Shown here: positions 1 to 64,000 of the stretch, one piece after another | How the letters are laid out: every line of letters begins with the position of its first letter | How positions within the stretch are numbered: position 1 is the first letter of the stretch | From: a virus | DNA length: 64,000 nt | Direction: 5' to 3' (one strand) | Virus record (IMG/VR): IMGVR_UViG_3300027792_000011 | The notes under the pieces: generated by a model | The model's database searches: none | Seen by the model: only the letters and a program-made list of their open reading frames with translations | What the model was told of the DNA's origin: nothing | Translations under genes and position numbers: made by a program

Positions 1-1
1 T

Positions 2-1045
2 ATTCTCCTCGAGCGTATAGTTCCTCTGACTGTCATCTTCCCCCAGCAAGCAAGTGGCACGGCTGATCCGTATACCACGATCAATCTTGTGGACTGGAAA
101 GACCACATCGCACAAGAGATTCAAAGATGGCGGCTGGATCGTAACTACATTCCAATCCTCCCACTTCCAATCGGCAATCAAGTCATCGGTGGCGATGGAC
201 GAGCGTTGCTCATGTCTCAAGAGATCAAGATCTGGAGTGATCAGATCATTGCCGGGATGGGTGTTCCGAACGAATTCATCTACGGCGGTCTCCAGTGGTC
301 GGGATCAAACGTGTCCCTTCGCATGTTGGAGAATCAGTTCATGCGGTACCTGTCCGGGCTGTTGCTCTTCGTCAAAGACTTTCTGGTGAGGGGTATGGCT
401 GCTCATATGGGCTGGCCGACAGTGGGTATCAGGTTCAAGCCATTCAAGATGGCTGACGATCTACAACGTAAGGCGTTCCTCTTCCAGCTCAATCAGGCTG
501 GTAAGGTGAGCGACACGACACTGATCAATGATACAGATCTGAATCCTGAAGAGGAGAACGAGCTGCTCCGTAAGGAGACCAAGACTCGTCTCGAATCTGT
601 GAAAACTCAGCAGATCGCGGAGGCAGAGATCTCCGGCGAAGCTGGGGTGATCAATGCGAAGTACCAGGCTAAAGCCCAAACGATCATGATGCAGGAACAG
701 CAACAGGCTGCAGCAGGTGCACAGGGTACAGCCCCCGGTGAGCCTGGTGAGGATGTAGGGTCAGCTCCAGTTGCGCCGCCACAGGGACAGCAACCTAGTG
801 GTCAAGAAGGCGGACAAGCCACGCTAAATCCTCTACAGCAAGTAGTACAGCGTCTTCGCTCGTTGAGCCCTGAAGCACAACGTACTGTGCTAACAAGGAT
901 TGAGCAGAGTAACCCACAGCTAGCACGTCAGCTTCAAGCTCAATTCAATCAAGGAGGGGGAGTTGACCCATCGCCTAATCCAGCAGGTCAGCCTCTTCCT
1001 ACGCAGCTCCCTCCACGTAGAGGAACAGAGTCTGCGATGATCTAG
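2..1045 (+). CDS. Probable portal protein, C-terminal part (5' end outside window)
   Basis: Frame is open from position 2. Segments SGSNVSLRMLEN and FKPFKMADD, followed by a Q/P/G-rich tail, resemble portals of large phages. Lies in a virion gene region. Confidence 0.55.
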   Translation: MLLERIVPLTVIFPQQASGTADPYTTINLVDWKDHIAQEIQRWRLDRNYIPILPLPIGNQVIGGDGRALLMSQEIKIWSDQIIAGMGVPNEFIYGGLQWSGSNVSLRMLENQFMRYLSGLLLFVKDFLVRGMAAHMGWPTVGIRFKPFKMADDLQRKAFLFQLNQAGKVSDTTLINDTDLNPEEENELLRKETKTRLESVKTQQIAEAEISGEAGVINAKYQAKAQTIMMQEQQQAAAGAQGTAPGEPGEDVGSAPVAPPQGQQPSGQEGGQATLNPLQQVVQRLRSLSPEAQRTVLTRIEQSNPQLARQLQAQFNQGGGVDPSPNPAGQPLPTQLPPRRGTESAMI

Positions 1046-1046
1046 T

Positions 1047-1091
1047 AAAAAAGAAAAGGGTGGTGCCTCTCCAAATTCTGAGGCACCACCC
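1047..1091 (-). terminator. Intrinsic terminator (possibly bidirectional)
   Basis: GGGTGGTGCCTC/GAGGCACCACCC stem, with a T-tract on the minus strand, between convergent genes. Confidence 0.75.
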
Positions 1092-1129
1092 GTTTACTTC
1101 AACCATTTACCTATCGGCTGACTACTCGA

Positions 1130-1222
1130 TCATTCGTCTTCTTGATCGAATAGCCACTCTCCAGCGCTCCCGGCCACTGTACTCAGATACGAGGCCACGA
1201 ACGCTAGAAAGAATAGGTACAC
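1130..1222 (-). CDS. 30-aa hydrophobic peptide (MYLFFLAFVASYLSTVAGSAGEWLFDQEDE)
   Basis: GTG start after a GGAAGGGAG RBS. It is the 3' part of track ORF 1130..1483. Confidence 0.5.
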   Translation of the reverse strand: MYLFFLAFVASYLSTVAGSAGEWLFDQEDE

Positions 1223-1256
1223 ACTTACTCCCTTCCTCCTGTTCCCGGAGAGTGAC

Positions 1257-1376
1257 TCAATACAGCTCCTCCTCCTCGTCAGCATAGTCGTCGAGGAGAT
1301 CATCCTCGACGCTATCCTCGAAATCTCCCAGCTCGTCACTCTCCGGGCACCCATCCAAGACGTCGTCTTCCCACAT
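1257..1376 (-). CDS. 39-aa highly acidic peptide (not in ORF track)
   Basis: Hand translation: MWEDDVLDGCPESDELGDFEDSVEDDLLDDYADEEEELY. RBS GGGAGAGGTG; TATAAG box upstream. Confidence 0.65.
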   Translation of the reverse strand: MWEDDVLDGCPESDELGDFEDSVEDDLLDDYADEEEELY

Positions 1377-1420
1377 ATGCACCTCTCCCTAAAGCGGTAA
1401 ATGGTTTCCCGCTCAATGAT

Positions 1421-1449
1421 CTTATAACTTGAGTTCTTGTGGTACTTGC
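1421..1449 (-). promoter_or_regulatory. Cassette-type promoter (TATAAG -10)
   Basis: TATAAGATCATTGA is identical to the -10/+1 context at 19470; the -35 is divergent. Confidence 0.55.
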
Positions 1450-1519
1450 AGGTGATTGATAGAGTGAAAGTCAACAAGAACAAGCACCTCTTAGAGGCTA
1501 AGATCCTTGATGACTAGAG

Positions 1520-4500
1520 GTGATGGAGGAGCAAGTGGCTAGACTGGATCCAGCTGAAGGCTTTGAAATACTGAAGAACCGGGTAAAAGAAGCTGTAGCA
1601 GAATCATTCCCCCACGAAGGTGCCAAGAACATACTCGAGCTCGAGAGTATCGACGTACCAGACAAGCTCAGTGTCAGTAACGTAACAGATCAGAAGTCGG
1701 CTAAGATGAATGGACGTACGTGGGGCGTTCCAGTTCATGCAACGCTAGTTCTGAAGGACAAAAAGACAGACAAGATTCTAGATCGAAGCAAAATCAAGGT
1801 AGCTACACTACCCAAGATCACTAATCGATATTCTTACATCGTTGACGGCTCAGAGTATCAGATAGACAACCAATGGCGTCTCAAGCCAGGTGTCTACACA
1901 AAGATACAGCAGAATGGAGAGCTGGATTCGTTCTTCAACATCCAAGGTCAGCCCCTACACATAGGATTCGATCCCAAGGAGAGATCGTTTGTGTTCAAGC
2001 ATGGAGGCGCCCAGCCCCCACTTTATCCGATCATGAGAGCACTTGGGCATAGTGATGGTGATCTGGAGAAGGCTTGGGGTAAGGACATACTCAATGCCAA
2101 CATGACCGACTCGCGTGGCAAGTTACTGAACGTAGAGAAGCACGCTATCAACTTTGCCAATAGACTTGATCCAGAATCCGAGGTTGATTCGCTCGACAAA
2201 GCGTCCGAGGTCATCAAGCAGAAGTTTGGGGAGTCCAAGTTGCACCCCGATGTGACGAGTAGGACACTTGGTAAAGCAATAGATCGTATTACTCCAGATG
2301 CGGTACTCAGATCATCCCAGCGTCTTCTTGGTGTTGCCCGTGGTACTGAGAAACCAGACGTTCGTGACTCACTCATGTACAAAGAATTCCTTAGCGCGGA
2401 AGACTTTGTTGGTGAGAGGATCAGGCAGAGTGCTCCAGTAATACAAAGAAGGATCGGCAACAATATTGATAGGCGCGATAAGATTCGTGACATCGTAGGC
2501 ATGGATGTATTCCAGCGTCCGATCAAAGAGTTCTTTTCCAAGGTGTCTCTCGCCTCTACACCAGAACAAACCAATCCACTCAAGATGATCTCCGGGCAGT
2601 TGCGCACTACTATTGCCGGTGAGGGTGGGGTCAAGGATGCTAACAGGATCACAGAAGATGCAAAGCTCATAGATCCTAGTCATTTCGGGGTGTTAGATCC
2701 TCTACACACTCCGGAGTCGTCCAAGACCGGCGTAAATTTACAGCTCTCTCTTGGTGCACGAAAGGTTGGGACCAGGGTAGAGATACCACTCATCAGCGTG
2801 AAGACTGGAAAAGTAGCATACCTAGATCCTGGAAAGATCAACGATTCGATAGTGGCACTACCAGACTCTGTGAAGAGAATTGGTGATCGATTCGTACCAA
2901 AAGAGGGAACAACAGTTCTAGTTAGCGCAGTTGGCAACGAGATCAAACATGTGCCAATGAAGGATGTGGAGTATGTGGTTCCAAGATCCAGTCAGATGTT
3001 TTCTATTGCGACCAACATGGTTCCATTCATTTCCAGCGACTCTCCCAACCGGGCGACAATGGCTGGTAGACACATGGAGCAGGCGATCCCACTCAAGGAC
3101 CCTGAGCCGCCATTGGTCCAGTCCGTTCTTGGTAAGAAAAGCTTCGACGAGCTGGTAGGATCGTATGCTTCTCATTCTGCTCCAATCAACGGCAAGATCA
3201 CGCAGGTTGGCAAGGATGTGATCCACATTCTAGGAGAGGACAAGAAATCGTACGCCGTCAACGTATACAATCACTACCCTGCCAATGACAAGAAGGGCAT
3301 GATCCATAGTACTCCGCTAGTAAAAGCTGGAGACCGAGTAACAAAAGGTCAAGTGATCGCAGATACCAACTTCACCAAGAATGGTATCTACGCACCAGGA
3401 AAGAATCTGGAAGTAGCTTACATGCCGTGGCGTGGCTACAACTTTGAAGATGGTGTGGTGATCAGCGAATCAGCATCTCAGAAGCTTACCAGTGAGCATC
3501 TTCTCAAACCCGGTCTGTCTACCAAGGAAGCAAAGCTCGTAAGCCCAAAGAAGTATCAAGCGTACTACCAGGATCGACTCAACAAGGAGCAAGCAGCAAA
3601 GCTGGATGAAGAAGGTGTGGTCAAACCGGGCATGAAGGTGAAGCCTGGTGATACTTTGATCGCTGCACTACAGGAGCAACAGCTCACTACGGAAGAGCAG
3701 AAGCTAAAGCTACTGCATAAGAGTCTGGTGAGGCCGTACAAGGACAAGTCAGTGACATGGGACGAGGACGTAGAGGGGGAAGTGGTCGAGGTAAACAAGA
3801 GGGGGAGCAGAGTGGACGTCCACGTCAAGACAGCGGAACCGATGGACGTAGGAGACAAGATCGTAGGACGCCACGGCAACAAGGGGATCGTGACCCTGAT
3901 CCTACCAGACCACGAGATGCCGAAGACGAAGGACGGGAGACCGATAGAGGTGATAATGAATCCGATCGGGACTCCGGGACGTATGAACATTGGACAAGTT
4001 CTCGAGACCGCAGCAGCTAAGATCGCTAGGAAGACGGGACAGACATTCAAAGTCACCAACTTTGAGATCGAAAACAATCTCGAGCATGTAGAGAACGAGC
4101 TGAAGAAGCACGGACTCACGGACAAAGAGACCATTATCGATCCGAAGACCGGAGTTGAGATACCAGGTATTCAAGTTGGTCCGCAGTACATCCTCAAGAT
4201 GGAACACCAGGTTGGGAAGAAGATGGCTGCTCGATCGAGAGACGCCTACGATCGTAATCTCGTACCAAAGGGTGGCGGTCCTCACGGTGCGCAAGCACTT
4301 GGATCGCTAGGTAACTACTCCATGTTGGCGCATGGATCGAAGGCGAATTTGCGTGAGATGATCACGTACAAAAGCGACAAATCCCAGGGCGGAGACAATG
4401 ACGAGTTGTGGACTGCACTCCAGGCTGGAGAGATGCTGCCGCCTCCAAGAACGACATTTGCCTATGAGAAGTTCAACTCCTATCTGAAAGCGATGGGAGT

Positions 4501-7500
4501 GAACACAGAGAAAGACGGCAATAGCCTCAATCTCGTTCCTTTGACCGACAAGCACGTGCTCGAGATGTCCAACGGAGAGCTCAAGGACGCTGGCCGCGTT
4601 GTGAAGATGCGGACGCTCCAACCCGAAAAGGGCGGACTCTTCGATCAAAAGATCACAGGCGGTAGTGATGGTACCAACTGGTCCCACATTACTCTGTCGG
4701 CACCAATGCCCAATCCTCTTTTTGAAAAAGCGGTCATGAGCGTGGCGAATATCCGTGGCCCTCAGTTCGACAAGATCATAAACGGGGCAGCTGGTGTGAC
4801 CAAGGACGGGATCATAATAGAAGGTACTGGAGCAAAGGGTGCTACGTACGGTCCAACAGCTATTGGCCACTTGTTGGCCAAAGTAGACGTGAAGAAAGAT
4901 CTAGCTACCGAAGAAGCAAGGATACAAGGATTGAAAGGTCAGCTGCAGAGCGAATCGAGACGAAAGGTCAAATACCTCAGAGCGCTGGACAAGCTCGGTA
5001 TGAAGCCGACCGAAGCGTACATGATGAACCATGTACCAGTGCTACCCCCCAACATGCGACCAATAGCACTCTTGGACGATGGAAGCTTGCAAACAGATGA
5101 TCTCAACGAGATCTACAAGCAGCTTGCGATCGTCAACAACAAGCATGCCGAGTTTCCAGTAGGTACACCTCAATCCCTCAAGGCCCCTCTACAGGCTGAC
5201 ATCTACGATCACTTGAAAGCGCTCACTGGTCTAGGTGGCACACTGAATAGGAAGCATCCTGGCATACTAGATGTTCTGGCCGGAAGAGAAGGACCCAAGA
5301 CCAGCTTCGTGCAGGACGTACTTATCAAGCGCAAGCAGGATCTCACTATGAGGTCGACGATTGTCCCAGAACCTTCGCTCTCCTTGGACGAAGCAGAGAT
5401 ACCAAGGAAGGCAGCGAAGGAAATGTACAAGCCATTCATTGTTCGCGAGCTGAAACGTACTGCCGGAGCTACACCCCTAGCAGCTAAGAAGATGATCGAT
5501 GAAGATGATCCTCTTGCTCGTAAAGCGCTAGATCGAGTAGTCGCAGAGAGACCAATCCTCTTGAAAAGGGACCCAGTTCTACATAAGTATGGCATTCAGG
5601 CTTTCAAGCCAAAATTGGTGGATGGCAAGGCGATCAAGATCCATCCTTTGGTTTGTTCTGGTTTCAATGCGGATTTTGATGGTGATGCAATGTCTGCCTA
5701 CGTCCCGATCACAGCTGAGGCAGTGAAGGAAGCTGAGCAGATGTTTCCATCTAGGAATCTATTCTCACCTGCAACTGGATCGGTTATGTACACTCCCGGT
5801 CATGAAGCACAGGTTGGTCTGTTCATGATGGCTGATGTTGGCAAGCATACGAATCTGCATTTCAAAGATCATGCTGAAGCTGAACAGGCAGTGAAAGCCA
5901 GAAAGATAAGTCCCAATGATCTGATCTTTATCGGCAGTGTGAAAACTACTTACGGTAGATCACAACTCAACAATCTACTTCCTCCAGAGCTGCAGGGAGG
6001 TAAGCTGCTGACTGATCTCAACTTCAGGCTCACCAAGAGTGAACAAGAGAAGCTATTCAATGCTATGGCCAATATAGATCGTGCTTCGTATCCAGCCGCG
6101 ATCAACAAGATGAAAGACTTTGGTAACGAAGCAGCAACGATGGGTGGCTTCAGCTTTGGTCTTAGCGATTTCAAAGTGCACAAAGACATTCGCGATCCAG
6201 CACTGAAGCTGGCAGAAACTAAGGCAGCTAAGCTCGATCTATCCAAGAAGGACCAGCTCAACAAGTACATCGACATCTACGAAGGTGCTATGAAAGAGAT
6301 CGATGCAAAGCTCAAGCAGCGTATGGAAGATCCCAAGTACCAGACCAATCTTGTAAAGCTGGAGATCGCAGCTGGTATCAAAGGTAAAGGTCTTCGACAG
6401 CTAACTGCAGCTCCAGTGCTTTTCGTGGACGGTAAGAGTGAAGTGGTAACAAGCCCTGTGAAGAAGTCCTATTCAGAGGGTCTGTCCTCTGGTGACTATT
6501 GGACTGCTACCAGTGGTGGCAGGAAGGGTGCGATCCAGAGAGTTCAATCTGTCAGTGAGCCGGGATACCTTACTAAGCAAATGGCCAATAGCACTATGGA
6601 CATGTTGGTTGCGGCTCACGATTGTGGAACATCTAGAGGGATCAGTCTCTCAGTGGATGAGCCGGATGTCATAGGCAGGTACACAGTTGCTGATCTAAAA
6701 TTGCATAGAGATCTTGTTCCTGCTGGTACTCTGATCACTCCTGAGATCATGACCAGAATCAAGAATGCTAAGATCGATAAGGTGGTTGTTAGATCACCTA
6801 TGCGCTGTGTACACGGTAAAGGTGTGTGCGCAATGTGCATGGGTCTCAGTGAGAATGGTCGGCTAAATGATCTGGGTACAAACGTCGGTATCCTAGCTAC
6901 CCAGTCGATTGGTGAACGTGGAACACAGCTTGCCATGAAAGCATTCCATAGTGGCGGTGTCTACGAAGGAAGAGAGGCTGCTTCTAAATCAATCGCAGCT
7001 AGTGGTCTTGATCGAGCTGTCAACATTCTGAATCTACCACAGAAGATCAAGGGCTCTGCGGTTCTCTCTACCGCCATGGGTAGAGTGAACAAGATCGATA
7101 AGGATCCAGCTGGTGGTGTGCGGATCAATATCAACGACAAGCAACACTACGTTCCAGCAGATCGTTCGTTGCTGGACAAGATTCGTGTTGGATCGCAGAT
7201 CAAGAAAGGCGATCCTATTACGGATGGTCCAGTCAATCCACACGAGCTGCTACCGCTGACCAACATGAGCAAGGTGCAAGGTCACCTAGCTGGAGAGCTG
7301 CACTCGATCTACGGTCAGTATGGTATCAAGAGGCGACACTCTGAGCTTTTGGTGAAGGCACTGTCCAATGTGACCAAGGTAGAGAATCCTGGAGACCATC
7401 CTGATCTACTACCAGGAGACTTCACGAGCACCACTCAGGTCTACGAGTGGAACAAACAGAACTCGCAATCCAAACCTGTGCTACATACTCCAGTGCTACG

Positions 7501-7696
7501 CGGTGTGAAAACGATACCGCTAGATGTACAGGAAGACTGGATGGCTCGATTGAACCACGAGCATCTGAAGAGTACGCTTATTGAGGCAGCGCAGCAGGGA
7601 TGGCAAAGCAATCTGCATGGCATGAATCCGATCCCAGCTCTCATGCACGGAGCTGAATTCGGTAAGGGAACCAAGAAAGAGCCATGGGCGTACTAA
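1520..7696 (+). CDS. rpoBC: Phage-encoded multisubunit-type RNA polymerase, fused beta-beta' single chain
   Basis: Beta motifs GYNFEDGVVISE, GDKIVGRHGNKG and NPIGTPGRMNIGQ, followed by beta' motifs VLPPNMRP, RDPVLH, NADFDGD (5666-5686), RSPMRC..CAMC and QSIGERGTQLAMKAFHSGG. Confidence 0.95.
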   Translation: MMEEQVARLDPAEGFEILKNRVKEAVAESFPHEGAKNILELESIDVPDKLSVSNVTDQKSAKMNGRTWGVPVHATLVLKDKKTDKILDRSKIKVATLPKITNRYSYIVDGSEYQIDNQWRLKPGVYTKIQQNGELDSFFNIQGQPLHIGFDPKERSFVFKHGGAQPPLYPIMRALGHSDGDLEKAWGKDILNANMTDSRGKLLNVEKHAINFANRLDPESEVDSLDKASEVIKQKFGESKLHPDVTSRTLGKAIDRITPDAVLRSSQRLLGVARGTEKPDVRDSLMYKEFLSAEDFVGERIRQSAPVIQRRIGNNIDRRDKIRDIVGMDVFQRPIKEFFSKVSLASTPEQTNPLKMISGQLRTTIAGEGGVKDANRITEDAKLIDPSHFGVLDPLHTPESSKTGVNLQLSLGARKVGTRVEIPLISVKTGKVAYLDPGKINDSIVALPDSVKRIGDRFVPKEGTTVLVSAVGNEIKHVPMKDVEYVVPRSSQMFSIATNMVPFISSDSPNRATMAGRHMEQAIPLKDPEPPLVQSVLGKKSFDELVGSYASHSAPINGKITQVGKDVIHILGEDKKSYAVNVYNHYPANDKKGMIHSTPLVKAGDRVTKGQVIADTNFTKNGIYAPGKNLEVAYMPWRGYNFEDGVVISESASQKLTSEHLLKPGLSTKEAKLVSPKKYQAYYQDRLNKEQAAKLDEEGVVKPGMKVKPGDTLIAALQEQQLTTEEQKLKLLHKSLVRPYKDKSVTWDEDVEGEVVEVNKRGSRVDVHVKTAEPMDVGDKIVGRHGNKGIVTLILPDHEMPKTKDGRPIEVIMNPIGTPGRMNIGQVLETAAAKIARKTGQTFKVTNFEIENNLEHVENELKKHGLTDKETIIDPKTGVEIPGIQVGPQYILKMEHQVGKKMAARSRDAYDRNLVPKGGGPHGAQALGSLGNYSMLAHGSKANLREMITYKSDKSQGGDNDELWTALQAGEMLPPPRTTFAYEKFNSYLKAMGVNTEKDGNSLNLVPLTDKHVLEMSNGELKDAGRVVKMRTLQPEKGGLFDQKITGGSDGTNWSHITLSAPMPNPLFEKAVMSVANIRGPQFDKIINGAAGVTKDGIIIEGTGAKGATYGPTAIGHLLAKVDVKKDLATEEARIQGLKGQLQSESRRKVKYLRALDKLGMKPTEAYMMNHVPVLPPNMRPIALLDDGSLQTDDLNEIYKQLAIVNNKHAEFPVGTPQSLKAPLQADIYDHLKALTGLGGTLNRKHPGILDVLAGREGPKTSFVQDVLIKRKQDLTMRSTIVPEPSLSLDEAEIPRKAAKEMYKPFIVRELKRTAGATPLAAKKMIDEDDPLARKALDRVVAERPILLKRDPVLHKYGIQAFKPKLVDGKAIKIHPLVCSGFNADFDGDAMSAYVPITAEAVKEAEQMFPSRNLFSPATGSVMYTPGHEAQVGLFMMADVGKHTNLHFKDHAEAEQAVKARKISPNDLIFIGSVKTTYGRSQLNNLLPPELQGGKLLTDLNFRLTKSEQEKLFNAMANIDRASYPAAINKMKDFGNEAATMGGFSFGLSDFKVHKDIRDPALKLAETKAAKLDLSKKDQLNKYIDIYEGAMKEIDAKLKQRMEDPKYQTNLVKLEIAAGIKGKGLRQLTAAPVLFVDGKSEVVTSPVKKSYSEGLSSGDYWTATSGGRKGAIQRVQSVSEPGYLTKQMANSTMDMLVAAHDCGTSRGISLSVDEPDVIGRYTVADLKLHRDLVPAGTLITPEIMTRIKNAKIDKVVVRSPMRCVHGKGVCAMCMGLSENGRLNDLGTNVGILATQSIGERGTQLAMKAFHSGGVYEGREAASKSIAASGLDRAVNILNLPQKIKGSAVLSTAMGRVNKIDKDPAGGVRININDKQHYVPADRSLLDKIRVGSQIKKGDPITDGPVNPHELLPLTNMSKVQGHLAGELHSIYGQYGIKRRHSELLVKALSNVTKVENPGDHPDLLPGDFTSTTQVYEWNKQNSQSKPVLHTPVLRGVKTIPLDVQEDWMARLNHEHLKSTLIEAAQQGWQSNLHGMNPIPALMHGAEFGKGTKKEPWAY

Positions 7697-8451
7697 ACAC
7701 CAAGTTTCGTTTCGTCAGTGAGCAGAAGCTGGACGATCTCGGAATCCGGGATTATCAGCGCGGGGCACGACATCTTATCGCAGTGGACGATAAGGACAAG
7801 TTCGTCGGCTACGCAGGTAAGAACAAGGACGAGCTGGTGGGACTCTATGTGCGTCCGCCTCATCGGCGACAGGGAGTGGCTACACAGCTACTCGATCGTC
7901 TTGGAGGTATTCGTACCATAGAGACCGACACTGCAGACAAACGGGCTCGCAGTTTCTATCAGTCTCGTGGATTTTCTCCGACCGAATCTCATGGAAAGAT
8001 ATTGATCATGGCGAAGACCGCAATGCTCATTGGACTATCAGATGGGCTGTGCGAGGCAGATGACTATAAAGGTAAAACAATGAACGAGTATGATCAGATC
8101 ATGTACCAATCCTTCTTTGACGAGATGTCTGCTCTTGAGAAGCAAGGCATCCTATCAAAGCTGGCGGCAGCTCCAGGATTCCTAAGCCAGTTGTGGCGAG
8201 GTGGAAAGCAACTGGTCAGGAATCCAGGAAGTTCGGGTACTGCAATGTCTAAAGCATGGCAACGTGGTGTCGCCAAAGCAGCTCCAGATGCTGGAGGATG
8301 GTCCAAAGGATGGTCTGGCCTGAAGGGTGTTGCTGGAACTCCACAAGGCAAGGCTGCGCTAGTAGGAGCAGGAGGAACACTTGCTGGGGCAGGTGGAGCT
8401 GGATATCTGCTAGGACGTGGTGGACAGAACCAGAATGTGTACGTGAGGTAG
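7684..8451 (+). CDS. GNAT acetyltransferase domain fused to a K-x-A/Gly-rich virion-type module
   Basis: LYVRPPHRRQGVATQLL (GNAT motif A) and ARSFYQSRGF. C-terminal half has SFFDEMSALEKQG and a Gly-rich hydrophobic end. Possible internal start at 8080. Confidence 0.7.
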   Translation: MGVLNTKFRFVSEQKLDDLGIRDYQRGARHLIAVDDKDKFVGYAGKNKDELVGLYVRPPHRRQGVATQLLDRLGGIRTIETDTADKRARSFYQSRGFSPTESHGKILIMAKTAMLIGLSDGLCEADDYKGKTMNEYDQIMYQSFFDEMSALEKQGILSKLAAAPGFLSQLWRGGKQLVRNPGSSGTAMSKAWQRGVAKAAPDAGGWSKGWSGLKGVAGTPQGKAALVGAGGTLAGAGGAGYLLGRGGQNQNVYVR

Positions 8452-8454
8452 TAC

Positions 8455-9642
8455 GTGCCTAGAGCTCACCGCAACTCGATGATCCAAAGGGGTGTGAACC
8501 CCGTCGTGATCGAGGAGGGTAGGATCATCAACGTAGACATGGTCCATTGGACCGTTGATGTCCGAACCACCCATTCGCAGAGACAACTGCTAGACATGCA
8601 AGTTGGCGCACCCTATCTGCACTTCGCTGCTGGTGAAGGCATCTATGCCATGCCGGAAGTGGGCGCCAAGGTCAAAACGTGCAGCCCTAGCGATAGTCCT
8701 CCGTTCATTCTTTGCTTCATCACTACATTCGAGCGAGAGGGTCAACCTGCTTCAGACGAGGGAGAGGCCGCTACTCGTCCAACTGTCGAAACTAGTGAGA
8801 ACGGTGATGCACCATCAGAGGTCACGTATCGATCAGGAAGACCAAAGCTCCAGCAAGGTGACATCATGCTTCGCTGCCGAGATGGTAACCAGATCTGGCT
8901 ACATCGAGGTGGTGTGATAGAGATCGGTGCTACATGGATCGCTAAGCGGTTCTACATACCTCTTCTCAATACGATCAGAGACATTGCCGAGAATTGGGAG
9001 GCTCTGACTCTAGCCGGAGATATGACGTGGCATATCGAACGATCAGATTCCAGCCAACCAAGCGAATCACGTCAAGACGAAGCTACTTTCACTCTGCTAG
9101 CGAAGAACCTAGCTCAGGATCAGTATGCTACTGTCCTAGTCCGAGCTGGACATGTAGACGATACAAAGCGCTTCAGGATAGCTGTTGCGCCAAACGCGAT
9201 AGACACCAGGACTGGGGATGTGAGAAGTGGCGCAGTCTATACCATGGACGTGGACGAGGAAGGCAGCCTCGACGTCACCATTGAGAAGGATGTAACGATC
9301 AATATCAATGGTGAGTTGGATCAAACAGTCAACGGCAATGCACAGCTTACGTACAACTCTGATCTTACAGAAACAGTCAGTGGCAACCACGAAGAGACTA
9401 TCAGTGGGAGACACAGGCTCGAGGCAGCCACTAGTGAGGAACGTATCAATGGATCCAAGACCATTACGTCTCCAATGATCAAGCTTGGTGGAGCTGGTGC
9501 TGCTACTCCTCTTGTACTAGCGAGCGTACCGGTGATCCAATTTCTTGGGTACCACACCCATGTGGTGGTCGGAAGTACGACGCAGGGTCCAATTCCTCCA
9601 GTGGTAGCGGGATTCAAAACTACCAAGGTGAGCGGGGAGTGA
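8455..9642 (+). CDS. Baseplate central spike (gpV/gp5-like)
   Basis: N-terminal OB-fold-like part (YAMPEVGAKV), beta-helix repeats (ETVSGNHEETISG), C-terminal H-x-H (YHTH) tip motif. Confidence 0.7.
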   Translation: MPRAHRNSMIQRGVNPVVIEEGRIINVDMVHWTVDVRTTHSQRQLLDMQVGAPYLHFAAGEGIYAMPEVGAKVKTCSPSDSPPFILCFITTFEREGQPASDEGEAATRPTVETSENGDAPSEVTYRSGRPKLQQGDIMLRCRDGNQIWLHRGGVIEIGATWIAKRFYIPLLNTIRDIAENWEALTLAGDMTWHIERSDSSQPSESRQDEATFTLLAKNLAQDQYATVLVRAGHVDDTKRFRIAVAPNAIDTRTGDVRSGAVYTMDVDEEGSLDVTIEKDVTININGELDQTVNGNAQLTYNSDLTETVSGNHEETISGRHRLEAATSEERINGSKTITSPMIKLGGAGAATPLVLASVPVIQFLGYHTHVVVGSTTQGPIPPVVAGFKTTKVSGE

Positions 9643-9929
9643 TCATGTCATTGAATGCTACCAAACTGGAGAGAAGAATCATTAGCATCTTCCGGGCGAC
9701 CGTACGTTCGCTGTATCCTGATGTGGTGAGAAGCGTAACGGTTCGTGAGATTCCAAAAACTGATGGAACCATGGACCACGAGGTCACGGAGAATCGTGGC
9801 CCACTAGAAATAGAAGAGAAGCACCTTATCCCCCTGGCTCGGGCAATAGCCCAAGCTGTGGTAGAAGAGATCAAGTCGGGAGCTGAAGTGAATGACGCTG
9901 CAGCAGCCCAGACCTGGAGGATCAAATGA
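9639..9929 (+). CDS. Hypothetical protein (baseplate-adjacent)
   Basis: Overlaps both neighbours by 4 nt (translational coupling). Confidence 0.6.
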   Translation: MIMSLNATKLERRIISIFRATVRSLYPDVVRSVTVREIPKTDGTMDHEVTENRGPLEIEEKHLIPLARAIAQAVVEEIKSGAEVNDAAAAQTWRIK

Positions 9930-12001
9930 ACGATGTCCCGCTGTTCATTGAAGTAACAACGCCTGTCATCGAGAAGATCGCATTCGAGGCCAAGCTGTCT
10001 GAGAATGCCGACACCTGGCCCAAGGAGGTGCTTGACGAGCTGCTGAAGCAGCACCCCTACATGGGCGTCTATGACATCAGCCCGATCATGACAGAAGTGA
10101 ACGGCGACCGAGGAGTTGGCATCGGGTTCTTCCAGGTGAGCAATGCTTCTGCAACTGCTGCACTGGGTCCTGGTGGTGAGGCCCTTCGGACTATGCAAGG
10201 CGTCAAGACAGTTCGAGTCCCGATCATCATCAAAGACAACAAGCTTTGCTCGCTTGATGTCATGATGAAGGCAGATGGCAAGGCATCCCCTCTAAATGAA
10301 CGAAGAGTACGTGAGGCCCTTCACAGACCTCAGCTCTTCGATGCCATCAAGAAATCTCCCGGTGATCAGTCGCTGGTAGAGAGTCTCTATCCACCTACTG
10401 CTCGTCAGCGTGGTATTCAGGCTGGTCAGGTCGTTGATGCTCCACAGATGAAGATCGGCTCTCACACTCACAAGCCGAGATTCCTCCTCAATGCCATTGC
10501 GCCAACCGTGCTCCAAGGTGATCTGAACAAGGTAGCGTCGATACTCGAGAGTGACGAGAACCTTGCTAGATCCTTGATGCGCAATAATGTGACACGAGAT
10601 GCCCTGGAGTTCATTGGTACGCTCGAAGCTACCACTGCTGCAGATGTCGAGAAGGTGGCTGCCAAGCTTGCAAGACCCGATGTCATCCAGGTCAGTCGTG
10701 ATGGCGAAGTCTACAGACTGAAGATGGCCAATAGCCAAGACTTCCATCCGGAAGTAGTCGAAGCGGATCGACCTACAATGGCAGCCATTGCCGGTCAAGA
10801 TCTAGTGACAAAGGCGGACAAGAGTGGCGCAGTCACTGTTACCACCGATCCAGTTGTAAGGGACATGCTCGAAGACGAGGTAGCAGAGGTCGTCACCAGA
10901 TTCGGCGAGTACAAGGTCAAGACCACTGATGGGAAAGAGCTGATGGGTTGGGTGTTCCCATCGGTCCTCGATTTTGATGGTACGTCGTTGCCGATGCAGC
11001 TCTTCACCAACGGAAGCAACTCCGCACTACAGTCTCAGATCGCCGGCAGTCTCATAGGCAAGAGCTCCAACATCATACGTGGCAAACCGGCAGGCTATGG
11101 ATTCTTCTATCGAGTCACTGCTAGCGGTAGCGTACTCGCATTCATTCCGGTTGAGATCAAGTCGTCGTTTGGTGATCCATCTGGTGAAGGTTACATGATC
11201 CACACCATGATGGGTCTTCCAGCTACTGTGAGGTTCGCTCCCGGTAGTCGTCAGATCGTCAAGACTGGTCCAGAGGAGTATACGCTTCCAGCCGATGTTC
11301 GCTGGGCTCCTCTTGGGGATGCTGTTCCCCTTATGTCCAATCCAACCGAGTTTGCGAAGATAGCTAACCTGAAGGACGTTCACAATACGGTCAGGATCGT
11401 ATCTGATAGGACTACGTGGTCCTTCCAGAGTGGACCCGGTCTCAACAAGGTGGCTCACAGATGGCGAGAAGGTCTCTCTGGTGAGAATGCCATGTTCATG
11501 GCGTGCTCCTTTGGTATGGATTCAGCTACGGCAACTCGAGCACTTGTGAAGGCCGCCAAGAGTGGACGTGCCGAGGTGAAGGGCTGCAGAGAGATCCATG
11601 TGCACCGAGAGAAACTTGCTGAGGCACGCAAGGAAGCTGCGAAGTTGATGAGCGAGGTGCCGAAGAAACACCTGCTCCTCAAGGAAGCGGCCGGCTTGGA
11701 TGACATGACGACAGTGGATCATATACTGTCTCTCGGCTTCCTCAATCCGGAGAACACCAAGATCTTCATCAACTATCTTCCTGAGCTTGAAGAAACCGTG
11801 AGCAAGCTAGCCGAGCTGCTGGTTGCTGCACGTACGGGGATGAAGGATATTCCAGAAGATTCGATCAAAAGTGCAATGGAAAGACTGGATGAAGTGATCG
11901 TAGGGTTGAATGAACTGTTGCATAGGGAGTACATTGACAAGACCAGTGCAGCAAAGCGTGACATTTTCACGCAGAGGCTGATAGGTATGGCCGGAGGATG
12001 A
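9926..12001 (+). CDS. Putative virion/head protein with many K-x-A motifs
   Basis: 691-aa ORF with EKIA, NKVAS, EKVAAKLA, AKIAN and LKEAA. Confidence 0.6.
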   Translation: MNDVPLFIEVTTPVIEKIAFEAKLSENADTWPKEVLDELLKQHPYMGVYDISPIMTEVNGDRGVGIGFFQVSNASATAALGPGGEALRTMQGVKTVRVPIIIKDNKLCSLDVMMKADGKASPLNERRVREALHRPQLFDAIKKSPGDQSLVESLYPPTARQRGIQAGQVVDAPQMKIGSHTHKPRFLLNAIAPTVLQGDLNKVASILESDENLARSLMRNNVTRDALEFIGTLEATTAADVEKVAAKLARPDVIQVSRDGEVYRLKMANSQDFHPEVVEADRPTMAAIAGQDLVTKADKSGAVTVTTDPVVRDMLEDEVAEVVTRFGEYKVKTTDGKELMGWVFPSVLDFDGTSLPMQLFTNGSNSALQSQIAGSLIGKSSNIIRGKPAGYGFFYRVTASGSVLAFIPVEIKSSFGDPSGEGYMIHTMMGLPATVRFAPGSRQIVKTGPEEYTLPADVRWAPLGDAVPLMSNPTEFAKIANLKDVHNTVRIVSDRTTWSFQSGPGLNKVAHRWREGLSGENAMFMACSFGMDSATATRALVKAAKSGRAEVKGCREIHVHREKLAEARKEAAKLMSEVPKKHLLLKEAAGLDDMTTVDHILSLGFLNPENTKIFINYLPELEETVSKLAELLVAARTGMKDIPEDSIKSAMERLDEVIVGLNELLHREYIDKTSAAKRDIFTQRLIGMAGG

Positions 12002-12004
12002 TGA

Positions 12005-12883
12005 GTGAGTGCCCACCCCGCGATCTACTACGCGAAGTTCTATCTATCACGTAGATCACATACATATGATGGGGTAGCCCAGCTTCTCTCTATCATTGGT
12101 CTTGGTGGTCTCAATGCCGATGAGCTGGAGACCATCGACAAGATGATGGAGTATCCCAGTCCATTTCTGCCCGATAATCTACGTGATCGACCAAGTCAGA
12201 GCTTCTTGCGACACGAACAGATCTATGATGCGTGGCATCCAGGTGCAGACATGAAGAGGGCTTTGTCTATCCTGGAAACGTCGAAGCTGAGACATCTGGT
12301 GGAGACATACATTCTGTCTCCCGTCAAACCAGAACAAGCTATCAAGAAGATCAACAAACAGTATACTGACGCTGACATCACAGTGAGGGCATACGATCTG
12401 TTCCAGCACTACTTCTGGAACAGAGAGTCGATGAGTGGTGTGGAGTGGGGCAAGTTCATAGATGATCGTGATCAGACAAACAAAGAATGGCTAGATCTAG
12501 CCGTGAAGGTAAGAGGGCCTGGTGGCGTACAGGCATTGTTGTGGAAGACTAACAGCGGACCTCTCCGAGGAATAGAAGCTAATAGGGCGTTCACTGACGT
12601 ACGGAACATCGCGTTCATGTGCGTTCAGCAGATAGCCATGCAGCGTCCGTCCAAGTACCACTCGGAGATGCTGCTCAACTACACTCGAGCGATGAAGATG
12701 TCACAGGAAGGGATCGATGCGAGCACCGATGCGGTACGAGATGTGGTGCACGCATTCAACTCGTTCAGGATGCGACACGCTGAGATCAATACCCCGTCCG
12801 TGCAGTTGTTGACCGGTGGCAACTTCTCTGAAGCTGAAGGTGGACCTGACACAGAAGAAAGGCTTGACTATGACGATGTTTGA
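12005..12883 (+). CDS. Hypothetical protein
   Basis: 292-aa ORF in a tightly packed operon. Confidence 0.7.
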   Translation: MSAHPAIYYAKFYLSRRSHTYDGVAQLLSIIGLGGLNADELETIDKMMEYPSPFLPDNLRDRPSQSFLRHEQIYDAWHPGADMKRALSILETSKLRHLVETYILSPVKPEQAIKKINKQYTDADITVRAYDLFQHYFWNRESMSGVEWGKFIDDRDQTNKEWLDLAVKVRGPGGVQALLWKTNSGPLRGIEANRAFTDVRNIAFMCVQQIAMQRPSKYHSEMLLNYTRAMKMSQEGIDASTDAVRDVVHAFNSFRMRHAEINTPSVQLLTGGNFSEAEGGPDTEERLDYDDV

Positions 12884-13277
12884 TCGAGATGGAAGAAGAC
12901 CAGAAGAGGTTCTCAAGCAGCATGGTGGCGAGGCAAGGGAGATGTTCCAGAGAAACTACTTTGGTCATGGAGCTCCCAATATCAAGCCGATAGACATGCG
13001 GCATGTTGATATGCCCGGCTACACAGTGGAGTTCGTGGTGAAGGGTGAAGATCTGATCATGCACTTCTTCCGTGCAGACGATTCTGGCTGGACCAATGAG
13101 TTCAGAAGTCAGATCTGGAAAGCGATGATGGAGGGGTTCAAGCTCCACGATCATCAAGAGCGCCTCATCATAGAATGGGTTCCGGAAATGTACAGTTGGT
13201 GCGTGACCGTGAAGAAACTTGCGATCGTAGCTTCACCAGATGACGATATTGTCCTGTCAGCCCTCCAACGAATATGA
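12876..13277 (+). CDS. Hypothetical protein
   Basis: Overlaps the upstream stop; start uncertain (12870 or 12876). Confidence 0.6.
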   Translation: MFDRDGRRPEEVLKQHGGEAREMFQRNYFGHGAPNIKPIDMRHVDMPGYTVEFVVKGEDLIMHFFRADDSGWTNEFRSQIWKAMMEGFKLHDHQERLIIEWVPEMYSWCVTVKKLAIVASPDDDIVLSALQRI

Positions 13278-13283
13278 TAGGGC

Positions 13284-13502
13284 ATGCCCTCTAGCAAAAA
13301 GCCATCACAGGTCAAGCATGAGAAGAGATCTCAGTTGGGAAACTCTCCCTCGGCTGCTGTGAGCGGGAACACTCCAACAGTTCAAGCTTCCTCTCCGATG
13401 GGATCAAACACGGTTCCATCTGCGTACAACACGGTCACGAAAGTTGGGCAGGTGAAGTATGCGGCCTGGGCAGATGAGTTTGAGAAGATCATAGGAAGGT
13501 AA
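13284..13502 (+). CDS. Small protein ending in AWADEFEKII motif
   Basis: C-terminal variant of the F-x-DE-L-x-KIA motif. Confidence 0.6.
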   Translation: MPSSKKPSQVKHEKRSQLGNSPSAAVSGNTPTVQASSPMGSNTVPSAYNTVTKVGQVKYAAWADEFEKIIGR

Positions 13503-13505
13503 CCA

Positions 13506-13973
13506 ATGCCCGCTTGGATACATGATCGAGCTATGAAGCTCAAGAAGCAGATGGAAGACACCTATCCACCAGAGAAGGCCAAGCAGGTTGCCTTCGCTGT
13601 CGCAACGCAAATGGCCCACAAGACCGGCAAGAGTCCAAAGACTTTTGGTACGTCAGAAGGTAGATCGGAAGCCAAGGCCAAGTTCGACAAGCCGAAGAGT
13701 GAGTACAAGAAGACTGCCTCCGCGATCATGTTCGACGGCTTTTCAGATGAGCTGGAGAAGATCGCAATCTCTTTTCGACTTCCATCTGCGATAAGGAACG
13801 TTCCAGCAGTTACCAAAAATCTACTCACCAATGCTAAGACCGGTCTTGGGGCAGCAAAGACTAGTCTTGGAACACTGCCACGTAGAGCGTATACAGCAGC
13901 TCATTCACCGCAAGTGCAGCACACTATGTACAATCTTGGTGATACTGCTCTACAGCTGGTAGCTCCACATTGA
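13506..13973 (+). CDS. Putative head-associated protein with FSDELEKIA motif
   Basis: KKTASAIMFDGFSDELEKIA in mid-protein. Confidence 0.65.
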   Translation: MPAWIHDRAMKLKKQMEDTYPPEKAKQVAFAVATQMAHKTGKSPKTFGTSEGRSEAKAKFDKPKSEYKKTASAIMFDGFSDELEKIAISFRLPSAIRNVPAVTKNLLTNAKTGLGAAKTSLGTLPRRAYTAAHSPQVQHTMYNLGDTALQLVAPH

Positions 13974-14010
13974 TTCTGGACAAGTATGATCAGCAAAGGA
14001 AGGTGACAGT

Positions 14011-14409
14011 ATGTATTGGCATGTTACGCTTAGAGGATTTTCTGATGAGTTGCAAAAAATAGCTGTAGCACAATGGCGTACTATTGCGCGTGCAGTACCT
14101 GGTGCGGCAGAGCGTATGGGTGCACATCTTAGTCCAGGAGGTGCACTGTCTATTGAGCGTGCTGTTCCACTCAAGCGTCCAGGTATGATTGATGAGGCAG
14201 CGTTTTTGAAGCGCCGCGCACTTCACCCTGATGCTGCTTCTGTTGTTAGAGAGGGGACAGGAGTGCTGGAAACTGGGGCTCGGGATTTCCCTTCACATAC
14301 ACACGGTACCCCAAGAGCACGTCAAGTACATGACTATCAATTCATGGGCCACCCACAAGAGTTTTCTGGGACAACTCCAACAACTCCTTGGTTTATGAGG
14401 CGCAAATAG
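14011..14409 (+). CDS. Putative head-associated protein with N-terminal FSDELQKIA leader
   Basis: MYWHVTLRGFSDELQKIA; RBS GGAAGGTG. Confidence 0.65.
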   Translation: MYWHVTLRGFSDELQKIAVAQWRTIARAVPGAAERMGAHLSPGGALSIERAVPLKRPGMIDEAAFLKRRALHPDAASVVREGTGVLETGARDFPSHTHGTPRARQVHDYQFMGHPQEFSGTTPTTPWFMRRK

Positions 14410-14460
14410 GGAAGGTAACAACCAGCAGCTCTCTTTGATGGCTCGAGTAGGTTGATGCAT

Positions 14461-14490
14461 AGCTAAGAAAATGCCGCAGAGGTTGCGGCA
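14461..14490 (-). terminator. Cassette terminator: hairpin + TTTTCTTAGCT
   Basis: TGCCGCA/TGCGGCA stem directly after the stop at 14495. Confidence 0.7.
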
Positions 14491-14494
14491 AGAA

Positions 14495-14956
14495 CTACTT
14501 GGGTGGGCACTCCAGATAGATTTTGATCTCACCATGCCCATCGGGCATGATGTACCAGTCGCAGAAGTCATGCTTGCCCCTGGTGAAGGTCTTCACCAAA
14601 CCAGGTTTGGCTCCATGAGCTGCTGCTTCGATCAAATCCATCAGAGCCTGTCCGTCCCCGATAGGAAGTCTCCTATTTCTAGGATTGTCCTCTTCGGTTG
14701 GGAACATCATTCGGTAGGAGACTTGGAGTACACGTCCGTGTTTCTGCACTTCAGCGATCTCACGGTGTGCACTCCATAGTCCACCAGGTGTGAGCTGGAA
14801 CTGATCTTGGTATAGCAGACTGATCTGCTTCATCAGATCATCCAACCAGGAAAAGTCGGCAGAGCCCATGATAGTGTCTAGTATGAGCCGAAACCTGCTG
14901 TTCGGACAGTACTGACACCACTCTCGAAACCGATCGTCACTCTTCTTGGTCCACAT
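14495..14956 (-). CDS. Hypothetical cassette protein
   Basis: 3' part of track ORF 14495..15154; start uncertain. Confidence 0.55.
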   Translation of the reverse strand: MWTKKSDDRFREWCQYCPNSRFRLILDTIMGSADFSWLDDLMKQISLLYQDQFQLTPGGLWSAHREIAEVQKHGRVLQVSYRMMFPTEEDNPRNRRLPIGDGQALMDLIEAAAHGAKPGLVKTFTRGKHDFCDWYIMPDGHGEIKIYLECPPK

Positions 14957-15119
14957 GCAGCTATCACGAGGAACCAGGTGAGTGTCACCAGATCTTATCC
15001 TGGCTTTCGGTTCCGATACGCTCTTTGGAGATCTATTGAGATCGCGAGGACAAGCAACCCAAAGACCCTTTTGATCCAGTACCCACTGGCTGAGTCCTTG
15101 GGATGCCTTCCTCGGTTGA

Positions 15120-15998
15120 TCAACTCCAGATGTCTTCTCCCTCGGCACTCTCATCCTCCTCTGACGAGTCCGAGAACCAATACTTCTCCAGGAGGTCTCT
15201 TGCCTTCTCGTCCTTCACGAGGGCAATAGCACATTCTGGGTGCTCGCCATCTCGGAGGTCTATGCCATCCTGCCATCCTGGTTTGCTGTCAAAGCCAGCC
15301 AGTTTGACGGTGTCGTTGGCAGCGCGCTTCAACAGCGCGATGGGGAGTCCTGTTGGACCCTTCCGGACTGGGGCCAAATTGAACCCCATTGCGCTTATGA
15401 TCTCACGCTGCTCTTTGGTGGTGTCACACCCGTCGGCGACACCCTTGATGAGAGTGTATGTCTGTTTGCCGACGGGATCGCTGGCGAAGAAGCATGGTTG
15501 CCACTCGCTCCAGTCTTTGCCATTCGGTGGTACCAGGCCAAACATGGCCCAGTTTCCTCGAGTGTTCAGAACCATCCCCACACCACATGTGTCGATGGCT
15601 GTGCTCCTCCCGGAGCGGCCAGTGATGGTCACCTTTGGTCCGCGAAGGTGGCCATTGTAGATCATAAGAAGATCAAGCCGTAGCTTGACCTTCACCCCGT
15701 CCACGATCTTCATCCATGAGACACCCTGGGTACGGGTCATCTCTTGGAACATCGAATCGGCCATTGCCACGTGTGCAGTCTTGACCATGGCGACTTTCGA
15801 TCCGAGCACGCCTCCCTCTACCTTTGCTCTCTTCAGGATTTCAGTAAGTCGTCTTCCCCCGTACAGTTTGAGAAGCCGGCGCGACTCACTCTCGGAGAAC
15901 CCCATGCTGATCGCTTTCGCGACCAGCTTTTCCTCTCGTGAGTCCTTTTCTTGCTCCTGCTCCTGCTGTACCACGTTCTCAGCTACTGCTGCTGCCAT
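15120..15998 (-). CDS. Hypothetical cassette protein
   Basis: 292 aa, RBS GGAGGAG, acidic C-terminus, TATAAG promoter upstream. Confidence 0.75.
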   Translation of the reverse strand: MAAAVAENVVQQEQEQEKDSREEKLVAKAISMGFSESESRRLLKLYGGRRLTEILKRAKVEGGVLGSKVAMVKTAHVAMADSMFQEMTRTQGVSWMKIVDGVKVKLRLDLLMIYNGHLRGPKVTITGRSGRSTAIDTCGVGMVLNTRGNWAMFGLVPPNGKDWSEWQPCFFASDPVGKQTYTLIKGVADGCDTTKEQREIISAMGFNLAPVRKGPTGLPIALLKRAANDTVKLAGFDSKPGWQDGIDLRDGEHPECAIALVKDEKARDLLEKYWFSDSSEEDESAEGEDIWS

Positions 15999-16057
15999 AA
16001 CCGATCTCCTCCATCTCCCTAGTCCATATCTAGGAAACTGATCACTGCCACATTTGT

Positions 16058-16086
16058 CTTATAGCGTTGGCACAGATCAATTTGTA
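16058..16086 (-). promoter_or_regulatory. Cassette-type promoter
   Basis: TACAAA-17-TATAAG. Confidence 0.55.
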
Positions 16087-16102
16087 GCGTATATTCGAGC
16101 AG

Positions 16103-17920
16103 ATGCAGTCAGAACAGATCAGCGATTACAAGGATTTTTACGTAGATGCCAAGCGAGCTATTGATACTGGAGTCTTCAACCAAGAGGTTGAGGACGAGAT
16201 CGATCGTATCATGGCCGAGCTCAATGAAGAGGATGAGGAGATAGCTGAGCTATTCGAGGATGAGGATCAGATACTCACGTCCAAGAGACAGATAGAAGTA
16301 CTCCCATCAGACTTCACAGAGTTTGCCATACGCATTCCGGTATCTGGTGATCTGGAGCCTTTCAGCTTCGATCACAGAAGGTACCTCAAGCCGATCTATG
16401 ATACACCAGCAAGAAGGACACTTCTGAAGTGCGCTCGTCAGACCGAGAAGTCGACATCACTTGGTAACAAGAGTCTTGCTTACTGTGGGATCAACTACGG
16501 CTTCAAGGTTCTCTATGTCAGTGCTACGGCAACGCAGGCACAGGTCTTCAGCGTTGATCGTATCAAGGAGCCATTGGACATCTCTCCAGAGATGAGCTTC
16601 CTGATCGATACCAAACTGAATCAGAACGTTCTATTCAAACAGTTCAAGAATCGATCCCAGATCAGGATCAGGTACGCATTCCTCAATGCAGACCGAACTC
16701 GTGGCATTCCAGCGGACATGATTCTGATCGATGAGATACAGGACATCTTCTTCAGCAACGTACCTGTCATAGAACAGTGCGCATCCCACTCACAGTGGAA
16801 GATCTACTGCTACTCTGGAACACCCAAGAGCCTAGACAACACGATCGAGGTGTACTGGTCCAACTACTCTACTCAGAACGAGTGGATCGTTCCATGTGAA
16901 CGGCATGGTGTTCCGAGCAAACCGAACACCTGGTTCTGGAACATTCTTGGGATCAAGAACATTGGCAGGAAAGGATTGATCTGTGCCAAGTGCGGTCAGC
17001 CTATTGATCCAATGCACCCTATGGCTAACTGGGCATCCAGGCAACCAGTTACGGAAGAGAATGCGCATAGGGTAACGTTCGAGGGCTACCGTATCTCACA
17101 GTTGATGGTCCCTTGGGTAAACTGGCAAGACGACATCATCATGGCGCTCGAGCGCTATGGCACAGCTAAGTTCCACAACGAGGTACTTGGTCTGTCATAC
17201 GATTCAGGTATTCGTCCGCTAACCAGAACACAAGTAAGATCATGCTGCAACAAGAACATCCGGCTTAGCTATGTCGTTGAGAATGCACAGAAGTGCTACG
17301 GTGGGGTATTCGTTGGCGTGGACTGGGGGACCGGAGAGGCTGATTCCTATTCTGTGATCGCATTGGGTGGGTATATGGGTGGGGAGTTCCAGATCTTCTT
17401 CGTACACAGATTCATTGGTGAAGATCTAGAACCACAACGACAGCTACAGATGATCTCGCAACTGCTAGTGTCGGTTCAGTTCAAGCTCATTGGTGCGGAC
17501 TACGGTGGTGGCTTTGATCGCAATGACTTCTTGCAGAGAAACTTTGGACCACTGCGTCTAGCCAAGTACCAGTATGCTGGATCACCTAAAGCGAAGGTGA
17601 AGTGGCAGCCCAAACTAGGCAGGTTCATCCTCCACCGTACTGAGGTCATGAGCGACATCTTCAACGCGATCAAGTACAAGAAGATAGCACTGCCCAACTG
17701 GGAAGACTTCTCATCTCCGTACGCAGACGACATGCTCAACATCTTCAGCGAGTACAATGATCAGCTAAATATGATCCAGTACAAACTGAGCCCTGGAAAG
17801 AGTGACGATACTTTCCATGCGATCTTGTACTGCTTCCTCGTCTCAATGCTTGCAAAGCCCAGACCCGACATCATCATCCCTCTCCATGCCGGCCACGTTG
17901 ATTTCCGTAGACCAGGATGA
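16103..17920 (+). CDS. terL: Terminase large subunit
   Basis: Walker A-like KCARQTEKST, Walker B ILIDEIQD, motif SGTP, nuclease GVDWG and C-terminal DDTFHA. Confidence 0.9.
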   Translation: MQSEQISDYKDFYVDAKRAIDTGVFNQEVEDEIDRIMAELNEEDEEIAELFEDEDQILTSKRQIEVLPSDFTEFAIRIPVSGDLEPFSFDHRRYLKPIYDTPARRTLLKCARQTEKSTSLGNKSLAYCGINYGFKVLYVSATATQAQVFSVDRIKEPLDISPEMSFLIDTKLNQNVLFKQFKNRSQIRIRYAFLNADRTRGIPADMILIDEIQDIFFSNVPVIEQCASHSQWKIYCYSGTPKSLDNTIEVYWSNYSTQNEWIVPCERHGVPSKPNTWFWNILGIKNIGRKGLICAKCGQPIDPMHPMANWASRQPVTEENAHRVTFEGYRISQLMVPWVNWQDDIIMALERYGTAKFHNEVLGLSYDSGIRPLTRTQVRSCCNKNIRLSYVVENAQKCYGGVFVGVDWGTGEADSYSVIALGGYMGGEFQIFFVHRFIGEDLEPQRQLQMISQLLVSVQFKLIGADYGGGFDRNDFLQRNFGPLRLAKYQYAGSPKAKVKWQPKLGRFILHRTEVMSDIFNAIKYKKIALPNWEDFSSPYADDMLNIFSEYNDQLNMIQYKLSPGKSDDTFHAILYCFLVSMLAKPRPDIIIPLHAGHVDFRRPG

Positions 17921-17970
17921 TCAGCTAAGGAAAGGAGCCGAGAGAGGTAGGATCCCGGTTGGGTTCTCGG

Positions 17971-18312
17971 CTAGAGATCGATGCAGATAGCACCGGCTTC
18001 GGCCTGCCTTATGAGAGGAAGTGCCCATCCGGAGATGTACTCTACGCAGATGTACTGAGCATCCAGGTGGCAATCGGCGGATATTACCTCTTCCGGCGTT
18101 TCGAGGTAGTAGGCCACATCCAGTTTTCCGTCGTGCATCACTCTGATCGTGAAGCACCCGTTCGCACCTCTACGTCCCAAGAGCTGACAACTCTTGGAAC
18201 GGATTGGGCGAAGACGCCACCCCCGCTTACAGGGGTCTGTCTCTGCGGTGTGCCCACTTCCGGCCCACATAAACGCCGGTATCGTCGTGTCTACCTTGAA
18301 CGTTTTCAGCAT
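17971..18312 (-). CDS. Hypothetical cassette protein
   Basis: AGAAAGGA RBS and own promoter; hairpin + TTAGCT downstream (17923). Confidence 0.75.
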   Translation of the reverse strand: MLKTFKVDTTIPAFMWAGSGHTAETDPCKRGWRLRPIRSKSCQLLGRRGANGCFTIRVMHDGKLDVAYYLETPEEVISADCHLDAQYICVEYISGWALPLIRQAEAGAICIDL

Positions 18313-18319
18313 AACTGCC

Positions 18320-18382
18320 TTCCTTTCTACTGATCTTATATACTGATCTAAGTGGGAATTTCTATGATCAGCTAAGGAAATT
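18320..18382 (-). repeat. Conserved cassette junction (terminator tail, AGCT, promoter AGAAAT-17-TATAAG, RBS)
   Basis: Near-identical to 61728-61790 (first 31 nt identical). Confidence 0.9.
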
Positions 18383-18397
18383 TGCCTAGAAGTTAGG

Positions 18398-18643
18398 CTA
18401 GGTGGGACTATTGTAAAACTTTTCCATTTCTTCGATTACGGCGAGTTCTTCTTGAAATGTCAGACAGTGTTTCAAACTACCATATAGTGCGTATCCTGGT
18501 CTGTATATCAATGCAACTTGTCTGCTGCCATGGGAGTTGTTGACTAGCAAGCTGGCGCCTCCGTCTATTTGCTTGAACTCAGGTCTCAATCCAAAGCCGC
18601 AGATTCTTGAGCACCTCTTCATGATTGTATGAAAGGGTGTCAT
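18398..18643 (-). CDS. Hypothetical cassette protein
   Basis: AGAAAGGA RBS; hairpin + TTAGCT downstream. Confidence 0.7.
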   Translation of the reverse strand: MTPFHTIMKRCSRICGFGLRPEFKQIDGGASLLVNNSHGSRQVALIYRPGYALYGSLKHCLTFQEELAVIEEMEKFYNSPT

Positions 18644-18656
18644 AGTACTTTCCTTT

Positions 18657-18767
18657 CTATTGATCTGCAGAACGCTTCTTGAAGTACCGTACTACCCTCC
18701 ATGGGATAGACGGAATGATTATGGCCTCTAACAAGTCCAGAATACATTCGATGATCTTTTGCATCAT
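18657..18767 (-). CDS. 36-aa peptide MMQKIIECILDLLEAIIIPSIPWRVVRYFKKRSADQ (not in track)
   Basis: AGAAAGGAG RBS directly downstream of the 18788 promoter. Confidence 0.6.
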   Translation of the reverse strand: MMQKIIECILDLLEAIIIPSIPWRVVRYFKKRSADQ

Positions 18768-18787
18768 CGATTCTCCTTTCTACTGAT

Positions 18788-18816
18788 CTTATATACTAGA
18801 TCAGCTCTATATTTTA
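18788..18816 (-). promoter_or_regulatory. Cassette-type promoter
   Basis: TAAAAT-17-TATAAG. Confidence 0.75.
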
Positions 18817-18946
18817 CCATGACCAGGTAATGAAGAGAGCCGATCTTTTGATCGACTCCCTTCCGGACTCTCGTTGGAGTGCGGTGAGTAGGCGCTGGCC
18901 AGGCGCGGGTCAGGGGAGTAGGCCACTGTCTTCTCCCCTCCCAACT

Positions 18947-19417
18947 CTACTCGGCCTCGGCCTCAGCAGCCTCGTCCTTCTTCGTCGTCTTCTTCTCGGG
19001 CTTCTTCTTCGTCGTCTTCTCGGCCTCGGGCATTGGAACGCCCTGGGACCGTAGATACGCCTGCCCGAACTTGAGCGCCTCTTTGACCACGTCCGCCACC
19101 GCCTGCTGATTGCGGATGGCATCGAGTGTCGCCTGCACCTCCTCCAACACCTCGTTGCCCATCTCGCAGAGGCGCCCCTCACGCTGATGGCACACCGCTG
19201 TGCCCCGAGCGAGGCCGACGGCCACGCCCGATGCGGCGCCGATCGCCACGTTCAGACCGGTGCTCCCAACCCCGAACGCCTGCTCGATCAGGATGCCGCC
19301 GGCGGCGCCCATTGCGCCAGTCTCGACGGCTTCGGTTGAGACCTCGATCCAATTGTTACGGAGAGTCGAGCCGATGCTGGTCTCGAACCGCGCTTCCTTC
19401 TTCTTTTTCTTAGCCAT
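18947..19417 (-). CDS. Cassette protein with Gly-zipper hydrophobic hairpin and K-rich ends
   Basis: GGAGG RBS before MAKKKKKE. GAMGAAGG..GAASGVAVGLA. Visibly GC-richer than its neighbours. Confidence 0.7.
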   Translation of the reverse strand: MAKKKKKEARFETSIGSTLRNNWIEVSTEAVETGAMGAAGGILIEQAFGVGSTGLNVAIGAASGVAVGLARGTAVCHQREGRLCEMGNEVLEEVQATLDAIRNQQAVADVVKEALKFGQAYLRSQGVPMPEAEKTTKKKPEKKTTKKDEAAEAEAE

Positions 19418-19469
19418 GACATGCACCTCCCGATACCGGGTAAGATTGATTTCTTTCCGGTTCAATGAT

Positions 19470-19498
19470 CTTATATACAGATCAATGGCTGGATTTTC
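19470..19498 (-). promoter_or_regulatory. Cassette-type promoter
   Basis: GAAAAT-17-TATAAG. Confidence 0.75.
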
Positions 19499-19501
19499 AG
19501 T

Positions 19502-20242
19502 TTAGGTGATCTGGAGGTGCCCTTTACGGCCTGTACTCTTCAACTGCTTGGCTAATTGATCGAAGATCTCTATATCAGAGGCAGCCATCCTAGCTAGAAG
19601 CTTTCTGGACGGTCCAAGCTGGGCTGATTTCTCTACGAACAGTACTGCGATCGTAGACAGGTTCTTCCTGCCGTAGTGGAGTAGATCACGAATACGTTGC
19701 AGATTCAGATCAGTCCCTAGGTTTCTGTTCTCAGCTACGTAACGTGTCATGTCTATGCACAGTCGGTAGAATGTACTCCAGCTATGATCTACGTTCATCA
19801 TCTCGTTGAGCCGATCGATCTCCACCTCTGTGATCTTCATGAAGACTTCGGCGTACTTCAGCATCTCTTCGACAACCCAAGCATCCTGACCTGAAGCCAG
19901 CATGATGTTCTCGTACAGATTGTACAGATCAGTATCGTCCATGTGGATGAATCTGGATGCAGCTTGCCCACTCACCTCCAGGATCAGATTTATAGCGTTT
20001 TCGAGACGGTGAACCTTCTGTTCCAGGAAGAGCAAACGTCTAATCAACTCTCCCGGTTTCATTTCGCCGGCGATATTCAGTCTATGAATCTCTGCAAGAT
20101 CTTCTTGGTGGACCAGGATGTTGTCTCCATCAGCTCTCCAACGCATGAGACCCTGATCCAAAAGGTCATGCACTTTTTTAGGTGTACACCCAAGAATTTT
20201 CGCAGCTTGAGACACTAGAATGTACTTGACATCACTTCCCAT
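19502..20242 (-). CDS. HTH (excisionase/MerR-like) DNA-binding protein
   Basis: ILVSQAAKILGCTPKKVHDLLDQGLM at the N-terminus, followed by a coiled coil. Confidence 0.7.
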   Translation of the reverse strand: MGSDVKYILVSQAAKILGCTPKKVHDLLDQGLMRWRADGDNILVHQEDLAEIHRLNIAGEMKPGELIRRLLFLEQKVHRLENAINLILEVSGQAASRFIHMDDTDLYNLYENIMLASGQDAWVVEEMLKYAEVFMKITEVEIDRLNEMMNVDHSWSTFYRLCIDMTRYVAENRNLGTDLNLQRIRDLLHYGRKNLSTIAVLFVEKSAQLGPSRKLLARMAASDIEIFDQLAKQLKSTGRKGHLQIT

Positions 20243-20314
20243 TAGATCTCTCGTGTGCTACGTTGATGGTATCAGAGACACGGCCGGACGTGTATCTCGA
20301 GAAGGAGACCGGCC

Positions 20315-21223
20315 ATGACGAGGGATCGACATATGATAGGAGCACAGGCAGCGCACTTCACGATGGCTGAAGGATCTCATCGTGAGGTACAGCCGGAGCG
20401 GCTCCAAATGCTTGGCAAGCGGGCTAGTGCCATGTTCGTCGAGCAGGGGATCCCGCTGACCGATGCTGTAGTTCGTGTTCTCTCAGAGGAAAGTGGTCTG
20501 AATCGCAATCATGTCCAACGTGTGACTGAATTTGCGAACAACTACGCCTTTGAGGGATTGTTCAACAAGGAAGCCAGTGATCATAGAGTCATTGACTTCG
20601 GAGAGCATGGACCAGCAGATACGGCAGAGGTTCTGAAGGAGCTCAATTCAGTGGGTCGAGAGCAGATCAAAACGGCTGCAAGGCAGCCTACGATCAGCCG
20701 GCGCTTTGTTCCAGGACAAGATAGCGCACAAGAGAGCTACGCTCTTACGAAGACCGCTGCCGCTGCACCAGCTTACCAGTATGTGGATCCGTATCGGGAG
20801 CTGGGAGAGCTGCGAGACGACGTGAAGCGAGCAAAAGAAGAAATGCTCGAGAAGGTCAGTCAGGCTGGTCTGGAGTACGAAGCAGCTTGCAGATCGCTGT
20901 ATGACCTGACCAAACAGGCGGTGCTGGGTGGATACTCTCCAGCAGATGTCACTGTTGCATTTCTGCAGACGGCCGTAGATCGGTCGCTGGTGAAGCTTGC
21001 TCTGAAAGAGATTGCACAGCGTATGGATCTGGATCAGATTCCGGCTGTGCCGATGACCAAGCAAGCTTCGGCTCGCCAGGTCAACCCAAAACACCCGCTC
21101 ATGGGGGCCTTCAGTGCCTTCACGAAGACGGCAGTAGACTACTTCGGCAAGATCAAAGCTGCTGAGGATCTCACGAAGCAGTACGGTGTTGTCGATCGAA
21201 AGCTGCGGGGTATGATCCAATGA
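20315..21223 (+). CDS. Putative head-associated protein (K-x-A motifs)
   Basis: NKEAS, IKTAA, TKTAAA, TKQASA; first gene of the head operon. Confidence 0.65.
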   Translation: MTRDRHMIGAQAAHFTMAEGSHREVQPERLQMLGKRASAMFVEQGIPLTDAVVRVLSEESGLNRNHVQRVTEFANNYAFEGLFNKEASDHRVIDFGEHGPADTAEVLKELNSVGREQIKTAARQPTISRRFVPGQDSAQESYALTKTAAAAPAYQYVDPYRELGELRDDVKRAKEEMLEKVSQAGLEYEAACRSLYDLTKQAVLGGYSPADVTVAFLQTAVDRSLVKLALKEIAQRMDLDQIPAVPMTKQASARQVNPKHPLMGAFSAFTKTAVDYFGKIKAAEDLTKQYGVVDRKLRGMIQ

Positions 21224-21573
21224 TCGAGAAGTCAGCCCGCCTCATGGCCGCAGACCTGTTGGTGCGCAAAGAAAAAACAGCAGACGCTATGGGCACCATT
21301 GGTAAGGGCATTTCAGGGGCCGCCAAGGGTGTATGGAACGTTACGGGCGCAGCTACGCGTGGCGCCGCCGAAGAACTCGGCAAATACGGTCCAGTAGGCA
21401 AGATCGTTGGCGGTGGAGTCCGAGCTGCACCAGTAGTCGGAACTGTTGCTGCGGCAGACTATGCTGCAGGAGATCCAGCAGGTAAGCATCTTCGAGAGAA
21501 GCTCGATGAGTTTCGTGCTCGTCGTGCTATGCAACAGGCTGTGTACGATCCACAGTCGGGGATGATGTACTGA
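21220..21573 (+). CDS. Putative head-associated protein
   Basis: EKSA/EKTA leader followed by a Gly/Ala-rich segment. Confidence 0.6.
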   Translation: MIEKSARLMAADLLVRKEKTADAMGTIGKGISGAAKGVWNVTGAATRGAAEELGKYGPVGKIVGGGVRAAPVVGTVAAADYAAGDPAGKHLREKLDEFRARRAMQQAVYDPQSGMMY

Positions 21574-22043
21574 TGCGTGATCCAGTAACAGAATTCCTTG
21601 GCATTGAGAAGTGTGCCGGTTGGGGCGAGTTTGCTGGACAAGCCGCTGTCACCGCTGGTCTCATTGGAGTCGGTCACGTAGCAGACGAAGTGTATAGCAG
21701 AGTCAGCAATTCAATCGGCAGGGCTCAAGGGTTCAGACGTATGCTGGAGCATAATCCTGAGCTAGCCAAAGAAGATCGTGCGAAGGTACAAACGCTATAC
21801 AACACTCTCCATAACGTGAGTCCATCACTCGCCCGTGATCCTCTAGTGGCAAACTCTTGGGTCAAGCGGATGATGTACCAGGATGAGTACGTTGATCCGA
21901 AGACTTTGAGTGATCTTGCCACGGCAGAGCAGAGAATGGGTCAGGCCGCTGGCTATGGAGATAGATTCTCTGGCATGATGACGGAGGGAGTGAAATCCAC
22001 TATTGGTGGGAGACAATTTCCGTGGATGCCTCAGAGGCCGTAG
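21573..22043 (+). CDS. Putative head-associated protein
   Basis: EKCA leader followed by a hydrophobic segment; coupled start/stop. Confidence 0.6.
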   Translation: MRDPVTEFLGIEKCAGWGEFAGQAAVTAGLIGVGHVADEVYSRVSNSIGRAQGFRRMLEHNPELAKEDRAKVQTLYNTLHNVSPSLARDPLVANSWVKRMMYQDEYVDPKTLSDLATAEQRMGQAAGYGDRFSGMMTEGVKSTIGGRQFPWMPQRP

Positions 22044-22049
22044 TGCGCC

Positions 22050-23984
22050 ATGATCATCAAACAGTGTCAGTTTTCGGGATGTGATAACCACGGTGTTCAT
22101 GTTCACCTAGTTCATCCTGGTTACGACAACGAGCAGCTAGTCAAAACAGCTGCCGCTTCTCCCCCGCAGCTTGAGATCATCCAACGACATTTGAAGAGTA
22201 TGAGCCGTGCTGACGGAGTGCTCTACACTCTAGTGAGCGCTCTCGGTGCAGGTGAATACTGGGGATCGAATAGCAACGCGGACTGGTTCGGTACAGATGC
22301 TCTTCTGCATGTTCCTCCCGACTGGGACTTGATGCCTGCCAATCAGCAGAGGTTGATGGGGCAGAGATGGCAGTGGGGCTACCCCACCTTCTACAATGCG
22401 TACGCGTATCAGCATCATGTGAACAAAGATCCAGCTCGAGCATTCGGCAACATCGAGTATGTCTTGTGGGACTCTCGGATGAAGAGAGTGCTCTTGATAG
22501 TTGGAGTAGATCGTCGCAAAGCGCAAGAGATAGGTGCCCAAGGTATTGTCGATCGAATTGAGAATGGGGAGTATCCAGATGTCTCCATGGGATGCAAAGT
22601 CCCATTCGACGTTTGTTCGATCTGTGGGGATATGGATTTCCTTCGTCCATTCTTGGGCAAGCCCGCTGACATTGTGCGCATGCACAAGCAGAAGCCGATT
22701 CGGGGAGTCAGCACAACAACAGAAGAGTATTGTCAGCACCTAAAGTTCGAGCTGAACAAGATCTACCCAGATGGGCAACGAGTGATGATGCTCAATGTCC
22801 ACCCGAGATTCTTCGATCTCAGTTTCGTATTCATTGGTGCCGACAAGACGAGCAAGATGATAGCTAAGTTGGCTGCTGGACAATGTCCAATAAGGTTGAG
22901 CGCACCGATCTGCAAACACGGATGTACACAATGTAAGAACGGTGCTGTTCCCTCTCCACATGTGCATGAGGTATGGTCGAAGGAGAAGGCCGCATCTGAT
23001 CACAGTTGGGAGATCATGACCGGAGCTCCAGTCGAAATGGATCATGACGATCGATTCTCTTCTACTCTCAAAGCTCCTTACGTAGCGAAGCCTCCAACCG
23101 TAACAGCTGAGATGGTCAAAGAAGCGTACGGGGATTATGGGCTCGAAGAGTTCGAAGAGGAACCTGGAGCTGCAGAACCGGTAGCCAACTACTTCAAGAA
23201 ACGTATTGGCGGAAGAATGATCAAGAAGTCGGAGATAGCCAAAAGGGTATCTTCGCACTTCGGAAGATCAATGCCTTCTATTGAACGTAGTGAGCAGGAC
23301 ATTCCACATCACATTCAGGATGAGATGGCTGAAGATCTTCCTCATAGCCTCAGCTCTGCTGGTGGTCTAGGGATCGTTGTGAAGCCGCGAGAGTTCCAGA
23401 GGATGATGTTGATCTCTTCTGGACACCGTAACTTGGCAGAAGATCTCGATGGGCAAGGAGCATCCTTCTGTCCTGGTGCTCCTATGGATCGTGGGTTCGG
23501 AATAGCCGACAGAGTCATTCCCAGGATCCTGGAAGCCTTGATGCCTTTGATTCACGATCGTAGTTCCTTCGGTCCTGCTCTCCACAAGAGGATTACAATC
23601 GTCATCCAGAAATCTCCACATGAGCACGAAGGGCACTCAATGCATCATGTAGGTGGAGATCTCATGGATAAAATCAGTAGTGCATATACGTCTTATAGAC
23701 GTGGACTGATCTATAAGACCGCTAGTCTCGTTTCCCAGGCTTTGAATGAGAAACCAGAGATCTTGAATCAACTGTACGGTGGTGATCTGGTTCGAGCGTT
23801 CGGTGGGGGTCTTGTCAAAGCTGGGGGCAATGTGATGGAATCTTTGATTGGAGGCATGCTACCTTTGATCTACTTGAATCAGGCGCACTTTGGTGGACCT
23901 GTATCCGAGTACGTTCAAGGACACCTCGATCTTGATGGGCTCATCAAAGCAGGTGGGCTCGCAACTTGCGGCGGGTTGGCGTAG
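22050..23984 (+). CDS. Prohead (maturation) protease with Zn-finger insert and long C-terminal extension
   Basis: QHHVNKD, VSMGCKVPFDVCSICG, CQH and FFDLSFVFIGAD pattern of HK97/herpes-type serine maturation proteases; upstream of the capsid gene. Confidence 0.7.
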   Translation: MIIKQCQFSGCDNHGVHVHLVHPGYDNEQLVKTAAASPPQLEIIQRHLKSMSRADGVLYTLVSALGAGEYWGSNSNADWFGTDALLHVPPDWDLMPANQQRLMGQRWQWGYPTFYNAYAYQHHVNKDPARAFGNIEYVLWDSRMKRVLLIVGVDRRKAQEIGAQGIVDRIENGEYPDVSMGCKVPFDVCSICGDMDFLRPFLGKPADIVRMHKQKPIRGVSTTTEEYCQHLKFELNKIYPDGQRVMMLNVHPRFFDLSFVFIGADKTSKMIAKLAAGQCPIRLSAPICKHGCTQCKNGAVPSPHVHEVWSKEKAASDHSWEIMTGAPVEMDHDDRFSSTLKAPYVAKPPTVTAEMVKEAYGDYGLEEFEEEPGAAEPVANYFKKRIGGRMIKKSEIAKRVSSHFGRSMPSIERSEQDIPHHIQDEMAEDLPHSLSSAGGLGIVVKPREFQRMMLISSGHRNLAEDLDGQGASFCPGAPMDRGFGIADRVIPRILEALMPLIHDRSSFGPALHKRITIVIQKSPHEHEGHSMHHVGGDLMDKISSAYTSYRRGLIYKTASLVSQALNEKPEILNQLYGGDLVRAFGGGLVKAGGNVMESLIGGMLPLIYLNQAHFGGPVSEYVQGHLDLDGLIKAGGLATCGGLA

Positions 23985-24056
23985 GTCCCAGAGGACCGAG
24001 GAATCGTCCTCGCCTGTTGGTTCGGAACTAAACACTCAGTAAGGGAGAATAGATCA

Positions 24057-24914
24057 ATGAACGAGTTCCTGGCAGGCTACTATGGGACGGACGCTAACGG
24101 CGGCAATGGTGACGCGGACGCCCTCGAGAAGATGGCTCAACTCACTCTCCTGGTCAAAGAAGCTGAGGAGAATGACATCGACATCTCTTCGCTTTCGGAC
24201 GAAGAGGCCATGCAGCTTGCGGAAGAGCTGTACGGCGATGATGGCTCCGATGCTGGTGAGCAGACCGGAGAAGAGGACCTCGAGAAGGAGGCGCAAGCCA
24301 AGTTCGAGGAGGCCGACTTCCTGGGTCGAGTGATGGCCCATTCCATGTGGCAAGAGCTCGACAGCATCCAGAAAGAAGCTGGTGCGGTTGGAGAAGCTGC
24401 CGGAAAGGCATGGAAGTGGATGAGGGCCGCTCCCGGAAAAGCTCACAAGGCGACTCTTGGCCGCCTCGGAGAGGCAGCCGCTGAAGCAGCCGAGAAGGGC
24501 ACTGCTGGAAGGATCGCTGCGCAGCCGGGCCGTATGAGGAAGCAATACGGTGTCGAGAAGGCCCGAAAGATGCGCAAGGGCGAGTTCACCGAATCAGAAG
24601 CAGCCAAGATCATGAGGCGTGGCCGACAGGCCAACATCGCTACGCAAGCCGGTGCTGCTACTCTCGGAACAGCAGCACTCGCCGGTGGAGGCGTAGCCGC
24701 ACACAAGGCTCTCAAGAAGAAAGGCTCCGCTCTCAACTCCTTGATCGAGCAACGAGCCATCGAACATCTCGCCGCAGCCGGCTACGTTGATCAACAGGGC
24801 AATGTCTACGCTGCTGTCGAGAAAACAGCGGCCGACAATGACTTCAACATGATGGTCGACAAGGCCGCCCTCGAGCTCCTCGAGCAGAACGGCTACCCGG
24901 TTCAGTGGCGGTAG
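24057..24914 (+). CDS. Putative scaffold/inner head protein
   Basis: Acidic N-terminus; EKMA, KEA and EKTAA motifs; basic Gly/Ala module. Confidence 0.6.
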   Translation: MNEFLAGYYGTDANGGNGDADALEKMAQLTLLVKEAEENDIDISSLSDEEAMQLAEELYGDDGSDAGEQTGEEDLEKEAQAKFEEADFLGRVMAHSMWQELDSIQKEAGAVGEAAGKAWKWMRAAPGKAHKATLGRLGEAAAEAAEKGTAGRIAAQPGRMRKQYGVEKARKMRKGEFTESEAAKIMRRGRQANIATQAGAATLGTAALAGGGVAAHKALKKKGSALNSLIEQRAIEHLAAAGYVDQQGNVYAAVEKTAADNDFNMMVDKAALELLEQNGYPVQWR

Positions 24915-24930
24915 TCGGATAAGTCGGAAT

Positions 24931-25212
24931 ATGGAGCTGACCATGTTGCATGCCTTGGTAGATGAGATGACGAAGATCTGTGCAGTCTCGTCACCATCTA
25001 TCAAGGCTCCACCTACTCCTGGTGGGGTGAACGGCAATATGAGCGCTAAGCCACAAGGACCAGTGCCCATAGGCAAGATCACCGGAAAAGCACTTGGTGG
25101 CACCAATCTGATGAAGACCAACTACACTACTGCAAACACGAGAGCGCAGGCACCAGACATCGCTCTGACCTCTGAACAGAAGGCCCTTACGCCTCCGGTG
25201 GTCAGATCGTAG
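24931..25212 (+). CDS. Small protein with ALVDEMTKIC leader variant
   Basis: Leader resembles F-x-DE-M-x-KLA. Confidence 0.55.
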   Translation: MELTMLHALVDEMTKICAVSSPSIKAPPTPGGVNGNMSAKPQGPVPIGKITGKALGGTNLMKTNYTTANTRAQAPDIALTSEQKALTPPVVRS

Positions 25213-25226
25213 GGAGGTCCAATATC

Positions 25227-26654
25227 ATGGGACAATCTCTTTCCAGACTGATCGAAGCCGCGCTCCTTGACGGCAACACCGGAGTGATGGAGAAGATCGC
25301 TCAGGAGGCCGAAGGCGAAACAGCCGAGCACGAGAAGTGTGAAGAGTGCGGAAAGGCTGCTGTCGCTGGATCGAAGTTCTGCAAGGAGTGCGCATCCAAT
25401 AAGGCCCGATCGGAAGAGAAGGCCAGTGGAATGAGTGAGGGAGAAGGTAGCGAGAAGACCTCTTCCGCCCGGATCGAAAAGCTCGCCTCGGCGGTGGAGT
25501 TCATCCGGGATAACTTCCTCTCGATCCAAATGCCCGTAGGTCGGGTGAAGATGGCGGCTGATACCCCAGCCGATGTCGGACCCGGTCAGGGCGCAAATGC
25601 ACTGGAGACCAATCTCAAGAAAGTGACTCCAGGAGAAGCTCCAGAAGGATTCGGTGAGGCCAAGGCAAAGAAGCCGGCCATGACCGTTCCTCTGGAAGTT
25701 GGAGCGTCGCCAAACGCAGCGGCGACTGCAATCCAGACCGACGCCAACAATCCTCCAGGTGGACCAGGTGAGCAACCTCAGATGATCCAAACTGGCGGTA
25801 CTGGTGGCGACAAGCCGCAAGCCAAGACTGCCAGCGTGAACCGAATCATGAATGCCATGATGAAGTCAGCGGCTACTGACGAAGAGATCGCAGCCATCCG
25901 CAGAGAAAGAAAGTCAGGAGCTTTGCTAGGTGGTGCCCTCGGTGGTGCTGCCCATGGGGCAGTAGCTGGGGGTGCTTATGGTGGTGGTCTACCTGGGGTA
26001 CTTCTAGGGGGCGTTGGTGGTGCCGCCGGCGGCGCCCTTGGTGGTGCTGCCTACGAATCCGATTGGGGTAGGCGCCATCCGATTGCCAGGCATGCGGTGC
26101 CCATCATGCTTCTGGGTGGCCCAGTGGGCCACGCTGGCGCTCTAATCGGTGCCCATATGGCAGGCGATGAGCCAGAAAAAACAGCGGCAGATGATCAGGG
26201 CGAAGATCACAAGACGCTCGCCCCAAGAACGATGGATGCCACCACACCGGAAGACAAGCCCTCTGGTGTGGAACGCCCAGCAGAGGTCACCTCCCAAGAG
26301 AAGCATATCTCTTCGTCAGAAGCAGCGATCAATATGACGAAGCGAGAAGGCAAGGAGGTTCCGAAGAAGCGAATGGGCGATATCCTGAGTGAGCCGATGC
26401 TTGCAGCATCGACCGACTCAACGCTTGGAAAAGCATTGGGACCTCAGGTAGTCAATCAGGCTGGTGCCAAGATCGCTGCGGCACAAGCCCGAGTCCTTTT
26501 GCAGAAAGTCGCATCGCAGAAATGCACCTGCAATAATGCAGGCTCATGCGGATTCTGCAAGATCGCTTCAAAGATGGACCAGAAGCACACGAAGCAGGCT
26601 GGAGCTTTGTGGGAAGCTGGTCGCAACCCGAGCACCCGCGCTCGGTCGGTGTAG
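25227..26654 (+). CDS. Putative inner head polyprotein (K-x-A modules, Gly zipper, Cys clusters)
   Basis: About ten K-x-[AS] motifs, a GALLGGALGGAAHGAVAGG segment and CxxC clusters. Confidence 0.6.
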   Translation: MGQSLSRLIEAALLDGNTGVMEKIAQEAEGETAEHEKCEECGKAAVAGSKFCKECASNKARSEEKASGMSEGEGSEKTSSARIEKLASAVEFIRDNFLSIQMPVGRVKMAADTPADVGPGQGANALETNLKKVTPGEAPEGFGEAKAKKPAMTVPLEVGASPNAAATAIQTDANNPPGGPGEQPQMIQTGGTGGDKPQAKTASVNRIMNAMMKSAATDEEIAAIRRERKSGALLGGALGGAAHGAVAGGAYGGGLPGVLLGGVGGAAGGALGGAAYESDWGRRHPIARHAVPIMLLGGPVGHAGALIGAHMAGDEPEKTAADDQGEDHKTLAPRTMDATTPEDKPSGVERPAEVTSQEKHISSSEAAINMTKREGKEVPKKRMGDILSEPMLAASTDSTLGKALGPQVVNQAGAKIAAAQARVLLQKVASQKCTCNNAGSCGFCKIASKMDQKHTKQAGALWEAGRNPSTRARSV

Positions 26655-26662
26655 GAGGCGCC

Positions 26663-27040
26663 ATGAAAAAGCTGAGTGCACAGAACGTGGTTGCCATCCT
26701 CTCCGAGGTACCCACTGCTCTTCGTAAGCTTGCATCAGAGCGAGACGGCTGGAAGGCCCGAGCAGCAAAGGCTGAGAGCCGGATTGCCGAGTACGAGCGA
26801 AGAGAGCAGGTCGAGAAGGTTGCAGCAATGATCATGGAGAAGAACCTGAGCAAGGGTCAGACCATGGACGAGCTGCGAACTACTCTCATGCAGAAAGCTG
26901 CTGAGGGAAAGCTCGGAGTGGTGGCCGAGGCAGTCAACATGACCGCACGGTCCAATCCACTTGGGTATCTGGGCGAGGACCGAACGACCGGCGGCAGTGG
27001 CCATGCTGAGTCAGCGTTCGAGAACGCTATTCTTGGCTGA
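26663..27040 (+). CDS. Coiled-coil scaffold-like protein
   Basis: AGGAGG RBS before MKKLSA; just upstream of the capsid genes. Confidence 0.6.
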   Translation: MKKLSAQNVVAILSEVPTALRKLASERDGWKARAAKAESRIAEYERREQVEKVAAMIMEKNLSKGQTMDELRTTLMQKAAEGKLGVVAEAVNMTARSNPLGYLGEDRTTGGSGHAESAFENAILG

Positions 27041-27088
27041 AGCCTGGGTGAACGAACAAGGAACCTGAACCGAAAGGGAGAATGATCG

Positions 27089-27565
27089 ATGCCGTACGAG
27101 GCAACATTCCGTCTGCTCACTCCCGTGGCACTGGTGGAGAGGAAAGACTTCGTCATTTCCGATAGGAAGCTGCTCGAATTCGACAGCATCACTCCAGTTC
27201 CGTTGCTCATGGGTGAGTGGTGTACGCTCAATTCCGTCTACAAGCTCGACAGGGCAGCAAACCCTGGCGTGCCTCCTGGCCCATGGTGTCTCTTTGCGGA
27301 GCTCGGACGATCCGATACGCAAGGAATCGCCGAAGGCAAGGCTCCAGTGCTGTTCCACAACAGCTACTGGGCGGAAACCAAGATCTTCGCAGGGCACCCA
27401 GTGCTTGGTGCTGCTCTGGAAGTTGCGAACGTAACGTACCCGGCCGGCGTGACCCGGTCTGGTCTTCAAACCCATGGTGTTGGTACCAACCCCATTATCG
27501 GTTACGTGACGAAGGTCGATACCGATAACGGTGGATGGCTCCAGTTCCAGCAGTGCATGTACTAG
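27089..27565 (+). CDS. Probable capsid decoration/cement protein
   Basis: 158-aa beta-rich ORF immediately upstream of the major capsid gene (positional inference). Confidence 0.5.
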   Translation: MPYEATFRLLTPVALVERKDFVISDRKLLEFDSITPVPLLMGEWCTLNSVYKLDRAANPGVPPGPWCLFAELGRSDTQGIAEGKAPVLFHNSYWAETKIFAGHPVLGAALEVANVTYPAGVTRSGLQTHGVGTNPIIGYVTKVDTDNGGWLQFQQCMY

Positions 27566-27586
27566 AGGGAAAGGAGGAACAGAACA

Positions 27587-28717
27587 ATGACAACGAGAGC
27601 TCAAGTCCTGAACGACCTGTTCGTCCAGAACCTCGATAGCTACGAAGGCAAGGAGAAGGTCGCACAAGCTGGTGGTACCTTCATCCGAGATCGTCTTCGT
27701 GAAGTCGCGTTCTCCAGGCAGGTCATCCCGCCCGAGAACGTCACCAAAGCCGACTGCCAGCGCAGCACGCGGCACGACACCTTGGTCAAGATCATCGACG
27801 TGGAACCCCAGAGCAAAGCGATGGCGATCACATTCCGTGGTCAGCCAAATGCTCGCTTCGTTCGAGGTTCTCGTGCGGAGATCCCCTTCTTCACCATTTC
27901 GTCAGAGAAGTTCGAGAAGGTGGAGCAGGAGCTGCTTGCCTACGAGATGCCGATCACTCGCATCATCGAAGACAACAGCGTGAAGGACATCCAAGAGATC
28001 GAAGACCGAGAGTTCTTGTTGCACATCGAAGCGGCTGTCCAGGCCATGCAGGCGGACGCAAACGGTGTTGCTGCTGCTCCGGCTCTCAACAACGCTGCCA
28101 TCAATGGCGCCACTCCTCCGAAAGAGTTCTCAGTCCGCAAGGGCGAGCTCTGTCGGCAGGTTGGTGTGGCTGACAACTCGTACATCTGGCCGCTTCAGAG
28201 ACCTGACCTGGTCAATATGCACAAGCTGCTGGATGGGAACCGCTTGAGGGCTGAGAAGATCCTCATGACGGAATACGACTTCGACGACCTCAACCAGTGG
28301 ACCGTTGAGGACTTCGGCTCGAAGCTCGAAGGTGAGACGGCTGTAGACGGTTACAAGTACTCCACGCTGCTCGGTCGTGCGTTCGTCCGAACGATCAAAA
28401 CCGACATTCTGCGTCCGGGGAACTTGTACGTCTTCACGTCTCCAGAGTTCTTGGGCAAGTTCTACGTCCTCAACAACACGAAGTTCTACATCGACAAGAT
28501 CGCGAATCTCATCACGTGGCAATCGTGGGAAGACATCGCAATGTCGATCGTGAACATTGCTTCGGTTCGCAAGATGGAGCTCTACTCCGGTGATGCGACG
28601 GCGCACAATACGGATTCGATCCGTACTGACGTCACGCCGAAGGACGAGGCCGATCTCGGAGCCGTGAACAACCGAGTCGATGCCGGCTTGGTGTTCCCAC
28701 AGGTGAAGGTCTACTAG
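27587..28717 (+). CDS. Major capsid protein (HK97 fold, probable)
   Basis: 376 aa; strong RBS and C/G-ending codon bias; IRDRLREVAFSRQVIPP and KDIQEIEDREFL segments; protease-scaffold-decoration-capsid order; terminator after. Confidence 0.8.
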   Translation: MTTRAQVLNDLFVQNLDSYEGKEKVAQAGGTFIRDRLREVAFSRQVIPPENVTKADCQRSTRHDTLVKIIDVEPQSKAMAITFRGQPNARFVRGSRAEIPFFTISSEKFEKVEQELLAYEMPITRIIEDNSVKDIQEIEDREFLLHIEAAVQAMQADANGVAAAPALNNAAINGATPPKEFSVRKGELCRQVGVADNSYIWPLQRPDLVNMHKLLDGNRLRAEKILMTEYDFDDLNQWTVEDFGSKLEGETAVDGYKYSTLLGRAFVRTIKTDILRPGNLYVFTSPEFLGKFYVLNNTKFYIDKIANLITWQSWEDIAMSIVNIASVRKMELYSGDATAHNTDSIRTDVTPKDEADLGAVNNRVDAGLVFPQVKVY

Positions 28718-28751
28718 ATCCGCGCCTGCGCTGATCTTCGCGCTACTATTG

Positions 28752-28787
28752 AAGGGCGCGGCGTCAATCACCGGCGCCGCGCCCTTT
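28752..28787 (+). terminator. Intrinsic terminator after capsid gene
   Basis: AAGGGCGCGGCG/CGCCGCGCCCTT stem. Confidence 0.75.
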
Positions 28788-28806
28788 GCTTCTCAGGAGG
28801 TTGATC

Positions 28807-29298
28807 GTGAGCGGAGTGTACATAGTAAAGAACATGTCGCGGGATATCCGAGCCAGGACCTCTCGAGTTCTTTCTCCTGGTCGTGGTGGGACGATCCAGC
28901 GTATCTGCGGTGGACGTATTCGGTTGGGTCGAGGTGACAGCGCAGTTCTGGGCGAAGATCAGCTCAAGGCCAACTACGATGAGCTGGCACGGCTTCAGAA
29001 TCGTGGAGTGATCGAAGTCAGATTCGGGAGCAGAAAAGGCCCCCTTGTATCTTTCAAAGACTACGATCACCAACCGGAAGTTGAAGTTGCCAAAACAGAG
29101 TCGTCGACGCCCCCACCTACTTCAGAAGAGACAGTTGATGACAATGTGTTGATCGAGATCGAAGAGACTGAACCAGAGAAGCCACTCGACAAGATGAACA
29201 AGCAGGAACTGATCCTCTACGCAGCAGAAGTGCTGGGGGAGAAGCCTGAAGAGTTGGAGCTGCTCACCAAGAAGCAGATTCTGGAGAAGCTTTCATGA
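28807..29298 (+). CDS. Hypothetical virion-region protein
   Basis: AGGAGG + GTG start; C-terminal small helical domain (LDKMNKQELI..LTKKQILEKL). Confidence 0.6.
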   Translation: MSGVYIVKNMSRDIRARTSRVLSPGRGGTIQRICGGRIRLGRGDSAVLGEDQLKANYDELARLQNRGVIEVRFGSRKGPLVSFKDYDHQPEVEVAKTESSTPPPTSEETVDDNVLIEIEETEPEKPLDKMNKQELILYAAEVLGEKPEELELLTKKQILEKLS

Positions 29299-29588
29299 TC
29301 ATATACAACCTCACGGATAGGACTCCCCCGTGGGAGAAAACACCAAGAACAGCGCAGTCGATGAAGCTATTTGGTAAGCTGATCCCGGCTGGCGAGTTCA
29401 TGGAGTTTTCGAGTTTTCCCCTCCGTGCGGTGACTGGTCTCATCAGTTCCCATACGATCAGTGTGGACAATCTTCCTGAGTGGTATCAGAAGATCGGATC
29501 CGACAAGAGGATGATGGAATCTGAAACGCCAGTGGTAGTTGAAGAGAGTCCAAAGAAGCGTTCTCGTAGGATCAGGGACGATCGATGA
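29295..29588 (+). CDS. Hypothetical protein
   Basis: ATGA overlaps on both sides. Confidence 0.6.
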   Translation: MIIYNLTDRTPPWEKTPRTAQSMKLFGKLIPAGEFMEFSSFPLRAVTGLISSHTISVDNLPEWYQKIGSDKRMMESETPVVVEESPKKRSRRIRDDR

Positions 29589-30106
29589 CAACTCTTCAGG
29601 GCATGGATAACCCTCTGATACCGGGGGCTACACAAACGTTCAATGTCTTCGTATCGCAGACACGTTTGTTCATGCGAGACTTTCCAGAACTGAATCGACT
29701 GGTAGCTGGCGAAGAGTCGAGCGATAGGATGATCGCGTTTGCGGCTACGGAGGCTATGAGCGACTTCAACTCAGAGCCTCCACATCTGGGTTTCTACACC
29801 TTCGACATGTTCGTGTCGAAAGGGTGGATACATCCTTTGCGGATTGGTACCATCAATGAACTTCTGCACATGGTTGGATTGCTTCAGACCAGGAACCATC
29901 TACCCTTTTCGGATGGCGGGCTCAACGTTGCTGTGAGCGACAAGACCCCTCTACTCCAGAGCTGGATCCAACTCTTCGGTGCGAAGTGGGAGAATTGGAA
30001 GCAGAAGACGAAGGTCGCGCAGAACATCTCCGGCATTCTCACTGGAGCAGGTGGTGTGTCTAGCGAACTGTTCGCCGTAAATGGATATTTTGGGACATAC
30101 TATTGA
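29585..30106 (+). CDS. Probable head-tail adaptor/neck protein
   Basis: Size and position downstream of the capsid gene; helical N-terminus. Confidence 0.45.
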   Translation: MTTLQGMDNPLIPGATQTFNVFVSQTRLFMRDFPELNRLVAGEESSDRMIAFAATEAMSDFNSEPPHLGFYTFDMFVSKGWIHPLRIGTINELLHMVGLLQTRNHLPFSDGGLNVAVSDKTPLLQSWIQLFGAKWENWKQKTKVAQNISGILTGAGGVSSELFAVNGYFGTYY

Positions 30107-30133
30107 GTGATTTCAATAGGTTAGAGGTAGATC

Positions 30134-30604
30134 ATGGCAACTTGGAGAATCTGGAGATTCCGTACAGATCAGGACTTGTACGATACGCTGAACGGTGCGG
30201 TCGGCAGCGAAGTTGATGCCGAGAAGGGTCTTGATCTAGATGGCAAAACGCTCATCATCAATGTCGGTGGCGCCGGTGACAGAACTGTCAATTTCGCTCC
30301 GGCGTTGTCCAGGAAATGGACCCCAGAGGAAGTAGTTGCCAAGATCAGTGCAGCACATGCCGACTTGACTGGCATTCCGAAATTGGTGCGAGAACCGGGA
30401 ACAAGAGCTGGAATGAACCCCACGTACCTTCGTCTCGTGAAGGATACTGGAGCCGTCATTACAGTTAGATCGACTGGAACTGCCAATGCTCTATTCGGTT
30501 ATTCTATTACAGCTGACACGGTTGGGGTGCCCTATACCTTCAACGACGTGAAGTCTGTCTATATGAACGATAACAAGACCTGGTACGCAGTGACGTACAA
30601 GTAG
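30134..30604 (+). CDS. Stand-alone copy of the tail-sheath insertion domain
   Basis: LDGKTLIINVGG..TVNF..TPEEVVAKISAA resembles repeats in 36674..39916. Confidence 0.55.
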   Translation: MATWRIWRFRTDQDLYDTLNGAVGSEVDAEKGLDLDGKTLIINVGGAGDRTVNFAPALSRKWTPEEVVAKISAAHADLTGIPKLVREPGTRAGMNPTYLRLVKDTGAVITVRSTGTANALFGYSITADTVGVPYTFNDVKSVYMNDNKTWYAVTYK

Positions 30605-30614
30605 GAGCAAGATC

Positions 30615-32471
30615 ATGTCTCACACATTTGACAGTATGCTCAAAGAAGCTACCGCGCTGCCGTGGGCAATGGGCGCACGTCTCATGGTCGAGCTCCGCAG
30701 CACGGTCAGAATTCCTGAAGAGCCGAGGATGACCAAGTCTGCAGCTGCTGGTCTTGTGAAGATAGCACGCATTTGCAAGATGGCTCAGACTCCTGAAGAG
30801 GCGCAGCAAACCGTTCAGCAACAAGCCATGGTCGATCCAAATGTCGTACAGGCTTTGGACTACCAGCAGGCGGAGAGTGAACGGCAGGCTATGATGGCCA
30901 AGATCCAAGAGCTGCAGATGGCTACTGAGGCCGCGCAGGCTCAGGCTCAGATGGCCGATCAGCAAGCTCAGGCTGCTACGCAACAGCAGGAGCAGTTGAT
31001 GATGCAGGCACAGCAGGCCAAGCAAGAGCAGGTCAATGCTGTGATGGAGTCGATGCAGGCCAAGGATCAGACTCTCCAGGTCCAGGTATCTTCTCAGCAG
31101 CATCGTCAACAAGTTGCTCAGTTTGCCCAGCAGATGGCTGATCAACTCAAGCAACTAGCTACTACGAGTCCTGAAGAGCAACAGATGCAGGAGCAGGCCG
31201 CTGCTGAACAAGAACAGCAACAGCAGGCGGCGATGCAGCAACAGCAGCAGGGACAAGAGCAGCCAGTAAAGAAGAAGACGAAGCAACAGCAGCAAGAAGC
31301 CCAGAACTCCCAGGAGAACGCACAGAAGCAAACAGCACAAGCTGAGCAGGCAACTGCACAAGATCAGCAAGAGATGCAGGGAATGCAGGCTCAAGCCCAG
31401 CAACCACAACAGCCCCAAGTACCTCCAATGGGAGGTCAACCGAAGATGGGATCAGCGAAGCTGCAGAAGATCGCTGCTAGGTTCAAGTTCGCTCGTATTC
31501 GGAAACAGGCTCAGTTCTCTGGCACCAATGAGGGGTACGGAGAGAGCCAAGGAGGATCGGGACAGCAGGGGATGTTCTCCTACTCCTCGATGGGGAAGAG
31601 AGAATCTCTTCCAGCAAAGCAGTTTGCGGCTTTGAGATCAAAGGTGAAGAAGCGAGAAGGTACAGGAAAGAGTAAGACTGGATCAGCAGAAGCTCAGGTT
31701 ATTGGTATCGAGCTTGGCGTAGATTGGTCCAGGGCAAACTTCACACCCGCTGATCTCGCTAAAGGTATGAAGATCGAAGAGGAGCACGGATCGAAAGACT
31801 CTCGTGAGACTGCCAAAGTCGCTATCGATCACCTTCGAGAACGTGGAGACTACTACGATCTTCTAGCGAAGAAGGTTGAAGAAGCTCCCAAGACGGATGG
31901 CGGGGAATCAGCAGCCAAGGAGAAGCAAGAGCAACAGCAGGAAAAGCAAGGATCATTTGATCATAGAAGAGCCATGATGATCGCTCAACGAGTCAGGTTG
32001 ATCAAAGAAGGTCAGCTAAAAAAAGTGTGTAGGGACTCTGCTGATATTGCGGAGTCCCACCAACTTCAACTCGTGAAGAGTGCTGCGAAGATGAAACTTC
32101 CAGTAGTAGAGAGTGGTGCGCACAGACTCGGTAGGGCTGGTGCCTACGCAGCTCTTGGAGCAGCTCTTGGAGCTGCCTACGAGAAGTCGCGGCTACGGGC
32201 TCATGAGAAGAAGGTTGGACTTGACAAACCAACTCAAAAAGAGATTGATCTTGCTGGCAAGCTAGTGGGTGCCAAGGAGTTGGCCAAGAGGGAGCCAACT
32301 TACGCAAACAAGCTCCGTATTCATAACATCAAGTATAAGATCGACATGGAGAGGTTGGGGCGGGAACATCCGAATAGAGCAGCTTTGAGAGGAGCTGGTT
32401 TGGGTGCGCTTGGTGGTTTCGCGCTAGGGCCATTCGTTCACAGAGTAGCTGGAAAGATCATCAAGAGATAG
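30615..32471 (+). CDS. Q-rich K-x-A polyprotein with DUF5661-like domain
   Basis: Poly-Q coiled coil; LAKGMKIEEEHG..TAKVAIDHLRERGDYYDLL; Gly-zipper C-terminus. Confidence 0.65.
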   Translation: MSHTFDSMLKEATALPWAMGARLMVELRSTVRIPEEPRMTKSAAAGLVKIARICKMAQTPEEAQQTVQQQAMVDPNVVQALDYQQAESERQAMMAKIQELQMATEAAQAQAQMADQQAQAATQQQEQLMMQAQQAKQEQVNAVMESMQAKDQTLQVQVSSQQHRQQVAQFAQQMADQLKQLATTSPEEQQMQEQAAAEQEQQQQAAMQQQQQGQEQPVKKKTKQQQQEAQNSQENAQKQTAQAEQATAQDQQEMQGMQAQAQQPQQPQVPPMGGQPKMGSAKLQKIAARFKFARIRKQAQFSGTNEGYGESQGGSGQQGMFSYSSMGKRESLPAKQFAALRSKVKKREGTGKSKTGSAEAQVIGIELGVDWSRANFTPADLAKGMKIEEEHGSKDSRETAKVAIDHLRERGDYYDLLAKKVEEAPKTDGGESAAKEKQEQQQEKQGSFDHRRAMMIAQRVRLIKEGQLKKVCRDSADIAESHQLQLVKSAAKMKLPVVESGAHRLGRAGAYAALGAALGAAYEKSRLRAHEKKVGLDKPTQKEIDLAGKLVGAKELAKREPTYANKLRIHNIKYKIDMERLGREHPNRAALRGAGLGALGGFALGPFVHRVAGKIIKR

Positions 32472-32481
32472 GGGATTGAAC

Positions 32482-33939
32482 ATGCTAGATATGTTGCAGA
32501 AGCAGGCATCACAGGTCAAAACAGCAGCAGACCAATTCAGAGATCTGATGCACAATCTAGACAAGCTAGCATTCAAACCTGATCCATTCCGTAGGATGGA
32601 AGGTATGGATCCCCTGCTAGCTGTCCGTGAGTACGATTCTCCGGTATACGTGCGGCATAGGACAACTCCAGGTGGAGTTGACGAGCTGCTCTCCGAACCA
32701 CCGAAGAAGACAGTAGCCGAGACCAATCGTCTCACGAGTGAAGCACAGGAACCTCCTCAACCGTCAGAGGATGGAAACGACAGTAGATCGGTTGCGAAAG
32801 ACAACAAGTCGCTTGGAACGGTTGGCTATACTTGGGAGCAGAACAAGAAACCGGAGACCGTTCCAGATCTTGCTTCCATGAAAGTTCCAGGAACTGGTGG
32901 GACTGCTGCGCCCCAACCCAGTATACCGAAATCAGCAAGTAGATCTCGTATACAGAATGTGTTTGATCAAGATCTGATGGATCTAGTAAAGATGGGACTT
33001 GCTGGTCCAGCTCCTGTGATGGCCGGAAGTCCGACAATGTCACCAGCTATGAAAAATAAGCCGGTGATCGCAACTACTCCTACTCCTGACAAAGGCGCTC
33101 AAGCACCAGCAAAGAAGAAACTACCAGGTTGGGTACTTCCAGCTGGAATAGCTGCTGGTGCCTTGGGGGTAGTAGGTCTTGGCGCCCTTGCTGGTAGATC
33201 AGCTAGAAAGTCCTTTGCTAGAGAGTTCGGTGGAGGCGGTGGAGGTCGTGCAGCTGCTGAGCACTATACATGGAACATTGGCGGTAAGGCTGGCAAGGGA
33301 TCATGGGAGGACTACACCAAAGCCCGTCAGGCTCATCAGGCTGAGCGAGATACCTACTGGGCTGGGCAAAAGGCGAAAGCCGATGCCGATTTTGCTGCGT
33401 CAAGAGAGGCTCATAGAAAAGCCTATGAGGAAGGACGAGCTGCGCACCAGGCGAAAGAAAAAGCTAGGAGTGAACAGAAAACCAGTTGGGAAGACAAATG
33501 GGAGGATTTCAATAAGAGGTGGGGAAGAGGCGGATCAGAGTGGGGAGAAAGGACTCACTCCGGAAGAGCTGGAGGAGGTCAAGCTGGGTGGGGAAGTGGG
33601 GGAGCAGCTGTACCACACGAGGCGGATAGAGTCTGGGAAGAGACTAGAAAAGCTACGCAAGAAGCTGCAAACGAAGCCGCGAAAAGAGGTGAAGCCGCCA
33701 ATCGTGACATGCCAACTAGAGAAGAAATGGCTGAAGCATTTCGTTTTTATGGACTTGATCTGAAAACCCATAAGAGAGCAGATGTCATCAAGAAGCACAA
33801 AGAGATCGTAAAAAAGTATCACACAGACAAAGCCGGCGGAGGAAGCAGAGAAGAAGTGGCTAAGGCTAATACCATGTTTGAGAGACTGAAGAAGATCAGT
33901 TCTCTCAAACTTGTATACGATCTGGGAATGGTTCGCTAG
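32482..33939 (+). CDS. K-x-A polyprotein with TM segment and C-terminal J-domain-like region
   Basis: EAFRFYGL..VIKKHKEIVKKYHTDK..EEVAKANTMFERLK. Confidence 0.6.
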   Translation: MLDMLQKQASQVKTAADQFRDLMHNLDKLAFKPDPFRRMEGMDPLLAVREYDSPVYVRHRTTPGGVDELLSEPPKKTVAETNRLTSEAQEPPQPSEDGNDSRSVAKDNKSLGTVGYTWEQNKKPETVPDLASMKVPGTGGTAAPQPSIPKSASRSRIQNVFDQDLMDLVKMGLAGPAPVMAGSPTMSPAMKNKPVIATTPTPDKGAQAPAKKKLPGWVLPAGIAAGALGVVGLGALAGRSARKSFAREFGGGGGGRAAAEHYTWNIGGKAGKGSWEDYTKARQAHQAERDTYWAGQKAKADADFAASREAHRKAYEEGRAAHQAKEKARSEQKTSWEDKWEDFNKRWGRGGSEWGERTHSGRAGGGQAGWGSGGAAVPHEADRVWEETRKATQEAANEAAKRGEAANRDMPTREEMAEAFRFYGLDLKTHKRADVIKKHKEIVKKYHTDKAGGGSREEVAKANTMFERLKKISSLKLVYDLGMVR

Positions 33940-34823
33940 TGCTCAACGTTGTCAACGTTCAGGTAAAGTCACTCGAACTGGATCACCTCGATGTGTACTG
34001 GGAGATCTCAGACTCATCGGAGGATGCTTGGGACTACACCTTCACCGTTGAGCGCAGTGAGTCTGCTATGGGTCCGTTTGATCAGGCAAGCGAGCCATTC
34101 TCCGACAAGTACTACTTCCGAGATTCCATCGTGAACCTCTACAGCAGGTGGAGGCAGCTCTGGTACAGGATCAAGGTCACCAGTAAGCTAACCAGTGAGT
34201 TCGTCTATAGTGCGTCAGCTACTCAAGAACCAAGACCGTCTCTTGATGCCATTGAAGTACGTAGGCTCGAGCTCATTGCGTTTAGAGAGCACATCGGACG
34301 GCTAGTGTGGATCTTTCCAGTACGTACCTTTGGGCAGCGATGCCCAGACTGCTACGACAAGAGAACTGGCAATCGTCGTAGATCACAGTGTCCAACCTGT
34401 TTCAGTACTACATACGTTCGTGGGTATCTGGATCCTATCGCGACGTATCTGCAAATCGATCCAAGTCCTAAGCATGTTGAGATGCTGCAGGTGGCTAAGA
34501 CTGAGCAGTCGAACACTACGGGAAGGACACCCTACTTCCCGCCACTGAAGCCGAAAGATATAATCGTAGAAGCTGAGAATAGAAGGTGGAGGATTGAGAG
34601 GGTAAGTACTACGCAGCGTTTGAGGGCGGTCCTGCACCATGAGGTGGTGCTGCATGAGATCCCAAGAGCGGACATCGAATATTCGATTCCGATCAACATA
34701 GATGATCTCAGAAGATTGGAGCCCAGTCCGCAGCGTGAGTTCACGAACCCTCACAACCTTGAGAGCTTGGATGGAGCCGAGTTCATCAACAACCTTCTAA
34801 CAGGACACGGTTTTGGAACATGA
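33939..34823 (+). CDS. Probable neck/head-closure protein (Fn3-like N-terminus, Zn ribbon)
   Basis: RCPDCYD..CPTCFSTTYVRGY; position between head and tail genes. Confidence 0.5.
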   Translation: MLNVVNVQVKSLELDHLDVYWEISDSSEDAWDYTFTVERSESAMGPFDQASEPFSDKYYFRDSIVNLYSRWRQLWYRIKVTSKLTSEFVYSASATQEPRPSLDAIEVRRLELIAFREHIGRLVWIFPVRTFGQRCPDCYDKRTGNRRRSQCPTCFSTTYVRGYLDPIATYLQIDPSPKHVEMLQVAKTEQSNTTGRTPYFPPLKPKDIIVEAENRRWRIERVSTTQRLRAVLHHEVVLHEIPRADIEYSIPINIDDLRRLEPSPQREFTNPHNLESLDGAEFINNLLTGHGFGT

Positions 34824-35413
34824 TCAATTTTGCATCATTTAGTGACGAGCTGCAGAAGATTGCTGCTGAGCCTATTGTGGCTGATCCGATCAATAAAGAA
34901 GAACTAGTACGTCACTATCAGCAACTCGGCCGTATAGGTGGTGGAGTGGGTGGTGCTGCTCTTGGTGGTGGCGGGCTTGGACTACTCGGATCTAGAATTG
35001 CTGGAATACCTGGTGCCGTAGTTGGTGGCACAGTTGGTGCACTTGGTGGCGGTTACCTTGGTGGGAAGTACGTTGGTAGAGCTGCCAAAGGAATAGCTAT
35101 GGGAACGCCTGAAGATGTATTCCAGGCACGTGCAAATCTTGATCATGCGGAGGACTTGTACGAACGTGGAGAGTTGGGAGATAAGGATCGTCTGCGAGCC
35201 ACATTGATCGCGTCCAACGCCGCCAGAAAGGCTCACGGAAGAAAACCTCTAGAGTCTGACTTTCTATCTCGTGATCGACCAGGATCTTACGTAGTGGAAG
35301 GTAGAGATGTCGCGGTCAATCCTTATGGTATTTCTTACGCAGATCCATATGGATATAGACCGGGACCGGCACAAGTGACTTCTAGATATCGAAGAGTTCC
35401 TATGAGCGAGTAA
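34820..35413 (+). CDS. FSDELQKIA-leader protein with Gly zipper
   Basis: MINFASFSDELQKIAA followed by GGGVGGAALGGGGLGLLG. Confidence 0.65.
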   Translation: MINFASFSDELQKIAAEPIVADPINKEELVRHYQQLGRIGGGVGGAALGGGGLGLLGSRIAGIPGAVVGGTVGALGGGYLGGKYVGRAAKGIAMGTPEDVFQARANLDHAEDLYERGELGDKDRLRATLIASNAARKAHGRKPLESDFLSRDRPGSYVVEGRDVAVNPYGISYADPYGYRPGPAQVTSRYRRVPMSE

Positions 35414-35826
35414 TGTACGATCTTGTATCCATAGCTGCCTTCCGCGATGAGATGACCAAACTGGCGCAGGAGTCTGCTCAGCGCATTGATCCGCAGGCTA
35501 TTGAGCTGCAACAAGCTCTAGATCAGGAGCAGGGCCGGAGAACGATGAACCGGCAAGCTCTAGGGCAGTTCTTGAAGGACACTGCTATCGTTGCTGGTGG
35601 TGTTGGGGCTGGATATGGGCTAGGTCGGTTGTCAGTGGATGCTCTGACAAAGCTACGAGGGCCAGTATCAAGTCCATGGCGTCAAATGCTGTATGCAACA
35701 TTTCCGGTAGTGGCAGGTGGTGCTGCTCTAGCTGTTCGTGGGAAGATGCGAGAAGAGCAAGATCGAAGGCTGGAAGAAGCATATCAGAGGGGTGTTCAGT
35801 CCGCAGGTAGTAGGGTGGGCAGGTGA
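35413..35826 (+). CDS. FRDEMTKLA-leader protein with two hydrophobic segments
   Basis: MYDLVSIAAFRDEMTKLA. Confidence 0.65.
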   Translation: MYDLVSIAAFRDEMTKLAQESAQRIDPQAIELQQALDQEQGRRTMNRQALGQFLKDTAIVAGGVGAGYGLGRLSVDALTKLRGPVSSPWRQMLYATFPVVAGGAALAVRGKMREEQDRRLEEAYQRGVQSAGSRVGR

Positions 35827-36668
35827 GCGCAGTCATTCCGACCATAGCTCCAGAGACTCAAGGGAGTAGCTGGGCGGACAACCCGCTCGAGCACTTGATA
35901 AGGCTCTGTCTGATCTTTGCCCAAGAGCTGTGGAAGGAAGCGCCTACTGGTAACTTCAAGTGGGACCCCGACGATGCTGTCTCTGAGATAGTGATCACGG
36001 ATGACGCTCCCATCGAGCCTGATGTTATCGAGAAGAGGCCCGCCATCGTATCCGTCCGATCTCAGTGTGGATGGGCTGGTATCGGTCTAGATCAGCTCAT
36101 GTCGTTGAGTATCAGAACTGGCGAGCGCGTTCACACAGATCTGATCTCCGGCAACATAACGCTGAACTGTCTCTCTAGGGTCAAGACAGAAGCCGAGTTG
36201 ATCGCATGGGTGACTGCAAACCATTTCTGGGTTTTGAAGTACATCCTCATGAAGCTCGGGTTCCACAAGATCGGAGAACAGATCCAGGTTCTATCCGCCT
36301 CTCCTCCTGGAGCTATCGTCAGTGGAGACACTGAAGGCGAGATCATAAATGTCCCAGTAGTTATCCCGTTCCACTTCCAGCACACTGTGAAGGTGAGCGA
36401 AGAGGGATTGCGGGTTCTGAACAAGATCGAACAGACCATAACAGTTCAGATGACGAATCCATTCAAACCAACTACTCAACTCGAAGAAGGTGGTTGGGGA
36501 ACCGGTCTGTACCAACAAGATGGTAAGCGGGCCGAGTTCCAGAACATGAAGGGCAACATTAGACCCCCAACGTTTAGGGGGCGATCACTGCAGCCGATGA
36601 ACTACATTGGTGGAGGAAAGGCGGATCCGCCTATCCAAGTGGTAGTCAAGATCGACGACGAGGAGTAG
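35823..36668 (+). CDS. Probable tail terminator/completion protein
   Basis: Directly upstream of the sheath gene; RPAIV motif (positional inference). Confidence 0.5.
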   Translation: MSAVIPTIAPETQGSSWADNPLEHLIRLCLIFAQELWKEAPTGNFKWDPDDAVSEIVITDDAPIEPDVIEKRPAIVSVRSQCGWAGIGLDQLMSLSIRTGERVHTDLISGNITLNCLSRVKTEAELIAWVTANHFWVLKYILMKLGFHKIGEQIQVLSASPPGAIVSGDTEGEIINVPVVIPFHFQHTVKVSEEGLRVLNKIEQTITVQMTNPFKPTTQLEEGGWGTGLYQQDGKRAEFQNMKGNIRPPTFRGRSLQPMNYIGGGKADPPIQVVVKIDDEE

Positions 36669-36673
36669 AGAAC

Positions 36674-39600
36674 ATGGCACAAGCAATCCCCGAACTTCCG
36701 CAGCCTGGTGTGCAGGTCGTCCAGGAGTACACGGATCAGACCCCTGTTATCGTGATCCCGACGCTGGTTCCGTGCGTGGTCGGGGTAGCGAAGGAGATCC
36801 GCGAGCTCTACAACTCGGACGGCACTCTCAACACAGATATCATTGTGGATGGTCCAGCACTTGCTGTGGCCCCCAACGATCAGACTAGCTACACGGTAAT
36901 GGACGCGCTCACGCTCCAGCTTCGGGTCAATGGCGGGGTTCTCCAGACCTTTACCATGCCCACTGGTGCTACGCCGCCAACTACCATGACGGCACAAGAG
37001 GTGGCTATCGCCATCAACGGTGCAGCGCCTCCTCCGATCAACTTCGCAGCCTATGTGCTAGCGGAAGACTCGGATGGCGATGGTGTGGACGACAAGTGGT
37101 ACCTCGAGCTCCGCTCCACCGCCACCGGAGAAGACACTTCCATCCAGATCGTTGGTGGGACTGCTATCACCAAGTTCGGTTGGGGTGAGGGGCAGACCTT
37201 CTACGGGCTTGGTGCCTACATCCAAGATAGCGTGTACCTGAAGCAGTCCAGCTTCCCGGATCCCAGAGGCAACCTCGATGAGCTGAACATCGATGAGGAC
37301 TCGATCCGAGTGTTCGTGGACCTCGGTACTGCTCCAAGGGAATTCCTGCGAACAGAGTCGTTCCTTCGGCTGGGGAGCTACTACAACGTAGTTGGACCAG
37401 TGTACGGTGTTACACCAGTTGATGATGGGGATGGAGACACTCTGACCCCGTACGTCGACTTCAAGAGCACTGGAGCATCGATCCCAAACTTCCAAGCTCT
37501 TGCTACTTCAGCCGCACTGACTGGCATTGTCGATCTATCGACATTCCAGCCTCTGCATGGCAAGGAGCTGATCCTCCAAATTGACGGTGGTGGAAAGCAG
37601 ACCATCAAGTTCTACGGTCAACCGATCGTGTCCACCGACTCAACGGCTGGTGGTGGTTGGGACTTCACTGCCCCAGCTGGTGCGATCAATGGGCAGACGT
37701 TGAACCTTCTGGTCAACGGTGTGTCGCTTGTTGTGACGTTCGTTGCAGCTGCGTCCATAGCGGATGTCGTAACTCAGATCAATGCGGTTTCAGTGGCTAC
37801 CTTCGGCGTCAACATCGCCTATCGGTGCAATGCCGCTGGTGATTCAGCTCCTGCTGGTGTGTACGTGGGATTGTTCTATGGCGCCCAACCGGCTGTGAAC
37901 ATCGTCGCCAACACCGAGGTGCAGGTAGCTGCCAACGTTTCTACGGCCCACACCGAGATCATTGGTGATGCTCTAGCCCATACTCAGTTGCTCGGCAAGA
38001 ATGCTGGAGCGGAGCCGGTAGATGATGTTGTCGAACAGATCAACAACGTCTACCCATCTGGTGTTGCTTCGTGGAGCACCAACTTTCTCAAGCTGCAGAG
38101 CCTGACCTCTGGGTACGAATCGAAGATCGAGATCGATTCAAACAGCACGTCGCTTGGATCACCGCAACCTACCCCAACCACCAATCTTGGTATCAATGTT
38201 GGTCTCAACGGCTACACCTACCATGGAAATCCGTTCCCAGTTCGTGTAGGGGATGCCATCTACGGTGATGGCGCCTACCTCGGCAACGTCAGTGAGATTC
38301 ATCCCATGGCAACTCAGGGACGGATCAAGCTGGATCGAGAAGTAGCTGTTTCTGGAAGGTGGCAGTACTGGTACTTCCTCGCTAAGAACCTGGATACCGT
38401 ACTGAGCAGCCAGTGGGGCGTGACCGTTCCAACTCCGGACATCTACCTGGATACGCAGGGTAATGTGCACCTCAAGCACGACTTCTTGAGGGACATCTAC
38501 GGACAACCTGTTTCGACAGCGGTAGTCATGCTCTACGTGATGTATACCGCTGTTCGACTGGATGTCACGGCAGCCTCTGCAGATCCAGCACTCTTGACGT
38601 TCAACAACATCAACGAGCTCGAGGCCGCGATGAGTCCGGTCACTCCGGAGAATCCGCTGGCCTACGGTGTCTTCTGTGCCCTTGGCAACTCGAATGGTGT
38701 GTCGGTCTCCTGCATCGGTGTGAGCGAGACCTTGGCCGACAAACCGTACGGAACGTTGGCAGCATTCCAGGAGGCGTTTGACTTCCTGCAGAGTTCGGAA
38801 GTGTACGGCATCGCCACCCTCACCAGCGATCTCGACATCGCCATGGCGGCTCAGCAGCATGTCAATACTATGAGCGAGCCGACCATGAAGGGTGAGCGTG
38901 TTGCAGTCGTTCACCTAGGCCGGCCGACTCGGAAGGTTGATACCATCGTTGCTTCTGGCAATGATGGTGACACGATCGTCGGCACGCCAACCTATCTCGA
39001 TACTGGCGTTCCGAATCTGTCACAGTTGCTCCTGGATGCTGGTCTCAATCCAGCAACCTTTGGGATCACGGACGGTGTATTCCTCGATCTATCGGCTGAT
39101 AGCTACAACTGGAACGTGATCGGACCGGTAGTTGGCGGTACGAGACTTCGGGTCAACACTATCTTCGCTCCGGGGCAGAATGACGATGGCTTCTACCACG
39201 ATACCATTGGAGACTTCCCGACTCTGATCAGTGGTAGCTTCTCGGTGAAGATCAGAGGAGCTGCTGTTGCTTCCAAGGACGAGGAAGTAGAGACCGTCTA
39301 TGCGCGAGGTCAGGGATTCAGCGATAGGCGCGTATGGATGATGCAGCTCGATCAGCTCAAAGCGACCATTGATGGTATCGAGCAGCTGGTGCCTGGGTTC
39401 TACATGAACGCGGCCAAGGTTGGTATGGTTGGTGGGCAGCAGCCCTCTCAGCCCTTCACCAATCTTCCGATCGCAGTGTTCACCGGAGTCACTGGGACCA
39501 ATGATAGGTACAACACCACGCAGCTCAATCAGATGGCTGCAGGTGGTGCTGACCTTACTGTGCAAGAGAACAAGAACGGTCCAATCTGGTCGCGCATGCA

Positions 39601-39916
39601 GGTCACCACCAAGCTGACGACCATCGAACAACGAGAGCAGTCGATCGTGAGAGCGGTTGACTACTGCGCGAAGTTCTACCGAATGAGCCTCAAGGTCTAC
39701 ATCGGTAGATACAACATCACGCAAGGATTCCTCGACACTCTCAGCACAGTGGCCCAAGGCCTGGGGCGATGGCTAGAGGAAGAGGGAAAAGTAGTGTCGG
39801 GTGCAGAGCTGAACAATCTGATCCAGGATGAGAACAATCCTGATACCGTTCTCGTTCAGGTCAGTATTGATCCACTATACCCGTGCAACTATATTGTGAT
39901 CACGATCATTGTCTGA
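36674..39916 (+). CDS. Contractile tail sheath protein with large insertions
   Basis: N-terminal PGVQVVQE; C-terminal REQSIVRAVDY..YIGRYNIT..PLYPCNYIVITI typical of sheaths. Confidence 0.85.
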   Translation: MAQAIPELPQPGVQVVQEYTDQTPVIVIPTLVPCVVGVAKEIRELYNSDGTLNTDIIVDGPALAVAPNDQTSYTVMDALTLQLRVNGGVLQTFTMPTGATPPTTMTAQEVAIAINGAAPPPINFAAYVLAEDSDGDGVDDKWYLELRSTATGEDTSIQIVGGTAITKFGWGEGQTFYGLGAYIQDSVYLKQSSFPDPRGNLDELNIDEDSIRVFVDLGTAPREFLRTESFLRLGSYYNVVGPVYGVTPVDDGDGDTLTPYVDFKSTGASIPNFQALATSAALTGIVDLSTFQPLHGKELILQIDGGGKQTIKFYGQPIVSTDSTAGGGWDFTAPAGAINGQTLNLLVNGVSLVVTFVAAASIADVVTQINAVSVATFGVNIAYRCNAAGDSAPAGVYVGLFYGAQPAVNIVANTEVQVAANVSTAHTEIIGDALAHTQLLGKNAGAEPVDDVVEQINNVYPSGVASWSTNFLKLQSLTSGYESKIEIDSNSTSLGSPQPTPTTNLGINVGLNGYTYHGNPFPVRVGDAIYGDGAYLGNVSEIHPMATQGRIKLDREVAVSGRWQYWYFLAKNLDTVLSSQWGVTVPTPDIYLDTQGNVHLKHDFLRDIYGQPVSTAVVMLYVMYTAVRLDVTAASADPALLTFNNINELEAAMSPVTPENPLAYGVFCALGNSNGVSVSCIGVSETLADKPYGTLAAFQEAFDFLQSSEVYGIATLTSDLDIAMAAQQHVNTMSEPTMKGERVAVVHLGRPTRKVDTIVASGNDGDTIVGTPTYLDTGVPNLSQLLLDAGLNPATFGITDGVFLDLSADSYNWNVIGPVVGGTRLRVNTIFAPGQNDDGFYHDTIGDFPTLISGSFSVKIRGAAVASKDEEVETVYARGQGFSDRRVWMMQLDQLKATIDGIEQLVPGFYMNAAKVGMVGGQQPSQPFTNLPIAVFTGVTGTNDRYNTTQLNQMAAGGADLTVQENKNGPIWSRMQVTTKLTTIEQREQSIVRAVDYCAKFYRMSLKVYIGRYNITQGFLDTLSTVAQGLGRWLEEEGKVVSGAELNNLIQDENNPDTVLVQVSIDPLYPCNYIVITIIV

Positions 39917-39941
39917 TCTAGGTCAGTTGTAGGAGGACAAA

Positions 39942-40694
39942 ATGCCAGGTCCCTTCTCAGGTTGGAATCCCCTCAACCACTATGTCCAGAATGGCATGGT
40001 TGACGGGAAGTTTGTTTCGGGCGGCCTTACTCTCATCGCTGCTGGTCCTCCCCGGCTATCACAGCTTGGGACAGGAGCTGGCGGGATGTCCATGGCCGCT
40101 TCCGCTCGTGATAGCGACATTGTCTATCCGATCGGTGTGACCCAGAACATCAATCACTCTCAGAACAAGACCTTCATGCGTATCTGGGAGCTTGGCTCAG
40201 AGAGATCATACTTCATCGGCGGCAGAACAGTGGGGCAGCTCGCTCTTTCGAGAGTGTACTATCACGGTGCATCTCTCCTGCGTGTGTTGTACGCATACTA
40301 CCAGGACATGCTGCCTGGACCGGTTCAGGTACCTTGGATGTTCCCCAATCAGGGAGCATACAACATGGTAAACCAGCACGACGTGATCGTGCCTCCTGGA
40401 TACGAGAACCTCTTTCTCAACCTGGCGTCTGATCTGTTCAATCAACCCATTGGTCTCTTGGTCTACATGAGAGACTCGAATCTCAATACGATAGGTGCTG
40501 TATACCTCGAGGCGTGCTACGCTCCGAATCACACTTGGGCAACAGACGCTCAAGGAACCATCGTTCAGGAGACGGTGGCGATCCAGTACGAGCGAGTGAT
40601 CCCGGTCAACGTAGCAGCTGTGTCGCTGGTCACTGGACTATCAGAAGCTGTTTCCGGTATCTCTAGCGGAGCGATGCCGTCTATCGCAGCGTAG
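39942..40694 (+). CDS. Tail tube protein
   Basis: Follows the sheath gene; IGVTQNINHSQ, RIWELGS, YLEACY and ETVAIQYE patterns. Confidence 0.75.
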   Translation: MPGPFSGWNPLNHYVQNGMVDGKFVSGGLTLIAAGPPRLSQLGTGAGGMSMAASARDSDIVYPIGVTQNINHSQNKTFMRIWELGSERSYFIGGRTVGQLALSRVYYHGASLLRVLYAYYQDMLPGPVQVPWMFPNQGAYNMVNQHDVIVPPGYENLFLNLASDLFNQPIGLLVYMRDSNLNTIGAVYLEACYAPNHTWATDAQGTIVQETVAIQYERVIPVNVAAVSLVTGLSEAVSGISSGAMPSIAA

Positions 40695-40706
40695 GAAGGT
40701 TGACCT

Positions 40707-41870
40707 ATGGCAGTGTACTCTACCAGAGCTGAGTGGCTCGAAGCACAGTCTCGAGATCACTTCCACAAGTTGGGATCGTTGACGATCAAGACGACTGATG
40801 CCCACTTCATGGGCAAGGTAGCAGCTCATGAGTTCAGCCCAGAGATCACAAAGACTGCCAGCTTCAATGCCATTCTTCTGGACATCATAGAGCGCAGCAA
40901 GCCAAATGGACTGATCAAATCGGCAGCTCTGCACGCAACTCTCAACGATGAGGGCATCTTGAAAGTTGCTTCGGAGGATAGCTACTGGACCGGCGCACAG
41001 GCAGTACATCACCTTGATTTCCTTTCAGGTGTCTACGATATCAATCCGGATATGGCCTGGCGTTTTGCTGCGAATGCGGGGCTTGCCAAGGAAGCAGGCA
41101 TTGGAAACTTCGTTGGTGCTGCAGGCCGACTTTTGGGCAGAGGAGCTAAAGCTGGCGGAGGAGCACTACAAGCTGGAAGGCAGGCAGTAGGTCGAACAGC
41201 TAGTGGTGTGTCAAATTGGTGGAAAGGGACTGGTACCAAGTTCCTAGGTGATACAAGCCATTTGGGAACCAAGCCGTTGGGCCAAGCCTGGTCGCCGCTA
41301 CCAGCGGGACAGCATGCGATCAATCCGAATACTCTAGCAAGCAATCTTGCGAACAAGAATCCGTTTCAGCGGGCTGCTCAGCGAGTTAGCAATTGGTGGT
41401 CAGGTTCAGTTCACGGAACAGCTGGAATGCAGGGTCCTGGAATCAATCCATTGCGTAGAGCGGGTCAGAATATTGCCTATCAAGCCGAGCGTGGTTTTGA
41501 AGCAGGAAAGGCCGGAGCCCCCATTCTTCAGCGAGCTCCTAAGCCCGCAGCTGCAGCTGCAGAGCACGCCGCTCCAGCAGCTAGTCAGGGAGCAGGTGCA
41601 GCAGGCCATGCAGTGCCGGCCGCTCCTGAAGCAGCTGCGGGAGCTGCCGGTCAAGTAGCACCAAGACAAAGTGCTGGAAGAGAAGCCTGGGAGACCACCA
41701 AGGCAATTGGCCGGGGAGCACGTAACCTGGGCTATGCAGGTATCATAGGCGGAACTGTTCTTGGAGCAGCTGGACTATCAGCAGCAGGCAATCTAGTTCG
41801 TCCCAACCCCTCACCATACCAGTATGGAATGGGCGGCCCAACTCCCTGGATGTCCCCACAGCAGATGTAG
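40707..41870 (+). CDS. K-x-A polyprotein, Gly/Ala-rich
   Basis: GKVAA, TKTAS, IKSAA, LKVAS, AKEAG; repeated VSNWW; hydrophobic C-terminus. Confidence 0.6.
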   Translation: MAVYSTRAEWLEAQSRDHFHKLGSLTIKTTDAHFMGKVAAHEFSPEITKTASFNAILLDIIERSKPNGLIKSAALHATLNDEGILKVASEDSYWTGAQAVHHLDFLSGVYDINPDMAWRFAANAGLAKEAGIGNFVGAAGRLLGRGAKAGGGALQAGRQAVGRTASGVSNWWKGTGTKFLGDTSHLGTKPLGQAWSPLPAGQHAINPNTLASNLANKNPFQRAAQRVSNWWSGSVHGTAGMQGPGINPLRRAGQNIAYQAERGFEAGKAGAPILQRAPKPAAAAAEHAAPAASQGAGAAGHAVPAAPEAAAGAAGQVAPRQSAGREAWETTKAIGRGARNLGYAGIIGGTVLGAAGLSAAGNLVRPNPSPYQYGMGGPTPWMSPQQM

Positions 41871-41906
41871 AGCTAAGACAAAGAGCCACGGGTTTCCGTG
41901 ACTCTT
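41871..41906 (-). terminator. Cassette terminator + TTAGCT
   Basis: AAGAG.CACGG/CCGTG.CTCTT stem next to AGCTAA. Confidence 0.65.
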
Positions 41907-41929
41907 CGTCTCGTTGGAGTGGGGGAAGG

Positions 41930-42187
41930 CTACGCGCGTACGATCTTGCGTCCGATCTTGCGTTCCTTTGTCAGAGCATCCACTAGTCGCTGCTTCTTCA
42001 GCGGGGTCGCGTTGGGGGTGGGCGGCTCGACCACGATGGTCAGCACGCCGTCCTTGGTCAACGAGGAGAGGTGGTCGATGAGTTTGTCCACTCCGTCGGC
42101 CATTTGGCGGTGGATGCTCATGTACGCCTTTGCCACGTTGTTGAGAGCGTCCAACTCGGCCTTAGAAAACTCGAAACTGATGCGCAT
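41930..42187 (-). CDS. Hypothetical cassette protein
   Basis: AGAAAGGAG RBS; promoter GAAAAT-17-GATAAG at 42240-42268. Confidence 0.75.
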   Translation of the reverse strand: MRISFEFSKAELDALNNVAKAYMSIHRQMADGVDKLIDHLSSLTKDGVLTIVVEPPTPNATPLKKQRLVDALTKERKIGRKIVRA

Positions 42188-42320
42188 TGGTGACTCCTTT
42201 CTTTTTCAAGGGAGAACTAGGTTCTCCGTCACCATAATACTTATCCCATCTTATATGATCAGATTTTCGCTTTTAGAGCTAAGAAGAGCGCCCGAGAGGG
42301 CGTCTTCCGGAGGTGCTCGG

Positions 42321-42521
42321 CTAGTTGGCCGAGTTCACCTCCTTCATCAGGTCCTTGCTCACCAGGTTGGCCAGTGCGATGAGAGAATTGATCGTATCCG
42401 CTGCGTCTTGCCACTCGGAATCCGTTGGAGTTGAGTGGACCACCAACTTCTTTACGATCGTCTGAAGTTTCGCAACAGCCTGGAGCGACGTCTTGATCGT
42501 CTCTTCTTCTACTCGTGTCAT
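42321..42521 (-). CDS. Hypothetical cassette protein
   Basis: AAGGAGG RBS; promoter TGAAAT-17-GATAAG at 42576-42604; hairpin + TTAGCT at 42277. Confidence 0.75.
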   Translation of the reverse strand: MTRVEEETIKTSLQAVAKLQTIVKKLVVHSTPTDSEWQDAADTINSLIALANLVSKDLMKEVNSAN

Positions 42522-42611
42522 TTTGGTGACCTCCTTCTTTTTCGGGGGAGCATAATTGCTCCGATCACCAAGATACTTATCCCATCTGTATGATCAGAAT
42601 TTCACTTTTGG

Positions 42612-42666
42612 AGCTAAAAAATGAGGGTGCAACAGAGTCCCGCTGCACTGTTGCATGACCCTCTCA
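42612..42666 (-). ncRNA. Putative ~50-nt small RNA or empty cassette
   Basis: Promoter AAAAAA-17-GATAAG (42672-42700) runs straight into a long hairpin + TTTTTTAGCT with no ORF. Confidence 0.4.
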
Positions 42667-42688
42667 GAATACTTATCCCATGATTAGG

Positions 42689-43231
42689 CTAGGATTTTTT
42701 CTCCCACCACTTATCAAGACTGATGGTTCCAGGTATGGGAGACATGTCTACAAACGATCCAGGCATCTGATGGCGGGGTTCTTCTAGTCGATCTGGGAAC
42801 AGTTCCTCTAGCTCATCGTCATCGCTCTGTGCTGGTAGCTGAGGAGCTTTCTGCTTTGGTGCTCGAGCTCCACCGGTTCTCATGTGCTCGAGGGCTATGT
42901 CTGCTATGGCCTGTGGTGGTAGATCCTTGCTCAGGACGCCGAAGAACTTCTCCAGCTCCTCGGCCTCCCACAACTCAGGCTCATTGAGAGCGGAGATGGC
43001 AAACTCTTCTGGGGTAGTGCCATAGGTCTCCAGCAACTCATCTAGTGCTGGATCAGAAGAGGAGGGCTGCCGGGGCTCCTCCTCCGTCGAGGATAGAGAC
43101 GGAGTGATGGGTGTGAGGAACCCCGGCAGCGTAGACGGATCACATGGTTTGATATACTCCTGGATACGAGCCAGGTCGTCAAGAGGTGCTGCTGCTGAAG
43201 TCCAGAAGCTATTCAGTATCGGTGTCTTCAT
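42689..43231 (-). CDS. Acidic Pro-rich hypothetical protein
   Basis: ORF; start chosen at MKTPIL. Confidence 0.6.
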   Translation of the reverse strand: MKTPILNSFWTSAAAPLDDLARIQEYIKPCDPSTLPGFLTPITPSLSSTEEEPRQPSSSDPALDELLETYGTTPEEFAISALNEPELWEAEELEKFFGVLSKDLPPQAIADIALEHMRTGGARAPKQKAPQLPAQSDDDELEELFPDRLEEPRHQMPGSFVDMSPIPGTISLDKWWEKKS

Positions 43232-43460
43232 CTTTGTCCAGATCAGCAATGTTCTGGTACATCCACCATCGAGCATCACTGTCCTCAGATGCTACCACCT
43301 GAAGACGCAATCGGTGCGCTTCGATCAGTACTTTGACTACCTCACTGGCGCTCAGCTTTATTCCGTAGTCCTGTCGAAGTCGCAGCTGTTCTTGAAGTAG
43401 CAGCTGTTCTTGTTCCGGTGTGAACTGCCACTGTACTATCGTCTTCTTTTTCATCCTCAA
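43209..43460 (-). CDS. Hypothetical protein (possibly ribbon-helix-helix)
   Basis: Beta-helix-helix pattern (SASEVVKVLI). Confidence 0.45.
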   Translation of the reverse strand: MRMKKKTIVQWQFTPEQEQLLLQEQLRLRQDYGIKLSASEVVKVLIEAHRLRLQVVASEDSDARWWMYQNIADLDKDEDTDTE

Positions 43461-43555
43461 ACTCGAAGTGTACCCTCAATCTTGGTTGATCACCTTTCAA
43501 TCGACGTTGAGCGTATTCCAGTGCCAGCTCTGCCAACGTCGTGAAAAGATCCTCG

Positions 43556-44086
43556 CTAAAGTCCCTCTTCATACTTCCATTCCTCATATTCCGTTTTCAT
43601 CTTCTTCACCTCCTTCTGCGGAATGCCTAGCTCGAGCTCCTTAGATCTGTTGTTCAACATCACAAGCGCTGTGCTGTATTTGATCCCGTATCCAGTCAGT
43701 TGATGGGCTCGAGCTACGACATTTTCTGCGTTCATCAACTTCGGGAACATTGCCCACTCTGCTTGGATGCATACACTTTCGTAGTGTGCTCTCCACTTTG
43801 CGTTGATCAGGTAGCGTACGGCATATAGAAGATTCCACTGCATGACGTGAGTCAACTCGTGGAACATGTGAGGGGTCATATGGCTGTTCCAGGTCCATGC
43901 TGGACAGTCGTAGATCGTATGCCCTATGGTGGTACCATAGTCGGTGAGGAACTTCTGAATGTTAGTGATCTTCAAGGCGTTAGTGATCTTCAAGAAGATA
44001 TTGATGGTTCTCATGAACCAAGATCTTTGCTTGTCGACTAGTTTGATCTTAGCCACGTTCTTATGAAAGTACGGGAGAAAGTTCAT
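43556..44086 (-). CDS. HExxH zincin-like protein
   Basis: MFHELTHVMQW with a downstream YE; start uncertain; GATAAG promoter at 44192-44220. Confidence 0.6.
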   Translation of the reverse strand: MNFLPYFHKNVAKIKLVDKQRSWFMRTINIFLKITNALKITNIQKFLTDYGTTIGHTIYDCPAWTWNSHMTPHMFHELTHVMQWNLLYAVRYLINAKWRAHYESVCIQAEWAMFPKLMNAENVVARAHQLTGYGIKYSTALVMLNNRSKELELGIPQKEVKKMKTEYEEWKYEEGL

Positions 44087-44195
44087 GTCCACTCCGATCC
44101 TAATATATGAGTAAAAACGATTCGGCTTTTCCGCCTCAACCGCGACATCATGTCCCATCGGTTTACTCAGCCTTGTGGTACCGCCAGAACACTTA

Positions 44196-44414
44196 TCACA
44201 CTTTCTGATCGAAATTTTTGCGGGATCTAATGTCCTCGAAAGACAGTCTACTCTCGTTATCTTTGATGTGTTCCCCCGCACTGATCAGCACTTCAGCTAG
44301 TAAGAAGCATTGATCAGCTCCATGTAGGACAAGTCCAGTGTCTGCATCTCCTGGCCTTCCGGTGATTACCTTCAAGATCGCAATGTTGCCCATCACCTTC
44401 ACACGATCTTTCAT
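44196..44414 (-). CDS. Hypothetical protein
   Basis: 72-aa ORF with a GGGGGT RBS-like site. Confidence 0.5.
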   Translation of the reverse strand: MKDRVKVMGNIAILKVITGRPGDADTGLVLHGADQCFLLAEVLISAGEHIKDNESRLSFEDIRSRKNFDQKV

Positions 44415-44533
44415 TCCGTTACCCCCTGTCTGGTGTGATCGTAACTAGAGATCGACTTGACTTCGACTACATTGCCCACCTAACATCACCTCCTCCGGAT
44501 CCTTCATTGTCTCCTTGGACCGATCGAGATCGA

Positions 44534-44562
44534 TTGTAGAATGCGACGGTCCATGGTATAAG
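44534..44562 (+). promoter_or_regulatory. Sigma70-like promoter
   Basis: TTGTAG-17-TATAAG with TG extension. Confidence 0.55.
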
Positions 44563-44598
44563 AGGCCCGGCCACGGAACTGTTCTAGTACAGAAGATC

Positions 44599-44856
44599 AT
44601 GACAAATCAAGTACCAAAAGTAATTTGTGTTGCCTGCGAAAGGCCGATTTTCTTCTGCAGAGCTGTGGGGCGGGACTACATAGGAGCCAATGTAAGAGCC
44701 GAGGACTTTGTTCCGATCGGTGATTATGCCGCTCCTAAAGAGGCAGATCCAATGATCTGTCCTCTATGTGGTAAATTGTTCGTACTACTCAATGGCAGAG
44801 GCGGGATCATCCTAAAGCTGGAGGGTGAGGCTTATTGGCCGCATCCTCCATTCTGA
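44599..44856 (+). CDS. Zn-ribbon protein
   Basis: CVAC..CPLC. Confidence 0.55.
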   Translation: MTNQVPKVICVACERPIFFCRAVGRDYIGANVRAEDFVPIGDYAAPKEADPMICPLCGKLFVLLNGRGGIILKLEGEAYWPHPPF

Positions 44857-44867
44857 ATCAAGATCTC

Positions 44868-44896
44868 TTGACATAGTGATCATGATCAGATATGTT
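44868..44896 (+). promoter_or_regulatory. Sigma70 consensus-like promoter
   Basis: TTGACA-17-TATGTT. Confidence 0.7.
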
Positions 44897-44944
44897 CATT
44901 GTGATCGTGATCGAGTACGACAAGTTGAAGTAAGGAAGGTAGAA

Positions 44945-45715
44945 ATGACACATCCGGCAGAGGCAAAGAGCGACAAGGCAGCGGAGCTGAAGGAAAAGCT
45001 TGCGCGCCTGAAGAGTGGTGGCAATGGGCAGACGGCGGCTCCGGTACCGTCCAACGGAAATAGCGTGACCGTCCCGGCCAAGAAACGTGGTGGGATGGCG
45101 GACGTGCCAGGAGTGCATGTCTCTGAGACCCCCGTCGTGAAGAAGAGCCCAGTCGTGAAGAAGAGCCCAGTCGAGAAGGAGCCCAAAAAGACACCGGTGA
45201 GGGCTGCGAAGACCGCGAAGGCCGCCAAGTCCGAAAAGGCTCCAGCACCTCGAAAAGCAGCCAAGGAGAGCGTGGAGAAAGCTCCGAGGAAAGCCAAGAA
45301 GGCTGCAGAAGGTGAGATTCACCGGAGCATGGATAGGGACAGGAAAAGTGATGGTCTACGTCCTGTTGAAAGGGACATCATCAAGATCGTGAAGGCCAAG
45401 CGTGGGAAGCCAATCTCCATCCGTGACATCGCGATCGCAATGTTCGGGGAGGAGAAGGTAACCGTAGCATACGGTGAGGGCAAGAAGGACAACGAGCTCG
45501 TCCGTGTTGTTCGCAACGGCATCAGGGTCCCATGCTCCATTGGCATTCTCACTAGGTGGTCGAAAACTGGCGATCCAGATGCGAAGCGTGGCTACGTGAT
45601 GATGGTTGGGGTCTCTCCTCCTCCAGTCAGTGCTTCTGCGAAAGCGACGAAGATAGCGAAGGAGAAAGTCAGAGAGAAGGTCGCCGCCAAAAGGGCGAAG
45701 ATCAAGTCTGAGTAG
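44945..45715 (+). CDS. Histone H1-like basic protein with winged-HTH-like domain
   Basis: K/A/P-rich repeats (18-nt tandem at 45134-45169); PVERDIIKIVKAKRGKPISIRDIAIAMF; AAGGAAGG RBS. Confidence 0.65.
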   Translation: MTHPAEAKSDKAAELKEKLARLKSGGNGQTAAPVPSNGNSVTVPAKKRGGMADVPGVHVSETPVVKKSPVVKKSPVEKEPKKTPVRAAKTAKAAKSEKAPAPRKAAKESVEKAPRKAKKAAEGEIHRSMDRDRKSDGLRPVERDIIKIVKAKRGKPISIRDIAIAMFGEEKVTVAYGEGKKDNELVRVVRNGIRVPCSIGILTRWSKTGDPDAKRGYVMMVGVSPPPVSASAKATKIAKEKVREKVAAKRAKIKSE

Positions 45716-45731
45716 CTTCCAGACCGATAGA

Positions 45732-45765
45732 CAGGTGGGCCTCATAGAAATGTGAGGCCCACCTG
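45732..45765 (+). terminator. Stem-loop after H1-like gene
   Basis: CAGGTGGGCCTCA/TGAGGCCCACCTG. Confidence 0.6.
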
Positions 45766-45782
45766 CGTCTAGTAGGTGTGGT

Positions 45783-46352
45783 ATGAACATTCTTGATCTA
45801 GAAGAAGAAGATGTATTCCAACTCAGCTCACCAACAAAAGGCGGTGTCATGGCAGAGGGTAAAAAGGTGGAGAGTAAACGCTCTACTCCTACAAGACCAA
45901 TGATGAGTACGATAGGCCATGTACCTCCTGGTTGGGTGGGTAATTACCGCCAGACGCATGATCCGAATAGTGAGCGCTGTATGTGCGCTAGCTGTACTGT
46001 TCGCGAGTATCCCTACCTGCGTGAGGGGATTCCGGTACAGGTACACCCATCCTACTCAGCGGATACTCCGCAGATGCAAAATATGGCCGGTCTCTACGAC
46101 AAGAGAGTCATGAACAAAATGCAGGTCGAGTGCTGTAAGTGCCACATGTACATCGAGCTGGAAGGCGCAGTGGCTGACGCCTATACTCCAGAGAAACAAG
46201 ACATCTGCCACTTTGGCTGTCTACCAGACGATGAGCGAAAGCACTTCGAGTCCATAGGGTACAGCCTTCCGTACGTCATATTTATCAGGAAGATGGATGG
46301 AGGCAAGAATGGATCAGGACCCGTATCGGAGACACTGCCACAAAAGGAATGA
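45783..46352 (+). CDS. Cys/His-rich hypothetical protein
   Basis: CMCASC, CCKC, CHFGC. Confidence 0.6.
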   Translation: MNILDLEEEDVFQLSSPTKGGVMAEGKKVESKRSTPTRPMMSTIGHVPPGWVGNYRQTHDPNSERCMCASCTVREYPYLREGIPVQVHPSYSADTPQMQNMAGLYDKRVMNKMQVECCKCHMYIELEGAVADAYTPEKQDICHFGCLPDDERKHFESIGYSLPYVIFIRKMDGGKNGSGPVSETLPQKE

Positions 46353-46353
46353 T

Positions 46354-46608
46354 GTGACGGCAATCTACGAGGTCAACCTCGATGGGTTTGCTGGTGAAAT
46401 TGGAAAGCTAGTGATCGTTCTGACGGATGGCACTATACTTCTGTACGACTTTCATAAGTATGTCCATGAGGTACTAGGTCCTGAATGTGAAAGACGAAGC
46501 GTGCTTCTCCAGGACGTAGAAAGGGAGATAGGGTACGTAGAGGAGAAGCTGAAGACGCTGAAGCATCTTCGTAGGATGCTGGAACCCTCACCGGAGCTGA
46601 CTGAGTAA
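46354..46608 (+). CDS. Hypothetical protein
   Basis: AAGGA + GTG start in the frame of track ORF 46297..46608. Confidence 0.55.
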   Translation: MTAIYEVNLDGFAGEIGKLVIVLTDGTILLYDFHKYVHEVLGPECERRSVLLQDVEREIGYVEEKLKTLKHLRRMLEPSPELTE

Positions 46609-46940
46609 TGGCACCGATCACTGATCTCAAATACGTCCGTTTCATCAAGGAAGGATCTGAGATAGGATCCTCGCTGATAGAGCAGGCCAAGAGGGAGATA
46701 AAGATCGAGCCCAAGGATGCATCAAAGACATTGGTGACAGCTTGGGTAGTGCTGAACGCCGTTTCTGCTGTTTGCCACCGAAACAGGATGCACACACAGG
46801 CAGCCAAGGTAGAGACGATGCGACAGAGGATCAGGTTCATGGCAGGTGAGCTGGCGACAGCAGGCTACCACTTGGTGACCGACGTACCAGATAGCCAGGT
46901 AGCGCTAGTCGTCACACCAAAGAAACCAGAGGAGGTGTAG
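46608..46940 (+). CDS. Hypothetical protein
   Basis: TAATG coupling. Confidence 0.6.
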   Translation: MAPITDLKYVRFIKEGSEIGSSLIEQAKREIKIEPKDASKTLVTAWVVLNAVSAVCHRNRMHTQAAKVETMRQRIRFMAGELATAGYHLVTDVPDSQVALVVTPKKPEEV

Positions 46941-46942
46941 AG

Positions 46943-47410
46943 ATGGAACCGGAAGAGAAGACCAGAAGGATGTCCGAGTGGGCGGACGGAGTTCAGGACG
47001 GCAGCATCGAATTCCTCGAGGTTGCGCTTGATATGAAGGAGGCGAGCAAGGCTGGCTACGAATGGCCCTGGCTCATCGGCCTCTACCTCGAGATGTTCGC
47101 CAACCTCATTCGGAATGGAAGCTGCGCACCAGATTTCGATGCCAAGCTGAAGACGCGGATAAAGGTGGCGAGGACCACTGCGTCCAGGGGCTACCTCGGC
47201 CCGTTCCAGGAAATGTCGAAGATGCTGTCTGGCGAACAGATCAGCGCCCTCGACAACATGAACGAAGTCTTCATCGAGCTGTGGAACAAGATGCCTGGTA
47301 GCTGCGAGATCGACAAGATATTGAGCGAGGCGGCAACTCCACAGCAACAAGAGCTCCCGATCGTGACTGTTGTTACCCCACCGAATGGCGAGTTCCCGAC
47401 GGCTGTCTAG
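46943..47410 (+). CDS. Hypothetical protein
   Basis: GGAGGTG RBS; strong codon bias. Confidence 0.7.
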   Translation: MEPEEKTRRMSEWADGVQDGSIEFLEVALDMKEASKAGYEWPWLIGLYLEMFANLIRNGSCAPDFDAKLKTRIKVARTTASRGYLGPFQEMSKMLSGEQISALDNMNEVFIELWNKMPGSCEIDKILSEAATPQQQELPIVTVVTPPNGEFPTAV

Positions 47411-47429
47411 TATCAGCCAATAACTACGT

Positions 47430-47847
47430 AAGAGAAGAGGGGCGGCTTAGATCTTTCACTGTGATCCAGGGGACAAGTTACTGGAATCTAGCCGCCCCTC
47501 TTCCCTGTTTCTAGTATCAAAGCTTTCACCTGTCAATGGGAGAGAGGACGGCTTAGATCTTTCTCCTGTGTCCTGAGACCACAGGGTACTGGAATCTAGC
47601 CGCCCACAAACTCTCCCAACCGATCCTAACATTACTCCTGGCGCCAGCGTGCTTCATTACGACCATTCGTACCCAGGTCTCAGGTACCCGGATGCCTCCC
47701 CACAAACACGTCGTGGGGCGCACAAGGACATACGATAGCCGCCACCATATTTGAATCTCCGATGGTGGCCGGAGCAGATCCTTTTGCGATAGGCGCCTTC
47801 ACGCAAAGGATCCGATCATAGAAACAGTCCGTAACTGCTCCTCGATC
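47430..47847 (-). ncRNA. Putative ~410-nt structured non-coding RNA with duplicated 3' domain
   Basis: No ORF of 60 aa or more. Own promoter GAAAAA-17-TATAAG (47854-47882). Multiple stems. Two copies of GGCGGCTAGATTCCAGTA..GAAAGATCTAAGCCG. Confidence 0.65.
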
Positions 47848-47853
47848 AAAGAT

Positions 47854-47899
47854 CTTATATACACGATCTATCGTCTTTTTTCACTTATCTGGGTATAAG
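47854..47899. promoter_or_regulatory. Overlapping divergent promoters
   Basis: Minus-strand TATAAG at 47854-47859; plus-strand GGTATAAG at 47892-47899. Confidence 0.6.
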
Positions 47900-47942
47900 A
47901 CTGACAGAGGAAGACCATTTGACGTGGTCATAGGAGGTTCAT

Positions 47943-48344
47943 ATGGGATGTGTGACCTGTGGAGGCGGAGTAGTAGAGAAACAGGAAGACATGTCGATCG
48001 AAGAGATCGAAGAGGAGCTGCGCGAGATGCGTACTCCAGCAGAGATGGACAAGCTGGAGAAGTGGCTCAAGAACAGGCCATCAGAGGTAGAGAGAGTGGC
48101 CAGGGAATTTCCACCATGGCAGCTATATCGGATCAAGGATCAGGCACCCTACCGATTCACGGTTGAAAAGTCCGTTGTTGCCTCATACAAGTTCGTAGAG
48201 ACCAACAACGGGGTGGAAGCCTACTTCAGAGTGCTACGTAGCCCGATCGGATACGCTGGCGTAGTCGCCCACATTAGCCCCGCATTCTTGGAACCGATCA
48301 CTCTTGATGATCTGAAGGAGGAGGTGAAGAATGAGGATCGTTGA
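47943..48344 (+). CDS. Hypothetical protein
   Basis: AGGAGG RBS; first gene of the right-hand operon. Confidence 0.65.
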   Translation: MGCVTCGGGVVEKQEDMSIEEIEEELREMRTPAEMDKLEKWLKNRPSEVERVAREFPPWQLYRIKDQAPYRFTVEKSVVASYKFVETNNGVEAYFRVLRSPIGYAGVVAHISPAFLEPITLDDLKEEVKNEDR

Positions 48345-48597
48345 GCGGGAGTTCGATAACCTAGATGCCGTTCAGGGATTTATCGAGGGCATCAACTTCG
48401 TGAACGATGACGACATTGCTGTCCGTGAGGTGATGGTTGAAGTAAACGTCCTCGGAAAAGATCCACGAGTACGTTTCATAGTCCTCATACTGGATAGCGA
48501 TGGTGATGATTCGGAGAGTGATCTGGTAGATGATGAGAACGGAGAATGGGTGCGCTTGCATCCAGGATGCTCTACCGAAGTGTGCATGAAGAGGTAG
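48331..48597 (+). CDS. Acidic hypothetical protein
   Basis: GGAGGTG RBS. Confidence 0.65.
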   Translation: MRIVEREFDNLDAVQGFIEGINFVNDDDIAVREVMVEVNVLGKDPRVRFIVLILDSDGDDSESDLVDDENGEWVRLHPGCSTEVCMKR

Positions 48598-48600
48598 CAT

Positions 48601-48831
48601 GTGATCTGGATCAACAATGCACTCGGAGGTAGACACTGGCACGGACATCTACATAGATCAGTAGTCAACGGTGTTTGCTGCTGTGCGGACTGTCTTGTGG
48701 AACGAAGTAGCGGACTCCTAGCGATCGGCCCCATTCATGCTGATAATCGAAAGGCATTGCAGCAACTGGAGCGGGAGGGCTACGTTGGTCTCTACCGATG
48801 CATACGTAAGCCGTGGAAGGAGAGAGGGTGA
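48601..48831 (+). CDS. Hypothetical protein
   Basis: Fills the gap in the operon. Confidence 0.45.
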   Translation: MIWINNALGGRHWHGHLHRSVVNGVCCCADCLVERSSGLLAIGPIHADNRKALQQLEREGYVGLYRCIRKPWKERG

Positions 48832-49139
48832 TGGACTACGAGAAGAAGGATATAGATCAGAAGGTCACTGACGAGAATGTCAAGCTTGCTGGACTGCTAG
48901 AAGAAACTGCCAAGTTCATAAACGATACTGGTGCACAGATCGTGAATAGGCTCAACAAAATATCTGATCATATGTTCCAACTCAAGCCCCAAGACGCTGA
49001 ACTGGTGTTCAACACCGGTATACTCATTGGAAAGATGGATCAGGTAGCTGTTACGATGCACGCTTACCTGGAGTCTTACCTGAAGTTCCAGGCAGTATAT
49101 CTGACTAGCATCAACAGTGCCAAAGAGGAGATGCACTAA
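48831..49139 (+). CDS. Hypothetical protein
   Basis: Coupled start/stop. Confidence 0.6.
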   Translation: MDYEKKDIDQKVTDENVKLAGLLEETAKFINDTGAQIVNRLNKISDHMFQLKPQDAELVFNTGILIGKMDQVAVTMHAYLESYLKFQAVYLTSINSAKEEMH

Positions 49140-49495
49140 TGGGGATGTTCGATAATTTGATCTGCGATTATCCACTACCCGGTGGCCATTCAGTGACTTC
49201 AGTGTCTATATGGCAGAAGGTACAGACAAAGACGTTTCAGACAAAAGATCTCCAACAGCATCCTAACTTGGATACATTCAAGATCACCAAAGATGGAAAG
49301 CTACTTATTCATAATGATCCCAAATTTGAGGAAAAGATCTATAATTTCACAGGATACTGTGTCTTTTACGACTTTGTAGGTGATCCGGCTGTTGGGTGGG
49401 TAGAGTTCATTGCTGAGTTTGAACGCGGCGTTCTCAAGGATATCAAACTGCGTACATATGAGGATCCGGATGTGAGAAGTAAGGAGGGTGCATAG
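49139..49495 (+). CDS. Conserved-looking phage hypothetical protein
   Basis: MGMFD..FQTKDL pattern; AGGAG RBS. Confidence 0.65.
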   Translation: MGMFDNLICDYPLPGGHSVTSVSIWQKVQTKTFQTKDLQQHPNLDTFKITKDGKLLIHNDPKFEEKIYNFTGYCVFYDFVGDPAVGWVEFIAEFERGVLKDIKLRTYEDPDVRSKEGA

Positions 49496-49816
49496 ATGGA
49501 ACTGAAGAGAGACAAAGACAAATACGGCGGTCTGATGCCTCGATGTGGTGGAGGGATAAAGAACCCGGCGAAAGAGTCACCCGATCAGTCCAGGCTGAAT
49601 CATATGCAATCCAAGCTGAATCATCTGTATGCCTCTACGTGTGTTATATCTTCGTGCGTTGCTGTGCTCAAGAACTTGTTCAGCATGACATCGAAGAGCT
49701 GGACTGCCGATAGCTCCGAAAAGGCTATGGCTAATGCTCGCGCCATAGAGTTGCTACTCCAAGAGATCAGAGACGAAGTGAAGGAGATAGTGATAGAGGG
49801 AAGTGAGTTGAAATGA
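49496..49816 (+). CDS. Hypothetical protein
   Basis: AAGGAGG RBS. Confidence 0.6.
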   Translation: MELKRDKDKYGGLMPRCGGGIKNPAKESPDQSRLNHMQSKLNHLYASTCVISSCVAVLKNLFSMTSKSWTADSSEKAMANARAIELLLQEIRDEVKEIVIEGSELK

Positions 49817-50013
49817 GTGTGAGATCAGAACTAGGTCGTTTGTACGATCGTACCGACTTGATCCATGTTTACAAAGTACAACTCGGTAAAACGTTGCAGA
49901 AAGAGGGAGTGTGGGGCGAAGAGGAGCGAAAAGACGTACTCAACTCCATACGAAATCTGAAGCGGATACTCCGTGATATCGAAACTTCTGTGAAGAATAT
50001 GGAGCTGGGATGA
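49813..50013 (+). CDS. Hypothetical protein
   Basis: ATGA overlaps. Confidence 0.55.
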   Translation: MSVRSELGRLYDRTDLIHVYKVQLGKTLQKEGVWGEEERKDVLNSIRNLKRILRDIETSVKNMELG

Positions 50014-50948
50014 GCGATCTATGCCACTTCTGCATGGTGAAAGAGGCTACGAGGAAAGTAGATGGCGGGCAGCTGGGATCGTTGGGCCAGGTCTCTTTCT
50101 GCCTCTGTCCCGAGTGTGCAGATGAGAAGTTACTGGCGGACAAGCGGAACAGCAATCTGCTCGAGCTCCAGCACAATGATCTGTCTAAGCTGTGTGTAGG
50201 ATGTGGCATATGCTGTTTCATACTGCACGCAAAAGTAACACACGCAGAAGCGGATCGTATAGTCGAGGAGAACAAGATCTGTAAAGATGATTTTGCGATC
50301 GAGACGGAGATCGGAAAGTCTCTCTATCCAGACAACTACACGATCAAGACTCCTTGCATGTTTCTTCTGGGAAGACCACTTGGCGAATGGACTGCGTGTC
50401 GCATCCACGGGAAGTTCAGGCCGGAAGTGTGTCGAACGTACATGTGCAAGATCGCCATAAGGTATCAGATCGGTACTGTCTCTTTAGGTGAGGCGAAGTA
50501 CGCGTTACGTTCGGCGGTACTGACGAAGGACTTGTCGATCTTCAACTGGTCGAGCAATAGTGATCAGGAAGCAAAGCTGCTACTCTCGTTCCAGCTTGCG
50601 TCAAGAGTTCGTCAGCTGAGAAAGGACAACCTATCGGAAGAAGACATCAAGATGGCCATGGCCTCTTGGGTCACTCCTCGCTACACAATCAAGTCAGTGC
50701 TGGATGAGCTGGTGCTAGATATGCACCTTGCTACACATGATCGAGGAGATGACGATCCACTTGTCTTCTTCAGTAAGGAAGAGCTTGCGAATTTGAGGCA
50801 GCTAGAGCCATCAGCCGTGATTGGAGAGGTGATCACTAGAGTGTTGGATACGATCAGGGGGTACTTCGTGTGTGATAAGAGGCATATAGAGGGGATGCCG
50901 AAGGTGGATGAAGAGAAGGCAGAGGAGCTGAAAGGATCAAGCAAATGA
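50010..50948 (+). CDS. YkgJ-like (CxxCxxCC) cysteine-cluster protein with extra Zn finger
   Basis: CVGCGICC..CMFL..CRIH..RPEVCRTYMC. Confidence 0.7.
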   Translation: MSDLCHFCMVKEATRKVDGGQLGSLGQVSFCLCPECADEKLLADKRNSNLLELQHNDLSKLCVGCGICCFILHAKVTHAEADRIVEENKICKDDFAIETEIGKSLYPDNYTIKTPCMFLLGRPLGEWTACRIHGKFRPEVCRTYMCKIAIRYQIGTVSLGEAKYALRSAVLTKDLSIFNWSSNSDQEAKLLLSFQLASRVRQLRKDNLSEEDIKMAMASWVTPRYTIKSVLDELVLDMHLATHDRGDDDPLVFFSKEELANLRQLEPSAVIGEVITRVLDTIRGYFVCDKRHIEGMPKVDEEKAEELKGSSK

Positions 50949-52087
50949 CAATGCTGGGAAACGAATTTGCAGACAAGTTGAGGATTCTTACTTCACAGAT
51001 CGATGATGCACTCATCGATCAAGGAAAGTTGTCATACAGAGATTGTATACTACTCACAGAGGGTGCACAGCGTCTGATAGATATACTGGACACGAAGCAC
51101 AATGAGCAGAAGGAGTCGTCTGATAAAGAGGACGATGCCAAAGCTTGGCAGGCTAACCAGCTTGCGAACAAGTTGAAGGATGCCGAGTTCGCCATCAGTG
51201 GGCACAAGAGCACGATCGAGCTCCAGAAAGAACAGCTGAATAGGTACGAGGGGGAAGTAGAGTCCTTGATCAGGACGGTCGAGAGTCTTGTGGGAGAGGC
51301 TCATGACCATTACCTGAAGGAGGAGAAGCGTAGGCGCAGAGTATGTGATCTGCTTCACATACCTACTGGTATAGAGTGGGATACCATAGAGGCTAGGATG
51401 GAAGAGGTATTCGGTTCAACTGCGAAACCGAAGGAGGAATCCCAGCGAATCGGGATCGAATCAGGATCGGATCAGAATGGCACTTTCGCAGTCTGTCACT
51501 ATAGATATGAGATCAGAAAGCTCCTTGACGTAGCTCCAGATACCTCCTGGAAGACCGTCATAAAGAAGATAGGTGAGATCAAAGCGGATGTTGAGGATAG
51601 AACGGCAGAGGTTGAGAGGCTGAAGGTTGAGCTGAATAAGTTCGGTGGGTTGGGTTATGATCATGTTAGATCGCTGCACGAAGAGATCTCCGATATGCGT
51701 AAAGACTGGGAGGAGCGTGTAGCGCGAGTAGTTGAAAAGAGCGAGGAAGCTCGAAAACGCTACTTGGATATCAAAGGGACTGCTCGAGATGACCTGCAAA
51801 AGCGTGAAGAAGTGTTCAACGAAGGTCTCAGTGAGGGTCTCAATCTAGCCTGCTCGTTCTTGAAAACTACTTCGGCCTCTTTCTTCAATAGTGACAGCGA
51901 AAAGACTGATCCCCAGCAACCATACCGAGAGCTTATCAGCTCAATGCTTATCAACATCAGACGGATGATGAAGTTCATCATGATGTTGGAGAACTTGAAG
52001 GGCATCGATGTTGATCCTTCTGAGTACGTAGGGATGAGGATTCAGCTCAAGATCATGGAAGATGTGGCGACTAAGGCTGGCTACTAG
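50945..52087 (+). CDS. Coiled-coil hypothetical protein
   Basis: Heptad-rich; repeated 'LL.I....W..I' modules, also seen in 52205..52441. Confidence 0.7.
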   Translation: MTMLGNEFADKLRILTSQIDDALIDQGKLSYRDCILLTEGAQRLIDILDTKHNEQKESSDKEDDAKAWQANQLANKLKDAEFAISGHKSTIELQKEQLNRYEGEVESLIRTVESLVGEAHDHYLKEEKRRRRVCDLLHIPTGIEWDTIEARMEEVFGSTAKPKEESQRIGIESGSDQNGTFAVCHYRYEIRKLLDVAPDTSWKTVIKKIGEIKADVEDRTAEVERLKVELNKFGGLGYDHVRSLHEEISDMRKDWEERVARVVEKSEEARKRYLDIKGTARDDLQKREEVFNEGLSEGLNLACSFLKTTSASFFNSDSEKTDPQQPYRELISSMLINIRRMMKFIMMLENLKGIDVDPSEYVGMRIQLKIMEDVATKAGY

Positions 52088-52099
52088 AAAGATGGGATC

Positions 52100-52139
52100 A
52101 GGGGGCCAGGTGGGTGGGGGAGAGACCACCTGGCCCCCT
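52100..52139 (+). terminator. Stem-loop
   Basis: AGGGGGCCAGGTGG/CCACCTGGCCCCCT. Confidence 0.6.
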
Positions 52140-52204
52140 ATTGATCCGCGTAGCCACTCAACAGGACCAAAGGAGATGCAGACAGAAATGTATCACGAGC
52201 TTTC

Positions 52205-52441
52205 GTGGATGTGAAGGAGGAAAGTGAGATGTCAAAGGAAGCTAGAAGATTGGTACCGGCAGATGTGGTCGAGAGACGTAGAGAGAACATTTGTGAAGCG
52301 TTGGGGATCGAAACGGACTACAGTTGGACTCAGATCATCATAGAGATCAAGAGACTCGTGAATGAGCGAGACCATTGGATGAGCGTAATCATGAAGCTGA
52401 GGCTGGAGCAGAAGAGAGAAGATGGAACAGATCGGAACTAA
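52205..52441 (+). CDS. Hypothetical protein
   Basis: AAGGAGG before the probable start at 52229. Confidence 0.6.
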   Translation: MDVKEESEMSKEARRLVPADVVERRRENICEALGIETDYSWTQIIIEIKRLVNERDHWMSVIMKLRLEQKREDGTDRN

Positions 52442-52937
52442 GGAGAGCTGTACATGTTCTACGTGCCGATCAGGCTGTGATCGAAGACCTGGATGGCTGT
52501 ATCCAGATCAGCTCGGAAAGATAGCCAAGCACCTGAAGATGTCTCAGAAGAGGTTATTCGAGGAGTACCTATCAGTAGACTGGTGGGAGAGCTACTTCGA
52601 CAATGATTCCAGTGATCATAGGGCCTATATCATTGCGCCGGCGATTGTTGGATACGAGGGTGGATACTACCCTACCCATCCAGAAGGACGCTGCTCCTTC
52701 TATCTGAACGAACGATGTCTGATCCATCCAGTCAAACCGATCGAGTGCGCTACGGCCTGGTGTGGTAATCCGTTCACTGCAGCTAGGTCCGCTGAGGTCG
52801 TGTTTCTGAAGAAAGACATTGCCAGGGCATGGCAGGAACCGAAGAACAGATCTATGATGAGAAGGCTTTTTGGTCGTGATCCGCACAGGATAGGTCATCT
52901 AGAGGAACTACTTCTGAGTCGTCTGGGCGTACCCTAA
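52422..52937 (+). CDS. YkgJ-like cysteine-cluster protein
   Basis: CTCSTCRSGC..CSFY..CLIHPVKPIEC. Confidence 0.65.
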   Translation: MEQIGTKESCTCSTCRSGCDRRPGWLYPDQLGKIAKHLKMSQKRLFEEYLSVDWWESYFDNDSSDHRAYIIAPAIVGYEGGYYPTHPEGRCSFYLNERCLIHPVKPIECATAWCGNPFTAARSAEVVFLKKDIARAWQEPKNRSMMRRLFGRDPHRIGHLEELLLSRLGVP

Positions 52938-53018
52938 TCGATCTTGTGGGAAATGGGTATAAGGGCTACGACAGAGTCAGAGCTGTCTAGCCCTTTCTTT
53001 AGATGTCAGGTGAGTAGC

Positions 53019-53396
53019 ATGGAACTAGTACACTACAAGGATTCGTCGACCGGACAGGATAAGTTTATCCTTGAGATCAATCATGACGAAGCGATCTTGT
53101 TGCAGGAAAGTATCTTGCGGCAGATGCGAGGTTGGAGTTCGAATACTGGTAGATGGGAGATACCAGAATGTCCGTACAAGAAGGGATCAGTGATCGAGGA
53201 AACGATGTACAACACTGATGGGAGTACATGCTACCTCACTGTGGCTGTCCTACCCAATGCTATGCGTTTGAGTCCTTACTACAAGAGGAGGATCTCTGAT
53301 CTTCTTGAGTCGTACAAGAAGGGTAGTACGGACCAATCAACGAGGATCATCTCCAGTGCAGAAGCACTACTGATGGATCTGTTGAACAAGGAGTGA
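53019..53396 (+). CDS. Hypothetical protein
   Basis: AGGTGA RBS; GGTATAAG at 52956-52963 upstream. Confidence 0.6.
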   Translation: MELVHYKDSSTGQDKFILEINHDEAILLQESILRQMRGWSSNTGRWEIPECPYKKGSVIEETMYNTDGSTCYLTVAVLPNAMRLSPYYKRRISDLLESYKKGSTDQSTRIISSAEALLMDLLNKE

Positions 53397-53399
53397 GAG

Positions 53400-53750
53400 A
53401 TGGATGAATCGTTTGGCTGTAAGAGGTGTGGGTATTGCTGCATCTACTTGGATGTAGTGATACAGCGTATGATGCCGGATGGAACAAAGCGTTACTACTA
53501 CAAGCCTTTCGATCATATTTGCCCGCATTTGACGTTTGACGACAAGACAGCTGCATGTGCCATTCACGACGAGCTTGACTACAAAGAGTGTCCGTGTGAT
53601 CGGCACAACAATCCAGAATACGATCCCGACATCTTGCATTGGGGTACCGAGTGGAGATGTATCGGACCCAAGTTGGTTATGCAAAAGATCTACGAGATAA
53701 GACCGCCTAAAAGGGTAACGTGGGAGGAATTGACAGAATTGGGTGATTAG
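53400..53750 (+). CDS. YkgJ-like cysteine-cluster protein
   Basis: CKRCGYCC..CPHL..CAIH..C. Confidence 0.65.
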   Translation: MDESFGCKRCGYCCIYLDVVIQRMMPDGTKRYYYKPFDHICPHLTFDDKTAACAIHDELDYKECPCDRHNNPEYDPDILHWGTEWRCIGPKLVMQKIYEIRPPKRVTWEELTELGD

Positions 53751-53752
53751 CC

Positions 53753-54442
53753 ATGAAGATGACATCGATCGATTTTGACTACTGGTACTGTGGGGAGGAC
53801 AACGACGACAACCTGCACTGCGGGTATTGTGCGAACGAGGTGGATGGACTGCCCAGTAACCGTAGACCAACGACGTTCACAGCCTACCCCATACTAACGC
53901 AGGATCACGTGCTCAGAAAAATACCGTCCGGGACTCCTATCTACGTGGCGGAAAGCCATGCGTCCATACTACAGTTGATTGTGGATTTGAAGGTTGATGT
54001 GAATGATCTAGAGATCTGGAACGTCGATCATCATTCGGATGATCTAGATGGTATCCTAGGTCGTATGAGTCCAATTCCGGGAATGCTCATCGATTGTAGT
54101 ACGTGGGCCAGTGTGATCCAGGATATGGGCGCCACATACCGTTGGATTGTTGACTACGGGAAGAAGGGTGCATACGAATTCCTTCCTGATGATCCGGATG
54201 TTGTCTTCGTGTGCAAGTCGACAGTATGCTTGCACCGTACTGGGGATAGACCGTGGCACAAGTTTCTACGAGACCTCAAGGATCGTGCTGCTGATGGTGA
54301 TCTCAGATTTATTGGGCATAGGGCGTTAGAGCTTCGAAAAAGACATCTGATGCACTTGTGGAGAAAAGGAGCGGAAGTGAGCGAAGATGGACCTGCAAAG
54401 AGCGCAGAGATTAGTGGAAGACACATGCAAAAAGCTATCTGA
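53753..54442 (+). CDS. Arginase/deacetylase-fold (UPF0489-like) metal-dependent protein
   Basis: SIDFDYW, ESH and NVDHHSD motifs. Confidence 0.55.
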   Translation: MKMTSIDFDYWYCGEDNDDNLHCGYCANEVDGLPSNRRPTTFTAYPILTQDHVLRKIPSGTPIYVAESHASILQLIVDLKVDVNDLEIWNVDHHSDDLDGILGRMSPIPGMLIDCSTWASVIQDMGATYRWIVDYGKKGAYEFLPDDPDVVFVCKSTVCLHRTGDRPWHKFLRDLKDRAADGDLRFIGHRALELRKRHLMHLWRKGAEVSEDGPAKSAEISGRHMQKAI

Positions 54443-54707
54443 GCTGAAGGCAGAGCTGATGGGCCTGGAGACGGTAGACTCTACTCCTATCAGCGGTGAG
54501 CTGTCACAAGCCCAGTTCGTGGATATGATCGTGGCGCAGATCAATGAGCTGAGCAGGAAGTACGTGATCCATGCGAATGTGTACCAAAAGCGAGTGATGA
54601 GGAGTGAGTACGATTGTGGTGATGAGAACGCAAGATCTCGTTACGTGGGTCCAACATACACAACGATCACACTGAGCTACTATGAAAACGAGTTGCGGAA
54701 GAGATAG
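54387..54707 (+). CDS. Hypothetical protein
   Basis: ORF in the operon. Confidence 0.55.
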   Translation: MDLQRAQRLVEDTCKKLSELKAELMGLETVDSTPISGELSQAQFVDMIVAQINELSRKYVIHANVYQKRVMRSEYDCGDENARSRYVGPTYTTITLSYYENELRKR

Positions 54708-54749
54708 TAGTGTTGGCCTAGACTCGGATGATCTTTACGGTATGCGCTA

Positions 54750-55046
54750 TTGGCATCCAGAGATGACCAAGTCTATGGCCGCACTAATAACGGAGGCCAG
54801 CTCATGCCAGACACGTTGTACAAGCAATGTAGGCTTCAGCGAGAGACTGGACATGGAATTGAGGAAACCACGACGTGGATTCCGATCATGTATGCCTTTC
54901 GCGGGAGGATCTTGTCCCTGAAACAGAAGAACGGTGAGTGGAGTAGTGGATGGAAGGTGATCCAAGCGGATACACCTACGACAGAGGATGTCGTAGAGAT
55001 GTACGAACGGCAGCACCGGTGGACAAGAGAGGCAAGTGACATATGA
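54750..55046 (+). CDS. Hypothetical protein
   Basis: Probable start at MPDTLY after GGAGG. Confidence 0.55.
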   Translation: MASRDDQVYGRTNNGGQLMPDTLYKQCRLQRETGHGIEETTTWIPIMYAFRGRILSLKQKNGEWSSGWKVIQADTPTTEDVVEMYERQHRWTREASDI

Positions 55047-55456
55047 CGAAAGCCTACGACAAAACCCTAAGTCGAGTTGAGGACCGAATCCAGTCCAAGA
55101 TCGTACAGTATCTTGGAAGTCCTAGATTTGAAGAGGATGTTGATTCCTTCATCAAGTTCAAAGTGCAGCGGGAGGTGAAGAAGAGGATTGAGTGGCTGAT
55201 TGATCGAGATGTGAGCATGAAGGACACTATCCAATCCACGGCGGAGAAACTGCTGGAGAAGATACGAAAGACAAGGTTGAAGAAGAATGAGATAGACGCT
55301 TTGCTAGAGAGCGTTTCTGCCGACTACAAGTCAACTATAGAGCAGGCGTTGGATGACCTAGCCGCTGATAGAGCAGGTTTAGACGCAGCAGAGATCTTCC
55401 GCAAAGCGATCCAAAAGTTGAAGCTGCCTGAGCACAAGGAAGAGGAGGAGGGGTAG
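55043..55456 (+). CDS. Helical hypothetical protein
   Basis: ATGA overlap. Confidence 0.6.
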   Translation: MTKAYDKTLSRVEDRIQSKIVQYLGSPRFEEDVDSFIKFKVQREVKKRIEWLIDRDVSMKDTIQSTAEKLLEKIRKTRLKKNEIDALLESVSADYKSTIEQALDDLAADRAGLDAAEIFRKAIQKLKLPEHKEEEEG

Positions 55457-55681
55457 ATGATCCATAAGTACTGCTGCGACAACGTACTTCCTCTGAGCGA
55501 TACGCCTGATCAGGCAATAGAGAAAGCCTTGGATCTCGGCAATAGATCAGAGTTGCCAAGTACTGTTCGCCTATACCAGTTCGAGTCGATAGACGGCGAC
55601 AACTGGAAGCTGTACCGAATCTCGGAGGTCCAGGACATCAACGTGAAAGAGTGGTTGGCTAAGAAAGGAGATACCAGATGA
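55457..55681 (+). CDS. Hypothetical protein
   Basis: GGAGG RBS. Confidence 0.6.
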   Translation: MIHKYCCDNVLPLSDTPDQAIEKALDLGNRSELPSTVRLYQFESIDGDNWKLYRISEVQDINVKEWLAKKGDTR

Positions 55682-56115
55682 GAATGAGAAAGAAGCTGAA
55701 CCTATTGAACCTGCAGGCATTCGTTGCGTACATGTACGCTGATCCTGAACACTGTTTGATCGTTGCAGCTCGAGATTATGAGCACGCACGTGGGGTTGCT
55801 GCGGAATTTCTGGGCTACTTGGCAGATGCGATCATAGTGCGTAAGACAGCGCAGAGACACATCAGACGAATGGAGACTAGCGGCGTAGCCTGGCAAGTGA
55901 CGACGCGAGGTCACACTCCGCCACGATACGACTGGCGTAGGCTTCATGCGAAATGGGGAATACTCAACGAAAGGGAGAATGGGGTCTCTCGACTGAGAAA
56001 GAAGATCGCTACTGGATTGCTGAAAGAAGCTAGTGTGCAGATGGCAACCTTCTTCGGCAAGTGGAAGTTTCCTATTCCATACTACCCGGAGCATGTCGAT
56101 AAGGGTGCCAAATGA
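55678..56115 (+). CDS. Hypothetical protein, paralog 1
   Basis: Shares a ~70-aa domain with 56112..56486. Confidence 0.7.
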   Translation: MRMRKKLNLLNLQAFVAYMYADPEHCLIVAARDYEHARGVAAEFLGYLADAIIVRKTAQRHIRRMETSGVAWQVTTRGHTPPRYDWRRLHAKWGILNERENGVSRLRKKIATGLLKEASVQMATFFGKWKFPIPYYPEHVDKGAK

Positions 56116-56486
56116 AACCTAGGATCGAGCTCACAGAAGAATTGAACCTGCAGGCGTTCATTGCGTACATGAACGATGATCTTGAACACTCCGTGATCGT
56201 TGCGGCACATGATAACGTTCACGCACGTGAGATAGCTGCGGAGTTCATGGATTGTCCATTCGCTAGGGTAGTAGTTCACAAGACAGCACAGAGGCATGTC
56301 AGGCGAATGGAGACTAGCGGCGTGGCCTGGCGGGTAGATACTCCACGATACTCGCGATACAAAATGGTGGAGCGGATCGAGTTTCTTAGACAACGGTTGA
56401 TGATCGATTTCAATGTCGACTATGCTGCTCTGGAGCATCGAGTGATACTCGGTATGATGTGCCCCGGCATGTCAACAAAGGTGTAA
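56112..56486 (+). CDS. Hypothetical protein, paralog 2
   Basis: LNLQAF.AYM..KTAQRH.RRMETSGVAW. Confidence 0.7.
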   Translation: MKPRIELTEELNLQAFIAYMNDDLEHSVIVAAHDNVHAREIAAEFMDCPFARVVVHKTAQRHVRRMETSGVAWRVDTPRYSRYKMVERIEFLRQRLMIDFNVDYAALEHRVILGMMCPGMSTKV

Positions 56487-56487
56487 G

Positions 56488-56847
56488 ATGAAACCTAGGA
56501 TCGAGCTCACAGAAGATCGGCATACAGGAATGTACGCCATTGTTTGGATCGTTGATGAGGATGAGGGTGCGTACATCGGAGACTTCTGGTCCAAGAACAA
56601 AGACATCGTTGAGGTGTCGATGAATGATCGGGAAGAGTACGATGTGTGGAAGACCGAGAAGGTAGCCTTCCAGTTCAACCCTGACGCAATCAATCCATTC
56701 CGTTGGGATTCAAAGAGCGTGGCTAGTGCCGCACTTCGTGCGTGTAGGGCGGCACTGAAAGCGGCTGATAAGGATCGTCCACTGCCAGATTGGGCGGTGA
56801 AGGCCCTGTCTGAAGGGTGGAAGCAGCCGAAAGGATGGAAGCCGTAA
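56488..56847 (+). CDS. Hypothetical protein
   Basis: Same first 9 codons as 56112..56486. Confidence 0.7.
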   Translation: MKPRIELTEDRHTGMYAIVWIVDEDEGAYIGDFWSKNKDIVEVSMNDREEYDVWKTEKVAFQFNPDAINPFRWDSKSVASAALRACRAALKAADKDRPLPDWAVKALSEGWKQPKGWKP

Positions 56848-57296
56848 TGGATGAGCATACTTCGCCATTTCATACACCAAACTATGACGACGTAGTCCAC
56901 CTCGAGGCCCACGGACAGTGGCCTAATGGCGTAGTGCCGCGATGGGCAGAAGAGCTCGCCGAGAGGTGGGAGTGTTACCCGGTTCACCCAAAGGTACTCG
57001 AAGCAGCAATGAGGTTCGAGATCAACAAGCTTCGGGATGTGGTGGGGATCTGTCACGCTGCGATGCTCCTGCACGATATGGCTAGCTGTCACAAGGCTTT
57101 CTCGTCAGAGATCGAGATTGCGGCACGTGCCATAGGCTTTGCTGCCAGAAGAGAGTGCGTTAGATGTGGGGCAGAGCTGAACGTGACCGAGGCGACAGAT
57201 GAGAGCGGCAAGGTGATCCAAGTTCCTGAATACGTGATCTGCGGCAAGTGCCTAACACCGGAAGAGAAGGGTATGTACAGTGGTGGAAAAGAATAG
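56847..57296 (+). CDS. Hypothetical protein with C-terminal Zn ribbon
   Basis: CVRC..CGKC; TAATG coupling. Confidence 0.6.
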   Translation: MDEHTSPFHTPNYDDVVHLEAHGQWPNGVVPRWAEELAERWECYPVHPKVLEAAMRFEINKLRDVVGICHAAMLLHDMASCHKAFSSEIEIAARAIGFAARRECVRCGAELNVTEATDESGKVIQVPEYVICGKCLTPEEKGMYSGGKE

Positions 57297-57645
57297 AATT
57301 GACTTGGACAGTATGCTACGTAAGCGATCCCCAGAAGAGCTGAACGAGATTGTGAAGAGTATTCTGTCGAATCAGATCTTTCTCTCTACACAGATCAAGG
57401 ATACCTCTTTGGTGTCGATGGTCTTCATGCCTCTATCTTTCACTGACGTCAAGGCAGAGGACATAGATCGAATGCAGAAAGATCTAGGTGTTCTGTTCGC
57501 CTACCACGATAGTGCATTTCCTCGTTCCATCAACGGCATGCCTATGTTTCGAGAAGTGTGGGCTCTATGCAAAGAGGACTGGAACAAGGTCCGTGCAGTG
57601 CTGGAGATCGAAGAGAACAAGGACTACACTGATCAACTGAGATAG
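57280..57645 (+). CDS. Hypothetical protein
   Basis: MVFMPL..PRSINGMPMF. Confidence 0.6.
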   Translation: MVEKNRIDLDSMLRKRSPEELNEIVKSILSNQIFLSTQIKDTSLVSMVFMPLSFTDVKAEDIDRMQKDLGVLFAYHDSAFPRSINGMPMFREVWALCKEDWNKVRAVLEIEENKDYTDQLR

Positions 57646-57647
57646 GA

Positions 57648-57968
57648 GTGAGATCGATGGATAGCATAAAGTTGCGCCTATGTTTCAAGACAATTCGTGA
57701 CCAAAAGGATATAGAGAAACTACGTGAGATAGCTCTTGATCTGTTTACGCTTGCACGAACTCTAGATGTCAACAGACGCGGACCCAACAACTACAAAGTA
57801 GTAGTGATCACGGGTCTGGACAGGCTTGTTACGGCTGCGCAAGGTTCTAAGGAGTATTGTCAGGGTTACTGTGATCGTGAGGGCGAGAATGCCCTGGTTG
57901 TGTGCGGAAAAATGATCGTCTACCCAGAGGATAGGTGGGGGGAGTATCTAGATGATGTGGTTGATTGA
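57648..57968 (+). CDS. Hypothetical protein
   Basis: AGGAG RBS. Confidence 0.55.
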   Translation: MRSMDSIKLRLCFKTIRDQKDIEKLREIALDLFTLARTLDVNRRGPNNYKVVVITGLDRLVTAAQGSKEYCQGYCDREGENALVVCGKMIVYPEDRWGEYLDDVVD

Positions 57969-57979
57969 AAGGATAAGAG

Positions 57980-59125
57980 ATGGGGAAGAAACATAGACCG
58001 CGGCCAATGCTCCTGAGCGAGCCCACCATACCAGTCAGATCGATATTCATAGGAGCAACAAAAGCTCACTTCAACGCGACTATCTTCAAGACAGAAGCTA
58101 GTCTCAATTGCAGTTTGGTGGAATGGTCAAGGGAGCTGATGTTGGACTTTCAGTATCGATTGAGTGACGAACCGGATCTACATAGGATCGTATACACCTT
58201 TGTCGACACGTTCGTGCACTTGCACAACACGGCCCCTTCTACTAAGGAGATCGTCGACACACTGATCGTAACGAGCAGTCACTCTGAGACTGGTATACGT
58301 GGATCACTATCCAGGCTTGTAGAGGCTGGATTTCTGACTAGACCTGCTAGAGAGTACTATTGGCCAGCTGACATTGCTTTCGTGAAGGAGTGTAATCTGC
58401 CGGAGGTGCTGATGAAGAATGGATCTAACGGAAAAGGGAAAAGAAGTTCTCGCCGATCGCATAATGCAGGCGCTAAGGGAGAACCTGCTCGAGATCATAC
58501 GCCAGCCATTCACGGAGGAGAAGATCAGGAGTCGAGTACTCGAAGTGATCAAAAGGACTCTCTCGACGGACTCACCCTTGTTGCTGTCGGACCTCCGCGA
58601 CTGTCACAACCCAGCACTGGATGTGCTGGAGGAAATGGACATCCAGATAGAGCAGATTCAGGACACGTTTCTGATCACCCTGAAACGAAAGTGAATAACA
58701 AAGCCGATGTGCTCTATATGGATGAACGGACGTATGAGAGTCTCTGTGGAATGAGTGATAGCCCTGCGATTGTGAAGGGACCACAAATGTCCAAGAAGAC
58801 GATAGACGTGAAGAACGAGATGGAACGAAAGAAGGTCAAGTTCAAGGAGCTGATAGAGCGGTACGACTTTCCTTCTGACAGTATACGAGAAGCGGTAGCG
58901 AGGATGCTCAGCGAAGAGGAAAAGCTGTTCCTCTACTGCAATCACATGTTCGATAGCTCCCACTTCGGGGATGCAGATATTGTGATCATGGGGCCGGATA
59001 GAACATTCAAGGCCTACAACCCGCCAGGGTACATAGGTGATCTACCTTCCATGCGGAAGCAACTAGTCGGCGAAGTTGATGTAGATGACGTGGTGAAGGA
59101 ACTGTTGATCCAAGGACCACGATGA
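57980..59125 (+). CDS. Winged-HTH protein reading through a disordered linker into a C-terminal domain (which may also start independently at GTG 58691)
   Basis: PSTKEIVDTL..GSLSRLVEAGFLTR; linker contains a tail-tube-like peptide. Confidence 0.55.
   Translation: MGKKHRPRPMLLSEPTIPVRSIFIGATKAHFNATIFKTEASLNCSLVEWSRELMLDFQYRLSDEPDLHRIVYTFVDTFVHLHNTAPSTKEIVDTLIVTSSHSETGIRGSLSRLVEAGFLTRPAREYYWPADIAFVKECNLPEVLMKNGSNGKGKRSSRRSHNAGAKGEPARDHTPAIHGGEDQESSTRSDQKDSLDGLTLVAVGPPRLSQPSTGCAGGNGHPDRADSGHVSDHPETKVNNKADVLYMDERTYESLCGMSDSPAIVKGPQMSKKTIDVKNEMERKKVKFKELIERYDFPSDSIREAVARMLSEEEKLFLYCNHMFDSSHFGDADIVIMGPDRTFKAYNPPGYIGDLPSMRKQLVGEVDVDDVVKELLIQGPR
58419..58694 (+). CDS. Overlapping 91-aa helical protein (sheath C-terminal-domain-like pattern)
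   Basis: GGAGGTG upstream; protein-like composition; its TGA overlaps GTG 58691. Confidence 0.55.
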   Translation: MDLTEKGKEVLADRIMQALRENLLEIIRQPFTEEKIRSRVLEVIKRTLSTDSPLLLSDLRDCHNPALDVLEEMDIQIEQIQDTFLITLKRK

Positions 59126-59134
59126 GGAGACGAC

Positions 59135-59833
59135 ATGAGTGAGATACAGCTGATGAAGGATGGTAGATGGAGACGAGCTACCGTCAATTTCAAGAATTCG
59201 GTTGAGCAGGTGAAAGTGATCTGCGCGCATGCTCGAACTTGTGAGATCGATGCGTTCAATAAGATCATAGCTAAGCTCAAGGAGCTTGGACATGATCTTG
59301 CAATAACAGATCGGTCTAAGGAAACAATTACGTGGGTGGAGATCGCTACTGCTGATCGGATCGCAAAGGTAGAATTTGCAGTAGACGGGGATGGGTACGT
59401 TGGCAAGCTCAAGCTCAGCATGGGCGGGAACTACAGTATGAAGGTCAGCGGGTTCCGTCGGCAGTACAAGTACGACTACTGCGCAGGAGACGCCTCACCC
59501 AAGTTCTACACTGCTATCGATGAGGGGCTCAAGAGCCTCAATGGTGCCGGTGAGCGTGAGAAGCAGTTGAGGGACGAAGAGAAGGACACTAAGGAGATGA
59601 TCGAGAGGACCATACGCAATCTAGAGCACTTGATCGTGAGCGACTTCGGTAGTAGAGTAGTGGTGAAACTAGATCCAGAAACTCCCCTAGAGTCTGCAGT
59701 CAACTTTTTCGTGAAGGGGAGTATCATTTCCGTCGATCTCAAATTGACGGCAAAAGCGATAGACTTCCAGGAGTTGGTAGCTACGGTGAGGGCTTTGAAA
59801 AAGCATACGAAGCTTGCTGTCAGATGTGATTGA
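59135..59833 (+). CDS. Hypothetical protein
   Basis: GAGGAG RBS. Confidence 0.65.
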   Translation: MSEIQLMKDGRWRRATVNFKNSVEQVKVICAHARTCEIDAFNKIIAKLKELGHDLAITDRSKETITWVEIATADRIAKVEFAVDGDGYVGKLKLSMGGNYSMKVSGFRRQYKYDYCAGDASPKFYTAIDEGLKSLNGAGEREKQLRDEEKDTKEMIERTIRNLEHLIVSDFGSRVVVKLDPETPLESAVNFFVKGSIISVDLKLTAKAIDFQELVATVRALKKHTKLAVRCD

Positions 59834-59853
59834 AAGAGACAGGGAGGAGTTAG

Positions 59854-60750
59854 ATGGTTGATCGTAGGCTGGTTGAGCAGTTTGCCAAAGCGGGTTTGCA
59901 TCTTGAGATGCAGAGCAAGCCGATCAGGAACGGTCGGGGAATGGACTTGATCTTCCAGATCGACATCCAGCGTAGGTTCAAAGGTAACGAGAGGGGAGAG
60001 TACTTTAGGATCTATCCCGGAAAGGATACTGTGATTCAGGTCCGGGATACTGATCGGGAGATCAACCAGTTGGTTCTATTGGTTGCTGAGCCCGTTCGTG
60101 AATTTGAGGAGGAGATCAGGCGGCATCGTAGTGAGTCTGATGCTCGTTGGCATGAGCAAGTTGCAAAAGTGAAGATCGCTAAGAGTACGCGTATCATTTC
60201 TGTGACTGAAAAGTCGATCCGGCTGGCTAGGAAGACTTCAGAAGAAAAGCGATACTTCCTCATGGGTGTGGATGAGCGTCAGCTGTTCATTGCTCAGCTG
60301 AATGACGCTTGTACCAGTGTCAAACAGGCCTGCGACAGCTTGGGACGTACCGTACAGCTTGTTGAGGGTACGAGGCGAAACACCCGACAGGGAGAGTGGT
60401 TCTTCCTTGAGACGAAGGAGACTGTGAGAGACGCTATCGACGCCGGTATCAAAGATGGTAGCGTCATCGTCAGGAAGAAGACGGCTATCAGCGAAGCTAT
60501 GAAACATCGCCGTGGCGGTAAGCCGCACATGGCTGATGAGATTGCGATCCGAAAAAGCTCATCGAAGTTGGAACACGGATACGCCGTCCGTACGTACGAC
60601 TACTTCGTACGCGGAAAGATAACACATCCGGATCACAAGACTGTCTCGTTCAAGCAATGGCGACAAGTCATTGCCAACAACGAAGCGGGTGTGGTTAGCA
60701 GTGAGAGAGGAGCTAGGATCAGGAGCACAGGAGTCTTCTGGTTCGACTAG
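59854..60750 (+). CDS. Phage hypothetical protein (RQGEWFF, HPDH motifs)
   Basis: GGAGGAG RBS; hairpin downstream at 60771-60797. Confidence 0.7.
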   Translation: MVDRRLVEQFAKAGLHLEMQSKPIRNGRGMDLIFQIDIQRRFKGNERGEYFRIYPGKDTVIQVRDTDREINQLVLLVAEPVREFEEEIRRHRSESDARWHEQVAKVKIAKSTRIISVTEKSIRLARKTSEEKRYFLMGVDERQLFIAQLNDACTSVKQACDSLGRTVQLVEGTRRNTRQGEWFFLETKETVRDAIDAGIKDGSVIVRKKTAISEAMKHRRGGKPHMADEIAIRKSSSKLEHGYAVRTYDYFVRGKITHPDHKTVSFKQWRQVIANNEAGVVSSERGARIRSTGVFWFD

Positions 60751-60850
60751 AACGTATACCCACCTATCCAGGGGCCTCGAGTTCTTCGAGCGCCCTTTCA
60801 TTACGTAGTCATGATCAGCTAAGGGAAATGGCACAGAAGTGTGCCTGGGG

Positions 60851-61432
60851 TTAGCGTGCGATGAAGTGAGGTTCGCGACAATGGTAGCAGTTCGCTTTTG
60901 CCACTGCTGCCGCGATGGCATCGGTGAAACATTTGATTGATTCTGGAAGGGTTTCGTCATAGTACCCCTTCCAGATCGTTTTTTCCACGATTTCAAGTGT
61001 CAAGTCTGGGTGTAGGTGACAGCTGCAGCCAATGATCTGAATCCAGTCTTCACACGCTCTCACTTCCACTACCATGATCGTATCGAAGGCAGAAACAGGA
61101 ACTGAGAAAAGGGCATGTATACCGTTCGATAGGTGTCCACTACGAGGAATGTGATACGGATGAATGGGGAGACCATCCGGGTAGCACATCACTGTTGCGT
61201 CCCCGGAGTTGGACATACCACCACCGTATTCACGGCAGTTGATGGCGATGCCCATCTTGTAGTCCTTCAATTCCGGTGGGGATGTGTACACTACACGATA
61301 GTCATCCGTATCGTTGTGCTTCGGTAGTTCGACGATCAAACCACCGTGCACGAGCTTAGTGGAAATGCCAGCCTTAGCCAGCATTTCAGCCAATGCAAGA
61401 TCTTCCCCAAATACTTTGGCTACGAGATGCAT
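60851..61432 (-). CDS. Cassette protein with C-terminal CYHC..H motif
   Basis: Promoter AGAAAT-17-TATAAG (61481-61509); hairpin + TTAGCT (60817). Confidence 0.75.
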   Translation of the reverse strand: MHLVAKVFGEDLALAEMLAKAGISTKLVHGGLIVELPKHNDTDDYRVVYTSPPELKDYKMGIAINCREYGGGMSNSGDATVMCYPDGLPIHPYHIPRSGHLSNGIHALFSVPVSAFDTIMVVEVRACEDWIQIIGCSCHLHPDLTLEIVEKTIWKGYYDETLPESIKCFTDAIAAAVAKANCYHCREPHFIAR

Positions 61433-61541
61433 TCTCTTTGCCTTGTCCTTTGAGCGAGTAGGGATCTCTCACTCATAATCCTTATATACTGATCTATGCC
61501 GTAATTTCTATGATCAGCTAAGGAATGAACGGAAGGTGGGA

Positions 61542-61721
61542 CTAGATGGGGATGAGGACATTGATGGGGCCGAAGGCAAACTGGTAGTAGCATCCAGGCA
61601 TGCCACTTTCCAGCTGCCTAAAACTGCTAGGGGCGGGAAGAACCCAGACGTGGACCGGCCTTGGCTCTTGCAACCTGATGAGCAGGCTGTAGAGCCGATC
61701 GCTATCAACTACAAGTGTCAT
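61542..61721 (-). CDS. 59-aa cassette protein
   Basis: AGAAAGGA RBS; own promoter. Confidence 0.65.
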   Translation of the reverse strand: MTLVVDSDRLYSLLIRLQEPRPVHVWVLPAPSSFRQLESGMPGCYYQFAFGPINVLIPI

Positions 61722-61727
61722 ATGTGT

Positions 61728-61790
61728 TTCCTTTCTACTGATCTTATATACTGATCTATACATGGATTTCTGTGATCAGCTAAGGAAATT
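61728..61790 (-). repeat. Conserved cassette junction
   Basis: Near-identical to 18320-18382; partial copy at 61480-61525. Confidence 0.9.
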
Positions 61791-61816
61791 GGCTCGAAGT
61801 GAGCCTAGGTAGGGAT

Positions 61817-62059
61817 CTAGCGGAGACAGATACAATCTGCTCCGCCATCATCAGGCGTGCACCAACAATACCTGGCCCCCACATCAGGGGGCCAGCCCTC
61901 CTGGTATTTCAACTGACCTCTCTCGTCGACCCCAGCACAGAACAGCTCTGTGCCTGCCGGGGTAGTTCGTCCCCTGATAGCCCAGTAGCCCCCTCCGGTT
62001 GCTGGGACGATCAGCCCGTCGACCCAATAAGATGACGGGCGCGTCGGGAACGGTTTCAT
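61817..62059 (-). CDS. Cys-containing cassette protein
   Basis: GGGGGA RBS; UUCG hairpin + TTAGCT downstream. Confidence 0.6.
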   Translation of the reverse strand: MKPFPTRPSSYWVDGLIVPATGGGYWAIRGRTTPAGTELFCAGVDERGQLKYQEGWPPDVGARYCWCTPDDGGADCICLR

Positions 62060-62104
62060 GACTTCCCCCCGACATTGTAATCATCCCACTTACCAAAGTT
62101 TGCT

Positions 62105-62377
62105 TCACTCATTCTTGAATCCTTCTGTAAGGGCAAGTCCACGACGCACGAGCCGATCCAAATAACCCAATGTTGACGGTGGTACGTTGAGCAGCTCGTT
62201 ACAAGGAGGACCGCACGATTGCCCTCCCTGGTGAATTCGATAAGCACGGACCTCTTCTAGATCTCGCTTGAGCACAACGAACAGGTTCCTGATGACGTGG
62301 TGCGTTGCCCGCTCGCATGCCATAGCCCATATTTCTGCTGGAGTTTCCTCACAATCTATACTGTTATTGTTATTCAA
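62105..62377 (-). CDS. Hypothetical protein
   Basis: GGAGG + TTG start in the frame of track ORF 62105..62521. Confidence 0.45.
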   Translation of the reverse strand: MNNNNSIDCEETPAEIWAMACERATHHVIRNLFVVLKRDLEEVRAYRIHQGGQSCGPPCNELLNVPPSTLGYLDRLVRRGLALTEGFKNE

Positions 62378-62708
62378 GTTTCCTCCATGCCCCTTTCTCG
62401 GGCTCGGCCTCAAACGATGGCACACCATCCCACGTCGCACCGCAACGACAACATTGACCACCGTTACCATCGGAGCCTTGCCAGAAGTTAGCTTCGGTCC
62501 TGCAAGAAAAACACACGCCATCGATCCAAGTCAGGTCGGTACCTTTTCCAACGTGGTGAATATCGATGACGTCCTGAAACGTCTCGTACGTTTGGAAGCT
62601 TGGATGCTGCCCCAGCCATCGCAGAACGGCTGCACCATCTCGGAATAGCACACCCGCTGCGACGGTATTACCATCGCGGATCAGAGAAAATCTCAAGGAA
62701 TCGGTCAT
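62370..62708 (-). CDS. Phage hypothetical protein + Zn ribbon
   Basis: VAAGVLFRDG..LRW..IH; CFSC..CCRC; GAGGAG RBS. Confidence 0.65.
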   Translation of the reverse strand: MTDSLRFSLIRDGNTVAAGVLFRDGAAVLRWLGQHPSFQTYETFQDVIDIHHVGKGTDLTWIDGVCFSCRTEANFWQGSDGNGGQCCRCGATWDGVPSFEAEPEKGAWRKLE

Positions 62709-62772
62709 TGAAATAGCTCTCCTCTAACTACTACTAACACCTGGCCACATGTATTTTAGTCCGCCCCTTTCG

Positions 62773-63099
62773 TCAACTCCGGCACACCACAAATCCGTAC
62801 TTCCCACCGACATTACTCATGTAGGTGTCCTCCTCTGCGGGATCGATGAAGAAGGTTTTGGGGCACGGCAGTCCCTTCCAGAGCCACCTACCGCACTTAC
62901 CTGGAGTCTCATCGGGGCAGTGTATCCTATCCCCAAACGATCCCGTTGGGCATACCTCGTTGCCCCTATCCCTACTCCAAAGCACGGCGTCTCCGAAAGC
63001 AGCCCCTACTAGCTGCTCACTAGTCGGCCGCGATCCACATTCCGGGCAGGATCTAGATATTGGTCGGAATCCACAATCACAGTTCCATCTATTGTTCAT
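62773..63099 (-). CDS. Cys-rich cassette protein
   Basis: AGAAAGGA RBS; TATAAG at 63123; CDC..CPEC. Confidence 0.65.
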   Translation of the reverse strand: MNNRWNCDCGFRPISRSCPECGSRPTSEQLVGAAFGDAVLWSRDRGNEVCPTGSFGDRIHCPDETPGKCGRWLWKGLPCPKTFFIDPAEEDTYMSNVGGKYGFVVCRS

Positions 63100-63188
63100 C
63101 TTCGTTATTCCTTTCTACTATTCTTATACCAGTGATCGAGGTCGTAATGTTACGTAGCTAAGGAAATTGGGGAGAACTCCCCTAGAAT

Positions 63189-63443
63189 CTAGCGATCTTT
63201 CGCATTCGGGGGCGGGCGGAACGTGGCGCTTCCGTGCAGGAAGGCTTGCGTCAGCGGGATGTCGACGAGGGTGATGGAGAAGTGATCACCGGTTTCGGTG
63301 ACATTTCCGAGGCAGGAGGTAGTTACTGCGAAGCCGTCTGGTACTGTTTTGACTTCGAGCAGACCTAGCGACGGCGTAGCTAGGCAGAAGTTCAGCGCTG
63401 CTTCATAGGTCACAAACTTGGCCACGGTTTTTGGTTTCGGCAT
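63189..63443 (-). CDS. 84-aa cassette protein
   Basis: AGAAAGGA RBS; promoter GAAAAT-17-TATAAG (63493-63521); hairpin + TTAGCT (63156). Confidence 0.7.
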   Translation of the reverse strand: MPKPKTVAKFVTYEAALNFCLATPSLGLLEVKTVPDGFAVTTSCLGNVTETGDHFSITLVDIPLTQAFLHGSATFRPPPNAKDR

Positions 63444-63595
63444 TGGTCTCAGTCCTTTCTTTTTCGAGGTTAGACCTTTCCCGATCGTAATTCTTATATA
63501 CAGACTGTGATCAGTATTTTCACATAACGAGCTAAAAGGAGGGCTTTTGAAGACCCTCCGGAGACCTGGAACTAGGATTCCAGGCTCCAGCTTGC

Positions 63596-63931
63596 TTACA
63601 GCGGGTAGCCGTCCGATCCCGCTGTGATCGTATCTCCCACGGCGCGACCGCCGTGAGACGACACTATCACATAGCTCGTCGTCTTCGGATCGAAGATGGC
63701 CACTTCGCAGAAGCGGTGGATCAGATGGTGTGCCAGTATGAACGCAACCGGCAGCGATGCCGGTCCATTCACAAGGCACAGCGCTCCACCAGGGATCGTG
63801 TTGGCGGAGGGAGAGCGCATGAACGCATCCACTTCCGCCACGATCTGGTTGTTCTGTGCTGGTTTGCCGAAGCCCACGCGAAGCAGGGTCACTCCGCCTT
63901 CGGACTCGATCACAATAGAATAGTGTTCCAT
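63596..63931 (-). CDS. csx3: Csx3/Crn3-family cyclic oligoadenylate ring nuclease
   Basis: GFGKPAQNNQIV, NGPASLPVAFILAHHLIH, VAIFDPK and YVIVSSH match the Csx3 pattern; AAGGAGG RBS; hairpin + TTAGCT at 63530. Confidence 0.75.
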   Translation of the reverse strand: MEHYSIVIESEGGVTLLRVGFGKPAQNNQIVAEVDAFMRSPSANTIPGGALCLVNGPASLPVAFILAHHLIHRFCEVAIFDPKTTSYVIVSSHGGRAVGDTITAGSDGYPL

Positions 63932-64000
63932 TGGAACCTCCTTGATCTGGCACTGCCAGGGAGTTGCCTAGTACTTCCCCAGAAAGTGCACCCGTCCCTT

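Follow-up and report, generated by a model that had tools for sequence, protein, structure and literature searches.

Does a short peptide that recurs on otherwise dissimilar proteins of a large phage act as a portable signal for loading cargo into the head? The question is raised by a window of 64,000 nt (IMG/VR record IMGVR_UViG_3300027792_000011), in which an original prediction had reported eight peptides resembling F-x-D-E-[LM]-x-K-[IL]-A and read them as a capsid-targeting tag. The phage belongs to a large group of uncultured ~130-210-kb myophages that are distant kin of Salmonella phage Arash. All eight peptides were confirmed in plus-strand ORFs, and the positions reported for them are those of the gene starts rather than of the motifs, which begin at nt 13467 (WADEFEKII, C-terminal), 13740, 14038, 24955, 34838, 35440, 8113 (FFDEMSALEKQG) and 24345 (MWQELDSIQKEA). 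Six-frame translation of the window gave exactly six matches to DE[LMF].K[IL], all of them reported sites, and our own rough estimate from residue frequencies puts the chance expectation of the strict pattern in the window at ~0.002. As the original prediction noted, the motif is absent from the window to the right of 35.5 kb. The stricter pattern F.DE[LM].K[IL]A matched six times in six frames of the whole 3.8-Mb assembly, each time on the 174-kb phage contig C1, with two of these matches lying outside the window (C1:165877(+) and C1:89599(-)).

The motif is kept by hundreds of related IMG/VR phages. Complete related genomes contain 3-10 matches each compared with 0 for a reversed control pattern, and all 93 matches in 80 related loci are located on the coding strand. 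Copies differ at synonymous codon positions, which argues for selection on the peptide and not for a DNA repeat. Leader context was observed for 106 of 130 IMG/VR matches, but for only 4 of 110 matches when the identical DNA pattern was sought in genomes of bacteria and archaea, and every large tag-bearing contig found via the motif alone (19/19) encodes a gp21-fold protease.

Most copies follow a common architecture consisting of Met, 3-13 residues and [A/S/G]-F-x-D-E-L-x-K-I-[A/G/S], with a total length of 12-22 residues. A start codon is positioned 3-14 residues ahead of the Phe in 118 of 130 IMG/VR copies, an in-frame ATG 4-13 codons upstream of the Asp in 84 of 105 lineage copies, and ~80-90% of 235 non-redundant copies from relatives lie 3-14 residues after the start codon, as do four of the six core copies of the window and both additional C1 copies. 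The tag had been described as N-terminal, internal or C-terminal; these counts bear out an N-terminal leader and speak against a free choice of position. Copies that appear internal either follow another hydrophobic-x-K-x-A site (YKKTA/SAIMFDGFSDELEKIA/; slashes mark presumed cuts) or, as for a GNAT protein, are N-terminal in the ortholog, and the sole C-terminal copy (13284) is atypical. In the lineage alignment, column information drops sharply just past the final [A/G/S], and in a family of C92 amidases a linker of variable length follows the tag. An AlphaFold2 model of a tagged protein has a helix at residues 3-17 (pLDDT 52-60) that ends on the Ala and precedes a domain with pLDDT >90. The leader is thereby predicted to form a free helix that terminates on the final Ala and bears F, L and I at positions i, i+4 and i+7, in agreement with the amphipathic tag envisaged originally.

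The proposed enrichment in virion genes holds in part: six of the eight strong copies of this genome fall into the virion block, whereas roughly half of the tagged genes of complete related genomes are >45 kb away from the capsid gene. The leftmost tagged gene (7684..8451, +, 255 aa) encodes a GNAT acetyltransferase domain (residues 12-105), followed by MAKTA, the degenerate tag FFDEMSALEKQG...LSKLA (nt 8113-8148) and a Gly-zipper tail. This degenerate tag is supported by orthology: in the closest relative the tagged tail is a separate 131-aa open frame, and FFDEMSALEKQG aligns with its N-terminal FFDELGQIEKAG. The 72-aa ORF at 13284..13502 (+) ends with the tag-like WADEFEKIIGR (nt 13467-13493), which lacks the final Ala; it is in frame with the next gene, with a single TAA between the two, and its ortholog in genome G001 ends with FADELKQIIRR. 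The next gene (13506..13973, +, 155 aa) consists of a conserved N-domain ending in YKKTA, the tag FSDELEKIA (nt 13740-13766) and a variable cargo of 68 aa, and the 132-aa ORF at 14011..14409 (+) has an N-terminal tag whose Phe is residue 10 (nt 14038-14064). Further downstream, an acidic scaffold-like protein of 285 aa (24057..24914, +) harbors the internal degenerate tag MWQELDSIQKEA (nt 24345-24380), which is likewise supported by orthology, as it aligns with YVDE[LM]xKI[AG] in the scaffold-like proteins of relatives. The adjacent 93-aa ORF (24931..25212, +), with the N-terminal variant LVDEMTKIC (nt 24955-24981), encodes a small protein whose syntenic position is 2.3-2.7 kb ahead of the capsid gene; almost all relatives have the tag on it. 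Finally, the 197-aa ORF at 34820..35413 (+) starts with FSDELQKIA (nt 34838-34864) ahead of a Gly-zipper or TM-like body, and the 137-aa ORF at 35413..35826 (+) with FRDEMTKLA (nt 35440-35466) ahead of Gly/Ala-rich hydrophobic segments.

Neighboring tagged genes such as 34820/35413 and 13506/14011 resemble tandem duplicates, and SPN3US paralogs have identical N-termini (PMC5694885), as would be expected if the tagged proteins were a single fast-diverging paralogous family with only the N-terminus still recognizable and no portable signal. The bodies behind the tag point elsewhere. At least 40 of them are unrelated by BLAST, and their Pfam domains, namely SNF2 helicase, MazG plus P-loop, glyoxalase plus GNAT, InPase (3.6e-41) and Peptidase_C92, belong to unrelated families or clans; other tagged bodies are Gly-zipper and low-complexity proteins. 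Moreover, close relatives have exchanged the cargo behind the tag, as seen in three genomes where one N-domain plus tag leads into three different cargos. In the present genome the tag also aligns with a junction inside a polyprotein, and only in this genome is the GNAT domain fused upstream of a tag. By these sequence comparisons the paralogous-family reading, which we consider hardly tenable, is largely refuted by the unrelated Pfam domains and cargo swapping, and the portability and exchangeability of cargo that had been proposed are confirmed. The leader is phage-specific, N-terminal, portable and conserved at the peptide level.

The last five residues of the tag, L-x-K-I-A, represent a broader motif, hydrophobic-x-K-x-A, in its strongest form. 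When ~64,000 gapped triplets were ranked for virion-block proteins, L.K.A came first (32 observed vs 6.1 expected, z 10.4), and hydrophobic-x-K-x-A is enriched 3.5-fold in the virion block (71 observed/20.0 expected); elsewhere in the phage the figure is 47/41.1, and for long ORFs on other contigs it is 0.89x. The enrichment holds for Lys but not Arg, and for Ala but not Ser, and recurs in the head modules of two cultured phages, Arash (42/10.5) and Vibrio phage D69 (43/11.7). Glu motifs of the T4 and phiKZ types, (L/I or A/S/G)-x-E, showed no enrichment in virion-block proteins (113/109.6 and 195/203.3), and since K-x-A is enriched instead, a different specificity is implied. The major capsid protein (27587..28717, +) has a 26-residue leader ending in EGKEKVA/QAGG; this end is conserved across the lineage as EGKEKIA/EY, with the motif positionally invariant, and has the counterpart GL[VT]KEA/GAAM in Arash and D69. 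Several proteins contain multiple sites. A 691-aa virion-block protein (9926..12001, +) has eight, or 11 when G or S is allowed at the last position, and is presumed to be a multiply cut head-internal protein; a 302-aa protein (20315..21223, +) has seven (eight with G or S), with nine in each of its Arash and D69 orthologs; and the scaffold-like 24057 protein has six (seven with G or S). Some multi-site K-x-A proteins are encoded among the tail genes: in one example, encoded just past the sheath gene (40707-41870), five hydrophobic-x-K-x-A sites crowd into the first 130 residues. The tag had also been predicted to end in a cleavage site. What stands of this claim is that the leader end coincides with a motif behaving like a head-protease site, as it equals, at the level of sequence, the consensus of the capsid leader, scaffold and protease sites.

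The gene for a candidate enzyme lies between those for the portal and the capsid protein. The presumed prohead protease (22050..23984, +, 644 aa) is predicted to adopt the T4 gp21/assemblin fold in its N-terminal ~275 residues and has a long C-terminal extension. Its AF2 model (pLDDT 77) gave T4 gp21 (5JBL) as the best Foldseek match with probability 0.99, and VIA-align superimposed it on 5JBL with Z 9.5 over 139/164 residues at an rmsd of 3.1; herpesvirus assemblins came next (Z 5.9-4.4). Pfam models for S77 (PF03420) and S78 did not detect the protein, and across the whole assembly PF03420 matched nothing at E <= 1. Because the Pfam models are silent, the assignment is based on the predicted fold and on conserved His and Ser residues: H122, H123, S179 (in VSMG) and H212 are invariant across 30 orthologs, and D187 is an invariant residue as well. 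We therefore presume that the 22050 product is a very divergent gp21 relative, filed by fold only. Near its N-terminus, K32 and A34 (LVKTA/A) are invariant in an otherwise variable stretch, and AKLA/A is found at the end of the protease domain. All characterized gp21-type proteases cut after Glu (PMC5694885), and cleavage after Ala would thus be unprecedented in the family.

With moderate confidence, we propose that the leader loads proteins into the head in the manner of a T4 capsid-targeting sequence (CTS) and ends in a new type of K-x-A prohead-protease site, with both packaging and cleavage inferred. Hydrophobic-x-K-x-A, cut after Ala, would be the cleavage site of the gp21-fold protease, a specificity differing from the Glu-P1 sites of T4, phiKZ and SPN3US. 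The additional F-x-D-E part would make the leader a docking helix that brings cargo into the assembling prohead. Its binding partner could be the scaffold or core, the inside of the shell, or the long C-terminal extension of the protease itself. Removal of the leader by the protease would then leave free cargo in the head for delivery together with the DNA, including helicase, nucleotide hydrolases, acetyltransferases, amidases and small membrane-active Gly-zipper proteins.

A link to virions is provided by the tagged helicase L137:766-2928, whose alignment with Arash gp217 (38% identity, 3e-94) begins right after the tag. Arash gp217 is an abundant virion protein, detected in purified virions with 38 unique peptides and 1148 spectra (PMC10585845). 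The Arash ortholog is packaged without a tag, and the tag is therefore not the sole route into the particle. This fits an explanation that we regard as unlikely, in which the leader is merely a high-affinity protease substrate or propeptide that keeps toxic or membrane-active cargo inactive or labels it for processing, and each protein enters the prohead by virtue of its other parts or of partners such as RNA polymerase. The core of the tag is itself a K-x-A site, and many cargos are Gly-zipper/TM-like proteins or potentially harmful enzymes. However, a prohead protease works inside proheads, and the leader is the sole feature common to the unrelated cargos. Furthermore, 67% of extended sites have an in-frame ATG shortly upstream, versus 24% of generic K-x-A sites (p = 1e-23); internal K-x-A sites lack F-x-D-E, which goes with N-termini and so suggests a second function beyond that of a minimal cleavage site.

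Docking of the leader inside the prohead is also to be weighed against other destinations. Tagged genes 34820 and 35413 lie directly upstream of the sheath gene, and together with the K-x-A-rich proteins among the tail genes and the Ala-less C-terminal end of the 13284 protein conserved in G001, this would suit a tag, removed or not, that docks onto the tail or baseplate interior, the portal, a dedicated chaperone or the ejection apparatus. We consider this quite improbable, as the best-conserved tagged gene and the tagged scaffold-like protein are encoded between the protease and capsid genes, and the capsid protein and the protease have the same K-x-A ending. Membrane targeting, or a link to lysis or secretion, is very improbable: although the copy at C1:165850 is flanked on both sides by genes for TM proteins, the copy at C1:89375-89653(-) precedes a gene for a TM-plus-matrixin-like peptidase and many cargos contain Gly-zipper segments, the leader is acidic and amphipathic without a basic n-region or hydrophobic core, precedes enzymes of cytoplasmic type, SNF2 helicase and MazG among them, and shares its ending with the capsid and scaffold sites.

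A wider reading of the head-loading leader is tentative, a possibility that we nevertheless take seriously: the nine-residue label could reveal, from sequence alone, the head-packaged and injected protein set of a large uncultured lineage, whose gp21-fold protease may have switched from Glu-P1 to Lys-x-Ala and whose cargo genes may have recombined behind the label. The set readable in this way would comprise helicases, MazG and InPase hydrolases, acetyltransferases, amidases and small membrane-active proteins, and cargo swapping by recombination would amount to a natural modular protein-delivery system.

Several known systems share parts of this design. Encapsulin cargo-loading peptides and the C-terminal helix-turn-helix of the P22 scaffold are also short portable peptides docking inside an HK97-fold shell, but they are mostly C-terminal, uncleaved and unrelated in sequence motif, while the tag described here is N-terminal with a protease-type end. 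Phage P1 Dar anti-restriction proteins require N-terminal sequences for head incorporation, though no short consensus tag is known for them; in Staphylococcus, the 80alpha capsid and scaffold and ribosomal L27 share one short N-terminal cleavage motif among unrelated proteins, which is removed by Prp, a host cysteine protease. Neither system is known to have a lineage-wide tag on enzymes. Herpesvirus assemblin, of the same protease fold superfamily, cuts its maturational and release sites at (V/L/I)-x-A/S, with Ala at P1 and a small P1' residue. The enzyme is joined to a scaffold-like C-terminal part, from which it is freed at a site of this kind, comparable to AKLA/A here. These sites of eukaryotic viruses are not known to serve as cargo tags; in our phages, the Ala is preceded at a distance of two residues by a fixed Lys and at a distance of four by a hydrophobic residue. 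In phiKZ, 201phi2-1 and SPN3US, propeptides of head and ejection proteins are cut by gp175/gp245 at (A/S/G)-x-E (PMC5694885). These are likewise large myophages whose particles contain a multisubunit RNA polymerase and numerous ejection proteins; many of their head proteins are cleaved, the protease processes itself, and paralogs have identical N-termini but have otherwise diverged. Yet their propeptides are mostly >100 residues, cut after Glu and without a common short tag, whereas in the present lineage one 9-residue consensus recurs on dozens of proteins.

In T4, the CTS is the N-terminal leader of IPI/II/III and Alt that is removed by the prohead protease gp21. Here as there, a leader of 10-20 residues heads otherwise unrelated proteins, head-internal in T4 and presumably so here, as the unrelated Pfam families behind the tag illustrate, and ends in the head-protease consensus, a putative one in our phages; the protease has the predicted gp21 fold (Z 9.5), enzymes are among the presumed cargo, and the cargo genes are partly scattered in the genome, like ip and alt. 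The two leaders, MKTYQEFIAE in T4 and xxAFxDELxKIA here, have no sequence similarity, the presumed cut follows Ala with Lys at P3 instead of Glu, and the protease, at 644 aa and with its C-terminal extension, is missed by Pfam S77. The present system, known from sequences, shows many more putative cargo types, and it would be a functional equivalent of the T4-type CTS with another sequence and another cleavage rule.

All eight peptides listed in the original prediction were found in plus-strand ORFs of the window, and a six-frame search with DE[LMF].K[IL] gave six matches, which correspond to the reported sites. Across six frames of the 3.8-Mb assembly, the strict pattern of the tag (F-x-D-E-[LM]-x-K-[IL]-A) also matched six times, always on the 174-kb phage contig C1, which carries strict copies beyond the window at C1:165877(+) and C1:89599(−). 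A relaxed pattern matched 93 times in 80 capsid-gene loci of relatives, on the coding strand every time, and the back-translated pattern gave 3–10 matches per genome in five complete relatives versus 0 for the reversed control pattern. A motif-only DNA scan of IMG/VR yielded at least 118 stretches, mostly on 60–210-kb contigs among the matches listed; the lineage protease is encoded by 19 of 19 large tag-bearing contigs tested. Wetland and sediment samples are among the sources of tag-bearing phages. Across bacterial and archaeal genomes totalling 596 Gb, the same DNA pattern was found about as often as estimated for chance, with a leader-like context in 4 of 110 matches versus 106 of the 130 IMG/VR matches listed. 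Together, the window, assembly, reversed-pattern and prokaryote-genome counts exclude a chance origin of the tag. Because its copies use different synonymous codons, the conserved unit is the peptide, and these synonymous-site differences rule out a DNA-level repeat or regulatory element. No match was returned when 50,697 phage genomes were searched by tblastn with a tagged protein of 197 aa. A 28-aa open frame ending in FKFADELRKIAEYIEINTTEDTAVAG, near-identical in five IMG/VR loci (L131, L148, L202, L223 and L226), fits the DNA pattern and is without leader context.

The window corresponds to G000:C1:15796-79795. The 174-kb contig is a phage, with a G+C content of 51% (median ~60% for the other contigs of the same MAG). 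Its genes in the window include a single-chain multisubunit-type RNA polymerase (1520-7696), the large terminase (16103-17920), the major capsid protein (27587-28717) and the tail sheath (36674-39916). At least 303 relatives are present in IMG/VR, including several complete ones of 178–193 kb. Among cultured phages its kin are all distant, namely Salmonella phage Arash (28% capsid-protein identity) and Vibrio phages D69, D181 and D148. C1:12195-13088(+) and C1:91923-93674(−) encode proteins with similar N-termini, of which one matches tail-fiber and head-decoration PHROGs and the other a tail-sheath PHROG (9e-87), besides the main sheath gene. An upstream search of tagged and virion genes revealed no shared late-promoter word; its sole word, GTTATAAG, is absent there and belongs to non-virion genes (C1 79.9-122.5 kb, from window position 64135 and for the most part beyond the window). 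Most of its 10 copies on C1 precede small non-virion genes by 10–80 nt, making it a candidate early or middle promoter element.

The logo of 105 non-redundant lineage copies reads [A/S/G]-F-[F/V/S/Y..]-D-E-L-[E/Q/T]-K-I-[A/G/S], and column information drops immediately past the final [A/G/S]. In 84 of these 105 copies, the Asp is preceded by an in-frame ATG at a distance of 4–13 codons, and 118 of 130 further copies (IMG/VR matches listed) have a start codon 3–14 residues before the Phe. The tag is therefore a 12–22-residue N-terminal leader rather than a freely placed motif. Placement at N-terminal, internal or C-terminal positions, as originally proposed, thus holds only in that exceptions exist, and most of the apparent ones fit the leader arrangement. 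In the ORF at 13506-13973, a conserved N-domain with YKKTA at its own end precedes the tag, and this combination of N-domain and tag leads into a different body in each of the genomes G000, G001 and G005. The protein at 7684-8451 is an in-frame fusion of a GNAT acetyltransferase domain to a tagged Gly-zipper part; in the closest relative (L237:1507-1899) GNAT is absent and the tagged part forms a separate, N-terminally tagged 131-aa frame directly after the RNA polymerase gene. A related-loci search with the GNAT protein gave no relatives, and a genome search recovered this ortholog. A scaffold-like protein (24057-24914) carries an internal tag in all relatives. The only C-terminal copy, in 13284-13502, is tag-like (WADEFEKIIGR-stop, without the final Ala), with a similar end (FADELKQIIRR-stop) in the G001 ortholog. 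Within 13284-13973, the 72-aa and 155-aa ORFs constitute one reading frame split by a single TAA.

In sequence, the F, L and I of the tag fall at i, i+4 and i+7, on one helix face. For the C92 amidase family, in which a linker of variable length follows the tag, AlphaFold2 predicts a helix over residues 3–17 ending exactly on the Ala (low confidence), then a well-folded domain.

The claim that the tag is attached to otherwise unrelated sequences was borne out, as BLAST divides the bodies behind it into no fewer than 40 unrelated groups. The majority are short proteins of low complexity or have Gly-zipper or TM-like character, and both the tagged window proteins and the multi-site proteins stayed almost unannotated in PHROGs and Pfam scans. 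Several bodies are evident enzymes that belong to unrelated families, comprising SNF2 helicases, MazG plus P-loop, glyoxalase plus GNAT, an InPase-domain protein (3.6e-41) and Peptidase_C92/NlpC-P60 amidases. That tagged proteins are a single paralogous family, sharing the leader by descent, is scarcely credible given this breadth. Membrane targeting would suit the TM-like bodies and one tag copy of the G000 genome that is surrounded by membrane-protein genes; set beside the diverse enzyme cargos, we consider it very improbable. Directly downstream of a tagged 92-aa gene, C1:88664-89365(−) encodes a protein that starts with a TM segment and contains a matrixin-like zinc-peptidase motif (Peptidase_M10).

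In an unbiased scan of ~64,000 gapped three-residue patterns in proteins of the virion block, L.K.A ranked top (32 observed, 6.1 expected, z 10.4), and the next few patterns included E-K-x-A, K-x-A-S, D-x-L-x-K and K-x-A-A. The broader motif hydrophobic-x-K-x-A, of which the last five tag residues are the strong form, occurred 71 times in the virion block versus 20.0 expected, compared to 47 versus 41.1 elsewhere on the phage contig and 0.89x expectation in long ORFs of other contigs. Enrichment required K (not R) and A (not S). T4 and phiKZ Glu-P1 motifs were not enriched in virion-block proteins, and a T4-like Glu site within the tag (x-D-E↓L) was rejected because, in addition, P3 is not restricted to L/I or A/S/G. 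Several virion-block proteins have 5–8 sites each, a number that would suit scaffold or core proteins processed to small fragments; some K-x-A-rich proteins are encoded amid tail genes. For the protein at 40707-41870, an ESM Atlas look-up returned matches of at most 0.80, the protein being poorly modelled. In the capsid protein, a leader of 26 residues that ends in EGKEK[I/V]A is kept across the lineage. Head modules of Arash and D69 are likewise enriched in hydrophobic-x-K-x-A (42/10.5 and 43/11.7, observed/expected) and lack the long tag; their capsid proteins carry GL[V/T]KEA↓GAAM. Virion proteomics covered 86.6% of the Arash capsid protein (PMC10585845), which is compatible with loss of 27 residues and no proof thereof. 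The RNA polymerase beta-like proteins of Arash (L081, 130093) and D69 (L235, 143288) start with MPK[S/K]A↓S, a K-x-A site at the extreme N-terminus, and the putative propeptide would therefore be just five residues.

A presumed head protease is encoded at 22050-23984 (644 aa), flanked by the portal/RNA-polymerase block on one side and by the scaffold and capsid genes on the other. The best structural match of a model of its N-terminal ~275 residues (protease domain, 22050-22880; 30 orthologs, pLDDT 77) was the T4 prohead protease gp21 (5JBL; Foldseek probability 0.99; VIA-align Z 9.5, 139/164 residues aligned), followed by herpesvirus assemblins. H122, H123, S179, D187 and H212 are invariant in the 30 orthologs. 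So are K32 and A34 within the otherwise variable N-terminus, and AK[L/I]A is near-invariant at the end of the protease domain; self-processing sites would look like this. Neither the Pfam S77 nor the S78 model detected the protease when run over the entire assembly, and a phmmer search of PDB sequences with the 644-aa protein was uninformative. Arash (gp222), D69, some actinophages and Bacillus phage G (gp19) have homologs, the last of these named head maturation protease, with no cleavage rule given (PMC12484599). Four orthologs (L073:2827-6846, L050:2613-6680, L026:435-3560 and G010:C1:113249-117391; ORFs of 1041–1679 aa) carry insertions of 400–1000 residues, which interrupt the gp21-like domain around positions 180–228 and look like inteins adjoining the presumed catalytic Ser.

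A link to virions comes from the helicases. The tagged SNF2 helicase of one relative (L137:766-2928) is 38% identical (3e-94) to Arash gp217, the alignment beginning just past the tag. Purified Arash particles yielded 1148 spectra of gp217 from 38 unique peptides, a count comparable to those of the capsid protein (1333) and of the beta' subunit of RNA polymerase (1210) (PMC10585845). The Arash helicase is packaged without a tag. Beyond the window, C1:132178-136860 encodes a 1,560-residue polyprotein whose SNF2 helicase module (~residues 356-819) is 49% identical to an N-terminally tagged helicase that a relative encodes as a gene of its own; in the alignment, the tag coincides with the upstream border of the module, ITDLEKEA↓A.

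In the best-supported model, the tag is functionally analogous to the capsid targeting sequence of T4. Diverse cargo would be carried into the prohead by an amphipathic helix at the N-terminus, and the leader would end in the site of the head protease, which most likely cuts hydrophobic-x-K-x-A behind the Ala. The argument for targeting is an indirect one: the prohead is where prohead proteases are active, and the leader is the sole element common to dozens of unrelated proteins. Points that weigh against the model are the location of roughly every second tagged gene of complete relatives far from the virion block, the K-x-A-rich proteins among the tail genes, the tag copy amid membrane-protein genes and the packaging of the Arash helicase without the tag. 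A pure propeptide would equally end in a K-x-A site; we regard this as rather unlikely since the F-x-D-E extension goes with N-terminal leaders and internal sites do without it (67% of F-x-D-E-prefixed sites N-terminal versus 24% of generic K-x-A sites, p = 1e-23). Docking onto another partner appears distinctly improbable.

If capsid targeting is correct, the tag would allow virion-delivered effectors to be listed from sequence alone for hundreds of large phages that are uncultured, where such early-acting proteins are otherwise identifiable only through virion proteomics. SNF2 helicase, MazG, InPase, GNAT and C92 amidase cargos would be candidates for host takeover or counter-defence, and a short defined loading tag with its matching protease is a potential laboratory tool for packaging foreign proteins in phage heads. 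A full-text literature search with the tag strings found no paper, and we found no description of the tag sequence, the proposed protease rule, the cargo breadth or the lineage. Known gp21-type enzymes cleave after Glu (PMC5694885), and an Ala-P1 rule would be new for them. Head proteases of the gp21/assemblin fold could then show Ala-P1/Lys-P3 specificity, nearer to herpesvirus assemblin than to T4. The principle of a capsid targeting sequence plus prohead protease is established in T4, and the same principle is proposed here for the tag. Herpesvirus assemblins, which share the gp21 fold, cleave at (V/L/I)-x-A↓S sites that resemble the Ala-P1 rule suggested for the phage protease.

Follow-up and report, generated by a model that had tools for sequence, protein, structure and literature searches.

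The window analysed here, a stretch of 64,000 nucleotides from the complete 174-kb genome of an uncultured phage (contig C1), raises the question of whether its small minus-strand gene units, bordered by a recurrent junction of hairpin, TTAGCT and promoter, are mobile cassettes and, if so, what moves them. A sequence-only reading had proposed an integron-like or recombination-driven system carrying anti-defence cargo or, alternatively, a termination signal for a phage RNA polymerase (RNAP). Based on the comparison with related genomes, we consider that the junctions probably are composite terminator-promoter punctuation of one transcription class and double as homology patches for shuffling in the mode of PeSLs (promoter-early stem-loops), which in T4-type phages are mobile regulatory cassettes (Arbiol et al. 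2010, PMC2839356; Comeau et al. 2014, PMC4122927).

The phage belongs to a family of roughly 150-200-kb phages with a single-chain beta-beta' RNA polymerase, with more than 1400 terminase relatives. Its RNAP gene (1535..7696, plus strand) encodes a single polypeptide of 2053 aa (Pfam RNA_pol_Rpb2_6, 2e-65; Rpb1_2, 6e-26; Rpb1_5, 9e-25) and is the sole RNAP gene on C1, as judged from the only PF00562 match on the contig; in relatives down to 54% terminase identity the protein is kept at 2052-2057 aa and its gene adjoins virion genes. A profile search of the phage contig gave no match to Sigma70_r2. This enzyme is a candidate reader of the promoter and terminator signals described below. Four other assemblies of the same phage are 100% identical across 21.8 kb, and among distinct genomes the closest shares only 85% identity in the terminase; four further relatives were compared, with terminases 58-85% identical and GC contents of 57-64%.

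Predicted promoter and terminator motifs of the phage family

All thirteen -10 boxes previously listed for the window are present as [TG]ATAAG on the minus strand, and the pattern AAAW-N17-KATAAG matches 11 times, each time on the minus strand, versus 0.24 +/- 0.43 in dinucleotide shuffles. The spacer, said to be exactly 17 nt, has this length at most sites and measures 16-18 nt at a few. Likewise, the description of the units as minus-strand cassettes holds for the listed boxes, but predicted TATAAG promoters also occur outside the minus strand, the cassettes and the window, namely on the plus strand (e.g. 47894) and throughout the rest of the 174-kb genome. TATAAG ranks first or second among the intergenic-enriched hexamers, with 25 of its 40 copies intergenic in this phage and all 26 in G001, where intergenic DNA makes up 5.8% of the genome. 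A matrix built on 100 sites of four genomes displays the same -35/-10 architecture on both strands, and the family-wide predicted promoter consists of (G/C)AAAW, 17 nt and G-n-TATAAG, after which come a short conserved leader and an RBS.

The eleven AGCTAA positions (the reverse complement of TTAGCT) were also recovered without exception, including those at core-gene stops: the terminase TGA occupies 17918-17920 and AGCTAA starts at 17923, and another copy directly follows the stop of ORF 40707..41870. On its own the hexamer is not enriched in the window (27 copies versus 21.5 expected); the enrichment lies in its context, with 19 of the 58 phage copies intergenic versus 3.9 expected (z 7.9). 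After hairpins with pyrimidine tails, TTAG[CA] is found in 10 of 27 intergenic cases versus 3 of 293 coding ones, and in each of the four genomes TTAGCT reaches z 8-12 for intergenic enrichment. The predicted terminator of the family comprises a GC hairpin of 5-12 bp, a short pyrimidine tract and TTAGCT, often lengthened to TTAGCTGRTCAT; the distance from hairpin to TTAGCT varies from 0 to 9 nt. A hairpin had been claimed for every unit, which is correct for the junctions in general and incorrect for the one at 61516. TTAGCT is kept in five phages, among them G001-G003 and L053 (GC 57-64%), despite diverged stems, the loop NNTTC and the tail AATTCCTTAGCT are retained in the terminators of G001-G003 and L053, and bidirectional sites carry the palindromic TTAGCTAA and TTAGCTAGCTAA.

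In four relatives, TATAAG and hairpin-plus-TTAGCT are among the most intergenic-enriched words; since these relatives share the words on both strands and also beside conserved genes, whereas the late (structural) operons lack TATAAG and have other conserved upstream motifs instead, the motifs punctuate one class of transcription units throughout the family and are not private to the cassettes. From their arrangement, the sites presumably work as promoter and terminator.

Gene islands and their junctions

Island A is a minus-strand two-gene unit (14495..15998; 219 and 292 aa) conserved in G001, L052 and L006, of which only the first gene was found in G002 and G003; its proteins have no Pfam or PHROG match. 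Its predicted promoter (16058..16085, minus) combines TATAAG with a weak A-rich -35 and has an orthologous site in G001 (135642). Its predicted terminator (14461..14490, minus) is formed by the hairpin TGCCGCA/TGCGGCA, the tail TTTTC and then TTAGCT, which is retained in the G001 orthologue (134031).

Island B, next to the terminase gene, is anchored in every relative by a conserved helix-turn-helix (HTH) protein (19502..20242, minus; Pfam HTH_17, E 1.6e-4, below the cut-off), the L053 homolog of which matches PF12728. Cassette B1 (18947..19496, minus; GC 64%), with a predicted promoter at 19470-19496, encodes a 156-aa protein with Lys-rich ends and a Gly/Ala-rich core and has a counterpart at the same position in all relatives examined. 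It is followed by the predicted promoter of B2 and a relic ancestral junction, TTACCTGGTCATGG (18788..18845, minus; repeat family D6), which in relatives lies directly at the terminase stop. The cargo of B2 (18398..18767, minus), ORFs of 36 and 81 aa with a GC content of 42-44%, occurs in this phage only. The composite junction downstream (18320..18400, minus) reads hairpin (18384-18398), AAATTTCC, TTAGCTGATCAT, AGAAAT, a 17-nt spacer, TATAAG and the leader GATCAGTAGAAAGGA with RBS. The 113-aa cargo of B3 (17971..18312, minus) has homologs in a different island in G003 and on an ENA contig, which makes three contexts in total. The terminal predicted terminator (17917..17970, minus; repeat family D6) has a TTAGCTGATCAT tail in which the stop codon of the terminase appears in reverse complement.

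The conserved part of island C (42689..44218, minus) encodes proteins of 195, 76 and 200 aa behind a predicted promoter at 44192-44218. A junction recognized by the promoter pattern (42576..42698, minus) contains the predicted promoter of C2 and a mini-unit (42612-42698) that runs from promoter to terminator and would also terminate the upstream gene; its G002 counterpart (132347-132390) ends in TTTTAGCT. Cassettes C3 (85 aa) and C2 (66 aa), at 41930..42521 (minus) with a junction between them at 42240-42310, are syntenic and weakly similar in G001 and absent from G002 and G003. The TTAGCT of the terminal predicted terminator (41871..41910, minus) touches the stop of the convergent, tail-fibre-like ORF 40707..41870, and the same arrangement is found in G001 at 162609. 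Further along, a divergent predicted promoter pair (47854..47899; G001 orthologue 168871/168906) has one TATAAG promoter on the minus strand (47854-47880), pointing into an ORF-free stretch, and one TATAAG on the plus strand (47894-47899), preceding a 13-kb block of small plus-strand genes.

Island D is bordered on the left by a convergent predicted terminator module (60769..60847, no strand assigned), which sequence comparison showed to be 87% identical over 54 nt to G001 9353-9406, with non-homologous genes on both sides. The island then carries, all on the minus strand, the ORFan cargo of D4 (60851..61432, 193 aa); the hairpin-less junction with TTAGCTGATCATAGAAAT and TATAAG (61466..61531; repeat family D3, 67%); the cargo of D3 (61542..61721, 59 aa); a composite junction (61728..61808; repeat family D3) that is the near-twin of 18320-18400; D2 (61817..63099), a four-ORF unit for small Cys-rich proteins, one of which (62370-62708) matches phrog_7499 (function unknown); a composite junction (63123..63186) with hairpin GGGGA/TCCCC, AATTTCC, TTAGCT and then a predicted promoter; the cargo of D1 (63189..63440, about 83 aa); a composite junction (63493..63560) with hairpin, TT, TTAGCT and a predicted promoter with structured leader; and the cargo of D0 (63596..63931, 111 aa).

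The cargo proteins are mutually unrelated, and the GC content of the cassettes ranges from 42 to 64%, versus 51 +/- 3.3% across all genes; these cassettes mark where the phage family keeps fast-evolving ORFan genes. The anti-defence role suggested for them is unsupported apart from one sub-threshold match, that of D0 to Pfam PF09620 (Cas_csx3; E 5e-4, 20.3 bits, cut-off 21); twenty cargo proteins gave no other known-function match in Pfam, PHROG or PDB sequences.

Cassette turnover at the junctions

The near-identity of junctions 43 kb apart was confirmed by a repeat search (18320-18385 versus 61728-61793, 88% over 66 nt), which also returned five copies of ATGATCAGCTAAGGAAA. The comparison of relatives bears out a recombination-driven turnover of cassettes, with breakpoints at the junctions, and agrees with the PeSL analogy. 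Depending on the relative, the terminase is followed in island B by 0, 1 or 4 extra genes or by 2 extra cassettes (three ORFs), and this phage has retained the old junction TTACCTGGTCATGG upstream of the two cassettes that were added, both of which end in TTAGCTGATCAT. G002 and G003 share a promoter-leader (22 nt, 91%) and a predicted terminator (46 nt, 89%), and the ORFs enclosed by them are unrelated. On these comparisons, cassettes do turn over at the junctions.

How the ORFs arrive is less direct, as the breakpoints are located to within a junction module in distant relatives (58-85% terminase identity). Because the nearest distinct genome has a terminase only 85% identical and the other assemblies are identical to ours, the breakpoints are old, and homologous exchange thus looks the same as illegitimate insertion with later selection for consensus signals. 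The junctions might therefore be a regulon only, i.e. transcription signals without a role in mobility beside ORFs acquired by illegitimate recombination (moron accretion), the consensus signals having been selected later. We hold this to be rather unlikely, even though the motifs stand beside conserved genes as well as variable ones, the five assemblies of the phage show no polymorphism, and additions cluster at harmless sites, between a terminator and a convergent stop codon. The near-twin junctions of this phage also differ in spacers and stems (variable 8-nt blocks, compensatory stem changes), which is expected from purifying selection on function and not from recent copying, and so fits functional constraint. 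Against a pure regulon, one cassette of G002 has a terminator on either side, and these two (98% identical over 49 nt) resemble each other more than they do the G003 ortholog; L053 repeats a 30-nt promoter-leader identically, and such genome-specific junction flavours point to copying or gene conversion and not to independent convergence; and the 54-nt linker at the border of island D is conserved between non-homologous genes. We infer that the ORFs were moved by homologous recombination rather than by illegitimate insertion.

PeSL-like homologous shuffling, not an integron, is the best reading, because the phage contig has no tyrosine recombinase (13 PF00589 matches in the assembly, 0 on C1) or serine recombinase (no PF00239 match) but encodes a RecA/UvsX-like protein (C1:171123-172391). 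Each small antisense unit would be transcriptionally self-contained through its own signals and would insulate the convergent late operons, which would account for TTAGCT terminators placed right at core-gene stop codons. Since junctions of 60-100 nt recur around unrelated ORFs, they could also act as homology patches, through which the general recombination system of the phage, with its RecA/UvsX-like gene, may insert, delete or replace ORFs, mostly at the distal ends of the islands; no dedicated recombinase would be needed for shuffling in this PeSL mode.

Candidate readers of the junctions

As to the reader of these sites, we lean slightly towards the phage RNAP rather than the host enzyme. 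A more specific proposal is offered tentatively: TATAAG with the A-rich -35 and hairpin-YYTTAGCT may be the dedicated promoter and the sequence-marked terminator of a virion-delivered beta-beta' RNAP, with the junctions also serving as recombination linkers that renew the early-gene repertoire. If true, this would be a transcription system of the multisubunit type that is compact, orthogonal and based on a cis code conserved in the family. Given the bipartite -35/-10 structure with a 17-nt spacer, as is typical where a sigma factor recognizes the promoter, the host holoenzyme or an undetected sigma-like factor is a possible reader.

It is doubtful, however, that the signals are simply early promoters for the sigma-A holoenzyme of an unusual host, with ordinary intrinsic terminators, and that the phage RNAP reads the late genes. 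Such a division of labour would suit the RNAP gene, which belongs to the late virion block and has an upstream motif other than TATAAG, the G at -14 that resembles an extended -10, and the binning of relatives with Chloroflexota/Anaerolineales (one shares a bin with an Anaerolineales MAG). Sigma-70-type promoters conserve a T at the end of the -10, whereas the phage -10 ends in G; sites matching the sigma-70 consensus are not enriched (4 found, 5.3 expected), the scan picks none of the TATAAG sites, and TATAAT is depleted in the phage. TATAAG and TTAGCT are also constant in phages spanning 51 to 64% GC, and TATAAG is kept out of all G001 coding sequence. Hairpins with a pyrimidine tract and TTAGCT have a density of 5.2 per 100 kb in the phage versus 0.06 in a co-binned bacterium, which may not be the host; because of this roughly 85-fold difference, the TTAGCT punctuation is probably phage-specific.

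The idea that TTAGCT marks the end of phage transcription, the second option of the sequence-only reading, fits better than its integron-like first option, the word being conserved, palindromic at bidirectional sites, rare in the bacterium and absent late: the conserved terminator downstream of the putative capsid gene has a hairpin and a T run but lacks TTAGCT. TTAGCT is presumably part of the termination signal. In the bacterium hairpins end in TTTTTT. The phage has the GC-rich hairpins of intrinsic, factor-independent terminators, but C residues interrupt the tract (UUUCCUU), an invariant AGCU comes after it, and only 2 sites in 14000-20500 pass a classical 5-T-in-8 rule. Alternatively, TTAGCT(GRTCAT) could be a binding or processing site (for the HTH protein at 19502-20242 or an RNase) or a multi-frame stop-codon insulator, unrelated to termination. 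The 12-mer does have stops in two frames per strand (TAG and TGA forward, TGA and TAA reverse), its extension GRTYAT often includes the stop codon of the convergent gene, and the HTH protein is conserved beside the array; but the motif always comes after a hairpin and pyrimidine tract, strand-specifically relative to the upstream gene, and its invariant central GC is left unexplained by stop-codon content, which makes this explanation improbable.

Comparison with known systems

The junctions resemble PeSLs in that a predicted stem-loop terminator lies directly upstream of a promoter in an element of about 60-100 nt that recurs in the genome around unrelated ORFans, in the variable regions separating conserved core blocks. 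In both, the conserved flanks enclose ORFs that are gained, lost or exchanged, with breakpoints within the composite, and no dedicated recombinase is known in a phage encoding a RecA-family recombinase. They differ in the phage lineage, which is unrelated to T4 and has its own single-chain beta-beta' RNAP, in the promoter (TATAAG with an A-rich -35, as opposed to the sigma-70 consensus early promoter of T4-type phages), in the invariant TTAGCT tail of the terminator and in the antisense orientation of the units to late operons. Because the -10 is TATAAG and the -35 A-rich, and a sigma-70 consensus scan misses them, the system, as far as its motifs tell, works like PeSLs but does not belong to the T4 family of elements. 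That regulatory junctions also serve as recombination linkers, the principle behind PeSLs, would thereby hold in unrelated, widespread large uncultured phages too.

The units are also reminiscent of morons, which Juhala et al. reportedly described in 2000 for lambdoid and other phages and which PMC2839356 also discusses: autonomous promoter-gene-terminator units of atypical composition that accrete in intergenic positions between genes of conserved order. Morons are not known to share conserved flanks, whereas here the flanks are a repeated family-wide consensus.

An integron-like system, in which TTAGCT(GATCAT) beside the hairpin is an attC-like core used by a dedicated recombinase to insert and excise circular cassettes, would account for arrays of small unrelated tandem ORFs separated by hairpin-forming repeats and an invariant short core word that is duplicated at both ends of added cassettes, but is highly improbable, since the recombinase search of the 174-kb contig was negative, IntI, attI and Pc are all absent, each cassette carries a predicted promoter of its own (-35/N17/TATAAG), the core word lies directly upstream of TATAAG at plus-strand sites, and new units build up far from any attI-like promoter-proximal site. 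Moreover, attC is an imperfect inverted repeat that has fixed R/L boxes and its crossover in the core, in contrast to the stems of 5-12 bp, the variable hairpin-to-core distance and the one junction without hairpin found here, and the core word also ends conserved, syntenic, non-mobile genes.

Known cis codes of phage RNAPs include the T7 promoters and class I/II terminators, the hairpin promoters of N4 vRNAP and the multisubunit RNAP promoters of phiKZ/AR9 (PMC7598289). As in these systems, the consensus is phage-specific, stays out of coding sequence, is conserved in relatives and is unlike host signals, and the RNAP gene is located among virion genes. Here, however, the predicted signal is a bipartite -35/-10, the enzyme is one fused beta-beta' chain, neither split into subunits nor T7-like, and the hairpin terminators are sequence-marked, as has not been described for the T7, N4 or phiKZ/AR9 systems; an invariant word in the terminator would be unusual for a multisubunit-type RNAP. 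The analysis supplies a concrete candidate consensus of promoter and terminator for an uncharacterised single-chain beta-beta' RNA polymerase, the specificity of which could be assayed directly in vitro using a single protein and short DNA templates.

Conserved linkers around unrelated genes

Comparison of this phage with its relatives reveals an overall pattern: the variable regions that separate core blocks hold unrelated ORFs with conserved regulatory linkers around them. The window occupies G000:C1:15796-79795, G000 being the assembly with this phage and C1 the phage contig of 173,992 bp; a 55-bp terminal overlap and a GC content of 0.51, against 0.59 for the rest of the assembly's contigs, identify this contig as the complete genome of a phage that was binned with a bacterial MAG. 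Its coding share is about 94%, and its genes lie mostly on the plus strand, broken by short minus-strand islands of small genes (islands A-D). The virion gene block includes a single-polypeptide beta-beta' RNA polymerase of 2053 aa (1535-7696; Rpb2_6 at 2e-65, with Rpb1 domains 1, 2 and 5), directly followed on its 3' side by a GNAT acetyltransferase gene (7684-8451). In a profile search, this ORF was the only RNA polymerase gene on C1 and Sigma70_r2 had no match there.

The terminase has more than 1400 relatives at E <= 1e-50, and across relatives as distant as 54% terminase identity the fused polymerase lies a few kb 5' of the terminase gene. Three whole relatives were compared: G001 (178.5 kb, GC 0.62, terminase 85% identical), G002 (167.8 kb, GC 0.585, 67%) and G003 (177.8 kb, GC 0.57, 64%), together with partial loci including L053 (terminase 58% identical, GC 0.64); terminase scans of metagenome and genome contigs contributed only the new loci L043 and L047. 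Four other public assemblies (JGI 3300009082, JGI 3300027762, SRR5468431 and SRR5468423; terminase cluster at 100%) match region 6103-27920 at 100% identity over 21.8 kb, and the phage population is thus clonal across samples.

A putative TATAAG promoter shared by the family

A sequence-only reading had located the -10 boxes and AGCTAA words of the minus-strand cassettes, and every one of its coordinates is correct. The pattern AAAW-N17-KATAAG occurs 11 times in the window (0.24 expected), always on the minus strand, as do all eight copies of TATATAAG in C1. TATAAG ranks first or second among the intergenic-enriched hexamers; all 26 copies in G001 are intergenic, on both strands, in a genome of which 5.8% is intergenic. 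A position matrix of 100 sites describes one architecture on both strands, (G/C)AAAW, 17-18 nt and G-n-TATAAG, and many sites are orthologous between genomes, 5' of conserved genes. TATAAT is depleted in the phage and sigma-70-consensus sites are not enriched; a full-text literature search for TATAAG phage promoters returned nothing relevant.

The signals are specific to one class of genes: no TATAAG precedes the structural operons, which instead carry different conserved motifs upstream. Such late/structural motifs, for example GTGCTACGTTGAT..TAGCAGA and GGTGGTAGACTGGAG, are conserved in four genomes (20243-20314, 1380-1534 and C1 10836-10936) and may represent a second class of promoters. 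In cassettes C3 and C2 the leaders (42180-42260 and 42516-42600) show GGTGAC...GTCACC pairing around an internal hairpin and RBS (GAAAAAGAAAGGAG); leaders of similar structure (GTGGACTCGGG...) are found in G002 and G003, and these structures may control translation or RNA stability.

A putative terminator with a TTAGCT tail

Bare AGCTAA is not enriched in the window (27 copies against 21.5 expected); it is its position that is distinctive, with 19 of the 58 copies in C1 intergenic where 3.9 would be expected. TTAG[CA] follows 10 of 27 intergenic hairpin-plus-pyrimidine tails and 3 of 293 coding ones. The hairpin, pyrimidines and TTAGCT are present in all relatives examined: the stems have diverged, but not the loop (NNTTC) or the tail (AATT(T)CCTTAGCT), and the word is often extended to TTAGCTGRTYAT. 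Palindromes TTAGCTAA and TTAGCTAGCTAA mark bidirectional sites, and a conserved terminator 3' of the putative capsid gene (28717-28807) consists of a hairpin and T run without TTAGCT. The promoter and terminator signals look phage-specific. Per 100 kb, the phage has 5.2 TTAGCT-tailed hairpins and the co-binned bacterium, in which hairpins are followed by T6, has 0.06.

A role of TTAGCT as an upstream promoter element was rejected: some sites place it 3 nt from TATAAG and others about 35 nt away, and terminal junctions have it without any promoter. Its strand bias in coding sequence (47 versus 11) was likewise set aside, being probably due to codon usage (GCT-AAR on the coding strand). When 15 terminators were aligned on TTAGCT, their hairpins fell at variable offsets, and the alignment therefore yielded no covariation counts; Rfam had no match in the window or in locus L002.

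Several smaller features accompany the terminators. C-rich CCCACC repeats are often found 5' of the hairpins. The 18-mer TAGTCCCACCTTCCGTTC, which links the stop codon of a cassette to the terminator tail (61527-61544), has an exact copy at L053:13042-13062, in the relative whose terminase is just 58% identical, and a variant, TAGTCCCACCTAG, at 18396-18408; the shared 18-mer is only suggestive, since chance alone would give about 0.1 match of this kind. The word TGATAGCTAAA, reverse complement of a TTTAGCTATCA terminator tail, has no exact copy in these genomes.

Cassette turnover among relatives

The region between the terminase stop and a conserved HTH gene (19502-20242), referred to as island B, holds only a B1-type gene in L006 and G003, where the B1-type terminator tail (TTAsnTGGTCAT) includes the terminase stop codon. 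In our phage the old junction is retained at about 18819-18845 and two cassettes (three ORFs) have been added, with TTAGCTGATCAT at the end of each. At the same point G001 carries an insert of 471 nt without an ORF and G002 a single extra ORF, and more small genes than the three found here are present in L053 and in the phage encoding the homolog P0003. The G001 stretch (L002:11830-12300, minus strand) shows no obvious ORF, sits exactly at the insertion point after the ancestral junction TTACATGGTCATGG, folds with z = -3.18 against shuffles and has no Rfam match; it may be a non-coding cassette.

In island A, G002 and G003 have unrelated ORFs framed by a conserved promoter-leader (91% over 22 nt) and a conserved terminator (89% over 46 nt), and a 102-aa cassette of G002 lies between two terminators 98% identical over 49 nt. 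The B3 cargo occurs in three contexts: in island B of this phage; in G003, at 45% identity, as the last cassette of island A; and on an ENA contig, within a run of seven co-oriented small genes. Island C is without a distal cassette in G003, and G002 has just a promoter-terminator mini-unit; C2 and C3 are common to G000 and G001, the C2 promoter of the former resembling the C3 promoter of the latter. Island D has the same position in G000 and G001 and entirely different content; on the left it is bordered by a convergent-terminator module of 54 nt, with 87% identity between these two phages, whose flanking genes on both sides have no detectable homology. A close relative with a fresh indel was not found, the five assemblies of this phage being identical and without polymorphism.

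The cargo proteins are mutually unrelated and heterogeneous in composition (42-64% GC), and none matched an entry of known function among Pfam, PHROGs and PDB sequences. A 200-aa island C protein (43556-44158), conserved in G001 and G002, has an HExxH motif (HELTH), is without a match in Pfam, PHROGs or PDB sequences, and is a possible novel metallopeptidase.

Proposed roles in transcription punctuation and gene shuffling

We propose a scheme in two layers. The junctions, composites of a terminator and a promoter, would punctuate the transcription of one gene class, with the RNA polymerase of the phage itself as their most likely reader and TTAGCT as part of the termination signal; they would also double as homology patches for modular shuffling, like the promoter-early stem-loops (PeSLs) of T4-type phages. 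There, regulatory linkers flank unrelated ORFs in variable regions, and recombination between composites of about 100 bp deletes, inserts and circularises ORFans (Arbiol et al., PMC2839356; Comeau et al., PMC4122927). The linkers of this phage surround unrelated ORFs between core blocks in the same manner, and C1 encodes a RecA/UvsX-like protein. The principle (PeSLs, morons) is already known; what is new is this cis code, TATAAG together with a TTAGCT-tailed hairpin, and the fact that a large uncultured phage family combines it with a single-chain beta-beta' RNA polymerase.

A rival reading holds that the motifs are transcription signals with no part in gene mobility. The repeat search found five copies of ATGATCAGCTAAGGAAA and 88% identity over 66 nt between 18320-18385 and 61728-61793; such near-twin junctions differ in their spacers and carry compensatory stem changes, which points to functional selection and not to recent copying. 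For this reason we leave to this rival about a quarter of the probability. The cassette turnover in relatives supports the recombination-driven cassettes of the sequence-only reading, with the qualification that the motifs also flank conserved genes and are family-wide punctuation, not private to the cassettes. The integron-like mode offered with that reading is very improbable: profile searches of C1 found no tyrosine or serine recombinase, so that the defining component is missing, a separate promoter stands before every cassette, the distance from hairpin to core varies, a hairpin is lacking at one junction and conserved genes are flanked by the motif too.

HNH (PF01844) had no match on the phage contig. 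The exact junction pattern was found in IMG/VR in G001 and, as chance matches, in two unrelated contigs (L040 and L041), with no others. At 42612-42698 no ORF separates a promoter from the hairpin and TTTTTTAGCT directly after it, and G002 has a counterpart at 132347-132390; this mini-unit is either an RNA of about 55 nt or just the upstream gene's terminator, overlapped by a promoter.

Other features of the family

GATC is about three-fold in excess in G000 (2137 versus 674 expected), G001 and G003, less so in G002 (884 versus 615), and about two-fold over-represented in the co-binned bacterium; it recurs within promoter spacers and leaders. The polymerase homolog of L052 (2416 aa) has a LAGLIDADG_2 match, which suggests an intein or homing-endonuclease insertion, and many terminase homologs of the family (about 1030 aa; e.g. 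P0004, P0013, P0018 and P0022) contain a LAGLIDADG-endonuclease intein. In one relative an IS605-type TnpB (OrfB_IS605/Cas12f-like) with an RHH gene has been inserted immediately 5' of the terminase (L053:8636-9993). Two neighbouring plus-strand genes at 55678-56516 are tandem paralogs, with blocks of 80-88% DNA identity at a spacing of 376-437 nt.

What the first reader, a model, noticed from the sequence alone, without database searches (positions are those of the whole stretch)
47430..47882. ~410-nt structured ncRNA cassette with tandem loop-E-like arms and a predicted kissing loop
Seen: an ORF-free gap with its own cassette promoter and a hairpin + TCTT-ACGT end that echoes the TTAGCT terminators. 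Minus-strand stems: GGAGCAG/CTGCTCC, GATCCTTTGCG/CGCAAAAGGATC, GCCACCAT/ATGGTGGC, CCCCAC/GTGGGG and GTACCT/GGGTAC. Two long arms (about 47538-47617 and 47434-47503) share GGCGGCTAGATTCCAGTA..GAAAGATCTAAGCCG, with an AGUA/GAA internal loop and different apical loops. The loop GUCUC of one arm is complementary to the loop GAGAC at about 47677-47681. I do not recognise it as a known family. Inference: a new phage RNA acting as a protein sponge/decoy (both apical loops carry GGA; AGUA/GAA resembles loop E/sarcin-ricin motifs) or as a scaffold.
Basis: partly seen in the sequence, partly recalled or inferred. Interest (0 to 1): 0.75.

Follow-up and report, generated by a model that had tools for sequence, protein, structure and literature searches.

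The report
New structured phage RNA gene
A small clade of uncultured ~174-kb wetland/sediment phages carries a self-contained gene for a ~420-nucleotide, highly folded non-coding RNA with two near-identical long hairpin arms; it matches no known RNA family and its function is untested.

Summary
Window 47411-47942 is the largest ORF-free gap of a complete, circular ~174-kb phage contig (GC 51%) that was binned into a 60%-GC MAG.

On the minus strand it carries a member of the phage's own promoter family (TATATAAGATC). Ten of twelve such sites run into an SD+ORF within 26-58 nt; this one runs into ~420 nt without a conserved ORF.

Partial or complete homologues exist in three other metagenome contigs (L005, L007, L016). 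More distant relatives have the two flanking genes adjacent, so the unit is an inserted cassette.

Comparative analysis supports seven helices: P1-P5 and two ~80-nt arms.
- 93-98% of pair cells are kept, against 36-55% when partners are slid.
- Ten pairs show double-sided changes.
- G·U outnumbers A·C 39 to 5, so the minus-strand RNA is the selected molecule, not DNA or the plus strand.

The arms keep an invariant internal-loop core (…CCAGUA/GAAAG…, sarcin-ricin/loop-E consensus), while their basal and apical stems drift.

There is no Rfam hit. It is not a VIPR guide, and the retron, CsrB-like, ToxI and Racr readings find no support or could not be tested. The proposed kissing loop survives as a conserved 6-nt complementarity, but that is chance-level on its own.

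Best guess, with low confidence: a trans-acting RNA offering two equivalent protein-binding sites, as decoy or scaffold. The scan's other window read the same stretch; nothing comparable was noted on other DNA.

The parts
47851..47884 (-). Cassette promoter of the RNA: GTGAAAAAAG (-35-like), then GATC, then TGTATATAAGATC (extended -10-like; hexamer TATAAG at 47859-47854)
   Evidence: Member of a phage-wide promoter family. The block is about 100% identical in L005 and L007. Activity is inferred, not measured.
47814..47847 (-). Predicted 5' end (about 47847, 7 nt after the -10 hexamer) and 5'-terminal hairpin P1
   Evidence: RNAalifold on three sequences. 95.5% of cells paired; only one-sided changes. 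The start site is inferred from promoter spacing.
47777..47812 (-). Hairpin P2 (GAUCCUUUGCG / CGCAAAAGGAUC)
   Evidence: Three pairs with changes on both sides in the tool count; four by hand alignment of window, L005 and L007.
47741..47769 (-). Hairpin P3 (GCCACCAU / AUGGUGGC); its loop holds the conserved CGGAG
   Evidence: The closing pair is U-A, G-C or A-U in the three sequences.
47692..47723 (-). Hairpin P4 (CCCCAC / GUGGGG) with outer extension GUGC/GCAU
   Evidence: Two pairs change C-G to U-A in L005 and L007.
47671..47693 (-). Hairpin P5 (AUCCGGGU / ACCUGGGU) with loop ACCUGAG
   Evidence: Invariant in window, L005 and L016. The loop CCUGAG (plus-strand 47679-47684) is complementary to the arm B loop.
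47630..47641 (-). Conserved unpaired CCAGGAGUAAUG in the linker between P5 and arm B
   Evidence: Identical in window, L005 and L016. The ORF that starts here is not conserved: 58 aa in the window, 7 codons in L005.
47537..47618 (-). Arm B: an 82-nt hairpin. Order: basal stem, invariant core (5' half at 47587-47601, 3' half at 47549-47563), CCAGUA/GAAAG internal loop, apical stem CCUGUG/CACAGG, loop GUCUCAGGA
   Evidence: Folds alone with z -4.7. The apical stem changes U-A to C-G in L005 and L016, and the basal stem has two double changes.
47431..47506 (-). Arm A: a 76-nt hairpin with the same core (47479-47493 and 47443-47457) and a different apical hairpin. Probable 3' end or terminator of the RNA, possibly also of the convergent plus-strand operon
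   Evidence: Folds alone with z -7.4. One G-C to A-U double change in L005. In L005 the apical part is replaced by a hairpin 29 nt longer. The terminator role is inferred.
47890..47899 (+). Divergent plus-strand promoter-like TGGGTATAAG for gene 47943-48344, inside the same ultra-conserved block
   Evidence: Matches the TGnnATAAG family. Conserved in L005 and L007.

Best explanation
The gap is a stand-alone gene cassette for a non-coding RNA of about 420 nt, read from the minus strand.

How it is made (inferred):
- A promoter of the phage's own cassette type starts transcription near 47847.
- The RNA folds into a 5'-terminal hairpin (P1), four short hairpins (P2-P5), a ~50-nt linker and two ~80-nt arms.
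- It probably ends at, or is trimmed to, arm A near 47430.

How it most likely works (inferred): the RNA acts in trans. Its two arms present the same sequence-invariant internal loop (5' ..AGAUUCCAGUA / GAAAGAUCU.. 3', matching the AGUA/GAA bulged-G consensus) on variable stems. That gives two equivalent docking sites for one RNA-binding factor, likely a dimer or two copies, of phage or host origin. The RNA would then titrate that factor (decoy) or organise it (RNP scaffold). The 5' domain and a possible P5-loop/arm-B-loop contact would fix the geometry.

Shown here: the cassette, the strand, non-coding status, the helices, and core invariance against stem drift.
Inferred: the transcript ends, the S-turn fold, protein binding, and the decoy or scaffold role.

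I put about 0.85 on 'a genuine structured ncRNA gene' and about 0.35 on the two-site protein-binding mechanism. The confidence given is for the whole statement.
For: - Promoter family.
- No conserved ORF. Eight of 11 indels against L005 are not multiples of 3. Over L005's chance 127-aa ORF, differences fall 25/28/21 by codon position, with 13 synonymous and 38 nonsynonymous changes, and the frame is broken in the window.
- Structure: z -5.6. In the 5' domain 92.6% of cells pair, against 36-50% when partners are slid; 6 pairs change on both sides, reached by 0 of 500 shuffles. In the arms 98.2% pair, against 44-55% slid; 4 double-sided pairs, reached by 4 of 500 shuffles.
- Strand: 39 G·U cells against 5 A·C cells.
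- Arm core: identical in both window arms and in L005 and L016, apart from one U to C change. Meanwhile the basal stems differ, the apical stems covary, and one apical part is replaced outright.
- The core occurs only at this locus in the phage and the MAG.
- Insertion: relatives at 50-61% protein identity have the flanking genes adjacent or overlapping.
Against: - No transcript data; both ends are predictions.
- No canonical intrinsic terminator was found.
- No candidate partner protein was identified. The neighbouring genes have no Pfam, PHROG or Atlas assignment.
- Only about four distinct sequences exist, two of them partial, so covariation statistics are thin.
- Core invariance could also reflect RNA-RNA tertiary contacts or a processing signal rather than protein binding.
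- GGA motifs are not significantly enriched.
Confidence: 0.35

Rival explanations
1. RNA mimic used in counter-defence. The twin arms copy a host guide, repeat or antitoxin RNA, as RNA anti-CRISPRs (Racr) or pseudo-ToxI do, and soak up the cognate defence protein.
For: - Tandem conserved hairpin units behind a cassette promoter of the type that also drives small accessory genes near a Csx3/Crn3-like gene.
- The core is invariant, as expected for a mimic.
Against: - No CRISPR array or Cas1 in the MAG, and no similarity of the core to anything in the MAG. The MAG-phage link is itself unsupported.
- The ToxN search was uninformative, because its control matched in none of the 14 control genomes.
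- Units of about 106 nt are unlike ToxI (36 nt) or CRISPR repeats.
- The pattern scan of 185,579 species genomes found only one chance hit, inside a kinase gene.
Confidence: 0.12
2. Mainly a cis element. The arms are a bidirectional terminator/insulator and RNase III-type processing sites, placed between a plus-strand operon and the divergent promoter pair. The upstream RNA body has no trans function.
For: - The arms sit exactly between convergent transcription units.
- Where the cassette is absent, the two plus-strand genes are in one operon, so an insertion needs a terminator and a new outward promoter, and the latter is present.
- Long near-perfect hairpins are classic RNase III substrates (general knowledge).
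Against: - It does not explain about 230 nt of conserved, covarying P1-P5 structure.
- It does not explain why two arms keep an identical 29-nt core across phages while their stems drift.
- Arm B has no U-rich tail.
- The G·U bias shows selection on one strand only, whereas a bidirectional terminator should be kept on both.
Confidence: 0.15
3. RNA-only architecture. The molecule folds or multimerises through the P5-loop/arm-B-loop pairing (CCUGAG/CUCAGG), as the phi29 pRNA ring or the ROOL/GOLLD assemblies do, and works as a structural or catalytic RNA.
For: - The 6-nt complementarity lies wholly in two loops and is untouched in window, L005 and L016, while adjacent loop bases and the stems change.
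- Duplex energy is about -9 kcal/mol.
- Many loops and junctions are conserved, which suggests a tertiary fold.
Against: - No covariation in the loops.
- Complementarity of this length arises in 12% of loop shuffles.
- No match to pRNA, ROOL, GOLLD or any ribozyme in Rfam.
Confidence: 0.1
4. Base-pairing regulator, or precursor of small RNAs cut from the arms, acting on phage or host mRNAs. This includes antisense action on the convergent gene 46943-47410 by read-through.
For: - A conserved unpaired segment, CCAGGAGUAAUG.
- The RNA converges on a plus-strand gene, and the terminator is weak.
Against: - The best complementarity elsewhere in the phage is 14 nt, E = 0.23, which is chance level.
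- No Hfq family protein was found.
- Host targets could not be tested.
Confidence: 0.1
5. Replication-origin transcript. A promoter-driven structured primer RNA (ColE1 RNA II or T4/T7 origin style), with the DNA region serving as an origin.
For: - It is the largest ORF-free region of the genome, with a strong promoter and G-rich RNA segments.
Against: - No GC-skew inflection at the site.
- Not AT-rich.
- GATC density is ordinary for this phage: 10 in the gap, reached by 12% of windows.
- Close relatives lack the cassette altogether at this position, which is odd for an essential origin.
Confidence: 0.06
6. A small protein is encoded, for example the 127-aa minus-strand ORF seen in L005.
For: - L005 has an open 127-aa frame across the P1-to-arm-B region.
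Against: - That ORF starts upstream of the predicted transcription start and has no SD.
- It is split by a stop and a frameshift in the window, which is identical in at least 3 independent assemblies.
- Substitutions show no third-position bias: 25/28/21.
Confidence: 0.02

Closest known systems
phi29-family packaging RNA (pRNA, Rfam RF00044)
   Same: Phage-encoded, ORF-less, own promoter, multi-helix RNA with complementary loops that could pair between helices or molecules.
   Different: pRNA is about 120-174 nt, occurs in small podoviruses next to the genome end, and has a defined three-way junction. There is no sequence or structure match here. This RNA is about 420 nt, lies in a ~174-kb myovirus, and has twin S-turn-type arms.
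Protein-sponge sRNAs of the CsrB/RsmZ type
   Same: Repeated hairpins offering the same short motif several times. GGA is present in the arm loops, the P3 loop and the linker.
   Different: - GGA is not significantly enriched.
- The repeated, invariant element is a 29-nt internal-loop core, not a GGA loop.
- No CsrA was detected in the phage or the MAG.
- No Rfam match.
RNA anti-CRISPRs (Racr) and pseudo-ToxI antitoxin mimics of phages
   Same: Phage non-coding cassettes with tandem hairpin units that act as decoys for host defence proteins.
   Different: Those are recognisable by likeness to a host CRISPR repeat or a ToxI repeat. No such template was found. The unit length (about 106 nt) and the architecture differ.
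Large structured phage-associated RNAs (ROOL, GOLLD)
   Same: Several hundred nucleotides, many conserved helices, phage context, unknown biochemical role.
   Different: No Rfam hit to either. This RNA is much narrower in distribution, with about four sequences in one phage clade.
Sarcin-ricin / loop E (bulged-G, S-turn) motif
   Same: The arm internal loop has the AGUA / GAA consensus flanked by helices, identically in all copies.
   Different: This is only a sequence match. The neighbouring positions (CC on one strand, an extra A on the other, a non-canonical pair above) are not the rRNA contexts. No GAGA tetraloop as in the 23S SRL. The 3D fold is untested.
   Same: Non-coding cassette of the same phage with its own promoter.
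   Different: vrRNAs are about 100 nt with 9-16 YNNGG repeats plus a tail (bioRxiv 10.64898/2026.04.26.720920, read). Here the longest run of GG at 5-nt period is 3.

Membership tests
Any Rfam 15 family | Covariance-model score at or above the family's gathering threshold | tested here: not met
   No hit over the whole window. In the permissive search, only chance hits to two miRNA-precursor models and archaeal RNase P, at 9-21 bits against thresholds of 72-90.
phi29 pRNA | Match to RF00044; location beside the left genome end of a phi29-like podovirus | tested here: not met
   No Rfam match. The genome is a ~174-kb circularly assembled contig with a tail-sheath homologue.
CsrB/RsmZ-type CsrA sponge | Many GGA motifs in hairpin loops, well above background | tested here: inconclusive
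   13 GGA against 8.6 ± 2.4 expected; 6% of shuffles reach it. GGA is in the arm B loop, the arm A loop, the P3 loop and the linker.
CsrB/RsmZ-type CsrA sponge | CsrA/RsmA partner present in host or phage | tested here: not met
   No PF02599 match in the phage or the 92%-complete MAG. The true host is unknown.
RNA anti-CRISPR (Racr) | Hairpin units resemble the CRISPR repeat of a host system | tested here: inconclusive
   No array, no Cas1 and no core-like sequence in the MAG. The MAG is not shown to be the host.
Type III antitoxin / pseudo-ToxI | Short (about 34-45 nt) tandem repeats; ToxN-like toxin nearby or in the host | tested here: not met
   Two units of about 106 nt. No minus-strand gene follows, because the overlapping 161-aa ORF lies antisense to the real plus-strand gene. 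The ToxN search found nothing, but its control also failed.
Retron msr/msd | Adjacent reverse transcriptase | tested here: not met
   No RVT_1 match anywhere in the phage or the MAG.
VIPR vrRNA | 9-16 tandem YNNGG repeats followed by a conserved tail | tested here: not met
   Longest GG run at 5-nt period is 3 on the minus strand and 2 on the plus strand. Definition taken from bioRxiv 10.64898/2026.04.26.720920.
Sarcin-ricin / loop E motif | AGUA opposite GAA between two helices | tested here: met
   CCAGUA / GAAAG in all arm copies.
Sarcin-ricin / loop E motif | S-turn backbone with bulged G, trans U·A and sheared A·G pairs | not testable with these tools
   Needs chemical probing or a solved structure.
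Intrinsic terminator | G+C-rich hairpin followed by a U run | tested here: inconclusive
   The scan finds none in the gap. Arm A is followed by UCUCUUACGU in the window and UUUUCUUAC in L005. It does not match the hairpin + T-run + AGCT sites.

The most novel reading that the evidence does not exclude
This is the founding example of a new class of large (about 420 nt), complex-folded phage ncRNA. Its two identical S-turn arms and a loop-loop contact would build a defined three-dimensional particle, either an RNP with a still unknown partner or an RNA-only assembly. The phage would deploy it from an accessory-type promoter for host takeover or counter-defence.
Probability: 0.25. Interest if true: 0.8.

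Novelty: new variant of a known kind. Interest (0 to 1): 0.55.

Why it matters
Stand-alone structured RNAs of several hundred nucleotides are rare in phages. The few that are understood (pRNA, RNA anti-CRISPRs, antitoxin mimics) each revealed a new way in which RNA does a job usually done by protein.

This one is a clean, self-contained cassette with clear comparative support for its fold and a striking duplicated, sequence-frozen internal loop. That makes it a tractable object: the arm can be used directly as bait.

Its value is limited for now by three things: the narrow distribution (one clade of uncultured wetland/sediment phages), the unknown host, and the lack of expression data.

Tried and rejected
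- Known families: Rfam at gathering and permissive thresholds, none.
- tRNA/tmRNA: none.
- DNA similarity to 50,697 phage records: none.
- Pattern and protein-guided scans of IMG/VR and of JGI metagenome contigs: nothing. These collections may leave out this genome and its near relatives, since L005 is itself a JGI contig.
- Pattern scan of 185,579 species genomes: one chance hit, inside a histidine-kinase gene.
- CM of the 5' domain against 150 relatives of the MAG: none.
- Searching the whole records behind L002, L003, L005 and others was not possible.
- Protein-coding reading: rejected.
- Leader or riboswitch of a minus-strand operon: rejected, because the downstream minus-strand ORFs lie antisense to syntenic plus-strand genes.
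- Origin of replication: no skew or GATC signal.
- VIPR guide array: grammar absent.
- Retron: no RT.
- CsrA or Hfq partner: not found.
- Trans targets in the phage: chance level.
- Host link of the MAG: no shared sequence and no CRISPR array, with GC 51% against 60%. The contig is probably mis-binned.
- The single-sequence MFE fold of the window uses long-range helices (GAUCCU/AGGAUC, GGCGCC/GGCGCC) that are not kept in L005. I discarded them in favour of the comparative model.
- A long-range pairing CUGUUUCUA/UAGAAACAG (the 3' strand of P1 with the inter-arm linker) is kept in L005 with a bulge and one possible compensatory change. It competes with P1 and remains undecided.
- Neighbouring proteins: no Pfam, PHROG or Atlas lead.

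Full report
**Context**

The window is G000:C1:15796-79795. C1 is 173,992 bp with a 55-bp terminal overlap, so it was assembled as a circle. Its GC is 51%, against about 60% for the other 350 contigs. It shares no sequence with them, and the MAG has no detectable CRISPR array. C1 is therefore a complete phage genome, with a tail-sheath homologue, that was probably binned by accident. The host is unknown.

Nearly all genes around the finding are on the plus strand. The gap 47411-47942 lies between 46943-47410 (155 aa) and 47943-48344 (133 aa). Neither protein has a Pfam, PHROG or Atlas assignment.

Yes.
- The two arm halves (15 nt and 18 nt) are each present exactly twice in the window, against 0.08-1.9 chance matches expected with up to 3 mismatches. 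A fuzzy search finds them nowhere else in the phage or the MAG.
- The region folds much better than dinucleotide shuffles on both strands. The minus strand gives -207.9 kcal/mol and z -5.6; the plus strand gives -178.6 kcal/mol and z -4.7.
- Each arm alone gives z -3.4 to -7.4 and the same architecture in every copy.

**Its own promoter**

A scan for TG-N(1-2)-[GT]ATAA[GT] brought out a clear promoter family.
- The 11-mer TATATAAGATC occurs six times in the phage, always on the minus strand, against 0.08 expected.
- Of the twelve TATAAGATC sites, ten are followed within 26-58 nt by an SD, a start codon and an ORF.
- The site at 47859 has the full upstream pattern (GTGAAAAAAG … GATC … TGTATATAAGATC), but nothing translatable follows it.
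- Back to back with it lies a plus-strand TGGGTATAAG element for gene 47943.
- The whole divergent block is almost 100% identical in the homologues, although the flanking proteins are only 68-81% identical.

Promoter activity and the start near 47847 are inferences from this pattern.

**Relatives**

Protein searches with the two neighbours found few relatives. Their contigs show the following.
- (a) Identical copies of the locus in at least three independent assemblies (L013-L015).
- (b) A full homologue in L005, with a 560-bp gap and 78% nucleotide identity over the RNA.
- (c) The 5' half in L007, where the contig ends.
- (d) The 3' two-thirds in L016, and the 3' end in L017.
- (e) No gap at all in relatives at 50-61% protein identity, where the flanking genes abut or overlap (L002-L004, L008-L012).
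- (f) One 65% relative with a gap of only 200 bp, but its DNA was not retrievable.

So the unit is an inserted, self-contained cassette, moron-like, confined to a small clade.

**Non-coding**

- The ORFs in the window are at most 58 aa.
- The one that starts at the conserved AGGAGUAAUG stops after 7 codons in L005.
- L005 has a 127-aa open frame. It begins upstream of the predicted start site and is broken by a stop and a frameshift in the window.
- Against the window, that frame shows 13 synonymous and 38 nonsynonymous codon changes, and differences spread 25/28/21 over the three codon positions.
- Eight of eleven indels between the window and L005 are not multiples of three.

**Structure**

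RNAalifold and hand inspection give P1 to P5 and the two arms.

| Helix | Window coordinates |
|---|---|
| P1 | 47847-47814 |
| P2 | 47812-47777 |
| P3 | 47769-47741 |
| P4 | 47723-47692 |
| P5 | 47693-47671 |
| Arm B | 47618-47537 |
| Arm A | 47506-47431 |

5' domain. I built a covariance model and used it to realign the four available sequences.
- 92.6% of pair cells are standard pairs, against 36-50% when the 3' partners are slid by 1-3 columns.
- Six pairs change on both sides; 0 of 500 shuffles reach this, and slid controls give 0-2.
- Even so, P3 of L005 stayed one column out of register. By hand it pairs 7 of 8.

Arms.
- 98.2% of cells pair, against 44-55% slid.
- Four pairs change on both sides; 4 of 500 shuffles reach this.

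With three or four related sequences these numbers are indicative rather than a formal test. They all point the same way.

**Which molecule is selected?**

In the model helices, G·U pairs outnumber A·C pairs 39 to 5. A G·U on the minus strand is a C·A mismatch on the plus strand. The fold is therefore maintained for the minus-strand RNA, not for plus-strand RNA, and not for duplex or cruciform DNA.

**The arms**

Both arms have the same order: basal stem, then GGCU-AGAU paired with AUCU-A-AGCC (one bulged A), then an internal loop with CCAGUA opposite GAAA, then an apical hairpin.
- The 15-nt and 14-nt core halves are identical in window A, window B, L005 B and L016 A and B. L005 A has a single U to C change.
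- Around this frozen core everything moves. The basal stems of A and B are unrelated in sequence.
- The apical stem of B changes U-A to C-G in L005 and L016.
- The apical part of A is replaced in L005 by a hairpin 29 nt longer.

Recent duplication or gene conversion would homogenise whole units. A sharply bounded invariant core on drifting stems instead indicates sequence-specific recognition of that core.

AGUA/GAA is the consensus of the bulged-G (sarcin-ricin/loop E) motif. That the arms adopt this fold is an inference.

**The kissing loop**

- What is conserved in window, L005 and L016 is CUCAGG in the arm B loop and CCUGAG in the P5 loop. Indels and substitutions fall right next to these six bases, but not inside them.
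- The P5 register that puts CCUGAG in a loop (CCGGGU/ACCUGG) is invariant.
- The duplex is worth about -9 kcal/mol. However, six complementary bases between some pair of loops arise in 12% of loop shuffles.

The contact is plausible but not shown.

**The 3' end**

Arm A is followed by a U/C-rich tail, but not by the hairpin + T-run + AGCT form of the few clear terminators of this phage. The simple terminator scan reports nothing. Arm A may stop both the RNA and the convergent plus-strand operon. This is inferred.

**What it is not**

- No Rfam family and no tRNA or tmRNA.
- Not a VIPR guide. vrRNAs have 9-16 YNNGG repeats, and the longest such run here is 3.
- Not a retron: no RT.
- No CsrA or Hfq partner, and GGA enrichment is marginal.
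- No ToxN was found, although that control failed.
- No Cas1 or CRISPR array with which to test a Racr reading.
- No trans target in the phage above chance.
- No origin-type skew or GATC signal. GATC is three-fold over-represented across the whole phage.
- Literature searches gave no matching RNA.

**Mechanism**

The firm part is a cassette that makes a stable-looking, multi-helix RNA from the minus strand.

For function I favour a trans-acting RNA whose two identical internal-loop sites bind two copies of one factor, as decoy or scaffold. This is the simplest account of a duplicated, frozen, non-helical core on variable stems, combined with a separately conserved 5' domain.

The rivals cannot be excluded without transcript and binding data:
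- a defence-RNA mimic;
- a cis terminator or processing module;
- an RNA-only assembly through the loop-loop contact;
- a base-pairing regulator;
- an origin primer.

Their odds are given in the rivals section.

**Verdict**

This is a real, new structured ncRNA gene of a small clade of uncultured phages, with unknown function. It lies far from every curated RNA family, but it belongs to a known general kind: autonomous phage ncRNA cassettes with repeated hairpin units. It is worth follow-up as a candidate motif. The narrow distribution and the missing host temper the score.

Noticed in passing
window 47851-47940: About 90 nt holding the two divergent promoter-like elements and the 5' UTR of gene 47943 is almost 100% identical in L005 and L007, although the flanking proteins are only 68-81% identical. 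The UTR includes the inverted repeat GACCACGTCAAATGGTC just before the SD. This suggests a shared regulator-binding site or UTR structure.
   Followed up: partly
whole phage contig C1; window sites 1426, 18340, 18793, 19475, 47859, 61748 (minus) and 32334 (plus); further sites lie beyond the window: There is a phage-wide promoter family. It runs ..GAAAT.. N .. GATC. GTA TATAAGATC, followed by AGTAGAAAGGAG and a start codon. The TGTATATAAGATC subtype occurs only on the minus strand and drives small cassette genes among plus-strand operons. A TGTTATAAGATC subtype occurs only on the plus strand.
   Followed up: partly
whole contig C1: GATC is about 3-fold over-represented in the phage: 12.3 per kb, against 3.9 expected from base composition and 7.3 per kb in the MAG.
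   Followed up: no
G000 contig C1 against the other contigs: C1 is a circularly assembled 174-kb phage genome with GC 51%, inside a 60%-GC, 351-contig MAG. It has no shared sequence with the rest, and the MAG has no CRISPR array, Cas1, CsrA or Hfq hit. The bin assignment is probably spurious.
   Followed up: partly
window 47507-47536 (minus strand, linker between the arms): The linker ACAGGUGAAAGCUUUGAUAC resembles the 3' half of an arm, ACAGGAGAAAGAUCUAAGCC (14 of 20 bases). A 10-nt direct repeat TCTAGTATCA follows each arm, at 47406-47415 and 47510-47519. This may be the remnant of a third unit or of the duplication that made the arms. The second copy is not kept in L005.
   Followed up: no
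window 47748-47760 (minus strand, P3 loop): The P3 loop GAUUCAAAU contains a T-loop-like UUCAAAU and resembles the arm core AGAUUCCAGUA. It is the same in L005 but different in L007.
   Followed up: no
L005:5544-5927 (minus strand): A 127-aa ORF lies open across the RNA homologue in L005. It shows no coding-type substitution pattern and is broken in the window, so gene callers may annotate it wrongly as a protein.
   Followed up: yes
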